Shown here piece by piece: positions 1 to 63,860 of a stretch of DNA of 63,860 nucleotides. The DNA comes from Chiloscyllium plagiosum (Eukaryota), in NCBI RefSeq assembly GCF_004010195.1, contig NC_057749.1, forward strand, positions 15,196,436 to 15,260,295, given 5' to 3'. Below the pieces are notes generated by a model that was given only the letters and a program-made list of their open reading frames with translations, did not search any database and was not told the origin of the DNA. The first letter of the stretch is position 1, and each line of letters starts with the position of its first letter. Both the position numbers and the translations under genes were made by a program.

Positions 1-310
1 AGTGAGAGAGTGTGTGTGTGTGTGTGTGTGAGTGTGTGAGAGAGAGAGAGTGTGTGTGTGTATGAGTGTGTGTGTGTATGTGAGTGTGTATGTGAGAGAG
101 TGAGTGTATGTGAGAGTGAGTGTGTGTGTGAATGAGTGTGTGTATATGAGAGAGTGAGTGTGTGTGTGTATGAGTGTGTGTGTGTATGTGAGTGTGTATG
201 TGAGAGAGTGAGTGTGTGCGTGTATGAGTGTGTGTGTGTATGTGAGTGTGTATGTGAGAGAGTGAGTGTGTGCGTGTATATGAGAGTGTGTGTGCGCGCG
301 CGTGTGTGAG
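1..310. repeat. Compound (TG)n/(AG)n microsatellite
   Basis: Interleaved TG, AG and TATG runs. Confidence 0.95.
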
Positions 311-869
311 AAAGCGGGCGAGTATGTTTGCACAGGAACTTCGAACGAGAACAATCAAAAACTGGCGACAAGTTTCGCTCCCCATTCCTCAGGCTCCCAT
401 GTAAACAAGGTGCCTGTAAGCTGCAGTGCGTGTGCGGTTGTGACTACCTGCAGCAGGAGAGAGGGAGCGAGAGAAAAAAAACAGGTGTCATGATTCAGCA
501 TCAAATAACATTCTCCGGAAAGGCTTTTTATTGTTTGCATTCCCATAGGCAGGCAAGTGAAAGAATAAAGAGCCTTGTGAAAACATGCTCACGGAGCTAC
601 AGACACACAGTCACACACATTCCTTCGAGATGATAAAGCCTGTTCCATAGGCCTCGACAATCGATTCCTGTGGTTTATCCATCCGCTTCATGGACCAATG
701 ACTAATCCACCAGGAATTCTTTTTAAGGAATAATTATAATCCCACTTGAAGGAACATTGTCCCCTTTCCTCCAGCTTAATTAGCTCTGCTACAGGAAATG
801 CAACTTTCGTCACCTCCATTTCAACTCCGCTCCAAAGTTCAAATCAGTGTCTGAAAAGAACAGAAGAAA

Positions 870-1460
870 CAGGAGCTAGAGGAAGGCATTTCAGCCTGTT
901 CCACCATTCAGGGTCAATCTTTGACTTCAACTCAATCTTCTTTCCCTAGCCCTGCATCCCAGGTATTTTTTCAATATGAACAAATCTCTCATTTGCCACC
1001 TTGAACATAACTGAACTCCCACTGCCCTCTGGGGAGAGGGATTCTAAAGATGCAACACCTTTCAAGTGAAAAAAATCCCTCCTCATTTCAGTCCTAAATG
1101 GACTGATTTTTATCTTGCGATTGTATCTTCTGGTTCTAGAACCCTCCCTGCCCAACATTTAGGGGGTAATATGCTTCCTGTACCAACTCTGCTGAATCCT
1201 GGAAGAATTTTATACGGTTCGACAAGATCACCTCACGTTTATCTAAACTCCACAGAATACAGGCCCAATTCATCAGATCTTTCCTCCATCCCAGGATTAC
1301 TTTGATAAATCTTCACTGTACCCTCTCAAAGATAAGTCTATCTTTAGCTGAGGAGGCCAAATCTGCATACAGTGCTCCAGATGTGGTTGCATCAGGGCTC
1401 TACATAAAGGCAGCATTATTGCTGGACTCAATCTTCATGTAATAAAAGTCAAGTTGTCAT
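870..1460 (-). mobile_element. Old CR1-clade LINE 3' fragment
   Basis: Minus strand reads ...IKISPFRTEMRRDFF..., a degenerate CR1 ORF2 C-terminus plus tail. Confidence 0.65.
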
Positions 1461-1589
1461 TTGTTAATAACTAAATCTCCTGCCCAATGTATTATTTTAC
1501 CAGTTTACACAGACAGACAGAATCTATTTTACTCCAGTTGTAAAAGTGCTGCACTACGCAGAGCTCACCTTTTAATGTTCACTGCGGGA

Positions 1590-1800
1590 TTGAGGGGGTG
1601 CCGCACTGTCACTGGTGCTGTCTTTCAGACCAGATGCTCAACCAAGGCCTCCCCTCAGGGGATCACGAGTAAATCCCATGGCCACTGTTTCAGAGATATG
1701 TCCTAGTGCTTTGGAAAGTATTGAACCCCTCAACCAAAAAGAAGAATGGGCTAATGCTGTGGGATCTTGCTGTGCCAACGTTGAGCTGGTTGGACCAACA
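1590..1800 (+). mobile_element. Degenerate DeuSINE-like (SacSINE1/AmnSINE-type) element
   Basis: gcactgtc..ggtgctgtctttcag, aaatcccatggccactgtttc and gtgggatcttgctgtgc motifs recalled from Deu-domain SINEs. Related pieces at ~50530-50575 (+), ~58800-59240 (-), ~61690-61930 (-). Confidence 0.5.
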
Positions 1801-1829
1801 TACACTAGGGTTCATAAGATCAAGAGAGA

Positions 1830-2740
1830 ACCTTATTGATATATAGAAAAGCTCAACGGGTCTGGATTGGCAGGGGGGGGGGGGGGGGGGGGGGGAGAGA
1901 GACTAGGAAAGGGGCACAGTTTGGGACCAAGACCTCCCTTTTTCAGACAGAGCTGGGGAGAATTCCTTTCTGATAGTGGATCATCAGCCTCTGGAATTCT
2001 CTTCTTGAGAAGAGTGGTGGAGGTTGGGTGACTAAACGGATTCAAGGCTGAAGTTGGTGGACATTTGATGTACAAGAGGGTGAAGGGTTATTGGAGGATT
2101 GGGGAAGTGGAGCTGACACCACAACTTGATCTTCCTGTAAGAAGGGGCAGGGTCAACGGGCTGAATGGCCTATTCCTACTGACATGCCTGATGTTGGAAT
2201 GTGCACATTGCTGACTACTTCACTCAGCTAGGCTGGATCAACTGGGTCCCTATCTACTGGGAACCGGAGAGGACCTGATTGAAAACCATAACCTGCGCTC
2301 AGCTCGGAGAGGGATGGTGCAGTGATGGGAGTGCGTGGAAGTCAGGACAAAGCCTCACAGGTCAGTGTAAGGAAGAAACAATTCCAAACTGAAACAAGGA
2401 GTGACTTCTTCAGAGAGTGATTTCTCCACCACCTGATATGGCAGAGGGTCAACTGACTGAGGTTTGGATTCTGAGGAAGGGTCACTGGACCCAAAATGTC
2501 AACTGTTTCTCTCCCCACAGATGCTGCCTGACCTGCTGAGTCTTTTCAGCAATTTCCGCTTTTTTTCACCGAATATGTTTAAGAAAGAACGTGATTTGCA
2601 GAGGCTAATGGTATCAAAGTGTATTGGGGGAAGGGAGAGTCAGGGGGGCGTGCAAGGGTTGATGTTGGGATAGAGGGTCAACCATTATGGAGGCAAGAGT
2701 TCTAGGGGCCAAAAGGCCGACAGCTGCTGCTACTTTCTAG
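1830..2740 (+). mobile_element. Two decayed CR1 3' fragments, the second interrupted by a PLE end (2465-2565)
   Basis: ctctggaattctctt...gtggtggagg and ggctgaatggcctattcct tail motifs; the insert carries CTGAGGAAGGGTCACTGGACCC...GATGCTGCCTGACCTGCTG. Confidence 0.6.
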
Positions 2741-3199
2741 GATTCTGTTGTGAAATGAAATTGGCATGAGCGTAGGTCATTGAAATATGCTGCACATTCC
2801 CCTCAGTGCCCATGACATGAGACATTCCTACTGCCATCTGGATCACATTTGCACCTTCCTACTTTCTCTCTCTCTCTCACATACACACACACACACACAA
2901 TCACATGTGCATTCCGACGCAGGCCTGTGTAACCGCAGCAACTGTGACCCTGGGTCCCAGATGTCTAAAAACTTGTCATGTCTCCTCCATATCCCCCTCC
3001 TGGACCGAGATCTCAATTTCAGCCCAACTTCAGGTGTGTTCAGGCACTTCTCCACCAGGGGGCAGAGATGTTTAAAAAAGCTCCATTCATTTCAATGCAC
3101 CTAGTTTATTTCTCTGACTAACTCCAGGTTTGTTAAAGTAAAGAGATATCGTCACGGATATTCACAGAAACATAAAGCCACCTTCCACACTGAGCCTGA

Positions 3200-3322
3200 A
3201 AGTAAAGCTCCCTCTCCAATTTTAAACAGAAAGTAAAGCTCTCGCATCATTGTTCCCCATCAAACACTCCCAGGACAGGGACAGCATGAGGTTAAGATAC
3301 AGAGTGAAGTTCCTCTACATTT
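3200..3322 (+). repeat. Dispersed ~68-bp satellite unit (AAAGCTCCCTCTACACTGTCCCCCATCAAACACTCCCAGGACAGGGACAGCA...)
   Basis: The same unit occurs reverse-complemented in tandem at 15820-15988 and 20780-21045. Confidence 0.8.
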
Positions 3323-3427
3323 TCCACAGGGCTCACTAAAAAGTCTTGCATTGATATAGCAGCTATATTCAAGCCAAGGATATTCTAAAGCACTTTACAT
3401 CGAATTAAATATTTTTTGAACCATACT

Positions 3428-3929
3428 TAGATTAGACTCCTGACATTGCAGAAACAGGCTCTTCGGCCCAACAAGTCCACACCGGGCTGTTTTCATGGAG
3501 CATCAGAGGCTGAGGGGTGACCTTATAGAGGTTTACAAAATTATGAGGGGCATGGATTTTGGAGGGATATGGGCCGGGTGCTGGCAGGTGGGACTAGATT
3601 GGATTGGGATATCTGGTTGGCATGGACGGGTTGGACCGAAGGGTCTGTTTCCATTCTGTACATCTCTATGACTCGATGACCCTCCAGAGAATAACCCACC
3701 CAGACCCATTCCCCTCTGAATGATGCACCTAACACTACGGACAATTTAGCATGGCCAATTCACCTAACCTGCACATCTTTGGACTGTGGGAGGAAACCGG
3801 AGCATCCGGAGGAAACCCACGCAGACACGGGGAGAATGTGCAAACTCCACACAGACCCGAGGCTGGAATCAAACCTGGGACTCTGGTACTGTGAGGCAGT
3901 AGTGCTAACCACTGAGCCACCGTGCGGCC
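3428..3929 (-). mobile_element. HE1-type tRNA-derived SINE with a nested, oppositely oriented CR1/HER1 3' fragment (~3485-3678)
   Basis: tRNA-like head gggccgcacggtggctcagtggttagcactactgcctcacag on minus; SINE sequence stops at 3484 and resumes at 3679 around a + strand LINE tail. Confidence 0.85.
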
Positions 3930-5114
3930 CACTTATTGACTTACTGTATGAAATGCAATGACCAATTTGCATATAAGCTCTCACATATGATAGATGGTGT
4001 TGTTTGAGAGACAGAAATTCTCCAGAACCCTATAGATAACTCACCTACTCTGAAATTGTGCCAAGATATCTTTTGCATTGTTTCACAGGCCGGTGAGAAC
4101 CCAAGGTTAATGAAATAGTACAGCAACGCTCAGGTACAGAATTGTTGAGCTGCAGCCCGATAAAGATAGAAGATCAGAGCACAACTCAGTGATTAAGCTG
4201 GGAATTGGATGCTGGGGAAGTGAACTGGTCGAGCAGTCCCACGTGTTTGTGGACTGGCCTGCTGCTGGGCTGGACTCTGACCTGCTGGGATCTGCCTGTG
4301 CCTCTGGAGAGAATGGGAAGTTTAAAAATAAAACACACAAAGGCCGGGCTGTGTGTGAGAGATGAGGAGAGTACAACTGTGGGCCAGCTGGTGACAGAAT
4401 GACATCAGTTCTTGTGGAGGGTTGGGGAGGGGGGTTTAAAGCTTTTGGTTATGACTGTTCCACATCCAGTTAACGTATGTCAAACTATGGGCTTCGAAAT
4501 AGCTAGGTTCAGAGAACAGCTTACAACTTCTTACAACTGTCTGACTTCAGGTTTTAATGTTGGTGTCTCCCTCCTCTCACTCACTCCTCCCTCCCTCCTC
4601 CTACATCTCACCTTCTCCAACTGTCGACGGTTCTGCTAATTACTTGCTGCACTTTTAATCCACCCACCTTCCCCCCACCCCCACCCCCCGCCCCCCACCA
4701 CCACCTTCCACTTTCTCTTCGAAAGCCCTGATCAATCTCATGTACAAATTCACTGTGAAAAATGTAAACACATCCTGTTTCTCCTGACCCTCACCACCAC
4801 CCCCAAGCCCAACCCACGGAGAATAACAATTCCACTGTTTCACCACCGGACTCTAAGCCTCACAGCCTGTTTCTCAATCGGCTGAGGAAATATTCAGGTG
4901 AGGAGAGACAGGGTGGACTGCACTTGTATTCACTGGAGCTCAGAAGAATCAGAGTGGACCTCAGTGAAAGATATTAAACTCTGACAGGGCTGGACAGACT
5001 GGACACAGGTATATCCATTTTAGGGCCTGAACACCAGCTTCCATGTCCTTTACTCACCTCCCCCCCCCCCCCACCCCAGGCCCCCCCGTTGCCCTAGGCT
5101 CCCCTCCGCCCCAG

Positions 5115-5555
5115 GTCGCCAATGATTCCGACTCTACCACTCCCACGGGCAGCGCATTCCATGCCCCCACCACTCTCTGGGTAAAGAGCCCACCCCTGAC
5201 ATCTCCCCTATACGTTCCACCCTTCACCTTAAATTTATGTCCCTTTGTAACACTCTGTTGTACCCGGGGAAGAAGTTTCTGACTGTCTACTCTATCTATT
5301 CCTCTGATCATCTTATAAACCTCTATCAAGTCATCCCTCATCCTTCGCCGTTCCAACGAGAAAAGGCCTAGCACTCTCAACCTATCCTCGTACGACCTAT
5401 TCTCCATTCCAGGCAACATCCTGGTAAATCTTCTCTGCACCCTCTTCAAAGCTTCCACATCTTTCCTAAAGTGAGGCGACCAGGACTGCACACAGTACTC
5501 CAAATGTGGCCTTACCAAAGTCCTGTACAGTTGCAACATCACCTCACGTGTCTTG
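5115..5555 (-). mobile_element. CR1/HER1 LINE ORF2 3' fragment
   Basis: LYRTLVRPHLEYCVQSWSPHFRKDVEALKRVQRRFTRMLPGM...FTQRVVGAWNALP. Confidence 0.95.
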
Positions 5556-6499
5556 ATATCAATTCAATTCATCAAGCGTGCTTTTAGCTGCCTCACCTTC
5601 TCTCCCTCTGCGCTCCATCTCCACCTATCCGCTCACTCTTTCCTCACACTTCCCCCACCCCCACCCCTCCGCTGGACCCCCTCGTCCCCAAACACAACCC
5701 AAACTTCTGCAGCAGTTATAGATCAAACTTTGTAACAAACTTACAAACCGGCATTCTGAGTGAACCAGCAAAAGGTATCTACCTCAACGCTGACACAATC
5801 TCCACGATATCAGAGTAGTCAGTTAAGGATATGAGTGAGGCAGCTCCCTGCTGGTAAGTGGTGGCTGCAGGTATGGGTACAACAATTAAAAAAACACTTG
5901 GACAGGTACATGGACAGGAAAGGTTTAGAAGGATATGGGTGAAACACAGGTAAGTGGGACTAATTGAGTTTGGGAAACTTAGTCAGCATATATGAGTCGG
6001 ACCGAAGGGTCTGTTTCCATGCTCTATGACTAAGTTTTATTTAAGGCGAAGTTGCATTTTATTTAAGTGATTGATGTTTTAAATAAAAGCATTACAGTGA
6101 TGTGTATACCCCCTGCATTGCACTTCAATTACTCAGTTTGTATTTTTACATTGTAGATCTCTCGATCAACCAGCATATTTGATTAACCCATACTTCTGGT
6201 CCCATGGGGACCCGTTAATTTTAAAAATTTGCTTTCCCACCGTTTGCTAGTTACTATCAGTTCCAAAGACCAGTCACTGGACTCGAAACATTAAATCTAC
6301 TTTCTACTTCCGCAGATGTTACCAGGCCTGCTGAGCTTCTCCAGCTATTCTGGATGCAGTGAAGATATTTCCCCTGATGAGGACTCGGTAACCATGAGTC
6401 CCAGTCTCAGCGAGATTCCAGGTAAACCGTTTAGCACGGAGATGAGGAAGCATTTCTTCCCTCAGAGGGTGGGGAGCCTGTGGAATTCTCCACTGTTGG

Positions 6500-7130
6500 T
6501 CCCAGAAATGAAAAGCTTAACATTAGAGGAACATTTGAGGACTCTGGGTCTATACTTGATGGAATTGAGAAGGATGAGGGGAGGGGGGGGGGGGGTCTAA
6601 TTAAAATATACAGAATACTGAATGGCCTGAAGATGTTTCCATTGGTAGGACAGACTAGGACCCAAGGGCACAGCCTTGGAGTAAAGGGAAGACCTTATAG
6701 AATGGAGATAAGGAGAAATGTCTTCAGCCAGAGAGTGGGGAATCTATGGAATTCATTGCCAAAGGTGGCTGGGAGGCCAGGTCATTGAGTGTATTTAAAA
6801 CAGAGACGGATAGGTTCTTGAGTACCAAGGGGATCAAGGGTTCCATGGAGAAAGCGAGAGAATGGGGTTGAGAAACTTATCAGAGCTGAAAATGTGTTGC
6901 TGGAAAAGCGCAGCAGGTCAGGCAGCATCCAAGGAGCAGGAGAATCGACGTTTCGGGCATGAGCCCTTTTTCAGGAAGGGCTGCGGCGCTTTTCCAGCAA
7001 CACATTTTCAGATTCGATCTCCAGTGTCTGCCGTCCTCACTTTCTCCTTGAGAAACTTATCAGCCATGACTGAATGGCAGAGCAGGCTCAATGGGCTGAA
7101 TGGCCTAATTTATGCTCCAATATTTTATGG
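6500..7130 (+). mobile_element. CR1 3' fragment containing a PLE-derived fold-back insert (6884-7047)
   Basis: LRTLGLY...RRMRG / FSQRVGNLWNSLP; insert flanked by the 16-bp direct repeat TTGAGAAACTTATCAG. Confidence 0.85.
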
Positions 7131-7177
7131 TCAAGACCAAGTCATTGAGAAATGTTTAAGCAATAGGCAGATTTCTA

Positions 7178-7460
7178 CAGTGGCTCAGTGGTTAGCCCTG
7201 CTGCCTCACAGCACCAGGGGCCCAGGTTTGATTCCAGTCTCGGGTGACTGTCTGTGTGGAGTTTGTATGTTCTCCCCGTGTCTGCGTGGGTTTCCTCCCA
7301 CAGTCCAAAGATGTGGGGGTCAGGTGAATTGGCTGTGCTAAATTGCCCATAGTGTTAGGTGCATTAGTCAGGGGTAAATATATGGGTGGGTTACTCTTCG
7401 GAGGGTCAGTGTGGACTGGTTGGGCCAAAGGGCCTGTTTCCATACTGGAAATCTAATCTA
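7178..7460 (+). mobile_element. HE1-type SINE
   Basis: gtggctcagtggttagccctgctgcctcacagcaccaggg head, body gtgtggagtttg...ccacagtccaaagatgtg and ATCTA tail. Confidence 0.9.
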
Positions 7461-8591
7461 AAAACATAAGAAACAGGAGAACTTGTCCCCTCACACCTGT
7501 CCTGCCATTCAGGATGATCTTGGATGATTGGACATAGAACTGGACACTGTTTAATTCCTTCTAGCTCACAACTCTCTGATCTTCCAACAACCCCTCTCCA
7601 TCCTCTTTAAATACTTTCAATGATCTCACCTCCACAATTCTCTACGGTAGGAAATTTTAAGCATTCACTACTCTGAGGGAAGAGATTCCTTTACATCTCA
7701 GCTTTCAACCAGTGCCTTCTTATACTCGAAAGAGGTCAAGGGGGAGAGAAAGAAAGCACAATTCTGGCCATGATCACTTTCAACGGCACAGCAAGCTCAA
7801 TGGGCCGATTCGCCTATCCTACATTTCTTCGGTGAAAGATAATCAACCGAAAATGGTTTCTCTCTCCACAGACGCTGTCCGAATTGCGGAGTTTTTGCAA
7901 GCGTTTTTTTTTTGTTCTTATTTCAGATTTCCATCAACCACGGAAACTTTGTTTTTAGATTGTTTCATAATTACCCCTCCCAGCTGCAGTGGGAAGATAC
8001 CAGCCAGGATCGCACTTGTTACCTTTACCTGAAGGGTAAGGGGGGAGGGACGGGCATTTGGCAGAACTTGTGGGGGGGGGGGGGGTGAAGGTCTCCCACC
8101 AGGAGAATAGATTTGAACCTGTTTCGAATGAATCTATTCTTGGTTCAAACCTTCTCATCCACATTCGGTCTTTAAAACCATTGCATTTCGTGCCACAGCG
8201 GCCCTGTCCTCCTCCTCTCCTCTACATTCACAGTGTTTTAGTATCTGCACCTGAGGGGAGGTAAGGAGCAGCAAAGCAACAGAGTTTAAAACCAGAAGGT
8301 GCCCCCTCTCCTTGCCCAACTTTCTTTCTGTCGCCCATGCCGCTGTTTGGTCGTAGAGCTGGCCAGCCACTCCCTGAGAGCGCCAGGCTGGTAAATAGCA
8401 GCAAGCTATCTGACTGCGGAGGGAAGCACAGTTAAGTGCGGCCCTATCCCCATTCCCCAGACAAGGATCATTCTAGCACTAGGACAGTGGATGCTGGGAG
8501 CTAGGCCTTGAGGCCATCCATCCAATGCCCATTGGGGCCCAAATGGAGGCCTTTTGGCCAGGCCAGCATTTATTGCTCATCCTAATCTCAC

Positions 8592-8960
8592 ACCACCAGG
8601 TTATTGTCCAACAGGTTCATTTAACTGCACGAGTTTTTGGAGCACTGATCCTTCATCAGGTGGTTGTGGAGTATAAAATCAAAAGACATAGAACTTATAG
8701 CAAAACACTATAGTGTCACACGGCAATTGTATTAAACAAACCTGGATTAAGTCTTTCATCTTCTAGAGTGGGTTGCAGGTTTCGGTTCATTAATATGTAA
8801 ATCCCAGAACTACTTTTAAGTCACCTTCTTGAGATAATTTAAGGTTTTATAACAAAAGGTTACATCTCAGCTCAGAGAGTATATGAAACATGTGAGGTCA
8901 GAGTCTGTCTGTATCCCAATCTTGAGTCAGACTGGTTCTATTTCCAAAGCGGAATTGACA
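8592..8960. mobile_element. Non-autonomous repeat with CACCAGGTTAT...AACAGGTT terminus (probably PLE-derived)
   Basis: Shares terminus and body (ctttcatctt..agagtgggttgcaggtttc.gttcattaatatgtaaat) with 57380-57730 and terminus with 29815-29965; contains ccttcatcagg (CTGATGAAGG on minus). Confidence 0.6.
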
Positions 8961-9114
8961 AAATATTACACAATTGTAACATTTAAAAGGCATCTGGATG
9001 GGTACATGAATAGGAAGGGATATGGGCCGGTTGCTGGCAGGTGGGACTAGGTTGGGTTGGGATATCTGGTCGGCATGGACAGGTTGTTTCCGTGCTGTAC
9101 ATCTCTACGACGCT

Positions 9115-10385
9115 GTGGGTCTGGCCAGATAAGGACAGCACTTTCCTTCCCTGAAGGCCATTAGAGAACCTGATGTACTTTTCCCAACAATCCAAAATGG
9201 ATTCATGGTCATCATTAGACTCTTAATTCCAGATTTCCATCGAATTCTACCATATGCGGTGAGGGGATTCGAACCTGGGTCCCCATGACATGACCTGGGT
9301 CTCTGGACAGTTCAGCAATAATACCACTAGGCCATCACCTCCTCTTCTCTTGTGATGTGGTAAAATAGGCTCATCACCAAGAGAGACAGAGGCGTCAGGA
9401 TCCTGGGGACCTGTCCAGCTGTGCTCAGAGTCTCCTTTCGCTTTCCTGCTTTCGTACTTGGCATTTATGGCGACATTTCAGCCTTGGCTCCACAGCCGTG
9501 CTCTGCTATGAGCAAACAAAAGGTCTCAGTCTGCCGGGCTGCTCCAGAAAGTTTAATTCCAATCAGAGGATTAATGCAGAATGTGCGCGCTGGGTTCACA
9601 GCACTGCACAAAGGGTCAGCTGAGGTAATGAGGGACTTCGAAATCAGTGTCTATGGAAAGTAAGAACTGCAGTCAAAATGAAAAACAATCCCTTACTCTC
9701 ACGGATGGAAGGGAAAAACAAGACCCATTTCAATTGTTTATACTTCACGTCTGACCTCAGCACTGGGTATTTTGTTTAATCCTTTCGTGTGGATATAGGC
9801 ACCAATAGCAAAGGCCAGCACTTTGCTGTTCAACTCCGTGGCTTGCTAGTCCAGGTGGGTTTGGAGTCACATATAAATCACACTGGGTAAGGAAGGCAGA
9901 TTCCTTCCCCTCAAGGGCCAGGTGGGGCTTTTATATGGTGACGCACTTCCGGGACACTGTTACCAGGAGCAGCTTTTCAGCTCCAGATTTTAAAAAATTA
10001 ATTCATCTGAATTTGTTGGTCGAATTGAAATCCCATTAGGTGCCACCGAGGGATTTAATCCCGGGCCCTAGTGTAGGACTCTGGATTCCTAGCCCAGTGA
10101 TACTATCATGGCCAGTGTATCCCTGATATCATCAGCTCAGATCAAACCTGGAATCGAAAGCTAATCTCCACAATGGTGACCATGACAACTATCATCAACT
10201 GTTATAAAAAGCCACCGAATGCCCTTTCGGGAGGGAAATTGGCCATCCGTACCCCATCTGGCCTACATGTGACTCCAGACCCACCTACGAAAATGGCTTA
10301 GCAAGCCCCTCCACTCAAGGGTAGATAGAGATAGGCAGAAAACGTTGGCTTTGCCAGGGAAGCCCAGGTCTCATGGAAGAGTAAC
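9115..10385. mobile_element. Cluster of three copies of a second SINE family (9115-9345 -, 9770-10120 -, 10140-10385 +)
   Basis: Shared ttccttccc..aagg, ggattcgaacctggg (B-box-like) and tggcctacatgtgactccagaccca motifs; another copy at ~43010-43335 (+). Confidence 0.7.
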
Positions 10386-11832
10386 AGAGAAAGGAACCAC
10401 ATTTCCCAGCACCAACGACAAGACAGCAACCAAAAACGCTGCTGAGACATCCTGAAAACAGAGGCTGCGCAGCCAGAGATCAGGATCAAACCTGGAACGC
10501 TCTGGGCTGGAGCCAGCAGTGCCTTTCCTTACTGCTGGCTCTCTCCGGTTCACCGAGAGCCCTCTGCTCTTGTTTAAATGATATTCCTTGTTGGCCAACC
10601 CTCAGCTGTTTAATCGCCTCCCCCATCATCTCAGCTCAACAATAGCGGGAGGGAACTGAGCCAGAGACGGCCGAAAGACTCAAGGCTAGGGCCTTTCCTG
10701 GAGATTGAGTGATCATGGATGGTCCACTCGCTAACCAGTCCATGCCTAAGGGATCAACTTGATTAGCCATGGAAAATGCACGGTTACAGGGGGTGGGTCT
10801 GCGTGGGATACTCTTTAGAGGGTCAGGGTTGACTTGATGGGCTGAATGGCCTGCTTTCACACTGTAGGGATTCTATGAACGGTCACTTGGAAGAGGCATC
10901 AAGTCAGACAGGAGACAATACCCACCCAGAGACAGAGACACATAAGGGCTTGTAGGACATCTCTTGGCTGGTTAAGTCAGTGAGATCAGCAGCAGAGAGA
11001 ACGATTATTTCAACAGAACAGACGGGGCGGCTCAGTCCGAGGATGAGGGAAGTACTCCATTAGTCTGCATTGTCTTGTGTGTTTAGGCAATTGGATGTCA
11101 GTTTGCACGGCCATCAATTACAAAGCTTTTTCTCACTCCGAGCTGCACAGTGAACCGTACACATTGCACAACCCAACAGATGACAGTGGACAAATAAATA
11201 ACAAGCCCCTGAATAACAATATAAATTATCCTGTACAGAATGTTCCAACCGCCATTAGTCAAGGTCCAGTGAGCCCACCGCAATGACAAGGGTGGGGGCC
11301 ATTAAAGGCTCCATTGTGTGACAGTGGGGGGGGGGGGGTGGGGGGGCAGAGCGCCCGGGGTGTGGGTATTGTCACCAGCGAATGTGCACTCAGTGGCTCC
11401 GCACTGAAATGAAGCATCACACGACGGGAATATCTCCCCAACAACCCCAAACTGTGGGAGCGCGGGGCGCAGGGCTGGAGCTGATGGATTACTCATTGCC
11501 CCCCGCCCCCCCGAAGGGGGTTGGGGATCCTGGTTGTGGGCTCTGTTCCTGATTGCCAGGCCGGGAGGGTGAAAGGACACTGCTTCCATCATCTGCGTGA
11601 CAAGACACACGTGAGCAGCAGGAATCCAAACATCAGAGAAACACTGCACTGGGAAACCCCAGGGAGATGTACCCTCTTCCCCAGGGACCAGGCGCATGCA
11701 ACAACATGTGAACAAACGCAAAAACAGTCTCAGAACAAACAGGAGGCTGCTCAGTATAAGCAACGTGCTTCACTGGACACGGGAAAGCTAGGAAAAGTCC
11801 CTCTCTACCTGCCTGGATTAACACTGCATGGG

Positions 11833-13896
11833 CCTACATACACACGTGTGCGCGTGCCTACATACACACGTGTGCGCGTGTCTACATACACACGTGTGCG
11901 CGTGTCTACATACACACGTGTGCGCGTGTCTACATACACACGTGTGCGCGTGTCTACATACACACGTGTGCGCGTGTCTACATACACACGTGTGCGCGTG
12001 TCTACATACACACGTGTGCGCGTGTCTACATACACACGTGTGCGCGTGTCTACATACACACGTGTGCGCGTGTCTACATACACACGTGTGCGCGTGTCTA
12101 CATACACACGTGTGCGCGTGTCTACATACACACGTGTGCGCGTGTCTACATACACACGTGTGCGCGTGTCTACATACACACGTGTGCGCGTGTCTACATA
12201 CACACGTGTGCGCGTGTCTACATACACACGTGTGCGCGTGTCTACATACACACGTGTGCGCGTGTCTACATACACACGTGTGCGCGTGTCTACATACACA
12301 CGTGTGCGCGTGTCTACATACACACGTGTGCGCGTGTCTACATACACACGTGTGCGCGTGTCTACATACACACGTGTGCGCGTGTCTACATACACACGTG
12401 TGCGCGTGTCTACATACACACGTGTGCGCGTGTCTACATACACACGTGTGCGCGTGTCTACATACACACGTGTGCGCGTGTCTACATACACACGTGTGCG
12501 CGTGTCTACATACACACGTGTGCGCGTGTCTACATACACACGTGTGCGCGTGTCTACATACACACGTGTGCGCGTGTCTACATACACACGTGTGCGCGTG
12601 TCTACATACACACGTGTGCGCGTGTCTACATACACACGTGTGCGCGTGTCTACATACACACGTGTGCGCGTGTCTACATACACACGTGTGCGCGTGTCTA
12701 CATACACACGTGTGCGCGTGTCTACATACACACGTGTGCGCGTGTCTACATACACACGTGTGCGCGTGTCTACATACACACGTGTGCGCGTGTCTACATA
12801 CACACGTGTGCGCGTGTCTACATACACACGTGTGCGCGTGTCTACATACACACGTGTGCGCGTGTCTACATACACACGTGTGCGCGTGTCTACATACACA
12901 CGTGTGCGCGTGTCTACATACACACGTGTGCGCGTGTCTACATACACACGTGTGCGCGTGTCTACATACACACGTGTGCGCGTGTCTACATACACACGTG
13001 TGCGCGTGTCTACATACACACGTGTGCGCGTGTCTACATACACACGTGTGCGCGTGTCTACATACACACGTGTGCGCGTGTCTACATACACACGTGTGCG
13101 CGTGTCTACATACACACGTGTGCGCGTGTCTACATACACACGTGTGCGCGTGTCTACATACACACGTGTGCGCGTGTCTACATACACACGTGTGCGCGTG
13201 TCTACATACACACGTGTGCGCGTGTCTACATACACACGTGTGCGCGTGTCTACATACACACGTGTGCGCGTGTCTACATACACACGTGTGCGCGTGTCTA
13301 CATACACACGTGTGCGCGTGTCTACATACACACGTGTGCGCGTGTCTACATACACACGTGTGCGCGTGTCTACATACACACGTGTGCGCGTGTCTACATA
13401 CACACGTGTGCGCGTGTCTACATACACACGTGTGCGCGTGTCTACATACACACGTGTGCGCGTGTCTACATACACACGTGTGCGCGTGTCTACATACACA
13501 CGTGTGCGCGTGTCTACATACACACGTGTGCGCGTGTCTACATACACACGTGTGCGCGTGTCTACATACACACGTGTGCGCGTGTCTACATACACACGTG
13601 TGCGCGTGTCTACATACACACGTGTGCGCGTGTCTACATACACACGTGTGCGCGTGTCTACATACACACGTGTGCGCGTGTCTACATACACACGTGTGCG
13701 CGTGTCTACATACACACGTGTGCGCGTGTCTACATACACACGTGTGCGCGTGTCTACATACACACGTGTGCGCGTGTCTACATACACACGTGTGCGCGTG
13801 TCTACATACACACGTGTGCGCGTGTCTACATACACACGTGTGCGCGTGTCTACATACACACGTGTGCGCGTGTCTACATACACACGTGTGCGCGTG
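11833..13896. repeat. Minisatellite, 86 x 24 bp (TCTACATACACACGTGTGCGCGTG)
   Basis: 2064 bp / 24 = 86 units; only the first two units differ (CCTA for TCTA). Confidence 0.98.
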
Positions 13897-13897
13897 T

Positions 13898-15060
13898 CTC
13901 TCCGCTATTTCCTCAGCCACCTCCCTCAGAACTCTAGGATGTAGCCCATCAGGGCCAGGAGATTTATCAATTTTAAGACTTTTAGCTTTTCTAGCACTTT
14001 CACTTTTGTAATGGCAACCAGACTCAACTAAGCCCCCGACTCCCTTTAATTGTTGGGATATTACTCATGTCTTCCACTGTGAAGACTGATGCAAAGTACT
14101 TATTAAGTTCTCCTGCTATTTCCTTATCTCCCATCTCTAGGCTTCTAGCATCAGTTTGAAGTGGCCCAATGTCTACTCTTGCCTGTCGTTTGTTTCTTAT
14201 GTATTGAAAGAAACTTTTACTATCATTTCTAATATTACTGGCTAGCCTAACTTCACATTTGATCCTCTCCTTCCTTATTTCTCTCTTTGTTATCCTCTGT
14301 TTGTTTTTGTAGCCTTCCCAATCTTCTGATTTCCCAGTGCTCTTGGCCACTTTATAGGATCTCTCTTTTACTTTAATAGATTTCCTGACTTCCTTTGTCA
14401 GCCGTGGCTGTCTAATCCCTCCCTGGATAATCTTTCTCTTCTTGGGGATGAACCTCTGTACAGTGTCCTCAATTTTACCCACAAACTCCTGCTATTTTTG
14501 TTCTACTGTCTTCCCCGCTAGGCTCTGCTTCCAGTCTATTTTTGTCAGTTCCTCTCTCATGCCCTCATAATTACCTTTATTTAACTGTAACACCATTATA
14601 TCCAATTTTGCCTTCTCTCTTTCAAACTGCAGACTGAACTCTACCATATTATGATCGCTGCTTCCTAAGTGTTCCCTTACTTTAAGATTTTTTAGAAAGT
14701 CTGGTTCATTACATAACACTAGGTCTAGAATAGCCTGCTCCCTTGTGGGCTCCATGACAAGCTGTTCCAAAAAGCCATCCTTTCTTTGGATCCACTGAAT
14801 TCCCTTTCTTTGGATCCACTGGCAACATTATTTACCCAGTCCACCTGCATATTGAAGTCTCCCATGATCACTGTGACCTTGCCTTTCTGACATGCCTTCT
14901 CTATTTCCCGGTACATGTTGCGCCCCTGGTCCTGACCACTGTTAGGAGGTCTGTACATAACTCCCACTATGGTTTTTTTTGCCTTTGCGGTTCCTCAATT
15001 CCACCCACACAGACTCCACATCATCCGACGCTATGTCATTCAGTGCCATAGATTTAATTT
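13898..15060 (-). mobile_element. CR1 LINE ORF2 internal fragment (APE endonuclease to pre-RT region), frameshifted
   Basis: GVMYRPPNS...IMGDFN, PTREQAILDLVL...HLGSSDHNMVEF, LNKYFASVFT and KSPGPDGLHPRVLREVAEEI across three frames. Confidence 0.95.
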
Positions 15061-15245
15061 AAGATGTACAGGTCAGGGTGGAATGGCCATGCAAAATTGC
15101 CAATAACATTCAGCGATGTGTAGGTTAGGTGCATTAGTCAGGGGTAAATATAAGGTAGGGAGAATGGGTCTGGGTGGGTTACTCATCGGAGGATCGGCAT
15201 GGACTTATTGGGCCGAAGGGCCTGTTTCCATACTGTAGGGATTCT
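15060..15245 (+). mobile_element. 5'-truncated HE1-type SINE
   Basis: aagatgtacaggtcagg...ttaggtgcattagtcagggg...gggcctgtttccatactgtaggg. Confidence 0.8.
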
Positions 15246-15645
15246 CTGTTCCTGATCCCTGTCTCCCAAATCCTCCCCACACAACCTCCCCACTACTGTT
15301 CCCCTTCCCCATTTCCGCTCCAAGCCACGTGCCCCCTTCCGTCTCCCATTCCACACTACAGCTCTCCCCAACACCCCCTCTGTCTCTCCCCCAACCCCCA
15401 CCCCACATCCCCGACTCTCCAACAATGTAAAATCGCACAATGCTTCCGGATTGCGCATGGCCTGAACAATGTCTATGCAGCGTTCTCGGCATCAGCCTGA
15501 AACCACACTTCCCACACATGGTCAGGCCAGCCTTTGCCCTCCTAACATTATTCTGGTTCAACAGGAGGGAATAGCTTCGCCTCACCTTAGCCCTGCGCCT
15601 TATAACCCCATGCTGCTCAAAGTGATGGGGTTTATTTAAAACTCC

Positions 15646-16760
15646 ATGTTACACACACACCCACGCACAGACACATACACATCCCCACACACCAACACAA
15701 ACCCTCACAGACACCCCTGCAGACAGACACACCCACAACCACACCCATACAGACACACACCCACAGACACCCCCACAGATACGCGCACTGACACACACAC
15801 ACACACACACACTCACCACTATCTAACCTTGTGCTGTCTTTGTCCTGGGAATGTTTGATGGGGGGGACAGTGTAGAGGGAGCTTTACTCTGTATCTAACT
15901 ACGTGCTGTCCCTGTCCTGGGAGAGTGTGATGGGGGGACAGTGTAGAGGGAGCTTTACTCTGTATCTAACCCTGTGCTGTCCCTGTCCNNNNNNNNNNNN
16001 NNNNNNNNNNNNNNNNNNNNNNNNNNNNNNNNNNNNNNNNNNNNNNNNNNNNNNNNNNNNNNNNNNNNNNNNNNNNNNNNNNNNNNNNNNNNNNNNNNNN
16101 NNNNNNNNNNNNNNNNNNNNNNNNNNNNNNNNNNNNNNNNNNNNNNNNNNNNNNNNNNNNNNNNNNNNNNNNNNNNNNNNNNNNNNNNNNNNNNNNNNNN
16201 NNNNNNNNNNNNNNNNNNNNNNNNNNNNNNNNNNNNNNNNNNNNNNNNNNNNNNNNNNNNNNNNNNNNNNNNNNNNNNNNNNNNNNNNACGTGCACACTG
16301 ACACACACACCCACCGACACACAAACGCGCACACTGACACACACGCACCCCCACAGATAGACACAAAATCACAAACACTGACACACACACACCTCTGCAG
16401 ATAGACACATAATCGCGCACACTGACACACACACACCCTCAGATAGACACAAAAACACGAACACTGACACACACACCTCTGCAGATAGACACACAATCGC
16501 GCACACTGACACACACACACACCCAGACACACAAACGCGCACTGACACACACACACCCTCACAGATAGACAAACGCGCACACTGACACCCACACACAGAC
16601 AAACGTGCACACTGACACACACACACCCACCCACAGACAGACACGCAAACGCACACACTGACACACACACCCACAAACAGACACACAAACCCGCACTGAC
16701 ACACACCCTTCCACAGATACACACACAAGCATGCACACTGAGACATACAAACAAACAAAC
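15646..16760. repeat. CA-rich degenerate tandem repeats plus 68-bp satellite flanking an N-gap (15989-16288)
   Basis: Recurring gcacactgacacacacac...cagatagacac units. Confidence 0.85.
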
Positions 16761-17799
16761 AATCCACCAACAAGCCTTCACATGAATCACTGGCATCTGT
16801 CTTTCCCGGGGATCACACACAGGAATGAACAAATGGAAGGAGATAGGAGGACAGATCCACCAATCACGTTTATACTCCTGAGTCCTACAATCTGGATTGC
16901 TGCCCTTGTGCAAGTAAAAATGGGACAGTGAAGGAGGGTGGGAAAACAAAGATTAACAACACTTTTTCAAAAAATAAGATCAACTTCCAGGTAACATCAG
17001 CACACTCCAGCCACTAGTTTTAGGATGTTGTCGAATATTTTTCTAATCGCCTGCACCACACAAGCAATAATTCCGTTCTTCTCTCCCCCCAGCCCTCCCT
17101 CCGCTCGCCCAAGCTCCTGGTAAACAGGCTGGTATTTTCCAAAGCACCAGTACCAACAACAAACAAACCGGGCTCTGGCTCAGGGTCAAGCTCTCTCCCG
17201 GAGACAGTGCTCACACTGTTGACTTTGAGACTGGCAGCCGAGTTCCTGCTCCACAGGGAGTTCTTAAAAATCACAGTATGTTCTGTTCCCGCTGACACAA
17301 CAATATATACTTACGCATGTTGAAGGAAAATCCCACTTCCACAAACAGACTGCAACCTTTCCTGGCTCCAGAGAAGACCAGCAACCTGATTTAAACTCCA
17401 GTCATCACCTCAGATCTGCTGGTCTCCGAAAAACTCCCTCTTTTCACACCAGCTTTTCTTTCATTAGGTCAGACCCTCGCTCAGGTGAGGGAGGTTAGCG
17501 CTGGGGAATATGAGACTATCGTGTCTCCCCTAACCCCATGCCCTCCAGCCTGGGTGCCCAGTGTCAGTGCAAGGTCTGGTACAATGTGGTAATCCCCTTA
17601 ATCTGCTCTGACAGTGAGCCTTATAGTGGACACACTCTCTCCTGCACAGCCTGAAATTCCCACCTACCCGTCTCACAACATCTATTCCCGTAGCATCCTT
17701 AAGACTGCATAGCATCCCTAGCCTGGGGCAGGAGGTGGGTGTGCACACACACATGGGTGTTTACGAAGGCAATCAGTACGCCTGCCTTCATTGCTCAGA

Positions 17800-18390
17800 T
17801 CACTGAGCTTGGAGTGGTACAGGATGTTGGGGAGGCCACTGTTGGCGAGCTGTGCAGAGTTCTAGTTGTCCTGCTATAGGAAGGATATTAATAAACCGGA
17901 ACGGGTTCAGGAAAGACTTACCAGTATATTGCCAGGACTGGAGGGTTTGTGTTATAAGAGGCGGCTGGATAGGCTGAGATGTTTTTCCCCCCTGGAGTGT
18001 AGGAGATTGAGGGGTGACCTTATAGAGCTTTATAAAATCATGAGGGGGTGTAGATAAGGGGATGAGCAACGGTCTTTTCCCCCCGGGTGGGGGAATTCAA
18101 ACCTAGGGGGCATATTTTTTAAGGTGAGAGGAGATAGATTTAAAAAGGGTCCTGATGGGCAACCTTTTATTTATAACACAGTGTGGTTCATATGTGGAAT
18201 GAGCTGCCAGGGGAAGTGGTAGATGCAGGTACAGTTACAACTTTTAAATGACATTTGGACAGACACATGGATGGGGAAGGTTGAAAGGGATATGGGCGAA
18301 ACGCAGGTAAGCGGGACTCGTCTACTTTGAGAAACTTGGTCAGCGTGGACTGTTGGAAGGAAGGGTTTGTCTCCGTGCTGTATGATTCTA
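17800..18390 (+). mobile_element. CR1/HER1 3' fragment with tail
   Basis: YRKDINKPERVQERLTSILPGLEGL...RRLRGDLIELYKIMRG plus 3' UTR ending ctgtatgattcta. Confidence 0.92.
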
Positions 18391-19444
18391 TAAAACGTTC
18401 CCAAACTGTGAGCCGTGACCCCCCCACTGGAAGCCACAGGCTCCACGGCCTTCAGAATGGTTGCAAAGACTTCCTAAAACGAGAGAATGCCTTTCAGACA
18501 GTGTGGTCTGATTGCTGACATCAGCTGAGCCTAAGAACGGCTTGATCGCCGTTTAGTGCCCACACCCCTGCTGGTCAAACCCTCGGACCCCTCCCCAGCC
18601 TGCTCAACAACTATTCTCTGGAAAGGTCACTGGATCCAAAACGTTAACTCTGTTTTCTCTTCACAGATGCTGCCAGACCTGCTGAGCTTTCCCAGCAATT
18701 TCCAGTTTTGTCTCCCCAACAACTCCAATTTTCACCCAAAACATGAGCCATTAAAATGGGATCACAGCAGAAAGAGGGGTTTGGACCCCATGGTCCCATA
18801 TTACTCTGCAGGAACTCCATCAAACAGAACGGTCACTTCACCAGGGGAGTGGACACTGGGGCGAGCGTGGTAGGTTTTAAGCAGTTTGAACAGAGGGCCA
18901 TGCAGACTTTCATGGGAGTAAAGGACAGTCCTTGACATCTGAAGGCCTGGTGGCCAATGATGGCGTAAGGAGGCGGGGCTACACAGAGTGTCCAATGGGC
19001 GAAGCACAGAGATCTCAGAGCATCGCCACCTGTAGGTGGTGAACAACAGCAGGATGCAGAGCCATGGAACTGGGAAACAAGGAAAACAATGCCAAGTTCT
19101 TGACAGGCTGAGAGCCAACGAGAGATCAGTACCAATAGGACTTACTACCCACCCTGGTCTGAATGATACTGAAGGGGGTCAGGGCTGTTGTGGAGATGAG
19201 GATGCTAAAATCCATTTCAAACAGAACCTTTACAATGGAAGCTTGCATTAAATAAGTGCAGCTCGAAATGTAATCAAAGCTCTCAAGGCATAAGCCCAGT
19301 GACTTACCCACACACTGTACAGGTTTAACCCACAGAGCCAGAGATCTTCCTATTCAGATAACAGGAGTAAAGCACCTACCCACTTGTCCAGGTGGGCACC
19401 CCACTTGACTATAGACTCACCCACTCACCTAGGCAGAGGTGGGT

Positions 19445-19650
19445 ACTGCAGATGCTGAAGATTAGAGTCAAGATTTGAGTGGTGCTGGAAAAGCACAGCA
19501 GGTCTGGCAGCATGTGAGGAGCAGAAAAATCAACACTTCGGGCAAAAACCCTTCATCAGGAAACCGGATTTTACATGAAACGTTGATTTTCCTGATCCTC
19601 GGATGCTGCCTGACCTGCTGCGCTTTTCCAGCGCCACTCTAATCTAGACT
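19445..19650. mobile_element. PLE-derived fold-back insert within a ~45-bp tandem repeat
   Basis: Inverted arms agtggtgctggaaaagcacagcaggtc / gacctgctgcgcttttccagcgccact; flanked by copies of ccaggtgggcaccccacttg.ct..agactcaccca (19380-19430, 19660-19750). Confidence 0.8.
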
Positions 19651-20779
19651 CATCCACACACCTGTCCAGGTGGGCACCCCACTTGGCTACAGACTCACCC
19701 ACACACCTAACCAGGTGGGCACCCCACTTGGCTACAGACTCACTCCCCCACCCGTGCAGGGGTAGCTCATTCAGAACAAAAGAGAAAAAAATCCCTAATA
19801 TTTTCAAAGTCAGGGGGTTCAACAATTTTCCCCTGCACATTCCCAAACCTTCCAAGGGGAACTACACAACATAATTAGATTCAGGATGATAGCTCTCTCT
19901 GGACTATCCGACATAGCCCAGTCCAAACCAAAGGCCAACTACTGCACAATGCTGTCCAACATCATACAATGCTGACATTGGACTGAACAAGACGCACAAA
20001 AGTTATTAAATTTAGTAAATGACTCCAATTAGTCAGCAACTCATAACTAACCAGGAGACACTGGGCCAGTCCCAGGCTGCAGCTGGACAGAATTAGGTCA
20101 GAGATGGGAGAGGTGACCAAGGAATTCACTGGTATCAGTACTCAGCACTCCCTCATCCAAGTGACCTTGAAGCGCGCGCACACACGGCTCACACTAGCAG
20201 CCTGTTCAGGCATTAAGTGGAAAAAAAAATCAAGGTTAGTTTATCCTAAACTTTATAAAACTTTTCCTTAAATATAATCCAACTGCACATACTCCTGGCT
20301 GTAGAAATCCCAGCAAGATGTCCTTGGGGGGGGTATCTGGATGTTGATATTTGCATATAGACTAAACGGAGCAGGAACATCATGCCTGTGCTGTTTTTAC
20401 ATCGAGTTTAATTTGCTTATTACCTTTGCAAACATGTTCGCTCAGCAGTGTGAGCCAACACCAGCCATGATGACTCCCGCATTGCCGAAACCACCTGGTT
20501 CTTTTCACTTCCCCAGCTGGATTCTGGTGGATGAGCTCCAGAGAGAAAATGAATTTACATACCGCTGGTGTAAAAGTCGAGATGCTGTGCAGTCTTTCCA
20601 TCACGGATGCACCAGTATGGACCAACAGCACCAAACCTCAAACAAGGCATTGTTGGGGAGAATATACCAGGGAACTATGGTGCTCCTGGTTAACTCAATA
20701 AAAAAAGGGGACAGGTCCCTGAGCAGATATATTTGGCTAAATTACATCCAACTATGTCACAGATTTACATATTTTTTCA

Positions 20780-21045
20780 TCTAACCCCGTGCTGTATCTG
20801 CCCTGGGGGAGTTTGATGACAACAGTGTAGACAGTGCTTTACTCTGTATCTAATGTCTTACTGTCCCTGTCTTGGGAGTGTTTGATGGGGGACAGTGTAG
20901 AGGGAGCTTTACTCTGTATCTAACCCCATGCTGTCCCTGTCCTGGGAGTGTTTGATGGGGGACAGTGTAGAGGAGCTTTACTCTGTATCTAACCCTGTGC
21001 TGTCCCAGTCCCTGAGAGTGTTTGATGGGGACAGTGTCGAGGGGG
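20780..21045 (-). repeat. ~68-bp satellite, about 4 tandem copies
   Basis: ctgtccctgtcctgggagtgtttgatgggggacagtgtagagggagctttactctgtatctaaccc repeated. Confidence 0.9.
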
Positions 21046-23119
21046 TCTCACTGTGTGTGTGGTTGCTATCCCCAATCCTTATTCCTTCTGTGATGAGCAC
21101 AGGAGCGGCAGTGTAAAAACAAAACTGCAAACAGCTCATTCAGGAAAAAGATTGCTGATCAAATCACCATGGAAACGAGTTAATGCAACTGAATGCAGAT
21201 TTGTTTTTATAACCCTGAATTTGATCAAAAGCTAAGGTTCCAGCAAAACCATCACGCCCTTCGACGAACACAACAGAGTCAAAAATACAGCATCTCGGTA
21301 ACCCATGCAGCCAAGCACACCGTAACATGCCTGTGGGCCCAGGGAGTCAGGGAGGAAACCTTAGACAAGCCGAGAGGACAGACCAGTATTCCCTCTTCCC
21401 TCCGAGAGAGTCACCGTGCTCAGTGTAAATAGCTCTCAATGTTAAATATTTGATACTGAGATGTTATCTATTGCTTTCTCGATAATTAGATTTTGTTCGA
21501 TGGAACGTCCAATGGCCTGACCAAAGGTGATGAACACAGTTTCCAATTCATTGGGAATTTGGATCCTGTTACATCGTACAACACCACTCGTAATTCACTC
21601 TTACACACATTTCCACAGGATCCCAGCTTCCCGCCCCCTTTCTCTCCCTCAAGCTATTGGCTGGCTTGAAGTGCAGTTTCCCCGGCATGGATCGCATTGT
21701 GCTGCCTCAGCCAAGCTTTCCACAAGCCCAGTTTGGAGGGGGCTGCTCGACCACACAGTGCATCACAATCCGACCTGTAGAATTTATAGCCACCCCGGAG
21801 TGGAACGTGCATCTGCCTTTGTGCGAAGCCAAGAACAAGTGGCCGATTTTACTAGCCGGGACAGCGTGACCAGAAAAAGAGGAGAGCACAGCCAAAGGTC
21901 TAACCTCTTGATTGCTACCTGGCGACTCACGTTATTTTCACTGGGCAGGGTCAGATTATAGCAGTGAGGAGAACCTGTCACACACAGAAGGCAAGGCTCC
22001 AGATGAAGAGTACCCTTTCCTATTAGGAGTCATAGGGACAACAGCAGTCAGGGTACAGTCCCTCAGCAAGACCAGTCTCCCAGCATCTATGAAAGGCATC
22101 ACTCGTGTGGGAATGAACGGTGGGGTGGGGTGGTCAAAAATCACTGTGTTCTAACAAACGGCCAGCAGCCTCTCGTGGCTTCCTCCCAAAGCCCTGCTGC
22201 CAGAGAAAGAGGGTTGATTCTCAAATTACAAAACCTCAGGAAAACACCACGTCCGTCATCAAAACTAATGCCAAGGCAGTGAGAACGTCAGCACCATGCT
22301 TTCTAAATGGCCCTTCTTAGAATAGAGCCGTTCCTCAGTTTGCTAATCATTAATCTTTGACACGACCTTTCCTCCTCACCGAGAGAAAAGAAGGAAACAC
22401 AGAATTAAACGGCTGACAGAAACCATTACAACAGTTTTCCACAGCTCCAGCCCTTCTTTCTATTTGTGTGCAATTCCTGGTCACCGTCCATGAAGGTCTG
22501 GAAGGTCTCCTCACTCCTTTATTATATGAACATATACATTAGCAGTAGGCCACTCAGCCCTTCCAGCCTGTTTGACCGTTCAAGAAAATCGTGGCTGATC
22601 TCTTTGCGTTTTGAATTTGATGCACCCATCCACCCAGCCGATAAACTTTAACCCCTCTGCCTAAAATAGATTCAAAGACACCGCCTCAAGGCACAGAGTT
22701 CCAAAGTCTCTCAATCCCCAGAGGAAACGTTTCTCCTCAGCGCTGTCCTGATTTTTAAACAGAGCCCCTGCAATCAGAACTCATGCATAAGCGAAAACAT
22801 CCTTTCTACATTCACCTCGTCAAAACAATTCAGGATCCAGATAGTGCAACATCCCAAGGCACCTCACAGGAGCATTATTAAAGAGGGTTGACACCAGCCC
22901 GGGTAGGGTAATATCAGGTCAGCTGCCAAGCCTTTGGTCATACTGGGAAGGTTTAAACAGGGTCTTAAAGCAGACAAACAGGTAGTGATGCAGGGAGGCA
23001 ATTCCAATGCTTGTGGCCTTGGGCAAACTGAAGGCAAACCCACCAATCATACAGCAACTATGATTGAACCAACCCAACCAGAGAGAGAGCTGGAGCTCAC
23101 AATTTGACTTTGGTGGTCA

Positions 23120-23660
23120 TGTCATAGTCTTAGAGCAATACAGCATGGAAATGAATCTTTCAGTCCAAGTCATCTGCGCTGACCAGATATCCTAATCCAA
23201 TCTAATCCCATTTGCCAGCCATTGGCCCATATCCCTTCCTATTAATATATCCATCCAGAAGCCTTTTAATTGTACCAGCCTCCACCACTTCCTCTGGCAG
23301 CTCATTTCACACACACACCACTCTCTGCGTGAAAAGGTTGCTCCTTAGGTCTCTTTTAAATCTTTCCCTTCTCACTCTAACCTATGCCCTCTAGTTTTGG
23401 ACTCGGTCACCCTGGGAAATAGACCTTGTCTATTTACCCTCCCCATGCCCTTCATGATTTTATAAGCCTCTATAACCTCTCAGCTTCTGATGCTCCAGGG
23501 AAAACAGCCCCAGCCTATTCAGCCTCTCTCTATAGCTCAAACTCTCCAACCCTGGCAACATCTTTGTAAATATTTTTCTGCACCCTCTCAAGTTTAACAA
23601 CATCCTTCTTATAGAAAGGTAACCAGAAGTGTATGCAATATTCTAAAAGTGGCCTCAACA
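23120..23660 (-). mobile_element. CR1/HER1 3' fragment
   Basis: LLRPLLEYCIHFWLPFYKKDVVKLERVQK plus tail. Confidence 0.92.
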
Positions 23661-23839
23661 AGAATTGGACACACAAAGGGTTCACCACACCCCAGAATCG
23701 AAATGTCCCTTCCAAAAAACAGCTTAGCAATACTCCTATCAAACAAAGTTTGCTGACAAGTGTATTTGGAATCTCGCAGCCAAGCTTCAGACTTCAGCAA
23801 CAAGGTAATATTGATCTGAGCAGCTCAAGGATTTTGACT

Positions 23840-24195
23840 TTATAAAGCTCTGGTTAGGCCCCATTTGGAGTACTGTGTCCAGTTTTTGTGCCCACACCTC
23901 AGGAAGGACATACTGGCACTGAAACGTGTCCAGCGGAGATTCACGTGGATGATCCCTGGAATGGTAGGTCTAACATATGAGGAACGGCTGAGGATCCTGG
24001 GATTGTATTCATTGGAGTTTAGAAGATTAAGGGGAGATCTAATAGAAACTTACAAGATAATACATGGCTTGGAAAGGGTAGACGCTAGGAAATTGTTTCC
24101 GTTAGGCGAGGAGACTAGGACCCATGGACACAGAATGGCAGAGTGGACTCGATGGGCCAAATGGCCTTACTTCCACTCCTATGTCTTATGGTCTT
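23840..24195 (+). mobile_element. CR1 3' fragment (different subfamily) with internal deletion
   Basis: LVRPHLEYCVQFLCPHLRKDILALKRVQRRFTWMIPGM...ETRTHGH, jumping directly to the terminal tail at ~24132. Confidence 0.9.
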
Positions 24196-25315
24196 AAGGA
24201 CCGTGATTGGTCAAAGGGTTCTTTGACCTGATTGGTAGAATCAAGATCCAGTAGCCAGAAGTTACCCAAGGAGTGATCCCAGATCTCGACCAGATTACCG
24301 GTCTCAACCGCCAGGAGGCATTCTTGTACGGAGGTGAAAACAGGGGCACGGGGGTACGTGAGAGTGAACAACACAGCTGACCTGGACTAAGATACGGAGT
24401 GAGTGAGTCAATGGCCCTGCTCGTACCACTGAGAAGGGCCACCTCTCAAACAGTGATCCTGGACGGATGTCAAATGGGAAGGGATTCCACCCTGGCCATG
24501 AGACCCCCATGCTTGCCTCTCGCTCAGGAAGAATGACAACTAGGTTGAGAAATCAGAGTAGAAGAGACGAACTAGGAACAAGGAGACTCACAGAGTGCCC
24601 CAGAGTAGCAGTCAGAGTTAAAACATCTGTTGAAAGAGTTCTACATGTCTCTTCTGATATTTGGTTATATTTGGGGATATTTGGTTTCCTGACTTATCTG
24701 TTTCCTTCAGGAATTCTCACAGGCAGAACTGTACAATACCGAAAGGGGACCAGCTGCATATCATAGACTGAGCTGACAGAAATTCAACTTGTTGGAATAA
24801 AAACAGAAAACAAATAATTCTCAATGAAATACAGGTAGATGGAGCAGCAGGTACATTTGCATTATCAGAGACACACCTGGCTCTCTCCGTGTTAGTGAAT
24901 GGAATACACAGGTTAACTCACTGGGAATAGCACAAATCAGATTCAAACAGAGCTGGACCTAGACGGCAGAGGGTATGCACAGATAGAAGACAGTGTTCAC
25001 CTTTGTCAGATTCTTTGACATACCATTCAGACTGATGAGCAAATTATTTATAACAGGAGGGAAGCCTTTGGGGAGTGGGGGGGTGAATAGGAGATTCCGG
25101 CTGATGGGATGCTGTCTGATCTAGATTTTACCTCAGTGAGTAAAATGGAATATTGCACGTATTTCAAAACACTACAACTCTCAATGTGGTGTTAATGGCG
25201 CCTCAATGGAACCTGACTAAAAGACTGTTGCATCAGGCACACGATGGGAAGGTGATGCCAAGACTGTGCAGCTGGGGTTCAAACAATTCACAAGAAGCTG
25301 ATAATCACAACCTAC

Positions 25316-25864
25316 CTTTCTGGCAGTGGTTCGCGTTCCAACAGCGGTAGTTGTACTGGTTGTTCACACTGGTCTTAATACAGAGGGGCTGGTCCTCCAT
25401 GGTTCCTGGGCAAACATCCCCACACTCGCTCTGCTGTTTATTCCGATCGATATAGTTATTCTCCACAGGATCCAGAATAAAGGACCAGTCAATGGTGGAT
25501 AAGTAACAGAGGTCATGGTTCTTCTCAATCCGCACAGCGCCCCGTGTGATATTCTGAAGGCTGTACAGCCCAATCTCTTTCAAGTGAATCATTTCGAAGA
25601 TGACCAGAGCGTAGTTGAAGAAAAGGTTTATCCCACGGATGACGGCAAGATTTGGGAAGAGGTCCCTCAGCGTCTCCAGCCCGTAGACGCGGTATAGCAG
25701 CAGGTAGTCGGTGATAACCGTTAGCTTTGGGAATCGGAGGACACGGAAGTCTTCTGCTTTGCCGTTGAAGATGAGCAGGATCTGCAGGTAGCCTTCGATT
25801 ATGGTACAGTTCTCCAGCTGTCGGAGATCACTCACGTGATTCCTGATATCCATACCACTGCATA
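25316..25864 (-). CDS. Coding exon 2 (L1 domain and start of furin-like Cys-rich region) of the insulin/IGF receptor-family gene
   Basis: Translates [30 protein letters not shown]...[34 protein letters not shown]...NYALVIFEM...CYLSTIDWS...ECGDVCPG...[11 protein letters not shown]. Acceptor tccgtttccctttcAG at 25866-25865, donor G|GTAGGT at 25315, 549 nt, phase 1-1, matching family exon 2 boundaries. Confidence 0.97.
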
Positions 25865-25983
25865 CTGAAAGGGAAACGGAGGATCTGTTATAGCATTTCA
25901 TGACATAAATATAAAACATGTCAATCCCCTCACACCCTGCCATTAACCAACACATTAAGATTCCACTTTTCTGAAAGAAGGGG

Positions 25984-26030
25984 CTTGCTGTCGAAGCTTG
26001 TCATCTTGCACTCATCAGGACACGTGCAAG
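25984..26030 (-). ncRNA. Type I hammerhead ribozyme-like motif with one core substitution
   Basis: Minus strand: CTTGC-ACG-TGTC CTGATGA GT-GCAAG-AT GACA AGCT TC GACA-GCAAG. Helix I, core, helix II, self-complementary helix III and UUC site are present; position 14 is C instead of A. Confidence 0.6.
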
Positions 26031-26375
26031 AATGCCAAATTTTATAGGGAGCAACAATTTATACTTCATCAGGAAAGGGTGCTCACTGGCTGAAAATTCA
26101 CCGCCGTGCTGTGGAGAATCAGTATCCCTAGATCTTGGCTTAAATCAGAAAAGGCATGACGCCTGGCGTTATGGACCAGACCAGAACCAACTCAAAACAC
26201 TTTCAGAAGGTAGCCTAGACACTAACCCTTATTTATTTTTAAAGGGAAATGTGAAGTGTCACGTTCCAGATGCAATGCGCCTGATCAAACTACTCAACTT
26301 TAAGCAAAGCACTGTAGTTAAAACACTACCAAAGAAAGAGGAATTAGAATAACTTAACTCTTATTGGAAAACTTA

Positions 26376-26540
26376 AGTCCAAAGATGTGCAGGTCAGGTG
26401 AATTGACCGTGCTAAATTGCCCATAGTGTTAGGTGCATTAGTCAGAGTTAAGTGGGACTGGGTGGGTTACTCTTCAGAGGGTCGGTGTGGACCTGATGGG
26501 TCGAAGGGCCCGTTTCCACACTGTAGGGAATCTCTAATCT
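26376..26540 (+). mobile_element. 5'-truncated HE1-type SINE
   Basis: agtccaaagatgtgcaggtcaggtgaattg...gtttccacactgtagggaatc. Confidence 0.85.
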
Positions 26541-26840
26541 CTCTAATTTCTTAACAGAAGAATAGGTACAGCAACTATTACGAATTAACTGTTCCATTAT
26601 AGTAACATCCCCTAGACACACCCCTTGGCAAAGGCAGGCATTTCTGACACAGATTCTTATATGCAGTTCTCCCATCCAGGAGGAAGAAACATCAAGAGAA
26701 AAATTCAGAGAGGTATTAGCCAGGAGAAGCTTCCAACTCTGTTGAGACCCCAATAGCTCTGATGCAACTGAAGAAACAAAACCCAGAGATCTTAATCAGA
26801 GAGATCTGACCACACTCATTCAGCCTGTTTTCAGAAAAAG

Positions 26841-27013
26841 GAGAAAGGGAGGACTGCAGATGCTGGAGATCAGAGTAGAGTGTGTGGCGCTGGAAAAAGC
26901 ACAGCAGCTCAGGCAGCTTCTGCGGAACAGGAGAGTCGACGTTTCGGGCGTAAGCTCTTCATCAGGAATGCTGCCTGAGTTGCTGCGCTTTTCCAGCACC
27001 ACACTCTCGACTC
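26841..27013. mobile_element. PLE-derived fold-back insert with hammerhead-like core
   Basis: Minus strand CTGATGA-A-GAGC-TTAC-GCCC-GAAAC-GTCGAC; inverted arms gctggaaaaagcacagcagctcaggcagc / gctgcctgagttgctgcgcttttccagc. Confidence 0.8.
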
Positions 27014-27310
27014 CATTTTAATAAAAACCCAAGGCCTCCCAAGCTATTTACTCAAGTGTCTTAACTAGCCAGCTTGGTACCTCTATCTTACATCCTCTCC
27101 AAACAAAAAACACTCCAAGACTAAATAACTTCTTTAAGTGATAGCATCACCATGCTGGGCATAGTCCTTTCCCCTGTCATGGCCGCGCCTGAGACATATC
27201 AATATTTGTGGTTGCCAGCCAGTGTAGGTGAGCCCCATTGTAAGCCTGACTGATGCTTTTAAATTGGGTGTTAATGTAATTCTTTGTATGGCTGGGATTA
27301 CTCAGGAAGT

Positions 27311-27433
27311 AGGCTAAAGTGAGGACTGCAGATGCTGGAAATCAGAGTTTAGATCAGAGTGGTGCTGGAAAAGCGCAGCAGGTCAGGCAGCATCCGAGGA
27401 GCAGGAAAATCGACATTTCGGACAAAAGCCGTC
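27311..27433 (-). mobile_element. Short PLE 3' end
   Basis: Same terminus family; flanked by ATTACTCAG(G/C)AAGT at 27297-27310 and 27434-27447 (probable TSD). Confidence 0.75.
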
Positions 27434-27904
27434 ATTACTCAGCAAGTGCTATCCAAGGACATTGATGGATCCATGAAGGAATCTGAACATGTAAATGACA
27501 ACACTAAGTCCCACCACGGACTAGCCTACACGGAGCAGATGGATATTAGCAGGATGGAGTCAGGAGTCATTTAGAACATCACAGTGTGGGGAGAGGAGGG
27601 AAAGTGAAGTGAAAATACTGCCAAATTAACTTGATTGAGAGTTCAAAATATAAAAGATCCAAATAACACCCACTTTCTAAATTAATTATATATTTCCTGA
27701 AGCTCTGATTAAGCAGCCAATACTACTCAGGAACTTTAACAAAAGCAAACTAGAAAATCAAAGTGTCCTGAGCCAGATTCGCATTCAACTGGAACCAAAA
27801 GAGATTCACTGCAGCAAATAAAAAAGCAGCTTCAAATTTGAAGGAACAGTCAGCAACCTTGCATATTAAAATGTTAATCCAGAGCAAAGGTTCCCAATTT
27901 TGGG

Positions 27905-28020
27905 GGTCTGAAGAGTCATCAAGACTCGAAACATTAGCTTGCTCTCTCCCCACGGATGCTGTCTAACCCACCGTGATCTCCAGCATTTGTTGTTTTCAGT
28001 ACAGGTCCCAGCATCTGCAG
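27905..28020 (+). mobile_element. Short PLE 3' end, second subfamily
   Basis: CTGAA-GAGTC-ATCAA-GACTC-GAAAC...ggatgctg...ccagcatctgcag; matches 42350-42450. Confidence 0.7.
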
Positions 28021-29814
28021 GAACTTGCTCCTAATCCAGTTGTCCCAGTAACATTCTCACCGAGGGGTTCCCGAACTTACAAGCCCCGAGATTGGGTCAC
28101 TGTAGGAAAAACATTTGGGAAACACTGCTCCAGAGCAAGGACCGCTGCAAGAACACAAGACTGCAACTTGTTTAAACTAATTCCTGGCAGCCATCACAGA
28201 ACAGAAGCCAGCCAATGGGCCAGTCAGGACCATGCCCAGTTCTCAGTGCAGTCATCCAGTTGGTCCCATTTCCCTGCTCTACATGGCGTACTTATCTCCT
28301 TCAGGTGCCCATTCAATCTCCTTTTGAAACAGTTCACCATCTCTGCTTCCAGCAAACTCCAGGATTTCAGGACTAACTGTCAAATCATTCTTCCTCACAG
28401 CTTCAGCATATCTTGCCCTGAACGTTGTAACTTTGTCCTGAAGTCCTTGCTCCACCACCTAATGCAAACAAATCTTGCTTTGTCCAGCACTTCTCCATTG
28501 TGTGAGTGTCTTTAACTTGCTCAGAAGTTACAAGCGTTGCTGGTTAGATCAGTATTTGTTTACCAGCCTCAGGTCGAAGAGCTGCCTTCTTGAACCGCCG
28601 CAGTCCTTGGGTTGGAAGTGCACCCACAGATCCAGGATTTTGACCCAGCAACATGCTCCCAATTCAGGACGGCGTGCAATTTGGAGCATAACTTGTAGGA
28701 GGTGGTGTTCCCATTTATCTGCTGCCCTTGTCCATTATGATGGAGGAGATTCGGGGTTTAGGAGGTACTGTTGGAGGAGCCTTGGCAAATTATAATCTAT
28801 CTGCCTCTAACACTTCACCCGCCAGTATCCAAGGTGAACGATCCAGACTTTTGCAACCCAACCTTGGCGCTAAAACCCCTCATCTGTGGAAGCATTCTGG
28901 TGAACCTCCACTTATACCTTTGCTGCAGTGAAGCAGGATTCAAACAGACTAAACTATCACCTCATCGCATCACTGTGGTAACCAACCCCATAATGTCTCA
29001 ACGTCCACTGAGGACACATTGGCTCCAATCCTTCAGACAGACACTGTGTGAGAAACACTCTCTGAACGGTTCCCACTGGTTATCAAGCTAAAGCTATGTA
29101 CTGACCTACACAGTCCAGGTAGGTGACTAGTGGGTGTCAAATTAACCTGGCTCAGCCTCCGTGGTGTAGGAAGGAGATACAACACACCTCAACAGACAAG
29201 GAGAAATACTGCCACTCCCAAATATCACCCAGTGGCTACCATTAGAAATTGCCCACCGTTATGCTATGCATCTTCTCGCACTCTCTTCAAAAACAGATTT
29301 TTGGGGGGGAACAGTAGGGAGGTGTTGGCAGGATTCCTGGGGTTGATTACTAGCTTGGTGAGTTCCACAGCCAACATAACCTGGTGTGGGTCTCCAACCT
29401 GGGGCTCGTGGCCCACAGATAGTAATGCTACTGCAGCACCACAAGACCACTCCAGAATAAATGACTGAGGCTGCACAGTTAACATCTAACAAATAACCAG
29501 GCTGGACGCGGTCACAAGCTCTGCAAATAAATACACTTAACCTCCATGCGCCCCCCCCTCGTTACCCTAATGCCAGCCAGAACTTTGAACTGATCCAAAA
29601 CTCCGCTTTCTATACGGGTTCACAAAGGAGTCCGTTTGGATGCAAGTTGGAACACGATGCAGGCCAATGTAAAGGAGCCATTTGCACGTACAGGAAATGT
29701 GCATATGTCAGACGTTTAAAATCACACCCCGAATGGGATCTCATTCCTAAGTAGCAGCATTGCTAAGTCAGGGACAGGCATTTATAACTCGGGGAGTCAG
29801 TGTTCTAATTCAGA

Positions 29815-29965
29815 TCAGAAGTCACACAACACCAGGTTATAATCCAAATCAAGTTTTCAGAGCGCTGCTCCTTCGTCATTGTGATTTCAAATAAACCTGT
29901 TGGACTGTAACCTGGTGTCATGTGACTTCTGACCTCGTCCAGCACCAGCACCTCCACATCATGGC
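29815..29965. mobile_element. Fold-back element of the CACCAGGTTAT family
   Basis: tcagaagtcacacaacaccaggttat / gtaacctggtgtcatgtgacttctga inverted arms. Confidence 0.75.
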
Positions 29966-30669
29966 TAATTCAAATCAAGTCCCATTCACCTATCGTCTGC
30001 ACTGACTGATATTTAAACATCTCATCCCTGTTTTCAGGTCCCTCCCGGTCATGCTCCTCCCAATTCCTGATAACCTGCAGTCTCTCGGTTTTCCTCCACT
30101 TCTGGCCCTCTTTTACATTCCAGAATTCCATCACTGCACCAACACCGGGCTCTGGAACGCTCAAAGGGCACTACACAAATGCAAGCTGTCGCTCTCCAAC
30201 TGGGAGAAATCTGGAGGAAGAGCCTGGCCCTGGTGATGCAGACCACCAAAGGGCAAGAGAAGTTAAATGAAGTGGTAATGGTTAAGCAAAGCCAAAGCTT
30301 GTAAAATAAAGAACACTGTGCTGGTTTCACTTACAGAGTATTTCAGTCTCGATAACAGAAGTGATGCTATCCCCTTTCAATTGAAGTTACTGTACAGCAA
30401 ACATTCACAAACAGTTCGATTTTAATTTGTTCAAATACCAGCATTCACTAGCATTTACACAACACGAGGCACTGGAAGCACAAGATCTTTATCACATAAA
30501 TTGGTTGTTTTCACATCATACGCCATATGCAGTGGGACTCACCTCTTACAGCAATGGGAAGGGAAGAATTGGGACAAGTTGCACCCTTATCAATAACACT
30601 CGCAAGCTTGGTTTAAAATTAAATTAAGCATTCACTGCTTTGCTTTCCCCGCATTCTCTCAAATCTCTC

Positions 30670-31070
30670 CAACTACAGAGTCATGGAGATGTACAGCACA
30701 GAAACAAACCCTTTGGTCCAACCCGTCCATGCTGCCCAGATATCCTAATCCAGTCCCATTTTCCAGCACTTGGCCCATATCCCTCTAAACTCTTCCTATT
30801 CATATACCATCCAGATGCCTTTTCAATGTTCTAATTGTACCAGCCTCCACCACTTCCTCTGGCAACTCATTCCATACATGTATCACCCTCTGTGTGAAAA
30901 GGTTATCCCTTACGTCTTTTATAAAAATCTTTCCCCTTACACCTTATTATGCCCTCTAGTATGTGACTCCCCCACCGTGAGAAGACGACCTTGGTTATTC
31001 ACTCTATCCATGCCCCTCTTGATTTTATAAATCTCTATAAAGGTCACCCCTCAGGCTCCAACATTCCATG
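30670..31070 (-). mobile_element. CR1/HER1 3' fragment
   Basis: Tail plus ccagcctccaccacttcctctggca...ggtcacccctcag. Confidence 0.9.
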
Positions 31071-31224
31071 AGCCATATGATTCATTCACCTCTCCCTCCC
31101 TGTCAAACACTTCAATCCCCACTTCAATCTGCTGCAGAAGGGAATTCTAGATTCCTATTACCTCGTGTGAGCAAAGAATATTTTTTAATTTCACTCTTAG
31201 ACATGGTCTTGAGACTAAAGCAAA

Positions 31225-31800
31225 TCTTAGCAGGATTTATACACTTAATGGTAAGGTCCTTGGAAGTATTGCTGAACAAAGAGACCTTGGAGTGCAGATT
31301 CATAGCTCCTTGAAAGTGGAGTCACAGGTAGATAGGATAGTGAAGAAGGTGTTTGGTATGCTTTCCTTTATTGGTCAGAGTATTGAGTACAGGAGTTGGG
31401 AGGTCATGTTGCGGCTATACAGGACATTGGTTAGGCCACTGTTGGAATACTGTGTGCAATTCTGGTCTCCTTCCTATCGGAAAGATGTTGTGAAACTTGA
31501 AAGGGTTCAGAAAAGATTGACAAGGATTTTGCCAGGGTTGGAGGATCTGAGCTACAGGGAGAGGCTGAACAGGCTGGGGCTGGTTTCCCTGGAGCATCGG
31601 AGGCTGAGAAGTGACCTTATAGAGGTTTACAAAATCATGAGGGGCATGGATAGGGTAAATAGAAAGGTATTTTTCCTAAGGTGGGTGGAGTCCACAACTC
31701 GAGGGCATAGGTTTAGGGTGAGCGGGGAAAGAGACTTAAGGGGCAACTTTTTCACACAGAGGGTGGTGCGTGTGTGGAATGAGCTGCCAGAGGAAGCGGT
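31225..31800 (+). mobile_element. CR1/HER1 ORF2 3' fragment
   Basis: VMLRLYRTLVRPLLEYCVQFWSPSYRKDVVKLERVQKR...FFTQRVVRVWNELPEE. Confidence 0.95.
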
Positions 31801-32724
31801 GGCAGGTGGTCACAGAAAGATTCCCTGTTTTTCTTCGAAACATAGTTTTGCATATTCTGAATTACTTCCTTGCCGTTTTTGCATTACTGACCATAACATT
31901 TTTGCTTGGGTTTCCCAATCAACAACATCAAGAGCTGCAACACCCCTGAGAGCAATAGCAAGCCAATGGTTGCACAAAACTAACTGCAAGAGCCAGAATT
32001 GAAAACACTGCGCATCTGCTGCTTTACTGGGGATCAATCCAGAAAGTAGCAGGCAAGGCAAAGCAGATTTCAACATTGAGCTTAGCCAGGATATCAATGC
32101 CAACGAGTTCAACTCTTCCCATTGCTTGCATATGTTCCACAAAGCACTAACAGCTCTCTTCGACTTTGTTCAGGCCGCAGTGTCAGAAGATGAGTGTTAC
32201 AGGGTTTCTGAACACAGAAGGCACCATTAGCTGAACAACATCCTGTTCTTTAACTGCAACTTCTACCTCCTTGTCTAGATCACTGCAAATTGCACCTGCC
32301 CTCAGTACACTGAGCTAGGGAACAAAGATGAAGTTTGTTGGCGGGGGGGGGGGGGGGGGAATGCAAGGATTAATGGCGGGATGTTCACCATCCCCTCCGG
32401 TAGCATCAATGCGATAGCAAGGAGTGCCACACTATCCGAGGTGCCTTTTATAAGAATATTACGGCTGCTGTCTCCGGTTGGGGGATGGGATTCAACAAAC
32501 CCCATGGCATCGTTCACAAGAAGTTCCCCAGGGCAAGTCCACTTGGCTGCTAGCAGGAAAAGGAACCGGTGACTTGGTCATGAGCTTGTTGCAGTTCAGG
32601 AGCTGACTGCATGTAAACTGGCTGCCATACTCTCTCCACCACAAACTGGAGTTTCATTCTAAAATGTAAAGCTTAGTTATAAATTACTGCCGGACAATGA
32701 ACTGTTTGACATAAACGCACAGAA

Positions 32725-33040
32725 TAGTGATGTACAGATGGAAGCAGACTCGTCAATGCCGACCAGATATCCTCAATTAATCCAGTCCCATTTGCCAGCA
32801 CTTGGCTCAGATCCCTGTAAACCCTTCCTAGTCATATATACATCCAGATACCTTTTCAATGCTTTAATTGTACCAGCCTCCACCACTTCCTCTGGCAGCT
32901 CATTCCATACATGCACCACCCTCTGCATGAAAACGTTGCACCTTAGGACCCTTTTCAATCTTTCCCCTCTCACCCCAAACCTATACCTCTCTAGTTTTGG
33001 ACTCCCCTACCCCAGGAAAAACACCTTGGCTATTCCCTTA
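32725..33040 (-). mobile_element. CR1/HER1 3' end
   Basis: QRVVHVWNELPEEVVEAGTIKALKRYLDVYM plus tail. Confidence 0.9.
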
Positions 33041-34479
33041 TTTTGCACGGTGGGGGTTTTGCAGGGGGTTTAACATTGATGGAGAGGTGTCTGACAATCA
33101 CATGCTTCAGAAGCAGGAAGCCAGCAAGAGCTGAGGGATCGAGGCCAAGAGGAAACACAAACACCATCCAGAGTATGAATCAAGCTCATCTCTTTCAACA
33201 CTGTAGTTATCCTGTGATCATGTTCAATTAGGTGGATAAAACGTTCTCCGCCCCACACCCCTGTCGGTTTGTTTTCTGCATGAATCATCGCTGATGGACC
33301 CACTGCAAGGTGTGGTGAGGGCTGAAGAAATAGGATATAAAGTAGCTGTTTCCCCACAGCACAGGGCATGGTGATCGGCACAGGCTTGGAGGGCCGAAGG
33401 GCGCGTTGCTGTGCAATACTTCTCTCTTGTTCTTTTTGAAGAGGGGGAGAGCAAGAGAGGTCGAGAGTTCAGGCAAGGTGTGACGCAGAGCAGAGAGAAC
33501 GCCACTGGCCTCAGGTTCGATAGCCTGAATGTTGGCTGATCAAACCAAGGACTGATGTTACCACCCATCCCCTTTCCACCTTTCCTTGCAATCTCCTCCA
33601 TCCCTCAGTACTCCTCCAGTTCCAGCCTCTGCGGGCCCACAGCCTACTGCATGAAACTTCTGGTCACCCTGCCCCAATACTGCAAGCTGCTCAGAGTCAA
33701 ATTCAATTGGGTGATGGCCCTGTGAAGCCCAATGGGATGTCTTGGAAGTGCTATATTATTGCAAAGTTATCTTTATAGATGAGGTGTTACCATTCACCTC
33801 AGTAACCCTAAGCTGTCCTTGGGAGAAAGGTCGGATGTTCGTGTCCTGCAGCCTGGGAGTTGGGCGATACCAGAATTACCCAACTCTGATTCTGTCCTCA
33901 CTATCAGTTGGGGACTGGCCTAATGTTGAGAGAGAGACTTGGCTAAACACATACAAGGTACACCTAGTTACTTCACAGGCCCCACTGCACCTGGGAAGGT
34001 GAACAGCACATGAGCCTTTATTATTGTTGAGAATACGTACTAAAGGACCATCTGGGAAAACTGCTGGAAGATAGTTATTGTGACCCTTTCATGGAAAGCG
34101 GTCTCCCATATCATTAATTGAAAATGAAACCATTGTGTTCTGTGGAATACCTGCTGTTTACTGGAATTCAAGTGACCTTGGAGAAACAGCTAAGCAAAGC
34201 TTTCAAGGAGATAAGAGATCAAGTTGATTGACTTAATTATTGAAAAAAACCTGGTTTTGAGAGCCTTCGGGGCCCCAATACTAATAGTTGCCTAGCAACT
34301 TTCTCTAAACGTAAGACTTCTGCCCTAGAGTGATCCTGGATCTACGAGACATTCTCATGAAATCCGTTCCTCAGTTGGAGTCCCTGGAAATTTGATATCA
34401 TTTCCAAACACCAGTATTTCTGTCCACCTGGTAAAATCTGATGTGGTGGACTGAAACCAATCCCCAACAACCAGAATCC

Positions 34480-35290
34480 AAGTGTGCATGTCTGCGTGTT
34501 GGGAGGGTGTTTGCACGTGTCTGGGGACGTGTGTGTGTGTGTCTGAGCATTTGGGGGGGTGTGTGCACATGTCTGGGGGATGTCTGCGTGTTGNNNNNNN
34601 NNNNNNNNNNNNNNNNNNNNNNNNNNNNNNNNNNNNNNNNNNNNNNNNNNNNNNNNNNNNNNNNNNNNNNNNNNNNNNNNNNNNNNNNNNNNNNNNNNNN
34701 NNNNNNNNNNNNNNNNNNNNNNNNNNNNNNNNNNNNNNNNNNNNNNNNNNNNNNNNNNNNNNNNNNNNNNNNNNNNNNNNNNNNNNNNNNNNNNNNNNNN
34801 NNNNNNNNNNNNNNNNNNNNNNNNNNNNNNNNNNNNNNNNNNNNNNNNNNNNNNNNNNNNNNNNNNNNNNNNNNNNNNNNNNNNNNNNNNNNNNNNNNNN
34901 NNNNNNNNNNNNNNNNNNNNNNNNNNNNNNNNNNNNNNNNNNNNNNNNNNNNNNNNNNNNNNNNNNNNNNNNNNNNNNNNNNNNNNNNNNNNNNNNNNNN
35001 NNNNNNNNNNNNNNNNNNNNNNNNNNNNNNNNNNNNNNNNNNNNNNNNNNNNNNNNNNNNNNNNNNNNTTTGGGGAATGTTTGCTTGTTGGGGGATGTTT
35101 GCATGTTAGGTGTGTGTGTCTGCGTATTGAGGGTGTGCGTGTGTGTCTGTGTGGTGGGGGGTGTACATGTCTGTGTGTTGTGGGGGAGGTGTTTGCATGC
35201 CTGCATGTGGAGTGGGAGTGTGTCTGTGACTGCGTCTATGATGGGAGAAGTGGGGGGGGGAAAAAGAGTGGGGCAGGTGGGCGTCTGCAC
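34480..35290. repeat. GT-rich low-complexity repeat flanking an N-gap (34594-35068)
   Basis: Degenerate gtgtgcatgtctgggg units. Confidence 0.75.
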
Positions 35291-35724
35291 ATGCAAGGGG
35301 TGATGAATGCTTCCTGTTATTGAGATGGGTTCTGAGGAAGGGTCACTGGACATGAAACGTTAGTTCTACTTTCTCTCCAAACGTGCTGCCTGACCTGCAT
35401 GAACGCATTGAATACATGGTTCTTTTTGGAACATTTTAAAGAAAGACCATGCCATTCAAACCTCACATTTCATATTGCCAGTGTGTCCCAGAGCATTGAA
35501 CAGCTAATTAACAGTAATCACAGAAGGACATACCTTTGACCAAATAATAAATATTAGCGAGGGCAGTGTGATAACTCATGTTTAAGATGGAGTCCTGGGT
35601 CTAATACATGGACTCGAGCGCACAGAGGGCATCTTGGTTTTAACTTGCATTCAAGCCAGTGCAACACTGTCAGTATGGCCTTGATTGAGAGCGACCACAT
35701 ACTGGACAATGGATTCAGAAAGCT

Positions 35725-35949
35725 GTTAAGATTAGAGTGGTGCTGGGAAAGCAAAGCAGGTCAGGCAGCATCAGAGCAGGAAAATTCGACATTTCGGGCA
35801 AAAGCCCTTCATCAGGAATGAGGCTGGGATTCAGATTTTGCTGATTTTGCTGAAGCTCCTCGGATGCTGCCTGAACTGCTGTGCTCTTCCAGCACCATTG
35901 ATCCAGAATCTGGTTTCCAGCATCTGCAGTCATTGTTTTTACCCTGCTG
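35725..35949. mobile_element. PLE-derived fold-back insert
   Basis: Minus CTGATGA-A-GGGC-TTTT-GCCC-GAAAT; inverted arms; flanked by GGATTCAGAA(A/G)GCT at 35711 and 35950. Confidence 0.8.
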
Positions 35950-38879
35950 GGATTCAGAAGGCTAACAGTCTGAGTTAGTCACCCAAACATAGCCAAAGAG
36001 ACAGGAGCATCACAACGTACCGACTGACACGTCCCTCTCCCCAGTCCCAGTACAGGATCTCTTCCTCTGCAATTGTCTTAAATCGGGTAAACATTCTGCA
36101 CAAAGACACACAGAAGATAGAGCAGGCTGCAACACATCAGTTGTGTGTGCTACAACTTTAATCTTAACAATGACAGATCTCTCCTGACTTTTATTTCCAA
36201 AAAAAACCCTATGCCATCTGTTAGTGGTCAAGACGACTGCACTACATTCTGCGTCTACCAATTTTCCAACAAAAAAAAAATAAACAGGCGGCAAAACAAT
36301 TCCATTGCATAATCGAGTTAGGCCTTGATGGCCAAGACTTGTCTGTTCCTAAAGATGTGATTTGGCATCCTGTAAGCTGTAATTACTGATCCCATAAAGA
36401 TGCTCCAGATTGATGTTATTCACCAGTTCCTCTTATGCACTGATGTGTTTTGAACTCCCCACCTTCACTTCCCGGAGTTGGAGGGTGAGGGTAGGCAGGA
36501 GGACACTGATTCACAGAAACGTGCAGCCACCCAGCAATGACGTCTTGGCAGGGGTGTGTTGGTACATCAGGGACGGGAGGTCACGGGGAGGTCATAGCCT
36601 GGCACGCTGTGCATCACTCAGAACCACAACTCTATCCACGACTGCGGCATGGACAGTCGGCAGAGGGGGAAATCCTGCGCGTTCCACCCCGGAGATCGGA
36701 AAACCAAAAACGCAGAGAGAGGGAGGGAGGGAGGGGTTCAGCGTGAGCTCAGCCAACAGCACTTTCCTCTAATTACATTCGGACTGCCGCTCAGCGCACA
36801 CAAGCTCAGCCCTTCCGCTGCCTCGGGAGAGAGGCAGGAGCTTGCGTCACTGTGCGATTCCGCAAATCCCAAACGTTGGGGGGGGGCAGCACGAGAGAAT
36901 GTTTGGTGGAATTCAGCTGCCTGGTAAGCTGATTTCAAACAAGCCACTTCACAACAGCTGAAAAACAGAGCTGCATAATGACTTCGCCCACCATCACCAC
37001 CACCCCTCCTCCTCCATAAAAACAATTTCACTTCGCAATTTTAAAGTTATGTCAAGTTTCAAACATATGGTACAAGTCTCGTCCATATGGTTGCGTGGAA
37101 CGTCTTTGTGCAAACACTCACAGTAAACATGACACAGCTCTACCCCAGTACAGTTAAAGGCACCTTCTACTGCTCAGCAATCTGTACTATCCTCTCGAGC
37201 AGCCGACATTTTTTCAGAAACTGACTGCATCCCAGGGAGTCAACTTCAGGAGATTGTCGGTAAACCCCTCACACAGGATCCAAAGGCTCACCGTTTTCCT
37301 GGTAGTGGTCAGGACCAGAAGCCCTGGCCCATATTCACACCTTTACATCCTGCCCGTCCGGAAGAATCCAGTTTCAATCCGGCAACTCAGCACCAGGCAG
37401 GCGACAATCTAATAATCCACGGACCCTCTCAGATCTGTGCCACTCAAACAGACCGAGGGGTTTTTGAAGAGGTGAAAGACGTGCTGAGCCAGAAATTAGG
37501 AAGGGCCATCTTCCTTCCTTGTAGTTCCCCGGTTGGAAAGCAATTTGGCCCAAAAGGCGCTACGCAAATGCAAGTCTGCCTTTATCGAGGGGGCTGCAGA
37601 AGAGGTTACTTGCCTCCAGCTAATATTTTCCTCCAACTCAAATGAATTGAGGCTCATTCGTACAGCGCCCAGTTAAAAATTCCAAACCTCGGTGACAGAA
37701 TCAGGTGAGAGACGGCTCTCAGTCGCGGGAAGTTTAACTCAAGTCACTGTTGCTTTCAGCTGCCATGGATTGTTTAAAAAGAGTCCAGATCAGTCCCACA
37801 CAACAGGTTCACTCTCTCCACTGTCACACCCAGAGTTGCAGCAGGGCGTACTGTCCACACGATGTACTGCAGCTAACTGTCTGAAATTTCAATCAAGAAA
37901 AACGACCTGGGTGGAGCTAAGGACTAACAAGGGGCAGAAACACAAGTGGTTGTCATCTGTAAGCCTCTGAACATTAGTGGCAAGGTAAGGGAAGGGATTC
38001 AGCAGGAAACTAGCACCGCATATAACAAGGCTGCCGCAGTGATGGTGAGTGACATCAGTCTACAATACAGACTGGAAAACCACATCAGTAATAATACCAT
38101 AGTAGGCAGATTCCTGGAGTGCATACAAGATGGTTTTCTTGGCCAGGACATTGAGGAACCAACTGGGGAACAGGATGCCACTAATACAGTATTTTAGGTA
38201 TTTTCACGACAACCTGTTCGGCAACGGTATTTCATACCTCTGGAACTCAGGCCTCCTGGCTCAGAGGGAGGGGCACCACCACTGCATCACAAGACAGCTC
38301 ATTGTTGGTAGATTTTACAATGGGCATTGGGGTGGGGTTAGAGGAAGGTAAAATTGCAGCGGGGGGGAATGAGAGGGGCAGATTGGGAGGGAGCCGGGGT
38401 GGAGAGAGAGAGAGGCCATGGTGAGGACAAAGCANGGGGGGGGGGTCACTGAGTCATACAGTACAGAAACAGATCCTTCAGTTCAACACGTCCGCCCCAA
38501 TCAGGCATCCTAATCTGACCTAGTCCCATTTGCCAGTGTTTGGCCCAATTCCCTTTAAACCTTTTCATGGTTGAACCTCCTTGAAAAACTCTGATAAATG
38601 TGTCAGACCTGACTTTGCTTGATTAGATTATGACTTTTGAAATGTTACTATTGCCCATTAATAATCGATTCCAGTAGGTTTAATTGCCCTATAGTTATAG
38701 TTTTTGGCTTTGGAATAAGGATGTCACATTGCGGTTTGATTAGGTCCGATGCAGCCAATCTCAGTAGCTGTGTCTTTTAGGTCCCAAAGATGCAAGACAT
38801 CAAGGCTCAGGGACGTATCTGCCGTTAGCCCCATTAGATTGTCTAACACTCCTTCTTTAGGTAGGGGGAGAAATTAAGT

Positions 38880-39560
38880 GCCATTTCCTGTGTTCTATAA
38901 TGGGATGTTTAAAGTATCTTCCACCAGTAACACTGATGCAAAATGTCTGTTTAACCCCTCTGCCATTTTCTTGTTTCCCATTTTAGGACGGCACGGTGGC
39001 TCAGTGGTTAGCACTGCTGCCTCACAGCACCAGAGTCCCAGGTTCGATCCCAGCCTCAGGCGACTGTCTGTGTGGAGTTTGCACATTCTCCCTGTGTCTG
39101 CGTGGGTTTCCTCAGGGTGCTCCAGTTTCCTCCCACAGCACACAAAGATGTGCTGCTCAGGTGAATTGGCCATGCTAAATTGCCACATAGTGTTAGGTGC
39201 ATTAGTCAGAGGGAAATGGGTCTGGGTGGGTTACTCTTCGGAGGGTTGGTTGGGCCGAAGGGCCTGCTTCCACACTGTAATCATAACTGCCTCCACAGAT
39301 CCATTTTGTAAGAGGCTTATGTTCATTTTGACCTCCCAGTTCCTTTTTTTGAAAATATACTTAAAGAAGCTCTTACTGACAGTTTCTATTTTTCTTGTTA
39401 GTTTGCCCTCATAGTTTATTTTCTCTCTCTTTACATTTTTTTAAGTCCTCCTTTGTTGAAATCTGAATTGATCCCAGTCTTCAGGGCTATCACTAACTTT
39501 TGCCTCCTTTTATATGCTTTCGCTTTCAACTAATACCCTCCTTAACTTCTTTGGTTAGCC
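38880..39560 (-). mobile_element. Old CR1 ORF2 fragment with nested + strand HE1-type SINE (38987-39278)
   Basis: MGNKKMAEGLNRHFASVLLVED on minus, interrupted by ggcacggtggctcagtggttagcactgctgcctcacagc. Confidence 0.85.
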
Positions 39561-40191
39561 ACGGTAGTGGTAGCAGTGAGCCTGGGTATGGACAATTAAC
39601 CAGTCACATGCACCCTGTCCCCTCTCTCCTCCCCCCCCCCCCCCACTCCCCAGAAACCTGCCCACAAAGCAGGGAGAAAGGCTACCTGCACCCCCTCACC
39701 CTCAGCCTCCAGTGCAGTGAGGGAGGGAGAGTAAAATGAGTCCCCATGCCCCTGGAGAGGAGGAAATGGGAGCACAGGGGTTTACAGACAGAATGGCTGT
39801 GGCTGGGAAACAAGCCTAAATGCCATCAGTCTGCTGTGGACTCAAAGCCAGGGCCTGGAGAGATGAACCTGTGTCACTTTGCTGTCGATCAGAAATTGGA
39901 ACCCATCAGCGGGCATGCTACAGTTCACTATTGTGTCCACTAAAAACCAAGTGCTGAGGAATCATCGGCATAGATGGTTGGCTGGGCTGGATGGGCCAAA
40001 AGGTCTGTTTCCACGCTGTATGACTCTAACTCGTACTGAGATTTCATTGTTGGTGCAAAGAACAAATCAGATGGAGGGGCTAATGAGACTGAGTACATGG
40101 TTGAAACAGTCCATTTTCTACATAGATCACAGTAACACCACACTTTAAAAGAGCAGCATTACAGCGCCCTGTATGTCTGCAACCTTTAAAT

Positions 40192-40499
40192 GAGATTCCC
40201 TACCGTGTGGAAACAGCCCCTTCGGCCCAACAAGTCCACACTGATCGTCCAAACGGTAACCCACCCAGATTCATTCCCCTCTGACTAATGCACCTAGCAC
40301 TATGGGTAATTTAGCATGGCCAATTCACCTGACCTGCACATCTTTGGACTGTGGGAGGAAACCGGAGCACCTGGAGGAAACCCACGCAGACACGTGGAGA
40401 ACGTGCAAACTCCACACAGACCGTCACCCGAGGCTGGAATCGAACCCGCACCCCTGGTGCTGAGGCAGCAGTGCTAACCACTGAGCCACTGTGCCGCCC
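40192..40499 (-). mobile_element. Near full-length HE1-type SINE
   Basis: gggcggcacagtggctcagtggttagcactgctgcctc head with B-box ggttcgattcc, full body and tail. Confidence 0.92.
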
Positions 40500-40961
40500 T
40501 CTAAGTTGGACAGGAGAGAGCAGACCCTGTTACTATGTTTAATTTTTTTTGTTTATTGCAAAACATCCAACCTCTGCCTTCTCAGGGAAGCTGACGTTAC
40601 CAGCACACCTTCGACAGCTAGACATTTAAAAACTAGCCCCTAGTGCCCAGCCAACATTTTAAAGAATTCATGCAACACTACTAATTGCTGAAAAGGGAGA
40701 CATTTTCCTGAAGAAGTTTCTCACCTTATACCCATCAGGGCAAATGCAAATGCCCACTTTCCAACTCTCAGAACAACTGGCACTGCAGAAACTCAGGTGC
40801 TGATTAGCTCAGCTTCCTTGTCAGTCAGTCAGAGTCATACAGCAGGGAAACACACCCTTCGGTCCAAATAGTCCATGCCGACCCCAATCCCAAACTAACT
40901 AGTCCCACCTGCCTGCTCCTGGCCCGTATCCTTCCAAACCTTTGCTGTTCATCTACTAATC

Positions 40962-41428
40962 CAGGGCTAGTTTCTTGCCCGTCTGTCCAATGTAATGTTT
41001 GTGGCAGTCCTTGCAGGGTACATGAACACCAACTCACCACCAAAAGACATGGCCCACTATCACTCATATTCTTACACTCAGGTGATGAGGCACCCCAGTT
41101 CAACTGGGACAGTGCATTCATCCTGGGACAGGCCAAACAGAGACACGCAAAGGAATTCCCAGAGGTCTGGCATTCATTGTAGAACTCCATCTACAAACAC
41201 GTCAATTTGGACCCCATTTACCAATCTCTCAGAAAGAGAACCGGAAATGATATCACCCACCATAACAAACCAAGACACAGAAACAGAAAGCTGGACAGAA
41301 CACCAGCACTTCACCGGAGGCTCACTAATGACATTACCGAGCACGTCTGAGAGCAAACCTTCCAGCGCAGCGAGCAAACTTACAACCTGATCCACAACCT
41401 GAGCTACAAATCTTCTCCAAAATCACTA
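40962..41428 (+). mobile_element. Penelope-like element 3' remnant (GIY-YIG endonuclease) with inverted 5' segment
   Basis: Minus 41018-40962: PCKDCHKHYIGQTGKKLA. Plus from 41021: HEHQLTTKRHGPLSLIFLH...FNWDSAFILGQAKQRHAKEFPEVWHS*...HVNLDPIY. Confidence 0.85.
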
Positions 41429-41859
41429 ACATCTCCCCCCATCACCAGCCCGCTCCCAGCTCTAGCAGAGCTCCCTCCGAGCGAACAGCAAGGTGCAGTG
41501 AAACCTCAGCACAACAGAGGCAACCTCTGACAAGCGCTCTCCGAACCGAAACCTAACTCTGTTACTCTCTTCACAGATGCTGCCAGAACTGAGGAGCATT
41601 TCCAGCATTTCGTTTTTACTTGAGAATTCTAAACTAAAAACATGGTCGCAAAAGCCAGGCAGCGGACTTTGGGAAGAGCTTTTGACAGCAATCCCCTTGG
41701 ACAGTGAAGACTGACGGCAAGATGTCAGAGCAGGATGAGGCCAGTCCACTCTGAATGTCTGCTCCGACATTCAATCAGTTCATGGCTGATCAACTCCACA
41801 ATCCTGCTATTCCCATTACCAGGGAAAACAGAACAACAAGAAACAAGCCACCGAAATTG

Positions 41860-42452
41860 TCCTACAGGTGCAATGCAAGTGTGGACAGCAGCTATCCCCC
41901 CAACACAATGCAGTACTTGCAGAAGTATAACCCTGACCTTCCTGTAGCTGGTCTTTTTAATCCAGACATGCCCCATGTGTCTGTGCTCAGCATGCTGCGG
42001 TGTTCCAGTGAATCTCACCACAAACTAGAGGATCAACGCCTCATCTTCAGACCAGGCACTTTACAAATTGCTGGACATAATATTGAGTTCAGCACCTTCA
42101 GGCCGTGAACCCTGTCCCCTCCGTTCTCTTTTAGCTTCACTGATTGTAGTCTCTGTCACCGTGTTCTCTCTCCCTCCACCTGGGAACCTGTCTCTTCATT
42201 ACAGGCTGGCAGTTAGACACACCACTGTTCTGCCATTCTCACATCCCGATCACTTAGTCTGCACCAACACCACCCATTCTCCACCTGCATTCCAACCTCC
42301 CTCCAACTGTTGCATAAATGCTCCCCCCCCCCCCCACACTTCACATCAGCCCTGGTGAAGAGTCATCTGGACTCAAAACGTTAGCTCGCTCTCTCTCCGT
42401 GGATGCTGCCTGACCCGCTGCGATCTACAGCACGTTTTGTTTTCAGTACAAT
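41860..42452 (+). mobile_element. Penelope-like element 3' remnant with 3' UTR and hammerhead-like end
   Basis: PDLPVAGLFN...HKLEDQRLIFRPGTLQIAGHNIEF resembles the PLE GIY-YIG C-terminus (consensus-like LEEQHLIFRLGTLQPxGLN); followed by CTGGTGA-A-GAGTC-ATCTG-GACTC-AAAAC. Confidence 0.8.
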
Positions 42453-45400
42453 ATTAGCTGATCCCTACGACCCATTTGTGTGAAAAGAAGAATCGAGTAG
42501 TTTAATGACAGGTACGATTAGAATTTGCGAAGTTAGCCTCTGCTGTGCCAATTCAACACAATTCAGACGGTTCCTTCAGGCCCACAGGATTAATTGATGT
42601 AAATAGCCTCTCACAAAACAGTTAGAAGCTAATTGTTGGATTGCATTGCCGCTTATAAATCTTTTGAGAGTCAGAAAAACCATAAAGTGACCTTTCTTTC
42701 TTTGTATTTGACACAAGAAATACAGAAGTGAGCCTTAGGCATAGTGGCACTGTTCCGTCACACTCAATCATAGCAGGCTCCAGACAAGGCCAGCAAGTGG
42801 CACCTTGTAGGCTGCTCACATCCAAACTAAAGGGGCACTGACAACCACACAAGTGTTATCCAAGACAGAATGACTGGGTCGATGCCAGGCACCCACAGCA
42901 GGATCGGCTCAGAGACAGTGGGGCTGTCTGGGTCCCCAAACCTTCATGGGCGGGGGGGGGGCCTCTCGCCCAGTTAGAGGCAGATCCAAACCCAAACAGG
43001 CAGGAGACGACAGCCCAGTGGTATTATCATTGGGCTACTAGTCCGGAGACCCGGCTACTGTTCTGGGGAGAATACAATCAAACCCCGCCACAGCAGATGG
43101 CTGATTGTGAATTCAGTAAAAATCTGGAATCGGGAGTCGAATGATGACCTATGAACCCATTGTCAACTATTGGAAAAAACCCACCTGGTCCGCTAATGTC
43201 CTTCAGGGAAGGAAACTGCCTGATCTGGCCTACATGTGATTCCAGACCCACAGAATGTGATTGGCTTTTAACTGGGTAATTAGGGATGGGCAATAAATGC
43301 TGGTGTGGCCAGCGACACCCATGTCCCGTGAATGAATAGAACAATCATACCATCCCTCTTTCCNNNNNNNNNNNNNNNNNNNNNNNNNNNNNNNNNNNNN
43401 NNNNNNNNNNNNNNNNNNNNNNNNNNNNNNNNNNNNNNNNNNNNNNNNNNNNNNNNNNNNNNNNNNNNNNNNNNNNNNNNNNNNNNNNNNNNNNNNNNNN
43501 NNNNNNNNNNNNNNNNNNNNNNNNNNNNNNNNNNNNNNNNNNNNNNNNNNNNNNNNNNNNNNNNNNNNNNNNNNNNNNNNNNNNNNNNNNNNNNNNNNNN
43601 NNNNNNNNNNNNNNNNNNNNNNNNNNNNNNNNNNNNNNNNNNNNNNNNNNNNNNNNNNNNNNNNNNNNNNNNNNNNNNNNNNNNNNNNNNNNNNNNNNNN
43701 NNNNNNNNNNNNNNNNNNNNNNNNNNNNNNNNNNNNNNNNNNNNNNNNNNNNNNNNNNNNNNNNNNNNNNNNNNNNNNNNNNNNNNNNNNNNNNNNNNNN
43801 NNNNNNNNNNNNNNNNNNNNNNNNNNNNNNNNNNNNNNNNNNNNNNNNNNNNNNNNNNNNNNNGGAAAGTGAAGTTGAGGCCAAGACGGGAGAGGTTTGA
43901 GGATCTGAATTGCCTGTTCCTGCTCCTGGTTCTTATGTTCTAATGAGAGAGTAAACCTGTGACAGACCAGAAAGAGGGGAGAGGTGTGGAAAAGTGAGAG
44001 GAGAGAGAGAACATGAAAATGAGAGAAAATGTGAGACAGAAAGAAAAAGAGGAATTGTGAGGAGGAGAGGGAGAAAAGTGGCAGGTAAAAATTGAGAACA
44101 TGATTTCAAAATATAGAATTTCTCAAGGTTAAGTTGGAAAAAGAAATCAAAGAAGATTGAACAAAACATCAATAACTTAAACCAGCAGTAACAGGAGTAA
44201 ACAAAGGTGATTAAAGAGCAGAAAGATGAACTAGAAAAAAGATCATAATCGTCAAACACAGAGATTAAACAAAGTACAGACAAGATTTCACAGAAAATAC
44301 AAAACAGGGTGAGTAAAGAAAATTAATTTCTAAACAAAAATGATAAAAGAGGGAAGAGGAAAATCATTCAAGCTAGAAAACAGTCCAGCAATAGGTACAC
44401 AGACGGGGAACACCAAACTTCATGAATAAGTATGTAAGATGAGAAAAATCATGATCAGCAGAAATGATAATGTGCCAATCAAAACTGAAAACCAGAAAAT
44501 AAGATCAAATGCGAACACAGAAACTGAAACCTTAGCACAACAGAGGACAACAAAACAAACAGGTAAAGCAACAAGCAGACTTGATTTAAAATGCAGCAAA
44601 AAACATATCAATAAACAGAAACTAATGGGAGGGGGCGGTAAACAGTAACAAAACGAAATTCAGAGAAAATCACAGGTAACCAGACTCAGTTAGAAAACGG
44701 TGAGAAAACTCCTTGAAACTAGATCAGAACTCTGAAAGCGAGGCAAAAACACACAGAAAAAAATAAGATGAGGAGCAAACAGGATAGACGGAAAAAAAGG
44801 AACAGACAACACAACAGGAAAACAATGACAGGCTGCAGCCAAGATTCTGATAGAGTGGGAAGAAAAGACACAACAATCGAAATGAGATAAGGGAAGAGAG
44901 GAAATACAGAAAGGAAAGAACATAAACAGAGACAAAGACAGACCTGTTAAACAACGACATAAACAGATAAAAGGGAATAAAACCAGACTCAAGAGAAAAT
45001 GAAGTCAACACTAAAAAATTGCAAACATAAACGGAAATCAAAGTCGCAGGAACAGACAACAAACGAGAAGATAGTAGATTAAAAGAAACTGATAAAAGAA
45101 ATTAGGAGAGATAAACATGGAGGAAATGCAAATAAGCAGAGAGTCTACAAACAAATATGGGGTTTTGGGTGGGGGAGATGCAGAGGAGCTGATGATTAGG
45201 AAGTTAAAGCAGCCTTCCAATAGAAATCCTTTCGGGGGGAGGGGGTCAACATCCGGGGAGGGGGAAGGTCAGATTGGGAATAACCGTGACCCTACAATTC
45301 TCCCAAGGCAAAAAAAGAGGAGCAATCACAACTGTAATCTATGAAATGTGCGCCATGATAATTCGCAGGTTCTGGAGACTTTTCAAACAATTCGTTTTCA

Positions 45401-45962
45401 GAGGCAACACTCTCTTTGCTGCCTGCTCCTCACCTCAAAAGGGAAAACAGGTGGGCTACACATCACCAAGAAGCCCACCCCCTCAACAGGCCAGGAAGTG
45501 CAACAAATGCCCCCGAATGCCGCAAACCCCAAACAACATATTCTGCTGAACTTCTGAAACAACTGCTCGAAGGCACACGATCTCTCCTTTAAACAAATCA
45601 AGTTACAACACACGACGGGGGGGGAGTTTGCCATAACTCTCTGGCAGGGTTACAGGTACAGCTAAAACGCACACCTATGAAAATATAATCGAGACTTGAA
45701 ACTAAAACAATGAAAGTAAAAAGAAATAATCATAGATCTGAGCAATTATTCACTAATCATTCGGGCATCTCTGAACAACTTACAAAGAAAAAAAACAGCC
45801 TGCAAAGTTACAAGAAAGGGTTTACCCTTACGAAAGTTTTAAAAATGCATTTTTGAAACATTTACTCTCTCTCTCTATCTCTTATACAGAAAACTTGAAG
45901 ATTGAGGATTTTATTTTGTCACAGGTTGAGAAATCAAAAGTCTTAACGAAAGTCATACTTAC

Positions 45963-46056
45963 TTTCCGCATCTGTCTGTCCCAGAGTGAGAGAGGTGCAG
46001 ACAATCAGCAAACCCCAACACAAGGTGACGGTCTTTGTTTTACAGTTCGTGCCCAT
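45963..46056 (-). CDS. Coding exon 1 (signal peptide) of an insulin/IGF receptor-family receptor tyrosine kinase (IGF1R/INSRR/INSR-like)
   Basis: ATG at 46056 gives MGTNCKTKTVTLCWGLLIVCTSLTLGQTDAE plus 1 nt, then a perfect donor A|GTAAGT at 45962. The 94 coding nt and WGLL hydrophobic core resemble IGF1R exon 1. The phase-1 join to exon 2 (A+TA = Ile) gives ...[12 protein letters not shown]. Confidence 0.88.
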
Positions 46057-47350
46057 TTGGGGAACCCAACAGAACATTCCGAGTATGCCACGAAAAAAAA
46101 ACACACAACAAACAAACTGCAACAAAAAAAATGAAATCAAATCCTCAGCCCCAACAAACCAAACCAGAGGAGGTCCATTTCCTTCGGGGAGGGGTGGGAA
46201 AAAAAACAAAAATTCTCTGGAATCGATGGTGATTTTTTAACCAGAGATTTTTTTTGGGGGGGGGAGAAGAAAGGATCGAAGAGGATTTTTTTTTAAAAGG
46301 TGGGAGTGAGGACTTCCAAATTCTCACTAAGAGAGGATGCAGGGGAAAAAAAAGTTACTGTTGCAAATGGAAAATGTTCTCTTCCTCTCTTGTTAGAGTG
46401 TCTCCCTGTCTGTTTTTTCTTGAGCCCTGTTTCAACCTTGTCTGTGATTCACTGTGAAATTTAACGAACACAGCTGTCCTGAAACTCCCCATCCTCAGTG
46501 TCCATTCCTTTAAAAGGACAGAGACAAAATAAAAGGGAAACAATGGGAGAAAAAAAATGTATTTTAAGAAGAAACCAGAGAAAAAATATCCACACAGATT
46601 GGTGTGGGATTTTTTTTCTAACTCCCAACAATTCAGAGGGATGTTTTATTTCCTCTCAGGAATTGCTCTCAAAAAACAACAAGATTTTCTCTCTTTACCC
46701 CCACCCCCTCTCCCTCTCCCTCCCTCCTCTCTCTGCTTCCCTCCCTCCCTCCTCTGTTGTTTGTTTGGAGCCTGAGGAAGGAAAAGAAAAATAGAGAGAG
46801 AGAGAGAGACAGAAAGGTGGGGGAGGGAGAAAGGAGGAAAAAAAAGGCAAAGCGTGGCGCGTTGGGATTTTTCCAGGACAAGGGAGAGAGAATAGGAGAG
46901 AGGGGAAGAGAGAGGAGGAGGGGGGGGGGAATGAAACAAGAAATGAGGAGAGGCGCGGGGTTCGCCTTCACTCCCCGGGATGGGAGCTCTCTGCACCGGC
47001 CGTGGCTCCCACTGCACTCCCTCCCCGGGGGGGGAGTGCTCGCTGGTCTCCGGGAGCAATGCTCGAAAGGGTTTCCGCTGCTTTTTCTTTCTCTCTCTCT
47101 CTCTCTGTGTGTGTGTGTCTGTCTCTCTCTCTCTCTCTCTTTCTCGGTAGGTTTAGGTCCGCCCGCCGTCTCTCTGACTCAGGCTCCGAGCTCGCTGGTA
47201 AACAAGAGCCTCAGACTGACTCCGAGCAGCCAGCACAACCCGTCCTGGACTCTGGGAGCCGGACTGCACACCTCGGGCTTGGCCGATCCAGATCCGACAG
47301 CGAGAGGCAAGGCAAGATCCCACAGAGCAGGGCTCACACACACACACACA
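46057..47350 (-). promoter_or_regulatory. Putative long 5' UTR and promoter of the receptor gene
   Basis: Non-transposon sequence directly upstream of the ATG, with U-rich tracts on the sense strand, GA/CT tracts (46687-46950, 47080-47140) and locally raised CpG (46950-47300). TSS not determinable. Confidence 0.55.
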
Positions 47351-47429
47351 GACCGGGAGAGGGGTGGGGTCACACTGATAAAATACAAATACAGACAAGG
47401 AGGGGTTCCACAGAGACTTCAACAGAAAA

Positions 47430-49310
47430 TGCAAACGCCAGGGACAGAAGTGTGCAGCGAGATTCCACAGAAATACTCAGGGAAGCTACAGAAAGACTGT
47501 TATACAGAAATGGTGAGATCCCACAGCAATAGAGAGAGATCCCACAGCAATAGAGAGAGATCCCACAGCAATAGAGATTCCCATAGAAATACAGAGAGAT
47601 CTCACAGCAATAGAGAGATTCTCATAGAAATGCAGAGAGATCCCGCAGCAATAGAGAGAGATTCCCACAGCAATAGAGAGATCCCACAGCAGAGAGAGAT
47701 CCCACAGCAATAGAGATTCTCATAGAAATACAGAGATCTCACAGCAATAGAGAGATTCTCATAGAAATGCAGAGAGATCCCGCAGCAATAGAGAGAGAGA
47801 TTCCCACAGCAATAGAGAGAGATCCCACAGCAATAGAGAGAGAGAGAGATTCCCATAGAAATACAATGAGATCCCATGGCAATAGAGAGAGAGAGATTCC
47901 CACAGAAATACAGAGAGGTTTGGCAGAAATAGAGAGATCCCACAGAAATAGAGATCCACAATGGAGAGGGATTTCAGAGAAACAGAAATGGATTTCACAG
48001 AAATGCAGATCGATGCCAAAGAAATACAGAGAGATCCAGAAATACAGAAGAAATACAGGCAGAAATATTGGGAGAAATCTCAGAAGTGAGGAATATTCCA
48101 AGGAGGAGAATGTGTCACAGAAATAGAAGAAATTTCACAGAAATGGAGTTAGATTTCATAGAATACACAGATCCTACAGAAATAGAGATTCCACCAAAAT
48201 ACAAAGAGATTCCACAGAAATGGTATTCTGCAGAAATACAGAGAGATTCCTCTAATACCAAGATAGATTCCACAGAAATACTGAGAGGTCCTACAGAAAT
48301 AGTGATCCCACAGAAGGACAGATGTAAATCTAACAAATAAAGAAAGTTTACACATATATACGCCGAGAGATTTCACCAAAAAATTGGAAGATTTCAGAGG
48401 AATACAAACAGATTCCTCAGTAAATGCGGAGAGACATTCCAAAGAAGCACATATTCTACTAAAATACAGTTAGGAATTAACAGTAACAAAGAAATTCCAC
48501 TAAAATACAGGCAAAGGTTCAACAGAACTGCAGACTGCAGTTTCACAGCAATACAGGGATGCCGTAGAAATAAAAACTAAAGATTCCACTGAAATTCCAC
48601 AACAATACGGTGATCCCACAGAAATGACACAGAAATAGAGATTCTACAGAAACACAGAGATTACAGAGAGCAAAGAGAGATCCCACAGAAATCCGGACAG
48701 ATTTCTTGAAACACAGACAGAGGTTCTACAGAAGAACTGAGAGAAATCTAAAACAAAATTCACACAGATTTATGAAGACAAATTCCACAAAAATACAGTC
48801 AGATTCACTGAAAACAGATATAGACACTGTAAAAATTTCACAGAAACCTAGTGATTCTGCAGAAATATTGTCAGTGATTGTGTAGAAATACAGAAGTTCC
48901 ACAAAAATACAAATATAGATTCCCAGAATACACGCAGGAGTTTCACAGAGATTCAGAATCCAGAAAAATACAGTCAGAAATCCCATGATCAGTGATTCAC
49001 AAAATGCAGTTAGAAACTCCACAAAAGTACAAACAGAGATTTCACAGAAAATACCAAAAAGTAATTTCACAGAAATATAGCCAGAGATTCTACGGAAATG
49101 AAACAGAGTCAACAAAAATGCAGATCTAGAATCCACAAAAAATACAGACAGAGGTTCAACAGAATTACAGTCAGCAGGTTCACAGCAACACAGGCATTCC
49201 ACAGAAATAAAGACAGAATTTTCACTAAAATACAGAGAGTCAAGAGCATTGTAAAGAAACTGTGAAAATACAGAGAGAGGTCCCGGGAAAATAACGTGAG
49301 AGATTTCATA
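47430..49310. repeat. Degenerate ~19-21-bp minisatellite (AGAGATCCCACAGCAATAG / AGATTCCACAGAAATAC)
   Basis: Near-identical units at 47515-47910, progressively degenerate towards 49300. Confidence 0.85.
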
Positions 49311-50577
49311 ACAACAATTACTGAATTATAATTCATCCTGTTAAGTGCTTCAGGATGCTTTAATATAGGGAGCTATGTAAATGCATGTATGAATTAGAAT
49401 TATTCCCTTGTTATGAATAGACATCACCCCAACATGAATTTGAGTCTATTGTTTATATTGCCTTTGGCTCTTCAATGGACAATACTGCATTGTCTTTTGG
49501 AAGGATCAATAAAGTTTTTTCGGCGGATCTAAGCGGTGTTGAGGTACTCTGCAACCAATTCTGATGAAAGGTCACTGAAACCAGACATTTTGACTATTTC
49601 CAGCATTTTCTATTTTTACTTCAACCTATGTCTTGGCCAATAATTCTCTGACAAGTGGCAAAATATTCGCTCACTCATTCATTCGCTGTTTGTGTGAGGC
49701 CTTGCTCCATGAATAATTTTGCACCTGCATTTCGAATCATGGATGGAGTCACTGAATGGTTATAGCACAGATGGGGACCACTTGGTCCATTGTGTACATG
49801 CCAGCTCTCTGCAAGAGTAACTCAGCTTGTCCCACTCCCCTGCCTTTCCCTCACCGTTCTGAGAATACATCTTCTTCACAGACTGATCCAAATCTCTTTC
49901 AAACACCTGACTTGAACCTGTCTCTACCACACTCTCAGGCAGTACATTCTAGATCCCAACCACTCTTATGTCAAAGTTTCCCCTAATGACACTATTCCTT
50001 CATTTGCCAATCACTCCAATTCGGAATTCTTCCACCAATGGGAACAACCTCCCCCTGGTTGTCAGCGTAACAATAGTGAGTGCGCTTCAAAAGTAATTAT
50101 TGATTTCAAAGTGTGTCACGATCCCTAGGGGTGTGGAAGGATACTCCATAAACTCAGGTTTTGATTCCTTATCACCTGAAAGGGCACATATTCCCCTAGT
50201 TTTCAGTTGGTAACAACCTGCTGCACATTTCCAAAGTTTTCTCTTTAAATTTTAACAAAAAATAAAATTGCAAGAGAAACTTCTTTGTTAATTGTTAATT
50301 TAAGGACAATTTTCTCCACTGAGAAAGTGATTTGGACTGGAGTTCCCCAAGTACTAGATGCCTTCTCATTGGCAAGACAGGGGTCAGTTTAGCTCAGTTG
50401 GCTGCACAGCTCATTCACAATGCAGAATGAGTGCTAACAGCAGGGGTTCAAATCCTACACCAGCTACAGTTACGGTGAGGGTTGTTATTTACCCATCAAC
50501 CAATCAATTCTCGAGCCAATATCACATTTCTGATTGTGGGAGCTGGCTATGCTCAAATTGGCTGTTGTGTTATCTTT

Positions 50578-51975
50578 GCTGAAAATGTGTTGCTGGAAAA
50601 GCGCAGCAGGTCAGGCAACATCCAAGGAGCAGGAGAATCGACATTTCGGGCATGAGCCCTTCTTCAGGAATGAGGAAAGTGTGCCCGGCAGGCTAAGATA
50701 AAAGGTAGGAAGGAGGGACTTGGGAGAGGGGCGTTGGAAATGCGNNNNNNNNNNNNNNNNNNNNNNNNNNNNNNNNNNNNNNNNNNNNNNNNNNNNNNNN
50801 NNNNNNNNNNNNNNNNNNNNNNNNNNNNNNNNNNNNNNNNNNNNNNNNNNNNNNNNNNNNNNNNNNNNNNNNNNNNNNNNNNNNNNNNNNNNNNNNNNNN
50901 NNNNNNNNNNNNNNNNNNNNNNNNNNNNNNNNNNNNNNNNNNNNNNNNNNNNNNNNNNNNNNNNNNNNNNNNNNNNNNNNNNNNNNNNNNNNNNNNNNNN
51001 NNNNNNNNNNNNNNNNNNNNNNNNNNNNNNNNNNNNNNNNNNNNNNNNNNNNNNNNNNNNNNNNNNNNNNNNNNNNNNNNNNNNNNNNNNNNNNNNNNNN
51101 NNNNNNNNNNNNNNNNNNNNNNNNNNNNNNNNNNNNNNNNNNNNNNNNNNNNNNNNNNNNNNNNNNNNNNNNNNNNNNNNNNNNNNNNNNNNNNNNNNNN
51201 NNNNNNNNNNNNNNNNNNNNNNNNNNNNNNNNNNNNNNNNNNNNNNNNNNNNNNNNNNNNNNNNNNNNNNNNNNNNNNNNNNNNNNNNNNNNNNNNNNNN
51301 NNNNNNNNNNNNNNNNNNNNNNNNNNNNNNNNNNNNNNNNNNNNNNNNNNNNNNNNNNNNNNNNNNNNNNNNNNNNNNNNNNNNNNNNNNNNNNNNNNNN
51401 NNNNNNNNNNNNNNNNNNNNNNNNNNNNNNNNNNNNNNNNNNNNNNNNNNNNNNNNNNNNNNNNNNNNNNNNNNNNNNNNNNNNNNNNNNNNNNNNNNNN
51501 NNNNNNNNNNNNNGTGGAGGTGGGGTTGGTGGGGGGTGTGGACCTGATGAGGGAGTCACAGAGGGAGTGGTCTTTTTGGAATGCTGATAGGGGAAGGGAG
51601 TGAAATATATCCCTGGTAGTGGGATCCGTTTGGAGGTGGCGGAAATGCGACGGATGATATGATGTATATGGAGGTTGGTGGGGTGGTAGGTGAGGACCAG
51701 TGGGGTTCTGTCCTGGTGGCGATTGGAGGGGCGGGGCTCAAGGGCGGAGCGGGAAGTGGAGGAGATGTGGTGGAGAGCATCGTCGATCATGTCTGGGGGG
51801 AAATTGTGGTCTTTGAAGAAGGAGGCTATCTGGGTTGTTCGGTATTGGAACTGGTCCTCCTGGGAGCAGATGGGCGGAGACGAAGGAATTGGGAATATGG
51901 GTTGGCATTTTTACAGGGGGCAGGTTGGGAGGAGGTGTAGTCTAGGTAGCTGTGGGAGTCGGTCAGTTTATAGTA
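50578..51975 (-). mobile_element. Penelope-like element, 3' portion spanning an N-gap (50745-51513)
   Basis: IDDALHHISSTSRSALEPRPSNRHQDRTPLVLTYHPTNL (PLE RT-EN linker-like); terminus carries CTGAAGA-A-GGGC-TCAT-GCCC-GAAAT at ~50668-50642. Confidence 0.8.
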
Positions 51976-52774
51976 AATGTTGTGTTATCTTAGTTATTTT
52001 AGTTTGTAACTAAAATTCTAGTAGCTCTGCATTGGTTGTCAAGTGCTTTCGAATGTCCTGAGGCTGTGAAAGTCGCTACAGAAATGCAAGGTTTGTCACC
52101 CTAACTAAGATTGTGAATAACAGTATCGAGGTGGGAGGGGGTGTAGGCGGGGGCGAGAGAAACTTTAAAACAATATTCAGAGCATCCAATGAGCTGCTAA
52201 AAAATATCAACATCAAGAAAGGGAGACAGAGTGGTGGGAGGAGAAAATGGAAAGGAATAAAGTAGCTGATAGCGTGTTAACTTTGAAAAAAAAGTATTAG
52301 TTATACAAAACAGACCTAAATGTGAGACCATCTGTTGAAGTGTTACGGACTATATTCTGCATCTTCCTCCAGAACAAATCATTTTTCTTTGAAGACATTT
52401 TCCTCTGCATACTCCTGCTCATCATTAAATGCATACAGAGGAAAATCAGTAATTCCCCTAAACAACACAAACTAGAGATTTGGAAAAAAAGGAGCAGGAA
52501 AATTTGTAAGGCTACTGCCAAGAATTACTTTCTTTTCAATCATTTTTCAGTGTTTCTTTCCATTACTTCAGCAGATGAAGTGTTGTAATGCAACGATTGA
52601 TCAATATCTCTGTTACTACTGGATCCTGCAACTATCAGAATGGAGTCAAACTAGAACAGTAGTTCTCAGACTGTGTGCTACAGACCTCTTGGAGTCTGTA
52701 AAGTGCTTAAGGAGCAGAATTGGCCTTACAGGTAGACAAAATGAGAGGAGCAAAATAGGCTTGGTGCAAGATAT

Positions 52775-53225
52775 CATTGGGTATGGAAGGTTTGAGTTAT
52801 AAAGAAAGGCTGGATGGGCTGGAACGTTTTTCACTGGTGTGTAGAAGGTTGAAAGGTGACCTTATAGAAGTTTATAAAATAATGAGGGGTATAGATGGAG
52901 TTAACTGTAGTTGTCTTTTCCCTAGGATGCAGGATTTCAAGACTAGGGGGCACATTTTTAAGGTGAGAGGAGAGTGATTTTAAAAAGACATGAGGGGCAA
53001 ACTGTTTACACAGAGGGTGGTTTGCATGTGGAATGAATTTCCTGAGGAAGTGGTGGATGTGGGTATAATTACAACATGTAAAAGACATTTGGATAAGTGC
53101 ATGAATAGGAAAGGTTTGCTTGGATCTGGGCTAGGAGCAGACAGGCAGAACTAGTTTAATTTGGGATTAGGTTTGGCATGGACTGGTTGGACCAAAGGGT
53201 CTGTATCCATGCAGTATGACTCTAT
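52775..53225 (+). mobile_element. CR1/HER1 3' fragment
   Basis: GMEGLSYKERLDGL...RRLKGDLIEVYKIMRGID plus tail. Confidence 0.93.
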
Positions 53226-54407
53226 AAGATGGGGGTAGAGATGAAAATGTGGCTAGCATTTGGATAGTGCACTAACTGACACACCTAGGAGATCAGGGAA
53301 CTTGGAAGAATGGTGTGGGGATCTCCAGATCTGTAAACAAATCCGTCTTTCTCAAAAACATTAAGACACTCTTTGCATGCAGCACTTGCAAGTCTCGAGC
53401 ATTATGTTCTTCTTCACTTTCCAGCCTGATGATAGTTTCAATCCAAGTGCCCCAAACTCCACCAGTGACAGGACAAAGAGGTAGATCCTGAAATCATCCC
53501 ACCAAGCAGACACAAAGCCAAGCCACACTGGCCATCTGACTAACTGAGCCAACCAGCCTCCTCCCCCAAGAGCTCTGAGTTACATGTATATTGCAATCTG
53601 GAGCTAAGTGTATTCATGGCAGATATTTCTATTTCAATCCATCACATGGTTAATCAGGAATCTCTTCTGCCCTTTGGATGTGTGTTGGATGAATTTCCAA
53701 CTTGGTCTTCAACTTGTTTGGCCGTGTTATGATCACAGCATTCCTTGGACATGCAGTTTTGCAGTGGGATTGAAATCTAGAGCATCTGGCTCAGAGGAAG
53801 GGACACTACCCATTGCAGCCCAGAAGGCCTGTCCACAGTATTATTATTTGGTAGGAAGTCCGTAATTACTCATCCTTTTGAAATAAGGTCCTTTCAGCAA
53901 AATGCTGTGAGAATTACTGAACAAGATTGATCTTTGGGTTATTTTCATTTTGTGTTTCCTCTATTTCTTTCTAAAAACATTTCTCTGTTCTTGTATTTTT
54001 ATGATGTCATACATACATTTTGATTGTGCTTCTCCATTGATACTATCTTCAAACTGTCTATTGTTCTTCAATTCACTGCTGAAATCTACTGTGTATTTAC
54101 TACGCCTTTGGAAATATTTTCCCTTTTTTATGTCCTGCTGTTTCACAGAGCAAGGATTATAGGCTTTTGCATTCAATTCCAAAGACAACAGAACAGAAAA
54201 CTGAAATCCTTCCTTCCCCTCTGATCTCCAACCTTTGCCAGAAGCCTTTATTTCCTTCAATTCATCAATAATCTATGGTCACTGCTCCTCTAAAAGATCT
54301 TTACTCATTCTTCCTAAAATATTCTCCCTGTTTCATGTGTCTCTATTCTACCTGATTTAAGACTTGTCTCAACTTCTCTAAGTCTTATTCGTTCTTAACA
54401 AAAAACC

Positions 54408-54545
54408 TTCTGAGGAAGGGTCACTGGACCCAAAACGTTCACTCTGATTTCTCTTCACTGATGCTGCCAGACCTGCTGAGCTTTTCCAGCAATTTCAGTT
54501 CATGTTTCTGATTTACAGCACCCACACTCCCTTCGGTTTTTACCA
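54408..54545 (+). mobile_element. Short PLE 3' end
   Basis: CTGAGGA-A-GGGTC-ACTG-GACCC-AAAAC...GATGCTGCCAGACCTGCTGAG; same subfamily as 2471, 18618, 35332. Confidence 0.75.
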
Positions 54546-54844
54546 TTCATTCATGGGGTTGTCTTCAAATCCCGAATCGTCACACGCATGGTAAGCTGTG
54601 AAACGGGATTCAATAAATCTGATAATGTGGAGCCCAGCAACAGAAAGGAAACAATCGTGAAGTCCACCTACTGTACTGTCCTCTGGGGTTAGGGAACCTG
54701 CCAGTTCTGGTGGCTCAGCTTAACTGTGCATCCACACTGAGTGAGGCGAGTACACCTTGATTTTGTGTCGTAGTGTAAAGTGAGCAATAGTGATTCAATA
54801 ATCTCTTTAATACCTCTATTGGATATTGAAGATCTTACTGTTAT

Positions 54845-55355
54845 AGAGATATACACCATCCAACTCATCCATACCGACCAGATATCCTAACCTAATCTTG
54901 TCCCATTTGTCAGTACTCGGCCTATATCCCTCCAAACCCTTCCTATTCATGTACCCATCCAGGTGCCTTTTAAATGCTTCAATTGTACCAGCCTCCGCTC
55001 CTCTGGCAGCTAATTCCATACATGCACCACCCTCTGTGTGGAAAAGTTGCCCCTTAGGTCCCTTTTACATCTTTCCCCTCTCACCCTAAACCTATGCCCT
55101 CCAGTTCTGGGCTCCCCCACCCCAGGGAAAAAGACCTTGTCTATTTACCCTGTCCATACCACCCATGATTTTATAAACCTCAAAAAAGGTCACCCCTCAG
55201 CCTCCGGCATTCCAGGGAAAACAGCCCAGCCTATTTAACCTCTCCCTAAAGCTCAAATCCTCCAACCCTGGCAACAGCCTTGTAAACCTTTTCTGAATCC
55301 TCTCAAGTTTCACAACATCCTTTCGATAGGAAGGAGACCAGAAGTGCACGCAAAA
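54845..55355 (-). mobile_element. CR1/HER1 3' fragment
   Basis: CVHFWSPSYRKDVVKLERIQKRFTRLLPGLEDLSFRERLNRLG plus tail. Confidence 0.93.
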
Positions 55356-56849
55356 TGAGCTGCCGAGTGGCAACTGCACGATCACATTGAAATCACTACC
55401 TACCCTGTTGACATGTAAATGGTTTAGTTACCTAGCCCATTGCTAAGATCAAAAGGAACCACTGCCACTCAGTGCAGAATCAAATTTGACTAACTCCTGC
55501 CAGCAAATAAGCAGCCAACTGATCATGAATACAACGGGTTCCAAAGTGATGCCCCGCACAGTCAAACTGCATGCCAATGATGACGTGTGAACAAAAAAAA
55601 AGTGATTGGATGAGTTACTGTGGAATGGTACACCAATGAGTCAGTGCCTTCAGGGGCATTAAAAGGAACAGGATGGGCGCGATACAACAAATAGTATCTG
55701 TTGTCTACACAGCTTTATCTGATAGAATTCACTGCCAGTGGAAATGAGTGATAGAAACAGAAACGTATTAGCAGAGATAGGATCAGAAAGGCATGTTTAG
55801 GCAGGCAGTGTCAGTGTCTGCATTATTGAGAGGTAGAGGGGACTGGATACCTTTCAGAGAATCAGGAGGCAGTAATCCGATCTGAGGGTGCACCCGGCAT
55901 CAGGGACCACAAGGACAGAATCTGAAATGCTTTCTTTGCCTCACTCAAATTCAAAGATCTGACAGTGGTTATAAATTTGCTCTTGGATTCCTGGTGTCTT
56001 TTTACCATCTTCAAGGAAGCAGCTGTATGTTTAGTGTTTGCAATGCCATTATTGGGCTAAAGTCAAGGACGATTGAGCCTTTTGTCTTTGTTGGCCACAC
56101 AGGTGTACATCCCAGAGCCCCAGGACCAAGTGTAAAGTTAAATCCCAAATTCCCATCAATTCTCATCCATATCAAGTTGCTGCTATTGTTACTGCCTTGT
56201 GATGCTGATCTTATACCTTCAACCTTTTGGACCCCATCCTTTGAAATTCCTTTGTTAAGCCTGGGCCTCTTCACCTTTCTCTCACCCTTTAAGACTCTTC
56301 TCAGAAGCAATCCTTTTGAACAAGGATTTGGTCACCTCCTCTTAATGTTCATTTTAATCGGGTTGTGTCTTGTGAAATGTTTTTATGGGAGGGTGTTATT
56401 TCTACATTGAAGGCATTCTAAGTTTCTCTTTTCTTCCTTCTGCTCATATCTCCCACTCTCCCTTTGTGAGTCTTGGTCCTTGCAAAGGAACTGGTGTTGA
56501 AGCACTGACCATGCTTGATACTGTGGCCAAACGGTCATTATTCATGTGTTCAGATACTGAGAGTTAGCTTTCCCATCCCATTTCTCCCTGCTTTCCATTG
56601 AGCAAGGAAGCTATTCTGGCATCTCCTTGACATCCCTTTCTGGGATGTATCACTGAGCAATAATTCCACACCCACTCAGGTAGGTGTATTCCACTTACGA
56701 GACAATGACAGCATTAATACCTTAGTCATTTCTGGGTGTCAGAAATGCCTTGCATTCTTCCTAAAGCACTGGAAAAGGGAAAGTACTTACATTTCCATAG
56801 CACCTTTCACAAATTCACAACACCTTACAGTCACTGAGTTATTTTTAAA

Positions 56850-58385
56850 TCTCGTAGGATCATAGCATTGTACAACATGGAAAAAGGCCCTTTGTGCTTG
56901 TGGCTGTCAATAAACACCTATCTACTCAAGTCCCATTTTCCAGCCCTTGGCCCAAAGCCTTGTATGTTATGTTGCTTCCAGTGTTCATCTAAATACTTTG
57001 TAAATGTTGTGATTGTTCCTGCCTCAGCTCAGCCAATGAACCCCAGATACCCAGTGAAAAAAAAAATTCTCCTTAAATCCCCTCTGAACTTTCTGCCTCT
57101 TACCTTAAATCAATGCCCCCTCACAGTAGCTGACTCCTCTACTAACGGGAAAAGTCTATTCCTATCTGCGCCCCTCATAATTTTATAGACTCCCCACCAC
57201 CACCGCACCCCCCCCCATCCCCTGAACTCCAGTGAAAATAACTCTCGCCTATGTAACCTCTCCTGGAGCTGAAACACTCCAATGCATGCAACATCCTGTT
57301 GAATCTCCTCTACAGTTTCTCCAGCACAACTGTATCCTTCCTGTAGTGTATGACCGCAACCACATACAGTATTCCTGATGTGGATGTGCCAGTATTGGAC
57401 TGGGGTGGACAAAGATAAAAATCACACAACACTAGGTTATAGTACAACAGGTTTACTTGGAAGCACTAGCTTTTGGAGCACTCCTCCCTTGTCAGGTAGC
57501 TAATGGGGCAGGATCATAGGACACACAGTGTATAGCAAAAGATGATAGTGTCATATATGTGATATATTGAACAATCCTAGATAGATGTTAAGTCCTTCAT
57601 CTTTTAGAATGGGTTGCAGGTTTCAGTTCATTAATATGTAAATTCCAGATCTTGCCTCACTAGCTAACTAGCGAAGGAGCAGCACTCCAAATAAACCTGT
57701 TCGACTATAACCTGGTGTTGTGTGACTTAACTACAGTATTCTGGCTGTGGCCTAACTAATGTTATATACAGCTGCACCATAACCTGTCAGCTCTTGTATT
57801 CAATGCCATGACTAATGAAGGCGAGTCATAGAGATGTACAGCATGGAAACAGATCCTTAAGTCCGACCTGTCTGTGCCGACCAGATATCCTAAATTAATC
57901 CAGTCCCATTTGCCACCATTTGGCCCATATCCCTCTAAACCCTTCCTTTTCATGTACCCATCCAGGTGCCTTTTAAATGTTATAATTGTACCAGCCTCCA
58001 CCACTTCCTCTAGCAGCTCATTCTATACACGTACCACCCTCTGGGTGAAAAAGTTGCCCCTTAGGTCCCATCTAAATCTTTTCTCTCTCACTTTAAACCT
58101 ATGCCCTCTAGTTTTGGACTCTCCCACCTTGGGAAAAGAGCTCAGCTATTCACCCCGTCCATGCCCCCCACCACCCCCCACCCTATTTTATAAACCTCAA
58201 TAAGGTCACCCCTCAGCCTCTGATACTCCTGGGAAAACAGCCCCAGCCTGTTCAGCCTTTCCCTATAGTTCAAACCTTCTAATCCTGGCAACACCTTTAT
58301 AAATCTTTTCTGAACCCCTGCAGGTTTAATAATATCATTCCTAAAGCAAGGACAATTGAACACAGTATTCCAATAGTGGCCTAAT
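56850..58385 (-). mobile_element. Nested repeats: old CR1 (56850-57375, resuming ~57730), CACCAGGTTAT-family insert (57380-57730), younger CR1/HER1 (57822-58385)
   Basis: VYKIMRGADRNRLFPL and VQKRFIKVLPGLEGLNYRERLNRLG; TACAGTATTC occurs on both sides of the middle insert. Confidence 0.8.
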
Positions 58386-60499
58386 CACGTATCCCACATC
58401 TGTTACTATGGGGGAGGTCTTGTCGTGCAGGGTGTAGCGGCTTGCTCCTCAGTCAGAAACTGCAAGTTCAAACTCCACTCCAGGACCCATCAGCCAAGGA
58501 AGGAGCATTCATAATGAGGCCAAACAGGTTGAGTATCCACTTGCAAATCCCTCCAACACACACACCAATGGCAGGCACTAAGAGTGGGAGAGATTCCTGG
58601 TCATCAGTGTGATGGAAAGAACATTGGAGAGTCTGTCATCACTGTTCATAGATCAAAGATGGAGGTAAAAGGCCTGTTGCTACTGCAACTCAGACTTTGG
58701 GGAAGTGGTTGCTGGGATGGTCTGCGTTGTGACACTGGGGGTCGGACCTGCCCTTTGGGAGGAGATCTCAAAACGAAGAAGATCTGTTGTAATTAGAAAA
58801 TGTGGCAACCAATTTCTGCGCAGCCAGCTCCCACCAATGACAATGCAGTAATTCTATGGATTGTAAAATGTTGCCATAGCCTTACCAGACCATAGGGCTC
58901 CTGTCCCATTGTGGAGAGGGAGAGAGACGTGGGACTGGTGATGGTTTAACCTGAGGGTCATCATGCCTCAGGTGAGGTTGAGAAGAAGTGACCTTAATGG
59001 TAACCTCAGCCAGTAGTCGGATCTAAACCCACACTGTCACTATCACTTACCAGCTGTTCAGCCAACTGAGCTAAACCAGCTCCCTTCTTTCAACCACTCC
59101 ACAGTGTGGAGAACTGTCCTTTTTGTCAGATAGTACCATGAGACATGTTACATCCACCTGAGAGGATAAACTGGCCTCAGTTTAATATCTCCACCAAACA
59201 TTAGCACCTCTGACAATGCAGCACTCCTTCAATACTGCCCAGCAATGTCACTCTGGTGACTAGTCACCTGTTAGCCTGGAGAGAGAATATGCACACAAGT
59301 TTATTTTCCTGTCCTTCACGTATTTTGAAACAGGTTACAGACTATCAGTTGGAATACGTAAGTCAGTAAATTGTTGTTCACATGACGCCTGTTAGTCCCT
59401 TGTTTATGTTAATTCAGTTACTGTAGAATACAAACAAACCGTTAATATCTCAATTAAAAACTCCTTTTGTGGTTCAAACACTCCTGTGCAATGCCTTTGG
59501 AGGTTTTACGATGTCAGATGTGCTATGTAAATGCAAGCTGGTGTTGTTCTACTCCAACAACTTTACAACCAGTGGCAAAATGTTTAGCCATTTTGCCCTG
59601 GCCTCCCATCTGGAATTCTCTCCCTAAGTTCCACTGGCCTCCTGTCTGGAATTCTCTCCCTAAGTTCCCGCTGGTCCCTCCTCACCTTCAATATCCAACT
59701 TAACACTCTTATTTTCAAGTTTGTTTCTGAATATCTCAGGTCTAGGGCCCAACTGGGAAATGCCTTAAGTTACTTCATGTACCCTCAAGGCAGATCTATG
59801 AAGGTAATGTGTAAATGTTTGTGGGACTCAGTAAGGAGTTTGATCTTCAGGAGAGGGTCTGAAAATATTTTTTAAAATGTCAGGGCACATCTTGTAAGCA
59901 TGAAGCTCCCTGGGATGGCACAGGAAGCTGGGTTACAACTTGGGCTTTTTATTCAACCCTAATTTCAACAGTTACTCTCTTGGGGCTGTTTATTGGGAAT
60001 TACCCAATATCCTTGTCATTTTTATGACAATAATGAATTAGACACATCACATAAATTTATATACATATTTTAAACCCTGAATTATAATCTACTTGAGCTT
60101 CAATCCCTGAGTTTATGTCATCGCAATTAGATTTGTGGCTTATAATCACTCCCACAGGTCCATTATTACTGATATTACTAACATAACGATTGCATTACTC
60201 ACTCCCATAAATATCTAAGTGAAGGAAACAAGTTGCAGGCTGATCACTCTCTCACCTCACTCAATAAAATCCTATTTAAAACCTTGACATAAATTATATA
60301 TCAAAAAGGAGGTCTTCTGGAATAGTAGGTAGCATTTGTGCCTCTGAGCCAGAAACTGTGGGCTCAATCCCACTCCAGGACTTGATGACCAGGGAAGGCG
60401 CACTCATTAGACAGCTAAGCAGATTCAATATCAACCTGCAAATCCTTATCCAACACACACCACGGTGGGCAAGAGTGGGAGGGGAGAGGTTCCTGGTCA

Positions 60500-61090
60500 G
60501 CTGTGTAAAATCCGATCTTCTTGCCATAGAGAGAGTGCAGTGGAAGTTCTGACACCAGAGATGGTAGGACTGTCCTACGAGAAGAGATTGGTTCAACAGG
60601 GCCTGCATTCACTAAGGTTTAGTAGGATGAGATCTGATTAAAAAGTATAAAATCCTAATAGGACTGGACGGACAAGATGCAGGAAGGATGTTTCCCCTGG
60701 TTGGACAGCCTTAAACCAAGGGACACAGTCTCAGTTTACAAGGCTTGACCAGAAGGTCTTGTGACATAGTGGTAGAGTCCTCACCTTTGAGCTAGGAGGC
60801 TTAGGTTGTATTCCCACTGCTCCAGAGATCTAGCATCTCTGAACAGGTTGATTAGTAGACTGGGACTGAGAGAAGGAAACATTTCTTCACTTAAAGGGCC
60901 GTGAACCTGTAGAATTATCTTCCTGTGGAGGCCAAGCCACTGAATGTATTCAGGCGATAGATCCATTTTTAGATATTAAAGGCACCAAGGGGTATGGGCA
61001 GAAAGTGAGAATGTAGCATTGAGATAGAGCATCAGTCATGATCATATGGAATGTTGCAACAGCTTCAAAAGGATGAATGGCCTATTCTGG
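60500..61090 (+). mobile_element. Old CR1 3' fragment with small nested insert (~60745-60858)
   Basis: DLLAIERVQWKF..., gaaggaaacatttcttcact and tgaatggcctattct tail. Confidence 0.75.
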
Positions 61091-61949
61091 CTATTGGTGT
61101 CTACTTATAGCTCCAGGCTAAAATATGCATGAAAAAGTGCATGTTACTATGGCGACTTGGACTCTTTGGGGGGGTGGAAGGGTCTCCTTGCTGTGGTTGG
61201 TTGGCATGCACCAAATTGGTCCCAAAAGCATGGGGTTAAAACCCATTCCAGCTGCGGTCAGTTCAGCATCTGCCTCCTCCCATGGGGTAGATTGTGTTTC
61301 TGTAGGTTACAGCTTCCCTCGGGCAGAGAACGAAAGAAGAAGTATTTAAAGGCTTTGTGGTATTCACAGGGAAAACTCTGCCCTTCCGAGAATATTTCCT
61401 CCTTTCCTGAGGCTGGTGACTCCTTTCTAGGGCGTGAGTACAAAGATGGCGCTCTGGTACCTCTCCCTGTCGACCATGCCTTATTAGCTGGTCAAGAAAG
61501 CCAGCACCAGCGAGCTTTTAGCCTGTGGTTCGGCAAGGCTATTGGTGAGTGCTTTCATGGTAGAGTCGCATGATTGAAATGGAGACCTTGATATATACAA
61601 CATGTTTTTACAATCTCAGCCATAGAAAAGAACTATACTGACGTTTTAGTTCTGGGCTGATCTTGTAATGTAGAAAGCAGAGCTTCCAAGTGTGTATAGC
61701 AAGATCCCACAAATCATAATGCAATAGCTATCAAATCATCTGCTCCAGTGATGTTGTTGGCTGAGAGATAAAACATTATTCTCAATCACTGAAAACAACT
61801 CTTCCTCACAATAATGCCATAGTCCTTTCACACACACCTGACAGAATAGGCGAGGCCTGGGTTTAACATATCATTTAATGGCAACACTTCCCACAGTCCA
61901 GTATCTCCTTCAATACTGCACTGGAGAATCAGCATTGGCTTTGTGCTCA

Positions 61950-62650
61950 TAAGAAACCTTAGAGTGCAGATTCATAGTTCCATGAAAGTAGATTTACGGG
62001 TAGACAGTGTGTTGAAAAAGGCATTTGGTATACTTACGTTTATTGGTCAGTGCATTGAATATGGGAAATCAAGTTGTGGCTGTACAGGACATTGGTTGGG
62101 CCACTTTTGGAATATTGCATGCAGTTCTGATCTCCTTCCTATCGGAGTGATGTTGTGAAACTTGAAAGGGTGCAGAAAAAATTTACAAGGATGTTGACAG
62201 GGTTGGAGGATTTGAGCTACAGGGGGAGGCTGAATAGGCTGGGGCTATTGGAGGCTGAGGGGTGACCTTTTTCGAGGTTTGTAAAATCACAAGGGGCATG
62301 GATAGGATAAATAGAGAAGGTCTTTTCCCTGGAGTGGGGGAGACCAGAACTAGAGGGCATACGTTTAGGGTGAGATGGGAAAAACTTAAAAGGGCCCTAA
62401 GGTGCAACGTTTTCACTCAGAGGGTGGTGCGTGTATGGAATGAGCTGCCAGAGGAAGTGGTGGAGGCTGGTACAATTATAACATTTAAAAGGCATCTAGA
62501 TGGATCCATGAATTTAAAGGTTTTACAGGCCCAAATGCTTGCAAATGGGACTTGATTAATTATAGATTAATTATATATATTAGTATCTGGTCAGCATGGA
62601 TGAGTTGGACTAAATGGTCTGTTTCCATGCTGTACAATCCTATGACTCTA
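61950..62650 (+). mobile_element. CR1/HER1 3' fragment with tail
   Basis: VLKKAFGILTFIGQCIEY...FTQRVVRVWNELPEEVVEAGTIITFKRHLD. Confidence 0.93.
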
Positions 62651-63156
62651 TCTTTGAAGTGACATGTCAACCCATGATATTCTAAGAGCCAGGAGTGACA
62701 CCAACTGAATGATGGCAAATAGGCACCATTTACGCCAGGCAGATTCGAGGCTCTGTCAAGGGGCTCAGCCAATCTCAATTGAAGCAGTTGTGTGACATGG
62801 TGTGAGCTCAAGGGAGCTTAGTTCAAATATTGCTGGGTTGAGAGAAAGGAAATGGTAGACTGCTGACTTAGATTATCATCCAATGAACCGAGTATCAGGA
62901 AGTACGCGATTGCAGACCCAAAGGAGCATGAGCGTAGCTCATCCTCAGAGCTCTTCACTCGGGGAACCATCACTGGCTATCATTCACCCAAAGAATAGTC
63001 ACTGAGATGAGGCATAGGTGGGTCACAGATGGTCAAATCCCGAAGCCAGCTCCTTTAGCCTTGGAAAATTGGAAGGCTGGTTAAGAAAAAGAACAATGAT
63101 GGGTGGGGATCTCACTGGTCCCACATTGTGTGTGTCATGGGGTCATCATTCTCATA

Positions 63157-63369
63157 GGAGAAACTGAGGTCTGCAGATGCTGGAGATCAGAGATGGAAAT
63201 GTGTTGCTGGAAAAGCGCAGCAGGTCAGGCAGCATCTAGGGAACAGGAGAATCGACGTTTCGGGCATCAGCCCTTCTTCAGGAAGAAGGGCTAATGCCCG
63301 AAACATCGATTCTCCTGTTCCCTAGATGCTGCCTGACCTGCTGCGCTTTTCCAGCAACACATTTCCATC
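63157..63369. mobile_element. Young PLE-derived fold-back insert with 14-bp TSD
   Basis: ~90-bp inverted arms (63190-63279 / 63282-63371, 2 mismatches); TCATCATTCTCATA at 63143-63156 and 63370-63383. Confidence 0.9.
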
Positions 63370-63604
63370 TCATCATTCTCATAACCAAGCCTGCATCCAG
63401 AGTAATCCTTCTCAGTGATCTTTAGGTCTCACATACCTTCAGCTAATCCTTTTCCTTTCACATCACCTCCATGTCAGAAACCATCATGCCTACAATGGGT
63501 GCACCTCACCCCAGAAAGGATGAGGGAGGTGGTGAGAAGAGGAAGGATGGGTGGCTCCAGAGAGACGCTGGTCTCCATCTCATAACCTTACCAGTTGTAG
63601 TGCT

Positions 63605-63860
63605 GGGTTAGAGTGGTGCTAAAAAAGCACAGCAGTTCAGACAGCATCCGAGGAGCAGGAAAATCGACGTTTCGGGCAAAAGCCCTTCATCAGGAATACA
63701 GGCAGAGAGCCTGAAGGGTGGAGAGATAAGAGAGAGGATGGTGGGGGTGGGGAGAAAGTAACATAGAGTACAATAGGTGAGTGGGGGAGGGGATGGAAGT
63801 GATATGCCAGGGATGAGGGTGGAGTGGATAGGTGGAAAAGAAGATAGGCAGGTAGGACAA
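63605..63860 (-). mobile_element. Penelope-like element 3' end running off the window
   Basis: Minus CTGATGA-A-GGGC-TTTT-GCCC-GAAAC-GTC at 63693-63666; same layout as 50578-50744. Confidence 0.8.

Follow-up and report, generated by a model that had tools for sequence, protein, structure and literature searches.

The scattered motifs in the window, the whole 63,860-nt stretch of Chiloscyllium plagiosum DNA analysed here, are the tail ends of Penelope-like elements (PLEs) that bear a small hammerhead ribozyme motif of the kind previously described in PLEs. We consider the loci to be 3'-terminal (pseudo-LTR) modules of several endonuclease-bearing PLE lineages, a reading to which, including the mechanism proposed below, we assign a probability of about 0.86. 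It builds on the anatomy of the module, its link to ORFs for a reverse transcriptase (RT) and a GIY-YIG nuclease, covariation, copy number and copy decay, all of which were observed directly in this analysis.

Anatomy and copies of the module

All loci belong to one module of ~100-135 nt, in which helix I (4 bp) is followed by CUGANGA, the extra A, helix II (4-5 bp), GAAAC, GUC or GUU, and finally a conserved block starting GATGCTGCC. Its first part is a putative minimal type-I hammerhead without helix III, with a helix I of 4 bp. The core would comprise C/U3-U-G-A-N7-G/A8-A9, one unpaired A and a helix II of 4-5 bp closed by G10.1-C11.1, and the 3' side would comprise G12-A-A-A15.1 and then C15.2-G16.2-U16.1-H17, with cutting predicted 3' of GUC or GUU. 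The second part is the conserved block, which could form an inner hairpin (UGCUG/CAGCA), and the third is an optional extension of ~35 nt, whose CAGCAUCUG segment is predicted to pair back to CAGAUGCUG or CGGAUGCUG. Reading all 15 loci of the first-pass annotation showed that the block, GATGCTGCC(T/A)GACCTGCTG-N-G-N-TTTCCAGCA, is common to them and lies 15-20 nt 3' of GAAAC.

A pattern scan for CTGADGA-N4-30-GAAAC gave seven matches in the window versus 1.27 expected, a number that none of 100 shuffles reached. Six of these were annotated loci; the seventh, at 372-392 (-), is unrelated to the module. The whole window was also scanned, with filters off, with a covariance model of the 40-nt motif, built from an alignment of 57 distinct copies from the window and other genome loci (43 columns). 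This model, whose building sequences included the window copies themselves, gave 13 matches at E <= 3e-5, namely 12 annotated loci and the left arm of the foldback at 63281. The claim of about a dozen dispersed loci, 15 of them listed, was thereby borne out, with 12 strong matches, two weak ones at internally deleted copies (27908, E 0.28; 49561, E 0.45) and one locus represented by its 3' half, at 6265, where the window scan gave no match at E <= 1, the CUGA box being lost and helix II onward retained. Five modules or arms were added to the list: the left arms of foldbacks at ~19549-19590 (+, 13.7 bits), ~35862 (+, the start of a tail block, recognized by head-to-head pairing) and 63274-63313 (+, 30.2 bits); a 5'-truncated unit starting within helix II at 27406-27448 (-, 16.1 bits, E 0.1); and a heavily decayed module read from the sequence at 41476-41600 (+), whose box reads CTGACAA and whose tail block lies at 41576, on the same strand as the 42352 copy and ~830 nt upstream of it.

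The best match (56.5 bits, E 1.2e-12) was an intact F1-lineage minimal hammerhead at 63660-63699 (-), consisting of helix I AUUC/GAUU, CUGAUGA, the extra A, GGGC-UUUU-GCCC, GAAAC and GUC. Its unit runs from 63697 down to ~63608, preceded upstream by sequence resembling an element 3'UTR as far as the window end at 63860, and its 30-mer has 98,580 genome copies at <=2 mismatches. Two A-lineage units form a head-to-head foldback at 63152-63385 (no strand; detected with the covariance model, the extent taken from the depth of reads and contigs). Its right-arm hammerhead at 63248-63287 (-, 51.1 bits) has an intact core, its helix I 5' strand is replaced by the opposite arm, and the two arms join within the CUGAAGA box; Rfam reported only a hairpin for this foldback (mir-680, 36.8 bits versus a gathering score of 104).

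Further minus-strand copies were an A-lineage hammerhead at 50634-50673 (55.1 bits), a long copy running upstream into the element 3'UTR, in which CpG decay has turned C15.2 into U; an F1-type hammerhead at 35782-35821 (54.8 bits), likewise with C15.2 changed to U, which forms the right arm of a foldback (head-to-head spacing 91 nt); an A-lineage hammerhead at 6941-6980 (49.7 bits), in which G8 to A breaks the C3-G8 pair and a short inverted arm lies upstream; a hammerhead at 26932-26971 (49.6 bits), whose helix II contains an A-C mismatch (GAGC/GCCC) and which is preceded by a short inverted arm (~38 nt) in a head-to-head pair 47 nt apart; and a decayed right foldback arm, with GAAGU for GAAAC, at 19526-19565 (43.2 bits; pair 88 nt apart). 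On the plus strand, the N2-lineage hammerhead at 42346-42388 (40.6 bits; GAGUC/GACUC, helix I AGCC/AGCU) is dead through A6 to G and G12 to A. The c-lineage copies lie at 2465-2506 (41.0 bits; GGGUC/GACCC; dead, G12 to A and C15.2 to U), 54404-54445 (37.8 bits; dead, G12 to A), 35326-35367 (36.0 bits; two helix II mismatches) and 18610-18651 (29.1 bits; CUGA box damaged). An N2-type copy at 27909-27935 (14.5 bits) has lost part of the box and helix II region, the copy at 49555-49597 (13.7 bits) has the box and the 5' half of helix II followed by AAAC, and the sequence at 6265-6345 retains helix II, GAAAC and the tail block, the last of these decayed. Only one or two window copies are intact, the others showing CpG decay or truncation. 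Genome-wide (3.56 Gb), exact motifs of the GGGC type number 87,506 and tail blocks 367,893, and the hammerhead motif is present in hundreds of thousands of copies, mostly decayed.

Pairing and covariation of the hammerhead

Stems had been described as differing between subfamilies while staying paired, and reading the loci confirmed this for GGGC/GCCC (loops TTTT, TCAT and TGAT), GGGTC/GACCC and GAGTC/GACTC. Helix I, previously called weak or not evident, is in fact present with 4 bp and covaries between lineages (AUUC/GAUU or GAAU, AGCU/AGCU, AGUU/AACU). In the alignment, 85.2% of 527 cells were paired versus 78.6 ± 0.7% after shuffling, a level reached in none of 500 shuffles, and sliding the partners by 1 to 3 columns lowered pairing to 18-44%. 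Both sides had changed in 60 cells versus 24.5 ± 3.8 in shuffles (0 of 500); these changes come from ~5-6 lineages and hence from few independent events, and the shuffle control takes no account of relatedness. Pairing was above both controls, shuffles and slid partners alike. Compensatory pairs occurred in helix I (2.2-1.2, UA 40 and CG 10; 2.1-1.1, CG 30 and UA 16), in helix II (10.2-11.2, GC 38, GU 7 and AU 7; 10.4-11.4, CG 29 and UA 17) and at the core pair 3-8 (CG 48, UA 6). The U3-A8 form, found in lineage N1, is fixed genome-wide (1,169 of 1,249 exact copies with Y3 and R8, 94%); a C3/A8 form is rarer (8 among the first 100 Y3/R8 matches listed). Counting against the fold, the two most abundant lineages have a U-U mismatch in helix I (pair 2.3-1.3, unpaired in 35 of 57 cells), and in minimum free energy folds ACGUC competes for part of the CUGAUGA box, giving an inactive structure.

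U4, A9, A13 and A14 are invariant in the alignment, the extra A and G10.1 each occur in 54 of 57 copies and H17 is G in two of 57; because the rows were chosen with a loose box pattern, this core conservation is partly due to selection of the rows. N7, the sole free core position, is U, A, G or C depending on the lineage. The extra A between A9 and G10.1, once described as atypical, is a hallmark of the published PLE minimal hammerhead family (PMC4209133). The hexamers GTCGAC and ATCGAT pointed out after GAAAC proved to be single-copy variants or products of CpG decay; what all lineages share instead is the palindrome ACGU (positions 15.1-16.1), extended to AACGUU in two lineages.

Coding sequence, copy ends and proposed life cycle

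In longer genomic copies, the motif lies ~250 nt past the stop codon of an ORF with an RVT_1 domain (E 4.8e-7) and a C-terminal LVY...YIG nuclease. The ORFs in loci L021-L024 end in this nuclease, preceded by a C-x4-C-x2-C linker, and L022 has an RVT_1 domain upstream of it. For the nuclease part, GIY-YIG ranked first among Pfam families (E 0.0033 and 0.046), the match being below the Pfam threshold (18.1 versus 22.6 bits). Atlas neighbours combining HTH_animal, RVT_1 and GIY-YIG (scores 0.87-0.88) serve as a lead only. The linker suggests assignment to Neptune/Nematis and not to Penelope/Poseidon, going by one passage of PMC8557442. In the window, tblastn with a better-kept genomic copy agreed with the report of PLE coding remnants upstream of the motif at two places. 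The C-terminus of the GIY-YIG nuclease is at 41932-42102 (+; 63% identity, E 1.5e-15), with a stop codon at 42105 ~250 nt before the N2-lineage copy, and the RT-nuclease linker region is at 51546-51775 (-; L022 ORF as query, E 3.8e-13), upstream of the 50668 copy, the intervening 50745-51513 being all N in the sequence analysed. For the ORF at 41755-42105, a first look gave 39,887 genome candidates, and all 150 that were scored had E <= 6.1e-11.

Three observations are hallmarks of PLE insertion. Of the 58 tail blocks in a 249,424-nt sample drawn without bias, 19 have the ~35-nt extension. Head-to-head pairs spaced 47-143 nt numbered 13 in this sample, compared with two pairs on the same strand at distances of up to 1 kb. 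A 13-bp direct repeat brackets one foldback (L048), of whose arms just one bears the extension. The 5' end of the units is well defined and lies 4 nt upstream of the CUGA box; at 63697/63698, depth drops ~7-fold in DNA-like contigs and ~6-fold in RNA reads. Two features are possibly new: in most copies the start coincides exactly with helix I's first base, and roughly half of the copies form head-to-head foldbacks.

We propose that the hammerhead fold is maintained by selection on source elements and that genomic copies decay neutrally afterwards, chiefly at two CpGs within the core. The idea that several shark PLE lineages each keep a ribozyme is supported in the main: there are lineage-specific variants with a paired stem. 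Nearly all window copies are dead, so "keep" fits the source elements and not the window loci. By analogy with an Anolis PLE (Frangieh et al. 2024, PMC11167929), the downstream block would be the start site of the element's RT, and copies would end at this block, with or without the extension, because copying would start there. Any cutting by the ribozyme would probably be weak, as published for the class, and would proceed as a dimer via the ACGU palindrome or with the aid of an element protein, leaving uncut RNA as the usual template for new copies. At most two of 100 copies listed begin near the predicted cut site, as judged by eye, so cut RNA would be at best a rare template. A poly-A single-cell RNA run (~2% of the run, 2,376 reads), a library type poorly suited to finding cleavage ends, showed no stand-out molecule starts or ends and none at the cut site.

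These last two observations would also be expected if the hammerhead-shaped fold were under selection without cutting, as an RT binding or entry platform or a promoter-proximal RNA element in which self-cleavage is vestigial. The copies contain the entire motif and the downstream block is as strongly conserved as the core; in Anolis, catalytic mutants of the PLE hammerhead leave in vitro insertion unaffected and RNA-seq ends are not found at its cut site (PMC11167929), and hammerhead-less PLE clades proliferate well, according to a part of PMC8557442. However, the fixed positions are exactly the catalytic ones (G5, A6, G12, A13, A14, and pair 3-8 switching between C-G and U-A together), and H17 is never G at the lineage level while N7 is free, a pattern that a mere binding platform does not need; the Anolis motif, moreover, cuts in the presence of protein (PMC11167929). 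A non-cutting fold seems to us rather unlikely.

We give considerably less credence to the short units being a separate SINE-like or retrozyme-like non-autonomous family with a borrowed PLE tail, not derived from PLE transcripts. The 367,893 tail blocks are enormous in number relative to coding remnants, the 5' end with its drop in depth is discrete, and, in an excerpt of their 2026 preprint, Li et al. make the case for deriving the retrozymes of animals from PLEs as non-autonomous elements and report them in their one cartilaginous fish. Against this, each short-unit lineage seen has long copies reaching the PLE 3'UTR and nuclease coding sequence, and the units have no tRNA, 5S or 7SL head. 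Head-to-tail arrays were absent from the sample, where the two same-strand pairs compare with 13 close head-to-head ones, so the tandem layout of retrozymes is not seen here. Chance resemblance of an abundant repeat holding CTGANGA and GAAAC is extremely improbable: both boxes are short and the Rfam hammerhead families gave no match even at E <= 10 with lax filters, but covariation is in register for three helices or pairs, the motif has all four extra hallmarks of the published class and is tied to RT/GIY-YIG ORFs, and the variable core position is exactly N7.

Comparison with known systems

As 3'-terminal modules of endonuclease-bearing PLEs, the loci are of a kind already known, every feature matching the published PLE minimal hammerhead (PMC4209133); our literature searches found no paper on such hammerheads in cartilaginous fish. 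Like the metazoan PLE motifs of Cervera and De la Pena (2014, PMC4209133), those described here lack helix III, carry one unpaired nucleotide between A9 and G10.1, pair G10.1 with C11.1, and have a palindromic C15.2-G16.2 and a short helix I, and all four features listed there as emergent for PLE minimal hammerheads are present. Both sets also form many consensus families with compensatory changes, are sited in PLE flanking repeats and as solitary truncated copies, and occur as opposite-strand pairs (100-700 bp apart in that study). Helix II has 4-5 bp here, unlike the 7-8 bp of the Schistosoma families (PMC4209133), and the count of 87,506 exact motifs for a single stem type far exceeds the ~4,000 in coelacanth and ~9,000 in Xenopus that the same paper termed remarkable. 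The U3-A8 for C3-G8 exchange across the whole of lineage N1 resembles that of the Cercyon PLE hammerhead of Schistosoma mansoni (PMC4209133), which belongs to another host and another element; the rarer C3/A8 form also occurs here. A viroid ribozyme (De la Pena and Flores 2001, as cited in PMC4209133) also has one unpaired base between A9 and G10.1, but it is a full type-III hammerhead unrelated in sequence and context.

Animal non-LTR retrozymes, in the portions of Cervera and De la Pena (2020) and Li et al. (2026) that treat them, are likewise non-coding, hammerhead-bearing, PLE-related and high in copy number. Retrozymes, however, form head-to-tail arrays, have full type-I hammerheads and make circular RNAs, whereas our units occur dispersed or head-to-head and lack helix III. 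An inverted 5'-truncated copy and a one-sided tail are shared with the PLE insertions described in a part of PMC8557442. The Poseidon element of Anolis carolinensis has its hammerhead at the pLTR-ORF junction, an internal reverse-transcription start and a 30-40 bp tail (PMC11167929). Its ORF starts at stem II, whereas in the present elements an AUG falls within the box in a single lineage, and its frame stops after 17 codons. As in that element, copies end a fixed distance 3' of the hammerhead at either of two sites, the stretch between them being an optional tail; the end region is AC-rich and lies within a predicted stem-loop, and, with RNA-seq ends absent at the cut site, uncut RNA seems to be the template.

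Hammerhead-like copies and the module that carries them

The pattern CTGADGA-N4-30-GAAAC occurred seven times in the window against 1.27 expected, and seven or more matches were reached in none of 100 shuffles. When the 15 hammerhead-like positions picked out in the first-pass annotation were compared together with their flanks, all of them were found to be copies of one repeat module, with a likeness that extends beyond the two short boxes: GAAAC is followed by GTC or GTT, then by a pyrimidine-rich spacer of approximately 15 to 20 nt, and then by a near-invariant tail block, GATGCTGCC(T/A)GACCTGCTG-N-G-N-TTTCCAGCA. We aligned 57 distinct motif copies and built a 40-nt covariance model from the alignment; the copies came from the window, from loci retrieved for other purposes, and from twenty 10-kb genome pieces chosen arbitrarily. 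Scanned over the whole window with filters off, the model gave 13 matches at E ≤ 3e-5, namely, 12 of the 15 positions and the second arm of the foldback (two head-to-head units) at 63281, as well as weak matches at 27908 and 49561, both with deletions; there was no match at 6265, where the CUGA box is lost. Because copies from the window helped to build the model, these matches represent consistency rather than independent discovery. The earlier observation of scattered motifs with a shared pattern holds.

Genome-wide counts are based on a genome size of 3.56 Gb. A 30-mer from the copy at 63693 had 98,580 genomic copies within two mismatches, and its reversed control had none; the tail block had 367,893 copies with at most one mismatch. 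The exact pattern CTGANGA-A-GGGC-N4-GCCC-GAAAC-GTC was present 87,506 times, a count that is independent of the choice of alignment rows.

Motif anatomy, lineages, and covariation

In the alignment, the 5′ half of the motif comprises a 4-nt strand of helix I, C/U3-U4-G5-A6-N7-G/A8-A9, and one A, and the 3′ half comprises helix II, G12-A13-A14-A15.1-C15.2-G16.2-U16.1-H17, and the second 4-nt strand of helix I. The copies thus carry the core boxes of the minimal hammerhead of Penelope-like elements (PLEs), C/U3-U-G-A-N-G/A8-A9 and G12-A-A-A15.1 with an H17 that is not G. U4, A9, A13, and A14 were present in all 57 rows, G5 in 56, and A6 in 54, figures that arise partly by selection because the rows were picked with a loose box pattern; 27 rows were fully canonical. 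N7 was U, A, G, or C according to lineage. The extra unpaired A between A9 and G10.1 (alignment column 14) was A in 54 of the 57 rows and never a gap, and the G10.1-C11.1 closing pair (columns 15-29) was GC in 42 rows, GU in 12, and another combination in three. Helix II has 4 or 5 bp and a loop of 4 to 5 nt. C15.2 and G16.2 are adjacent in every lineage, helix III and loop 3 are absent, and the palindromic 15.2-16.2 region (ACGU) would allow the predicted dimer. Helix I had been described as weak or not evident in these copies; it is short, but its 4 bp are present, with 72.7% of cells paired and both-sided changes in three of the four pairs. In the two largest lineages its third pair is a U-U mismatch.

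The copies fall into at least five lineages. Lineage F1 combines helix I AUUC/GAUU with the box CUGAUGA, helix II GGGC-UUUU-GCCC, and the triplet GUC. Lineage A pairs AUUC with GAUU or GAAU and has the box CUGAAGA, helix II GGGC/GCCC with loops UUAU, UCAU, or CUGU, and GUC; an unnamed variant has CUGAUGA, helix II GAGC/GCUC, and either GUC or GUU. Lineage c is characterized by helix I AGUU/AACU, CUGAGGA, helix II GGGUC/GACCC, and GUU. Helix I is AGCU/AGCU in both remaining lineages, with CUGAUGA, helix II GAGUC/GACUC, and GUU in N2 and UUGACAA, helix II GGGUC/GACUC, and GUC in N1, the lineage that the best-kept ORFs accompany. Tertiary pair 3-8 was CG in 48 rows of the alignment, UA in six, UG in one, and another combination in two. 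Genome-wide, U3/A8 was found in 1,169 exact copies of the N1 context out of 1,249 matching Y3 and R8; among the first 100 matches listed, the eight rows other than U3/A8 were all C3/A8, and G8 occurred in none.

Covariation was assessed by counting the named structure on the alignment (527 cells), with 500 shuffles and pairing partners slid by 1 to 3 columns as controls. Paired cells amounted to 85.2% against 78.6 ± 0.7% after shuffling, a control that ignores relatedness among copies, and none of the 500 shuffles reached the observed value; with slid partners, pairing was only 18 to 44%. Both-sided changes were found in 60 cells against 24.5 ± 3.8, and again no shuffle reached 60. Compensatory change affected six of ten pairs, across helix I, helix II, and tertiary pair 3-8, although independent compensatory events are few because the changes trace to a handful of lineages. 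Helix II was 94.2% paired, with both-sided changes in two of its five pairs. None of the Rfam hammerhead families (types I, II, III, HH9, and HH10) matched the window at gathering score or at E ≤ 10, and scans of short segments, one with an intact F1 copy and one with an N1 copy, likewise gave no hammerhead match. The motif, having no helix III, falls outside these families.

The Rfam matches actually obtained were hairpin-like microRNA models on the foldback and simple repeats. A long block of short tandem repeats at 11300-14100, GT/AC- and CG-rich and open in several frames, gave approximately 20 regularly spaced sub-threshold mir-297-like matches. An inverted low-complexity GA/CT hairpin at 46680-46840 was hit by many sub-threshold plant and animal microRNA models, the best being MIR6426 (41.4 bits; gathering score, 96).

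The copy at 63693 is the only fully canonical one in the window. At 63281 the core is intact and the helix I partner is lost to the foldback, and the other window copies show G12 to A, C15.2 to U, C11.1 to U, or G8 to A changes, box damage, or deletions. Departures in the alignment cluster at two CpG steps, with 11 to 12 rows each at positions 11.1, 12, 15.2, and 16.2, and this clustering would be expected of copies decaying neutrally where the genome is methylated.

Coding sequence upstream of the motif

The upstream reach differs among copies, and in longer copies the upstream sequence turns coding. A decayed frame in the window (41755-42105), used as a query, returned 39,887 first-look genomic candidates; 150 were scored, all with E ≤ 6.1e-11, and the loci with the longest open frames were taken from this search. 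These four loci (L021-L024) have an open frame of 335 to 361 aa, partly masked in two of them, in which a C-x4-C-x2-C linker precedes a nuclease part with the signature LVY...C..C..LYIGET...R..EH and the last residues ...LGTLQPAGLN.EF.NFR. The top-ranking Pfam family for this nuclease part was GIY-YIG, at sub-threshold scores (E 0.0033 and 0.046), and the frame upstream of it in L022 contains PKIHK...PGRPIV and YIDD-type motifs and matched RVT_1 at 30.1 bits (cut-off, 29.6). Neighbors in a protein atlas were clusters with HTH_animal, RVT_1, and GIY-YIG (scores of 0.87 to 0.88), which we take as a lead only. Judged from these motifs, the predicted reverse transcriptase (RT) and nuclease arrangement is the architecture of endonuclease-bearing PLEs. 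The hammerhead motif lies approximately 250 to 400 nt downstream of the ORF stop codon, that is, in the terminal repeat or 3′ end of an RT and GIY-YIG element, where PLE minimal hammerheads are placed.

PLE coding remnants had been proposed at two places in the window, and tblastn with the L022 frame recovered both, at 41932-42102 (+) and 51546-51775 (−). Pfam found no RT or GIY-YIG domain in 118 of the 274 stop-to-stop frames of at least 70 aa in the window (the 150 longest minus 32, nearly all of the latter from simple-repeat blocks at 11.3-14.1 kb and 46.3-48.5 kb); the coding remnants have decayed too far for this, and only tblastn with the better-kept genomic copy brought them to light. 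No full-length element with both terminal repeats was present among the ORF-bearing loci fetched, all of which were 5′-truncated or partly masked.

A SINE carrying the motif by chance was considered and rejected. A reading in which the ORF begins within the motif, the arrangement of the Anolis element, was also rejected: AUG is absent from the box in three of four lineages, and the F1 frame, in which the box does supply one, stops after 17 codons.

The window contains N runs at 15989-16288, 34594-35068, 43364-43863, and 50745-51513, the last covering most of the PLE body upstream of the copy at 50668, and masked stretches also break the L021 and L023 ORFs. In L023 and in another locus, L005, the PLE fragment is preceded upstream by a clear LINE reverse transcriptase, and a weak LINE-type endonuclease match (Exo_endo_phos_2, E 0.0017, below threshold) was found in the window at 14495-14827 (−). 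An open frame at 25308-26000 (−) strongly matched the Receptor L domain (PF01030, E 9.5e-29). This frame is probably exonic and part of a host gene of the receptor tyrosine kinase type, and the repeats would therefore sit in the introns of that gene.

Copy ends, a possible transcript start, and known systems

Copy ends were examined in an unbiased sample of 249,424 non-N bases, consisting of the window and twenty arbitrary 10-kb genome pieces, which contained 58 tail-block matches, two or three of them apparently spurious. A 3′ extension of approximately 35 nt containing CCAGCATCTGCAG at a fixed distance followed 19 of the 58 tail blocks; the remaining copies end in an AC-rich stretch after CCAGCA. 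Minimum free energy folding pairs the extension with the beginning of the tail block (CAGAUGCUG or CGGAUGCUG with CAGCAUCUG), and this pairing encloses an inner UGCUG/CAGCA hairpin. The extension matches the optional 30-40 bp tail of PLEs. Frangieh et al. 2024 (PMC11167929) attribute that tail to two adjacent internal RT start sites in an AC-rich stem-loop downstream of the hammerhead, and the same two sites may be mapped onto the present element.

The 5′ ends were classified for the 32 GGGC- or GAGC-type modules in the sample. Head-to-head foldback arms accounted for 17 of them; six run on into the 3′UTR, six start at or within approximately 10 nt of ATTC-CTGA (one with a short inverted arm), and three start inside the motif. 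In most copies, and in most foldback arms, the start falls no more than a few bases from where helix I begins. The same boundary is visible at 63697/63698, where depth falls 6- to 7-fold, 63697 being the first base of helix I: just upstream of it, contig word depth drops from 3.44 million to 0.50 million and 0.09 million, and RNA read depth from approximately 464 to 78 and 33. Three N1 foldbacks, with 0 to 10 nt of filler between arms, show the same precision: of their six arms, five have a start that deviates from AGCU-UUGACAA by at most one base, and the sixth starts 2 to 3 bases in.

Neighboring units in the 249,424 nt formed 13 head-to-head pairs, 47 to 143 nt apart, and only two same-strand pairs within 1 kb, at 401 and 826 nt; head-to-tail tandem arrays of the retrozyme type were absent. 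By contrast, the traits of endonuclease-bearing PLEs were all found, namely, 5′ truncation, an adjacent inverted 5′-truncated copy, and an optional tail at one end. Inverted 5′-truncated partner copies and one-sided tails are described as PLE traits in the excerpted text of PMC8557442. A two-unit N1 foldback at G000:C2:13584420-13584730 (L048, 1-311) has an identical 13-bp sequence on both flanks and the approximately 35-nt extension on its left arm only, and has the appearance of one insertion accompanied by a target-site duplication. The protein of the Anolis PLE cut and extended both DNA strands according to Frangieh et al. 2024 (PMC11167929), and foldbacks like those described here would arise in this way. 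The head-to-head units (63152-63385 and others) form near-perfect hairpins of approximately 150 to 230 nt and occur in poly-A reads on both strands; such hairpins could supply double-stranded RNA or small RNAs.

The common 5′ end, where helix I begins, is an A whose surroundings are YYA(N)(W)YY-like. In N1, a TATAAATA box lies approximately 31 nt upstream of the hammerhead in seven of seven long copies (L021-L025 among them); N2 copies carry an ATAAAT-like stretch near −30, and TTATCT is found near −32 in the GGGC lineages. The context of the A is initiator-like and the N1 box is TATA-like, and TATAAATA could be a core promoter directing initiation to the base at which helix I starts. The hammerhead may mark the very 5′ end of the element transcript, and each PLE 3′ end may be a self-contained small transcription unit, a tentative reading to which we give roughly three chances in ten. 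If it is true, the hammerhead would be the first approximately 35 nt of the transcript, and its cutting would remove the capped first 32 to 35 nt. The promoter would lie in the 3′UTR of the preceding unit, which would explain why PLEs need more than one unit for activity. In addition, 3′ fragments whose upstream part exceeds approximately 35 nt could drive transcription of short RNAs carrying the RT entry site, so that every sufficiently long fragment would be a small source gene. Copied in trans, starting from both target strands, such RNAs would yield promoter-less units and foldbacks of approximately 100 to 135 nt, and would account for the approximately 0.8 million modules extrapolated from the 58 tail matches, two or three apparently spurious, in 249 kb.

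Reads bearing on cleavage came from a poly-A single-cell library labeled as C. plagiosum, a library type unsuited to the cleavage question, of which approximately 2% of the run was sampled; 2,376 reads matched at ≥90% likeness and covered modules on both strands, with no pile-up where molecules begin or end. A second run gave no matched reads. By eye, at most two of 100 copies listed start near the predicted cut site, and cut RNA therefore serves as the template rarely or not at all. The two observations are in line with the Anolis PLE study (PMC11167929), in which cleavage by the hammerhead required protein, insertion persisted in catalytic mutants, and RNA-seq ends were absent from the site.

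This analysis shows that several PLE lineages of a large vertebrate genome each keep a predicted minimal hammerhead, including the rare U3-A8 core. Small PLE hammerhead variants are reportedly the subject of Lunse et al. 2017. The first reading was correct and careful, and the element is of a known kind; what is new is the host group and its lineages, not the mechanism, and specialists in ribozymes and transposons would expect such a find. Intact motifs number in the tens of thousands and decayed ones in the hundreds of thousands, and together they offer a natural data set for work on mutation spectra and covariation. The sharp 5′ and 3′ copy ends bear on the start and finish of PLE reverse transcription, and their pattern is the part of the finding worth pursuing. 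Our literature search found no account of minimal hammerheads in cartilaginous fish, which the supplementary species tables of PMC4209133 may include; one chondrichthyan genome is mentioned in the excerpted text of a 2026 preprint on animal retrozymes.

Cervera and De la Pena 2014 (PMC4209133) defined minimal hammerheads in PLE terminal repeats, with very low in vitro cleavage, as dimers. Beyond the search descriptor, they reported covariation-rich families, an unpaired nucleotide between A9 and G10.1, a G10.1-C11.1 pair, and a palindromic 15.2-16.2 region, together with a short helix I, the U3-A8 core variant, opposite-strand pairs, and solitary truncated copies. Each structural feature they report is also found in the C. 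plagiosum motifs, and the extra A, which the first-pass annotation had called atypical, is therefore a hallmark of the class. The copy numbers exceed by one to two orders of magnitude the figures that were originally singled out as remarkable, approximately 4,000 motifs in coelacanth and approximately 9,000 in Xenopus. Non-LTR retrozymes, by contrast, form head-to-tail tandem arrays with a hammerhead in each unit, whereas the units described here are dispersed or head-to-head.

Follow-up and report, generated by a model that had tools for sequence, protein, structure and literature searches.

A decayed hammerhead-like motif upstream of exon 2 of an insulin/IGF1-receptor-like gene belongs to a dispersed non-coding repeat family

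The window analysed here, a stretch of 63,860 nucleotides, holds a hammerhead-like motif on its minus strand at 25984–26030. The motif sits in a dispersed non-coding repeat of ~400–450 bp, here termed Fam-X, of its own 3.56-Gb genome. Our preferred reading, held at even confidence, is that the window motif is a dead copy of a non-autonomous element that was mobilized by Penelope-like elements (PLEs) and carried a degenerate minimal hammerhead.

The motif and its setting

Placed by the window sequence and the family alignment, the motif comprises a helix I 5′ arm (CUUGCACGUGUC, 26030–26019), the core CUGAUGA (26018–26012), region II (GUGCAAGAU, 26011–26003), the segment GACA (26002–25999, with C14 at 26000), the palindrome AAGCUU (25999–25994), C17 (25993) and a helix I 3′ arm (GACAGCAAG, 25992–25984), all on the minus strand. 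Reading the sequence over 26030–25984 confirms every letter listed in a first-pass annotation of this DNA, together with the pairings drawn there: a helix I of 9 bp with an ACG bulge, a two-pair helix II (GU/AU) closing the loop GCAAG, a self-complementary AAGCUU, a UUC site with its predicted cut between 25993 and 25992, and a 7-nt complementarity between CUUGCAC and GUGCAAG. The transcribed strand was also correctly assigned, exon 2 lying downstream of the motif on the minus strand.

Exon 2 of the insulin/IGF1-receptor-like gene (25310–25864, minus; 3′ end approximate) encodes a Receptor L domain (PF01030, 6.4e-29). Its acceptor AG occupies 25866–25865; the boundary is set at 25865|25864 because the match to an RNA-type contig ends at 25864, beyond which the contig continues in unlike sequence. 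The predicted cut is 128 nt from this boundary, in agreement with the ~130 nt first estimated, and the Fam-X copy is sense-oriented in intron 1.

Position by position, the hammerhead likeness of the window copy is partial. C3 U4 G5 A6 N7 G8 A9 are all present (and at least 90% conserved in Fam-X), as are A15.1–U16.1 and a non-G H17 (A25999, U25994, C25993). G12 A13 A14 reads GAC in the window, GAA being found ancestrally only, in the family majority. The helix I that abuts C3 and H17 has 4 contiguous base pairs in the window copy and 5 (+4) in the majority sequence. A helix II of at least 3–4 bp, normally starting with G10.1–C11.1, is found neither in the window copy nor in the family. AAGCUU cannot fold on itself to make helix III; intermolecular pairing is possible, and there is no second Fam-X copy near the window copy.

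Taken alone, the window motif does not exceed what chance would produce. The window has 17 occurrences of CTGATGA, where 14.1 ± 3.6 are expected, and a 66-nt fold of the motif gives z = −0.81. We derived chance rates from 60 first-order Markov simulations of the window, using a pattern that ignores helix II and demands the core, a palindromic 15.x–16.x segment with 0, 2 or 4 inner nucleotides, an H17 other than G and a helix I of 4 or more contiguous pairs. When one core mismatch is tolerated, this pattern matches a simulated window 0.98 times on average, and at least once in 53% of the 60; with a perfect core, 0.05 matches are expected. The real window has 3 matches with one mismatch allowed, this motif being one, and 2 with a perfect core.

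A dispersed repeat family carries the motif

Searching the segment 26100–25968 against its own genome with BLAST gave 557 first-look candidates, of which the 40 scored have 76–88% identity; 59 Fam-X loci were fetched for comparison. The whole copy that holds the motif spans 25958–26158 on the minus strand (nhmmer 26158–25958, E=3e-49) and is 5′-truncated. Relative to C3, the unit extends from about −354/−306 to about +90, the limit near −306 coming from a second, upstream-walking query. The 29-mer at its centre, TGTCCTGATGAGTGCAAGATGAAAAGCTT, has 51 exact occurrences and 1096 with up to 2 mismatches, compared with 0 for a reversed control. A second, more decayed copy lies at 40677–40751 (minus; core CCTGATGgGT..., tail AAATGTCTCCCTTTTCAGCAAT), where the family profile matches 40751–40677 with E=7e-5, bearing out the relative earlier suspected at ~40700–40750.

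The majority sequence reads ...CCAATCAG...CCAATCAGCACC...TATAAATTGTTGCTCCCTTTGAAATTTGGCATTCTTGCATCTGTC-CTGATGA-GTGCAAGAT-GAAA-AGCTT-Y-RACAGCATGTCTCTTTTTTCAGCAAT..., and holds all 11 invariant core positions, H17 as C or U, and AAGCUU. Because TTYRACAG is the CpG-decay product of TTCGACAG, we take the ancestral site to be C17|G1.1 (UUC|G). TTTG and TTCA, the alternatives found after AAGC in the family, are the two decay products of a single CpG, and the window copy still shows the ancestral UUC|G site. Conservation is highest in the block from TATA to AAGCUU, which includes TATAAAT (26057–26063, minus, in the window). Two CCAAT boxes lie upstream of TATAAAT in the majority sequence and are degraded in the window copy; an ATG follows TATA and motif at +16, and the unit contains no ORF.

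Retrozyme-type head-to-tail units are absent, with 0 tandem pairs in 59 loci, and none of the Fam-X loci shows head sequence after the tail, as a copy longer than one unit would. Target-site duplications around 7 head-to-head pairs do not exceed shuffled expectation. A literal search of the literature for the motif string returned nothing. A solo LTR was rejected as an identity for Fam-X, given the 5′ truncation of copies, the head-to-head pairs and the lack of internal sequence; a SINE with a tRNA head was dropped as no A or B box was seen by eye. Upstream of one Fam-X copy lies an unrelated repeat of ~185 bp (L003:913–1100, own genome), which has at least 4122 first-look candidates at ~82–84% identity and is probably a SINE.

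The ancestral module: hammerhead or chance resemblance

The ancestral Fam-X module combines CUGAUGA, GAAA, an A–U pair closing a palindromic AGCU, H17 as C and a 5-bp helix I. Fam-X is an old, abundant, non-coding interspersed repeat, and its window copy is dead and ~30% diverged. About 30 nt downstream of the TATA box, the ancestral unit carried a minimal type-I hammerhead-like module, with a helix I of 5 bp and 4 more beyond a one-nucleotide bulge, a vestigial helix II (G·U and U–A closing GCAAG) and then GAAA. Because the A–U pair closes the palindromic loop AGCU, two copies would have to come together to make helix III, with cleavage after UUC. This layout is that of the PLE/retrozyme class of dimeric, weakly active and probably protein-assisted hammerheads. 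Repeat membership, the ancestral sequence, the decay of the window copy and its family's head-to-head insertions are observed, whereas kinship with hammerheads, any past self-cleavage and mobilization by the PLE machinery, which is very active in this genome, are inferred.

A credible alternative, to which we give a less than even probability, is that the hammerhead is only mimicked by CUGAUGA, GAAA and flanking complementarity. Fam-X would then be an unclassified non-autonomous repeat, and its 75-nt block from the TATA box to AAGCUU a promoter with a 5′ leader or an RT-recognition hairpin (CUUGCAU/GUGCAAG). The arrangement CCAAT, CCAAT, TATAAAT and ATG at +16 does resemble a Pol II promoter and leader. 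Helix-II-free matches also arise by chance at ~0.4 per Mb, and such look-alikes are expected somewhere in a several-megabase repeat library. Against this, the full core, H17, the A–U pair with its palindrome and an exactly abutting helix I would seldom coincide by chance (0.05 per window).

Conservation speaks on both sides. Upstream sequence is as strongly conserved as the core itself, a point for chance resemblance, yet region II has survived less well than the core. Holding the remaining 19 letters of the 29-mer constant, we counted 378 copies with all 10 core positions intact and 205 with an intact comparison set of 10 positions (region II + A15.2), each set having 4 G/C in 10 and no CpG. 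In the 49 single-mismatch copies listed, a tally by eye puts 4 changes at the free position N7 and 10 across the 10 essential core positions together.

Helix I likewise argues against chance. Its covariation score of 0.222 exceeds the shuffled 0.179 ± 0.013 and is reached by 0 of 500 shuffles (slid controls, 0.05–0.13), a control that related sequences can pass without any structure. At pair 2.5–1.5 a C–G to U–A switch is seen, with CG in 20 copies, UA in 11, UG in 4 and other or unpaired combinations in 26. In 39 copies chosen by BLAST rather than by core sequence, at least 4 of the 5 helix I pairs are kept in 25. The AGCU between A15.1 and U16.1, which supplies the palindromic 15.2–16.2/loop 3, is intact in 11 of the same 39, and H17 in 21 pattern-picked copies is A in 2, C in 9, G in 1 and T in 9.

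Helix II is the weak point of the hammerhead. The 9 nt between A9 and G12 permit only G·U and U–A, in the window copy and the whole family, and forming this two-pair helix costs +0.7 kcal/mol. The lack of helix II is thus family-wide, not a peculiarity of the window copy, and favours chance resemblance. Region II keeps its sequence rather than covarying, and the upstream CUUGCAU is its pairing partner. In the window, the resulting competing hairpin (26005–26030, minus) joins CUUGCAC (26030–26024) to GUGCAAG (26011–26005), placing CUGAUGA in its loop, and it is the predicted minimum-energy fold. For the 65-nt majority sequence, the hairpin fold reaches −15.0 kcal/mol versus −5.7 for the hammerhead-like fold. 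Across 54 Fam-X copies (mean z −0.24), the minimum-energy fold contains the hairpin in 31 and helix I in 1. Subfamily changes on the 5′ strand of the hairpin (CA to UG) still pair by wobble, a further point for chance resemblance. The hairpin does not covary, however: its score of 0.123, against 0.141, is reached by 478 of 500 shuffles, in an alignment of 61 rows of which 20 were chosen with the hairpin's 3′ strand fixed.

The hairpin cannot double as helix II: its 5′ strand leads to helix I and not to G12. A hammerhead using the 7-bp hairpin as helix II was therefore dropped for wrong strand connectivity, and an HDV-like fold for want of room for P3 between the hairpin strands. The energy of a double-hammerhead dimer is not evaluable as a nested structure; a hand estimate was left unused.

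A bolder version of the hammerhead reading, which we think unlikely, makes Fam-X an undescribed vertebrate hammerhead variant, promoter-equipped and PLE-mobilized, at an estimated ten thousand copies or more. Its helix II would consist of two pairs around a GNRA-like GCAA, and the RNA would switch between an inactive state, the stable hairpin, and an active one, a dimeric hammerhead assisted by protein.

Insertion signature and Penelope-like elements

A genuine PLE 3′ end at 26883–26970 (minus), whose minimal hammerhead reads CUGAUGA-A-GAGC-UUAC-GCCC-GAAAC-GUC|GA, serves as an internal control and folds with z = −6.66. This end (26970–26883) is ~900 nt from the motif, inside a long stem, with a head-to-head partner at 26968–27003 (+). 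Other PLE 3′ ends among the window's hammerhead elements lie at about 63693 and about 63281. The motif's family differs from these elements, as the first-pass annotation had proposed. In the genome, PLE 3′ ends carry CCUGAUGA-A-GGGC-UUNN-GCCC-GAAAC-GUC|GA directly after the ORF stop. PLEs are abundant, with 48663 first-look candidates for the zinc-finger/GIY-YIG segment; a genome-wide GIY-YIG Pfam search, in which 150 of 14403 candidates were scored with one weak match, served to find a PLE fragment.

Fam-X is not homologous to PLE 3′ ends: its profile has no match in four of them. Among the PLE loci, L062, L064 and L066 are largely N. No RT/EN ORF is present within 4.5 kb upstream of 20 Fam-X copies (5-kb flanks), a test made incomplete by intact PLE stretches that read N, and this missing link is a point for chance resemblance. 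Nor, in those 20 copies and with the same limit, was the motif found in repeats flanking an RT/GIY-YIG ORF, the position of PLE minimal hammerheads.

The insertion pattern, by contrast, is PLE-like and counts against chance resemblance. A second Fam-X copy lies within ~0.8 kb at 11 of the 59 loci, 10 of them independent (L025 and L030 are duplicates). All 11 close pairs are head-to-head with variable junctions (0 tandem, 0 tail-to-tail), and the PLE 3′ ends of the window are paired head-to-head in 5 of 5 cases. The distance from cut to 3′ end is ~55 nt in Fam-X and the PLE copy alike, the Fam-X end being fuzzy by ~10 nt. It is the head-to-head signature, and nothing else, that points Fam-X to the PLE machinery. 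Of the ribozyme-bearing retroelement of a separate family first proposed, the distinct repeat family is established; its retroelement nature depends on that signature and is unproven.

Profile searches and the small-RNA alternative

Rfam hammerhead models have no match in the window at gathering score or E≤10, and none at E≤10 in a 221-nt slice around the motif, in 20 Fam-X loci or in the best-kept copy. The same scan also misses an intact-core PLE hammerhead with a 4-bp helix II (63590–63810). Since this control is likewise missed, the silence of Rfam was set aside as evidence. Genome-wide, RF00163 gave no match among 73 scored of 409411 candidates, and control genomes were likewise without a match.

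One weak hit of another kind bears on an improbable alternative, in which the module is a small structured RNA and no ribozyme. This RNA, of ~60 nt, would run from ~30 nt after the TATA box to a T-run at +40 to +45, its ends paired (GCAUCUGUC with GACAGCAUGU), as a Pol III-type or box C/D-like kink-turn RNA. The geometry of TATAAAT, T6 run and terminal stem is right, and SNORD27 matches weakly through UGAUGA, although its 15.6 bits (E=5.5) are far under the gathering threshold of 52 bits. A box C/D snoRNA should have a C box (RUGAUGA), a D box (CUGA) and a terminal stem; there is no CUGA, and a C-to-D distance of 20 nt leaves too little room for a guide RNA. Judged by eye against consensus sequences, no proximal sequence element (PSE) stands at the right spacing, and the CCAAT boxes suggest Pol II. 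Fam-X copies also include their promoter, whereas transcription from an external promoter would leave it out of the RNA.

Decay of the window copy

The window copy is 69.7% identical to the Fam-X majority over 185 columns, the best copies reaching 83%. Its C at 26000 is private to this copy, GAAA being the majority state of the family. In ancestral helix I it is altered at 2.5 (C to G), 2.6 (U to C) and 1.8 (U to A), and these private changes create the CUUGC/GCAAG register drawn earlier. The 9-bp helix I of the first-pass annotation is thus present as pairs, but mutations private to this copy account for part of that register; ancestrally, helix I paired in a different one.

Among the 39 BLAST-picked copies, 16 keep all 11 core letters, 16 have one change and 7 have more; every hammerhead-like feature is kept in only 3. 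With at least one core change in 23 of the 39, core loss in the window copy is ordinary decay. This, with the low identity and the further helix I changes, contradicts the suggestion that a single substitution inactivated the motif, as expected next to an essential exon. The decay is neutral and general, with no single protective substitution beside the exon.

The same state is seen in organism A: over the 338 nt from 25700 to 26037, its DNA contig (run X18) differs by 4 substitutions and one single-base gap. None of these differences falls at 26000, so the organism A orthologue also has GACA. The family majority does have GAAA, as the first-pass annotation predicted. As organism A has the same intron, exon and insertion, the Fam-X insertion is older than the split between A and B, provided that the two are separate species.

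With A14 (C at 26000) and two helix I positions lost, the window copy should neither cleave nor affect splicing; it is almost certainly inert, and we see no sign of a role in splicing. Raw single-cell RNA reads over the locus number 6 in X21 and 0 in X22, too few to judge, with no pile-up of ends. It is very improbable that the window copy works as an active or regulated ribozyme, or as a switch, and cleaves the receptor pre-mRNA upstream of exon 2: its sense orientation and its short distance from the acceptor would suit such a role, but A14 is C, helix I is changed at 2.5, 2.6 and 1.8, helix II has 2 bp, a single molecule cannot close helix III and no second copy is nearby, identity to the majority is low and organism A shares the GACA state.

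Comparison with known systems

PLE minimal hammerheads have a helix II of 6–8 bp with a highly conserved G10.1–C11.1 and an unpaired extra nucleotide after A9, and are reported in pairs on opposite strands, 100–700 bp apart (Cervera and de la Pena 2014, PMC4209133). Fam-X resembles them in its type-I layout, its short helix I (4–5 bp), a helix III made of A15.1–U16.1 plus a palindrome, implying dimer action, and its thousands of mostly solitary copies with opposite-strand pairs, in a non-mammalian vertebrate genome rich in PLEs (PMC4209133). It differs in a 2-bp helix II with G·U that lacks G10.1–C11.1 (PMC4209133), in not being found in repeats flanking an RT/GIY-YIG ORF, and in a loop and region II fixed in sequence.

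Animal non-LTR retrozymes (PMC7229834; Li et al. 2026, preprint 10.64898/2026.07.22.740005) share with Fam-X a non-coding unit of a few hundred base pairs, a type-I hammerhead-like motif, dispersed monomers and a proposed PLE dependence. Unlike those retrozymes (Cervera and de la Pena 2020, PMC7229834), Fam-X shows no tandem arrays in 59 loci, its unit ends lie off the cleavage site and its hammerhead identity is putative. The SINE-like elements of Schistosoma (review, PMC6765202) are also short non-autonomous repeats with a promoter directly upstream of a hammerhead-like motif; the Fam-X promoter is CCAAT/TATA-like (Pol II type) rather than internal Pol III, and Fam-X is without helix II.

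In the Poseidon PLE of Anolis (PAc; PMC11167929), a promoter-bearing repeat is closely followed by a hammerhead that overlaps the start of the ORF and cleaves only with protein. The Fam-X order of TATA, motif and ATG at +16 recalls this overlap of hammerhead and ATG, and insertions in both end a short 'tail' after the hammerhead or hammerhead-like motif (PMC11167929). PAc has a stem II, whereas Fam-X has no ORF after its motif.

Implications and other features of the window

If the ancestral module cleaved, the natural range of hammerheads would extend to forms almost without helix II, vertebrate PLEs would gain a promoter-bearing, non-autonomous partner, and current covariance models would be missing whole hammerhead families, even the canonical PLE ones in the window. 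If it never cleaved, the case would be a caution, helix-II-free look-alikes occurring about once per 64 kb with one core mismatch. Either way, the copy beside exon 2 is an inert fossil.

Short PLE 3′ ends with the minimal hammerhead CUGAUGA-A-GGGC..GCCC-GAAAC-GUC lie in the window at 26883–27003, 63197–63364, 63613–63697 and 6882–7008, with further ones at 19479–19632, 35737–35897, 27359–27430 and 50577–50744. Rfam misses these ends and calls the pair at 63231–63331 a weak 'mir-680'. Other hammerhead-like matches are at 35332 (+), 45189 (+) and 27908 (+); two have a perfect core under the helix-II-free pattern (0.05 expected per window) and one reads CUGAAGA...CGAAAC, and they may be other PLE-type families. 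Weak 'mir-297' matches recur at regular intervals over 11836–13894, which points to a tandem or simple repeat of ~2 kb. A palindrome with a CT-rich (pyrimidine) arm and a GA-rich (purine) arm occupies 46676–46848; many miRNA families match it weakly, at 41 bits at most, far below gathering scores.
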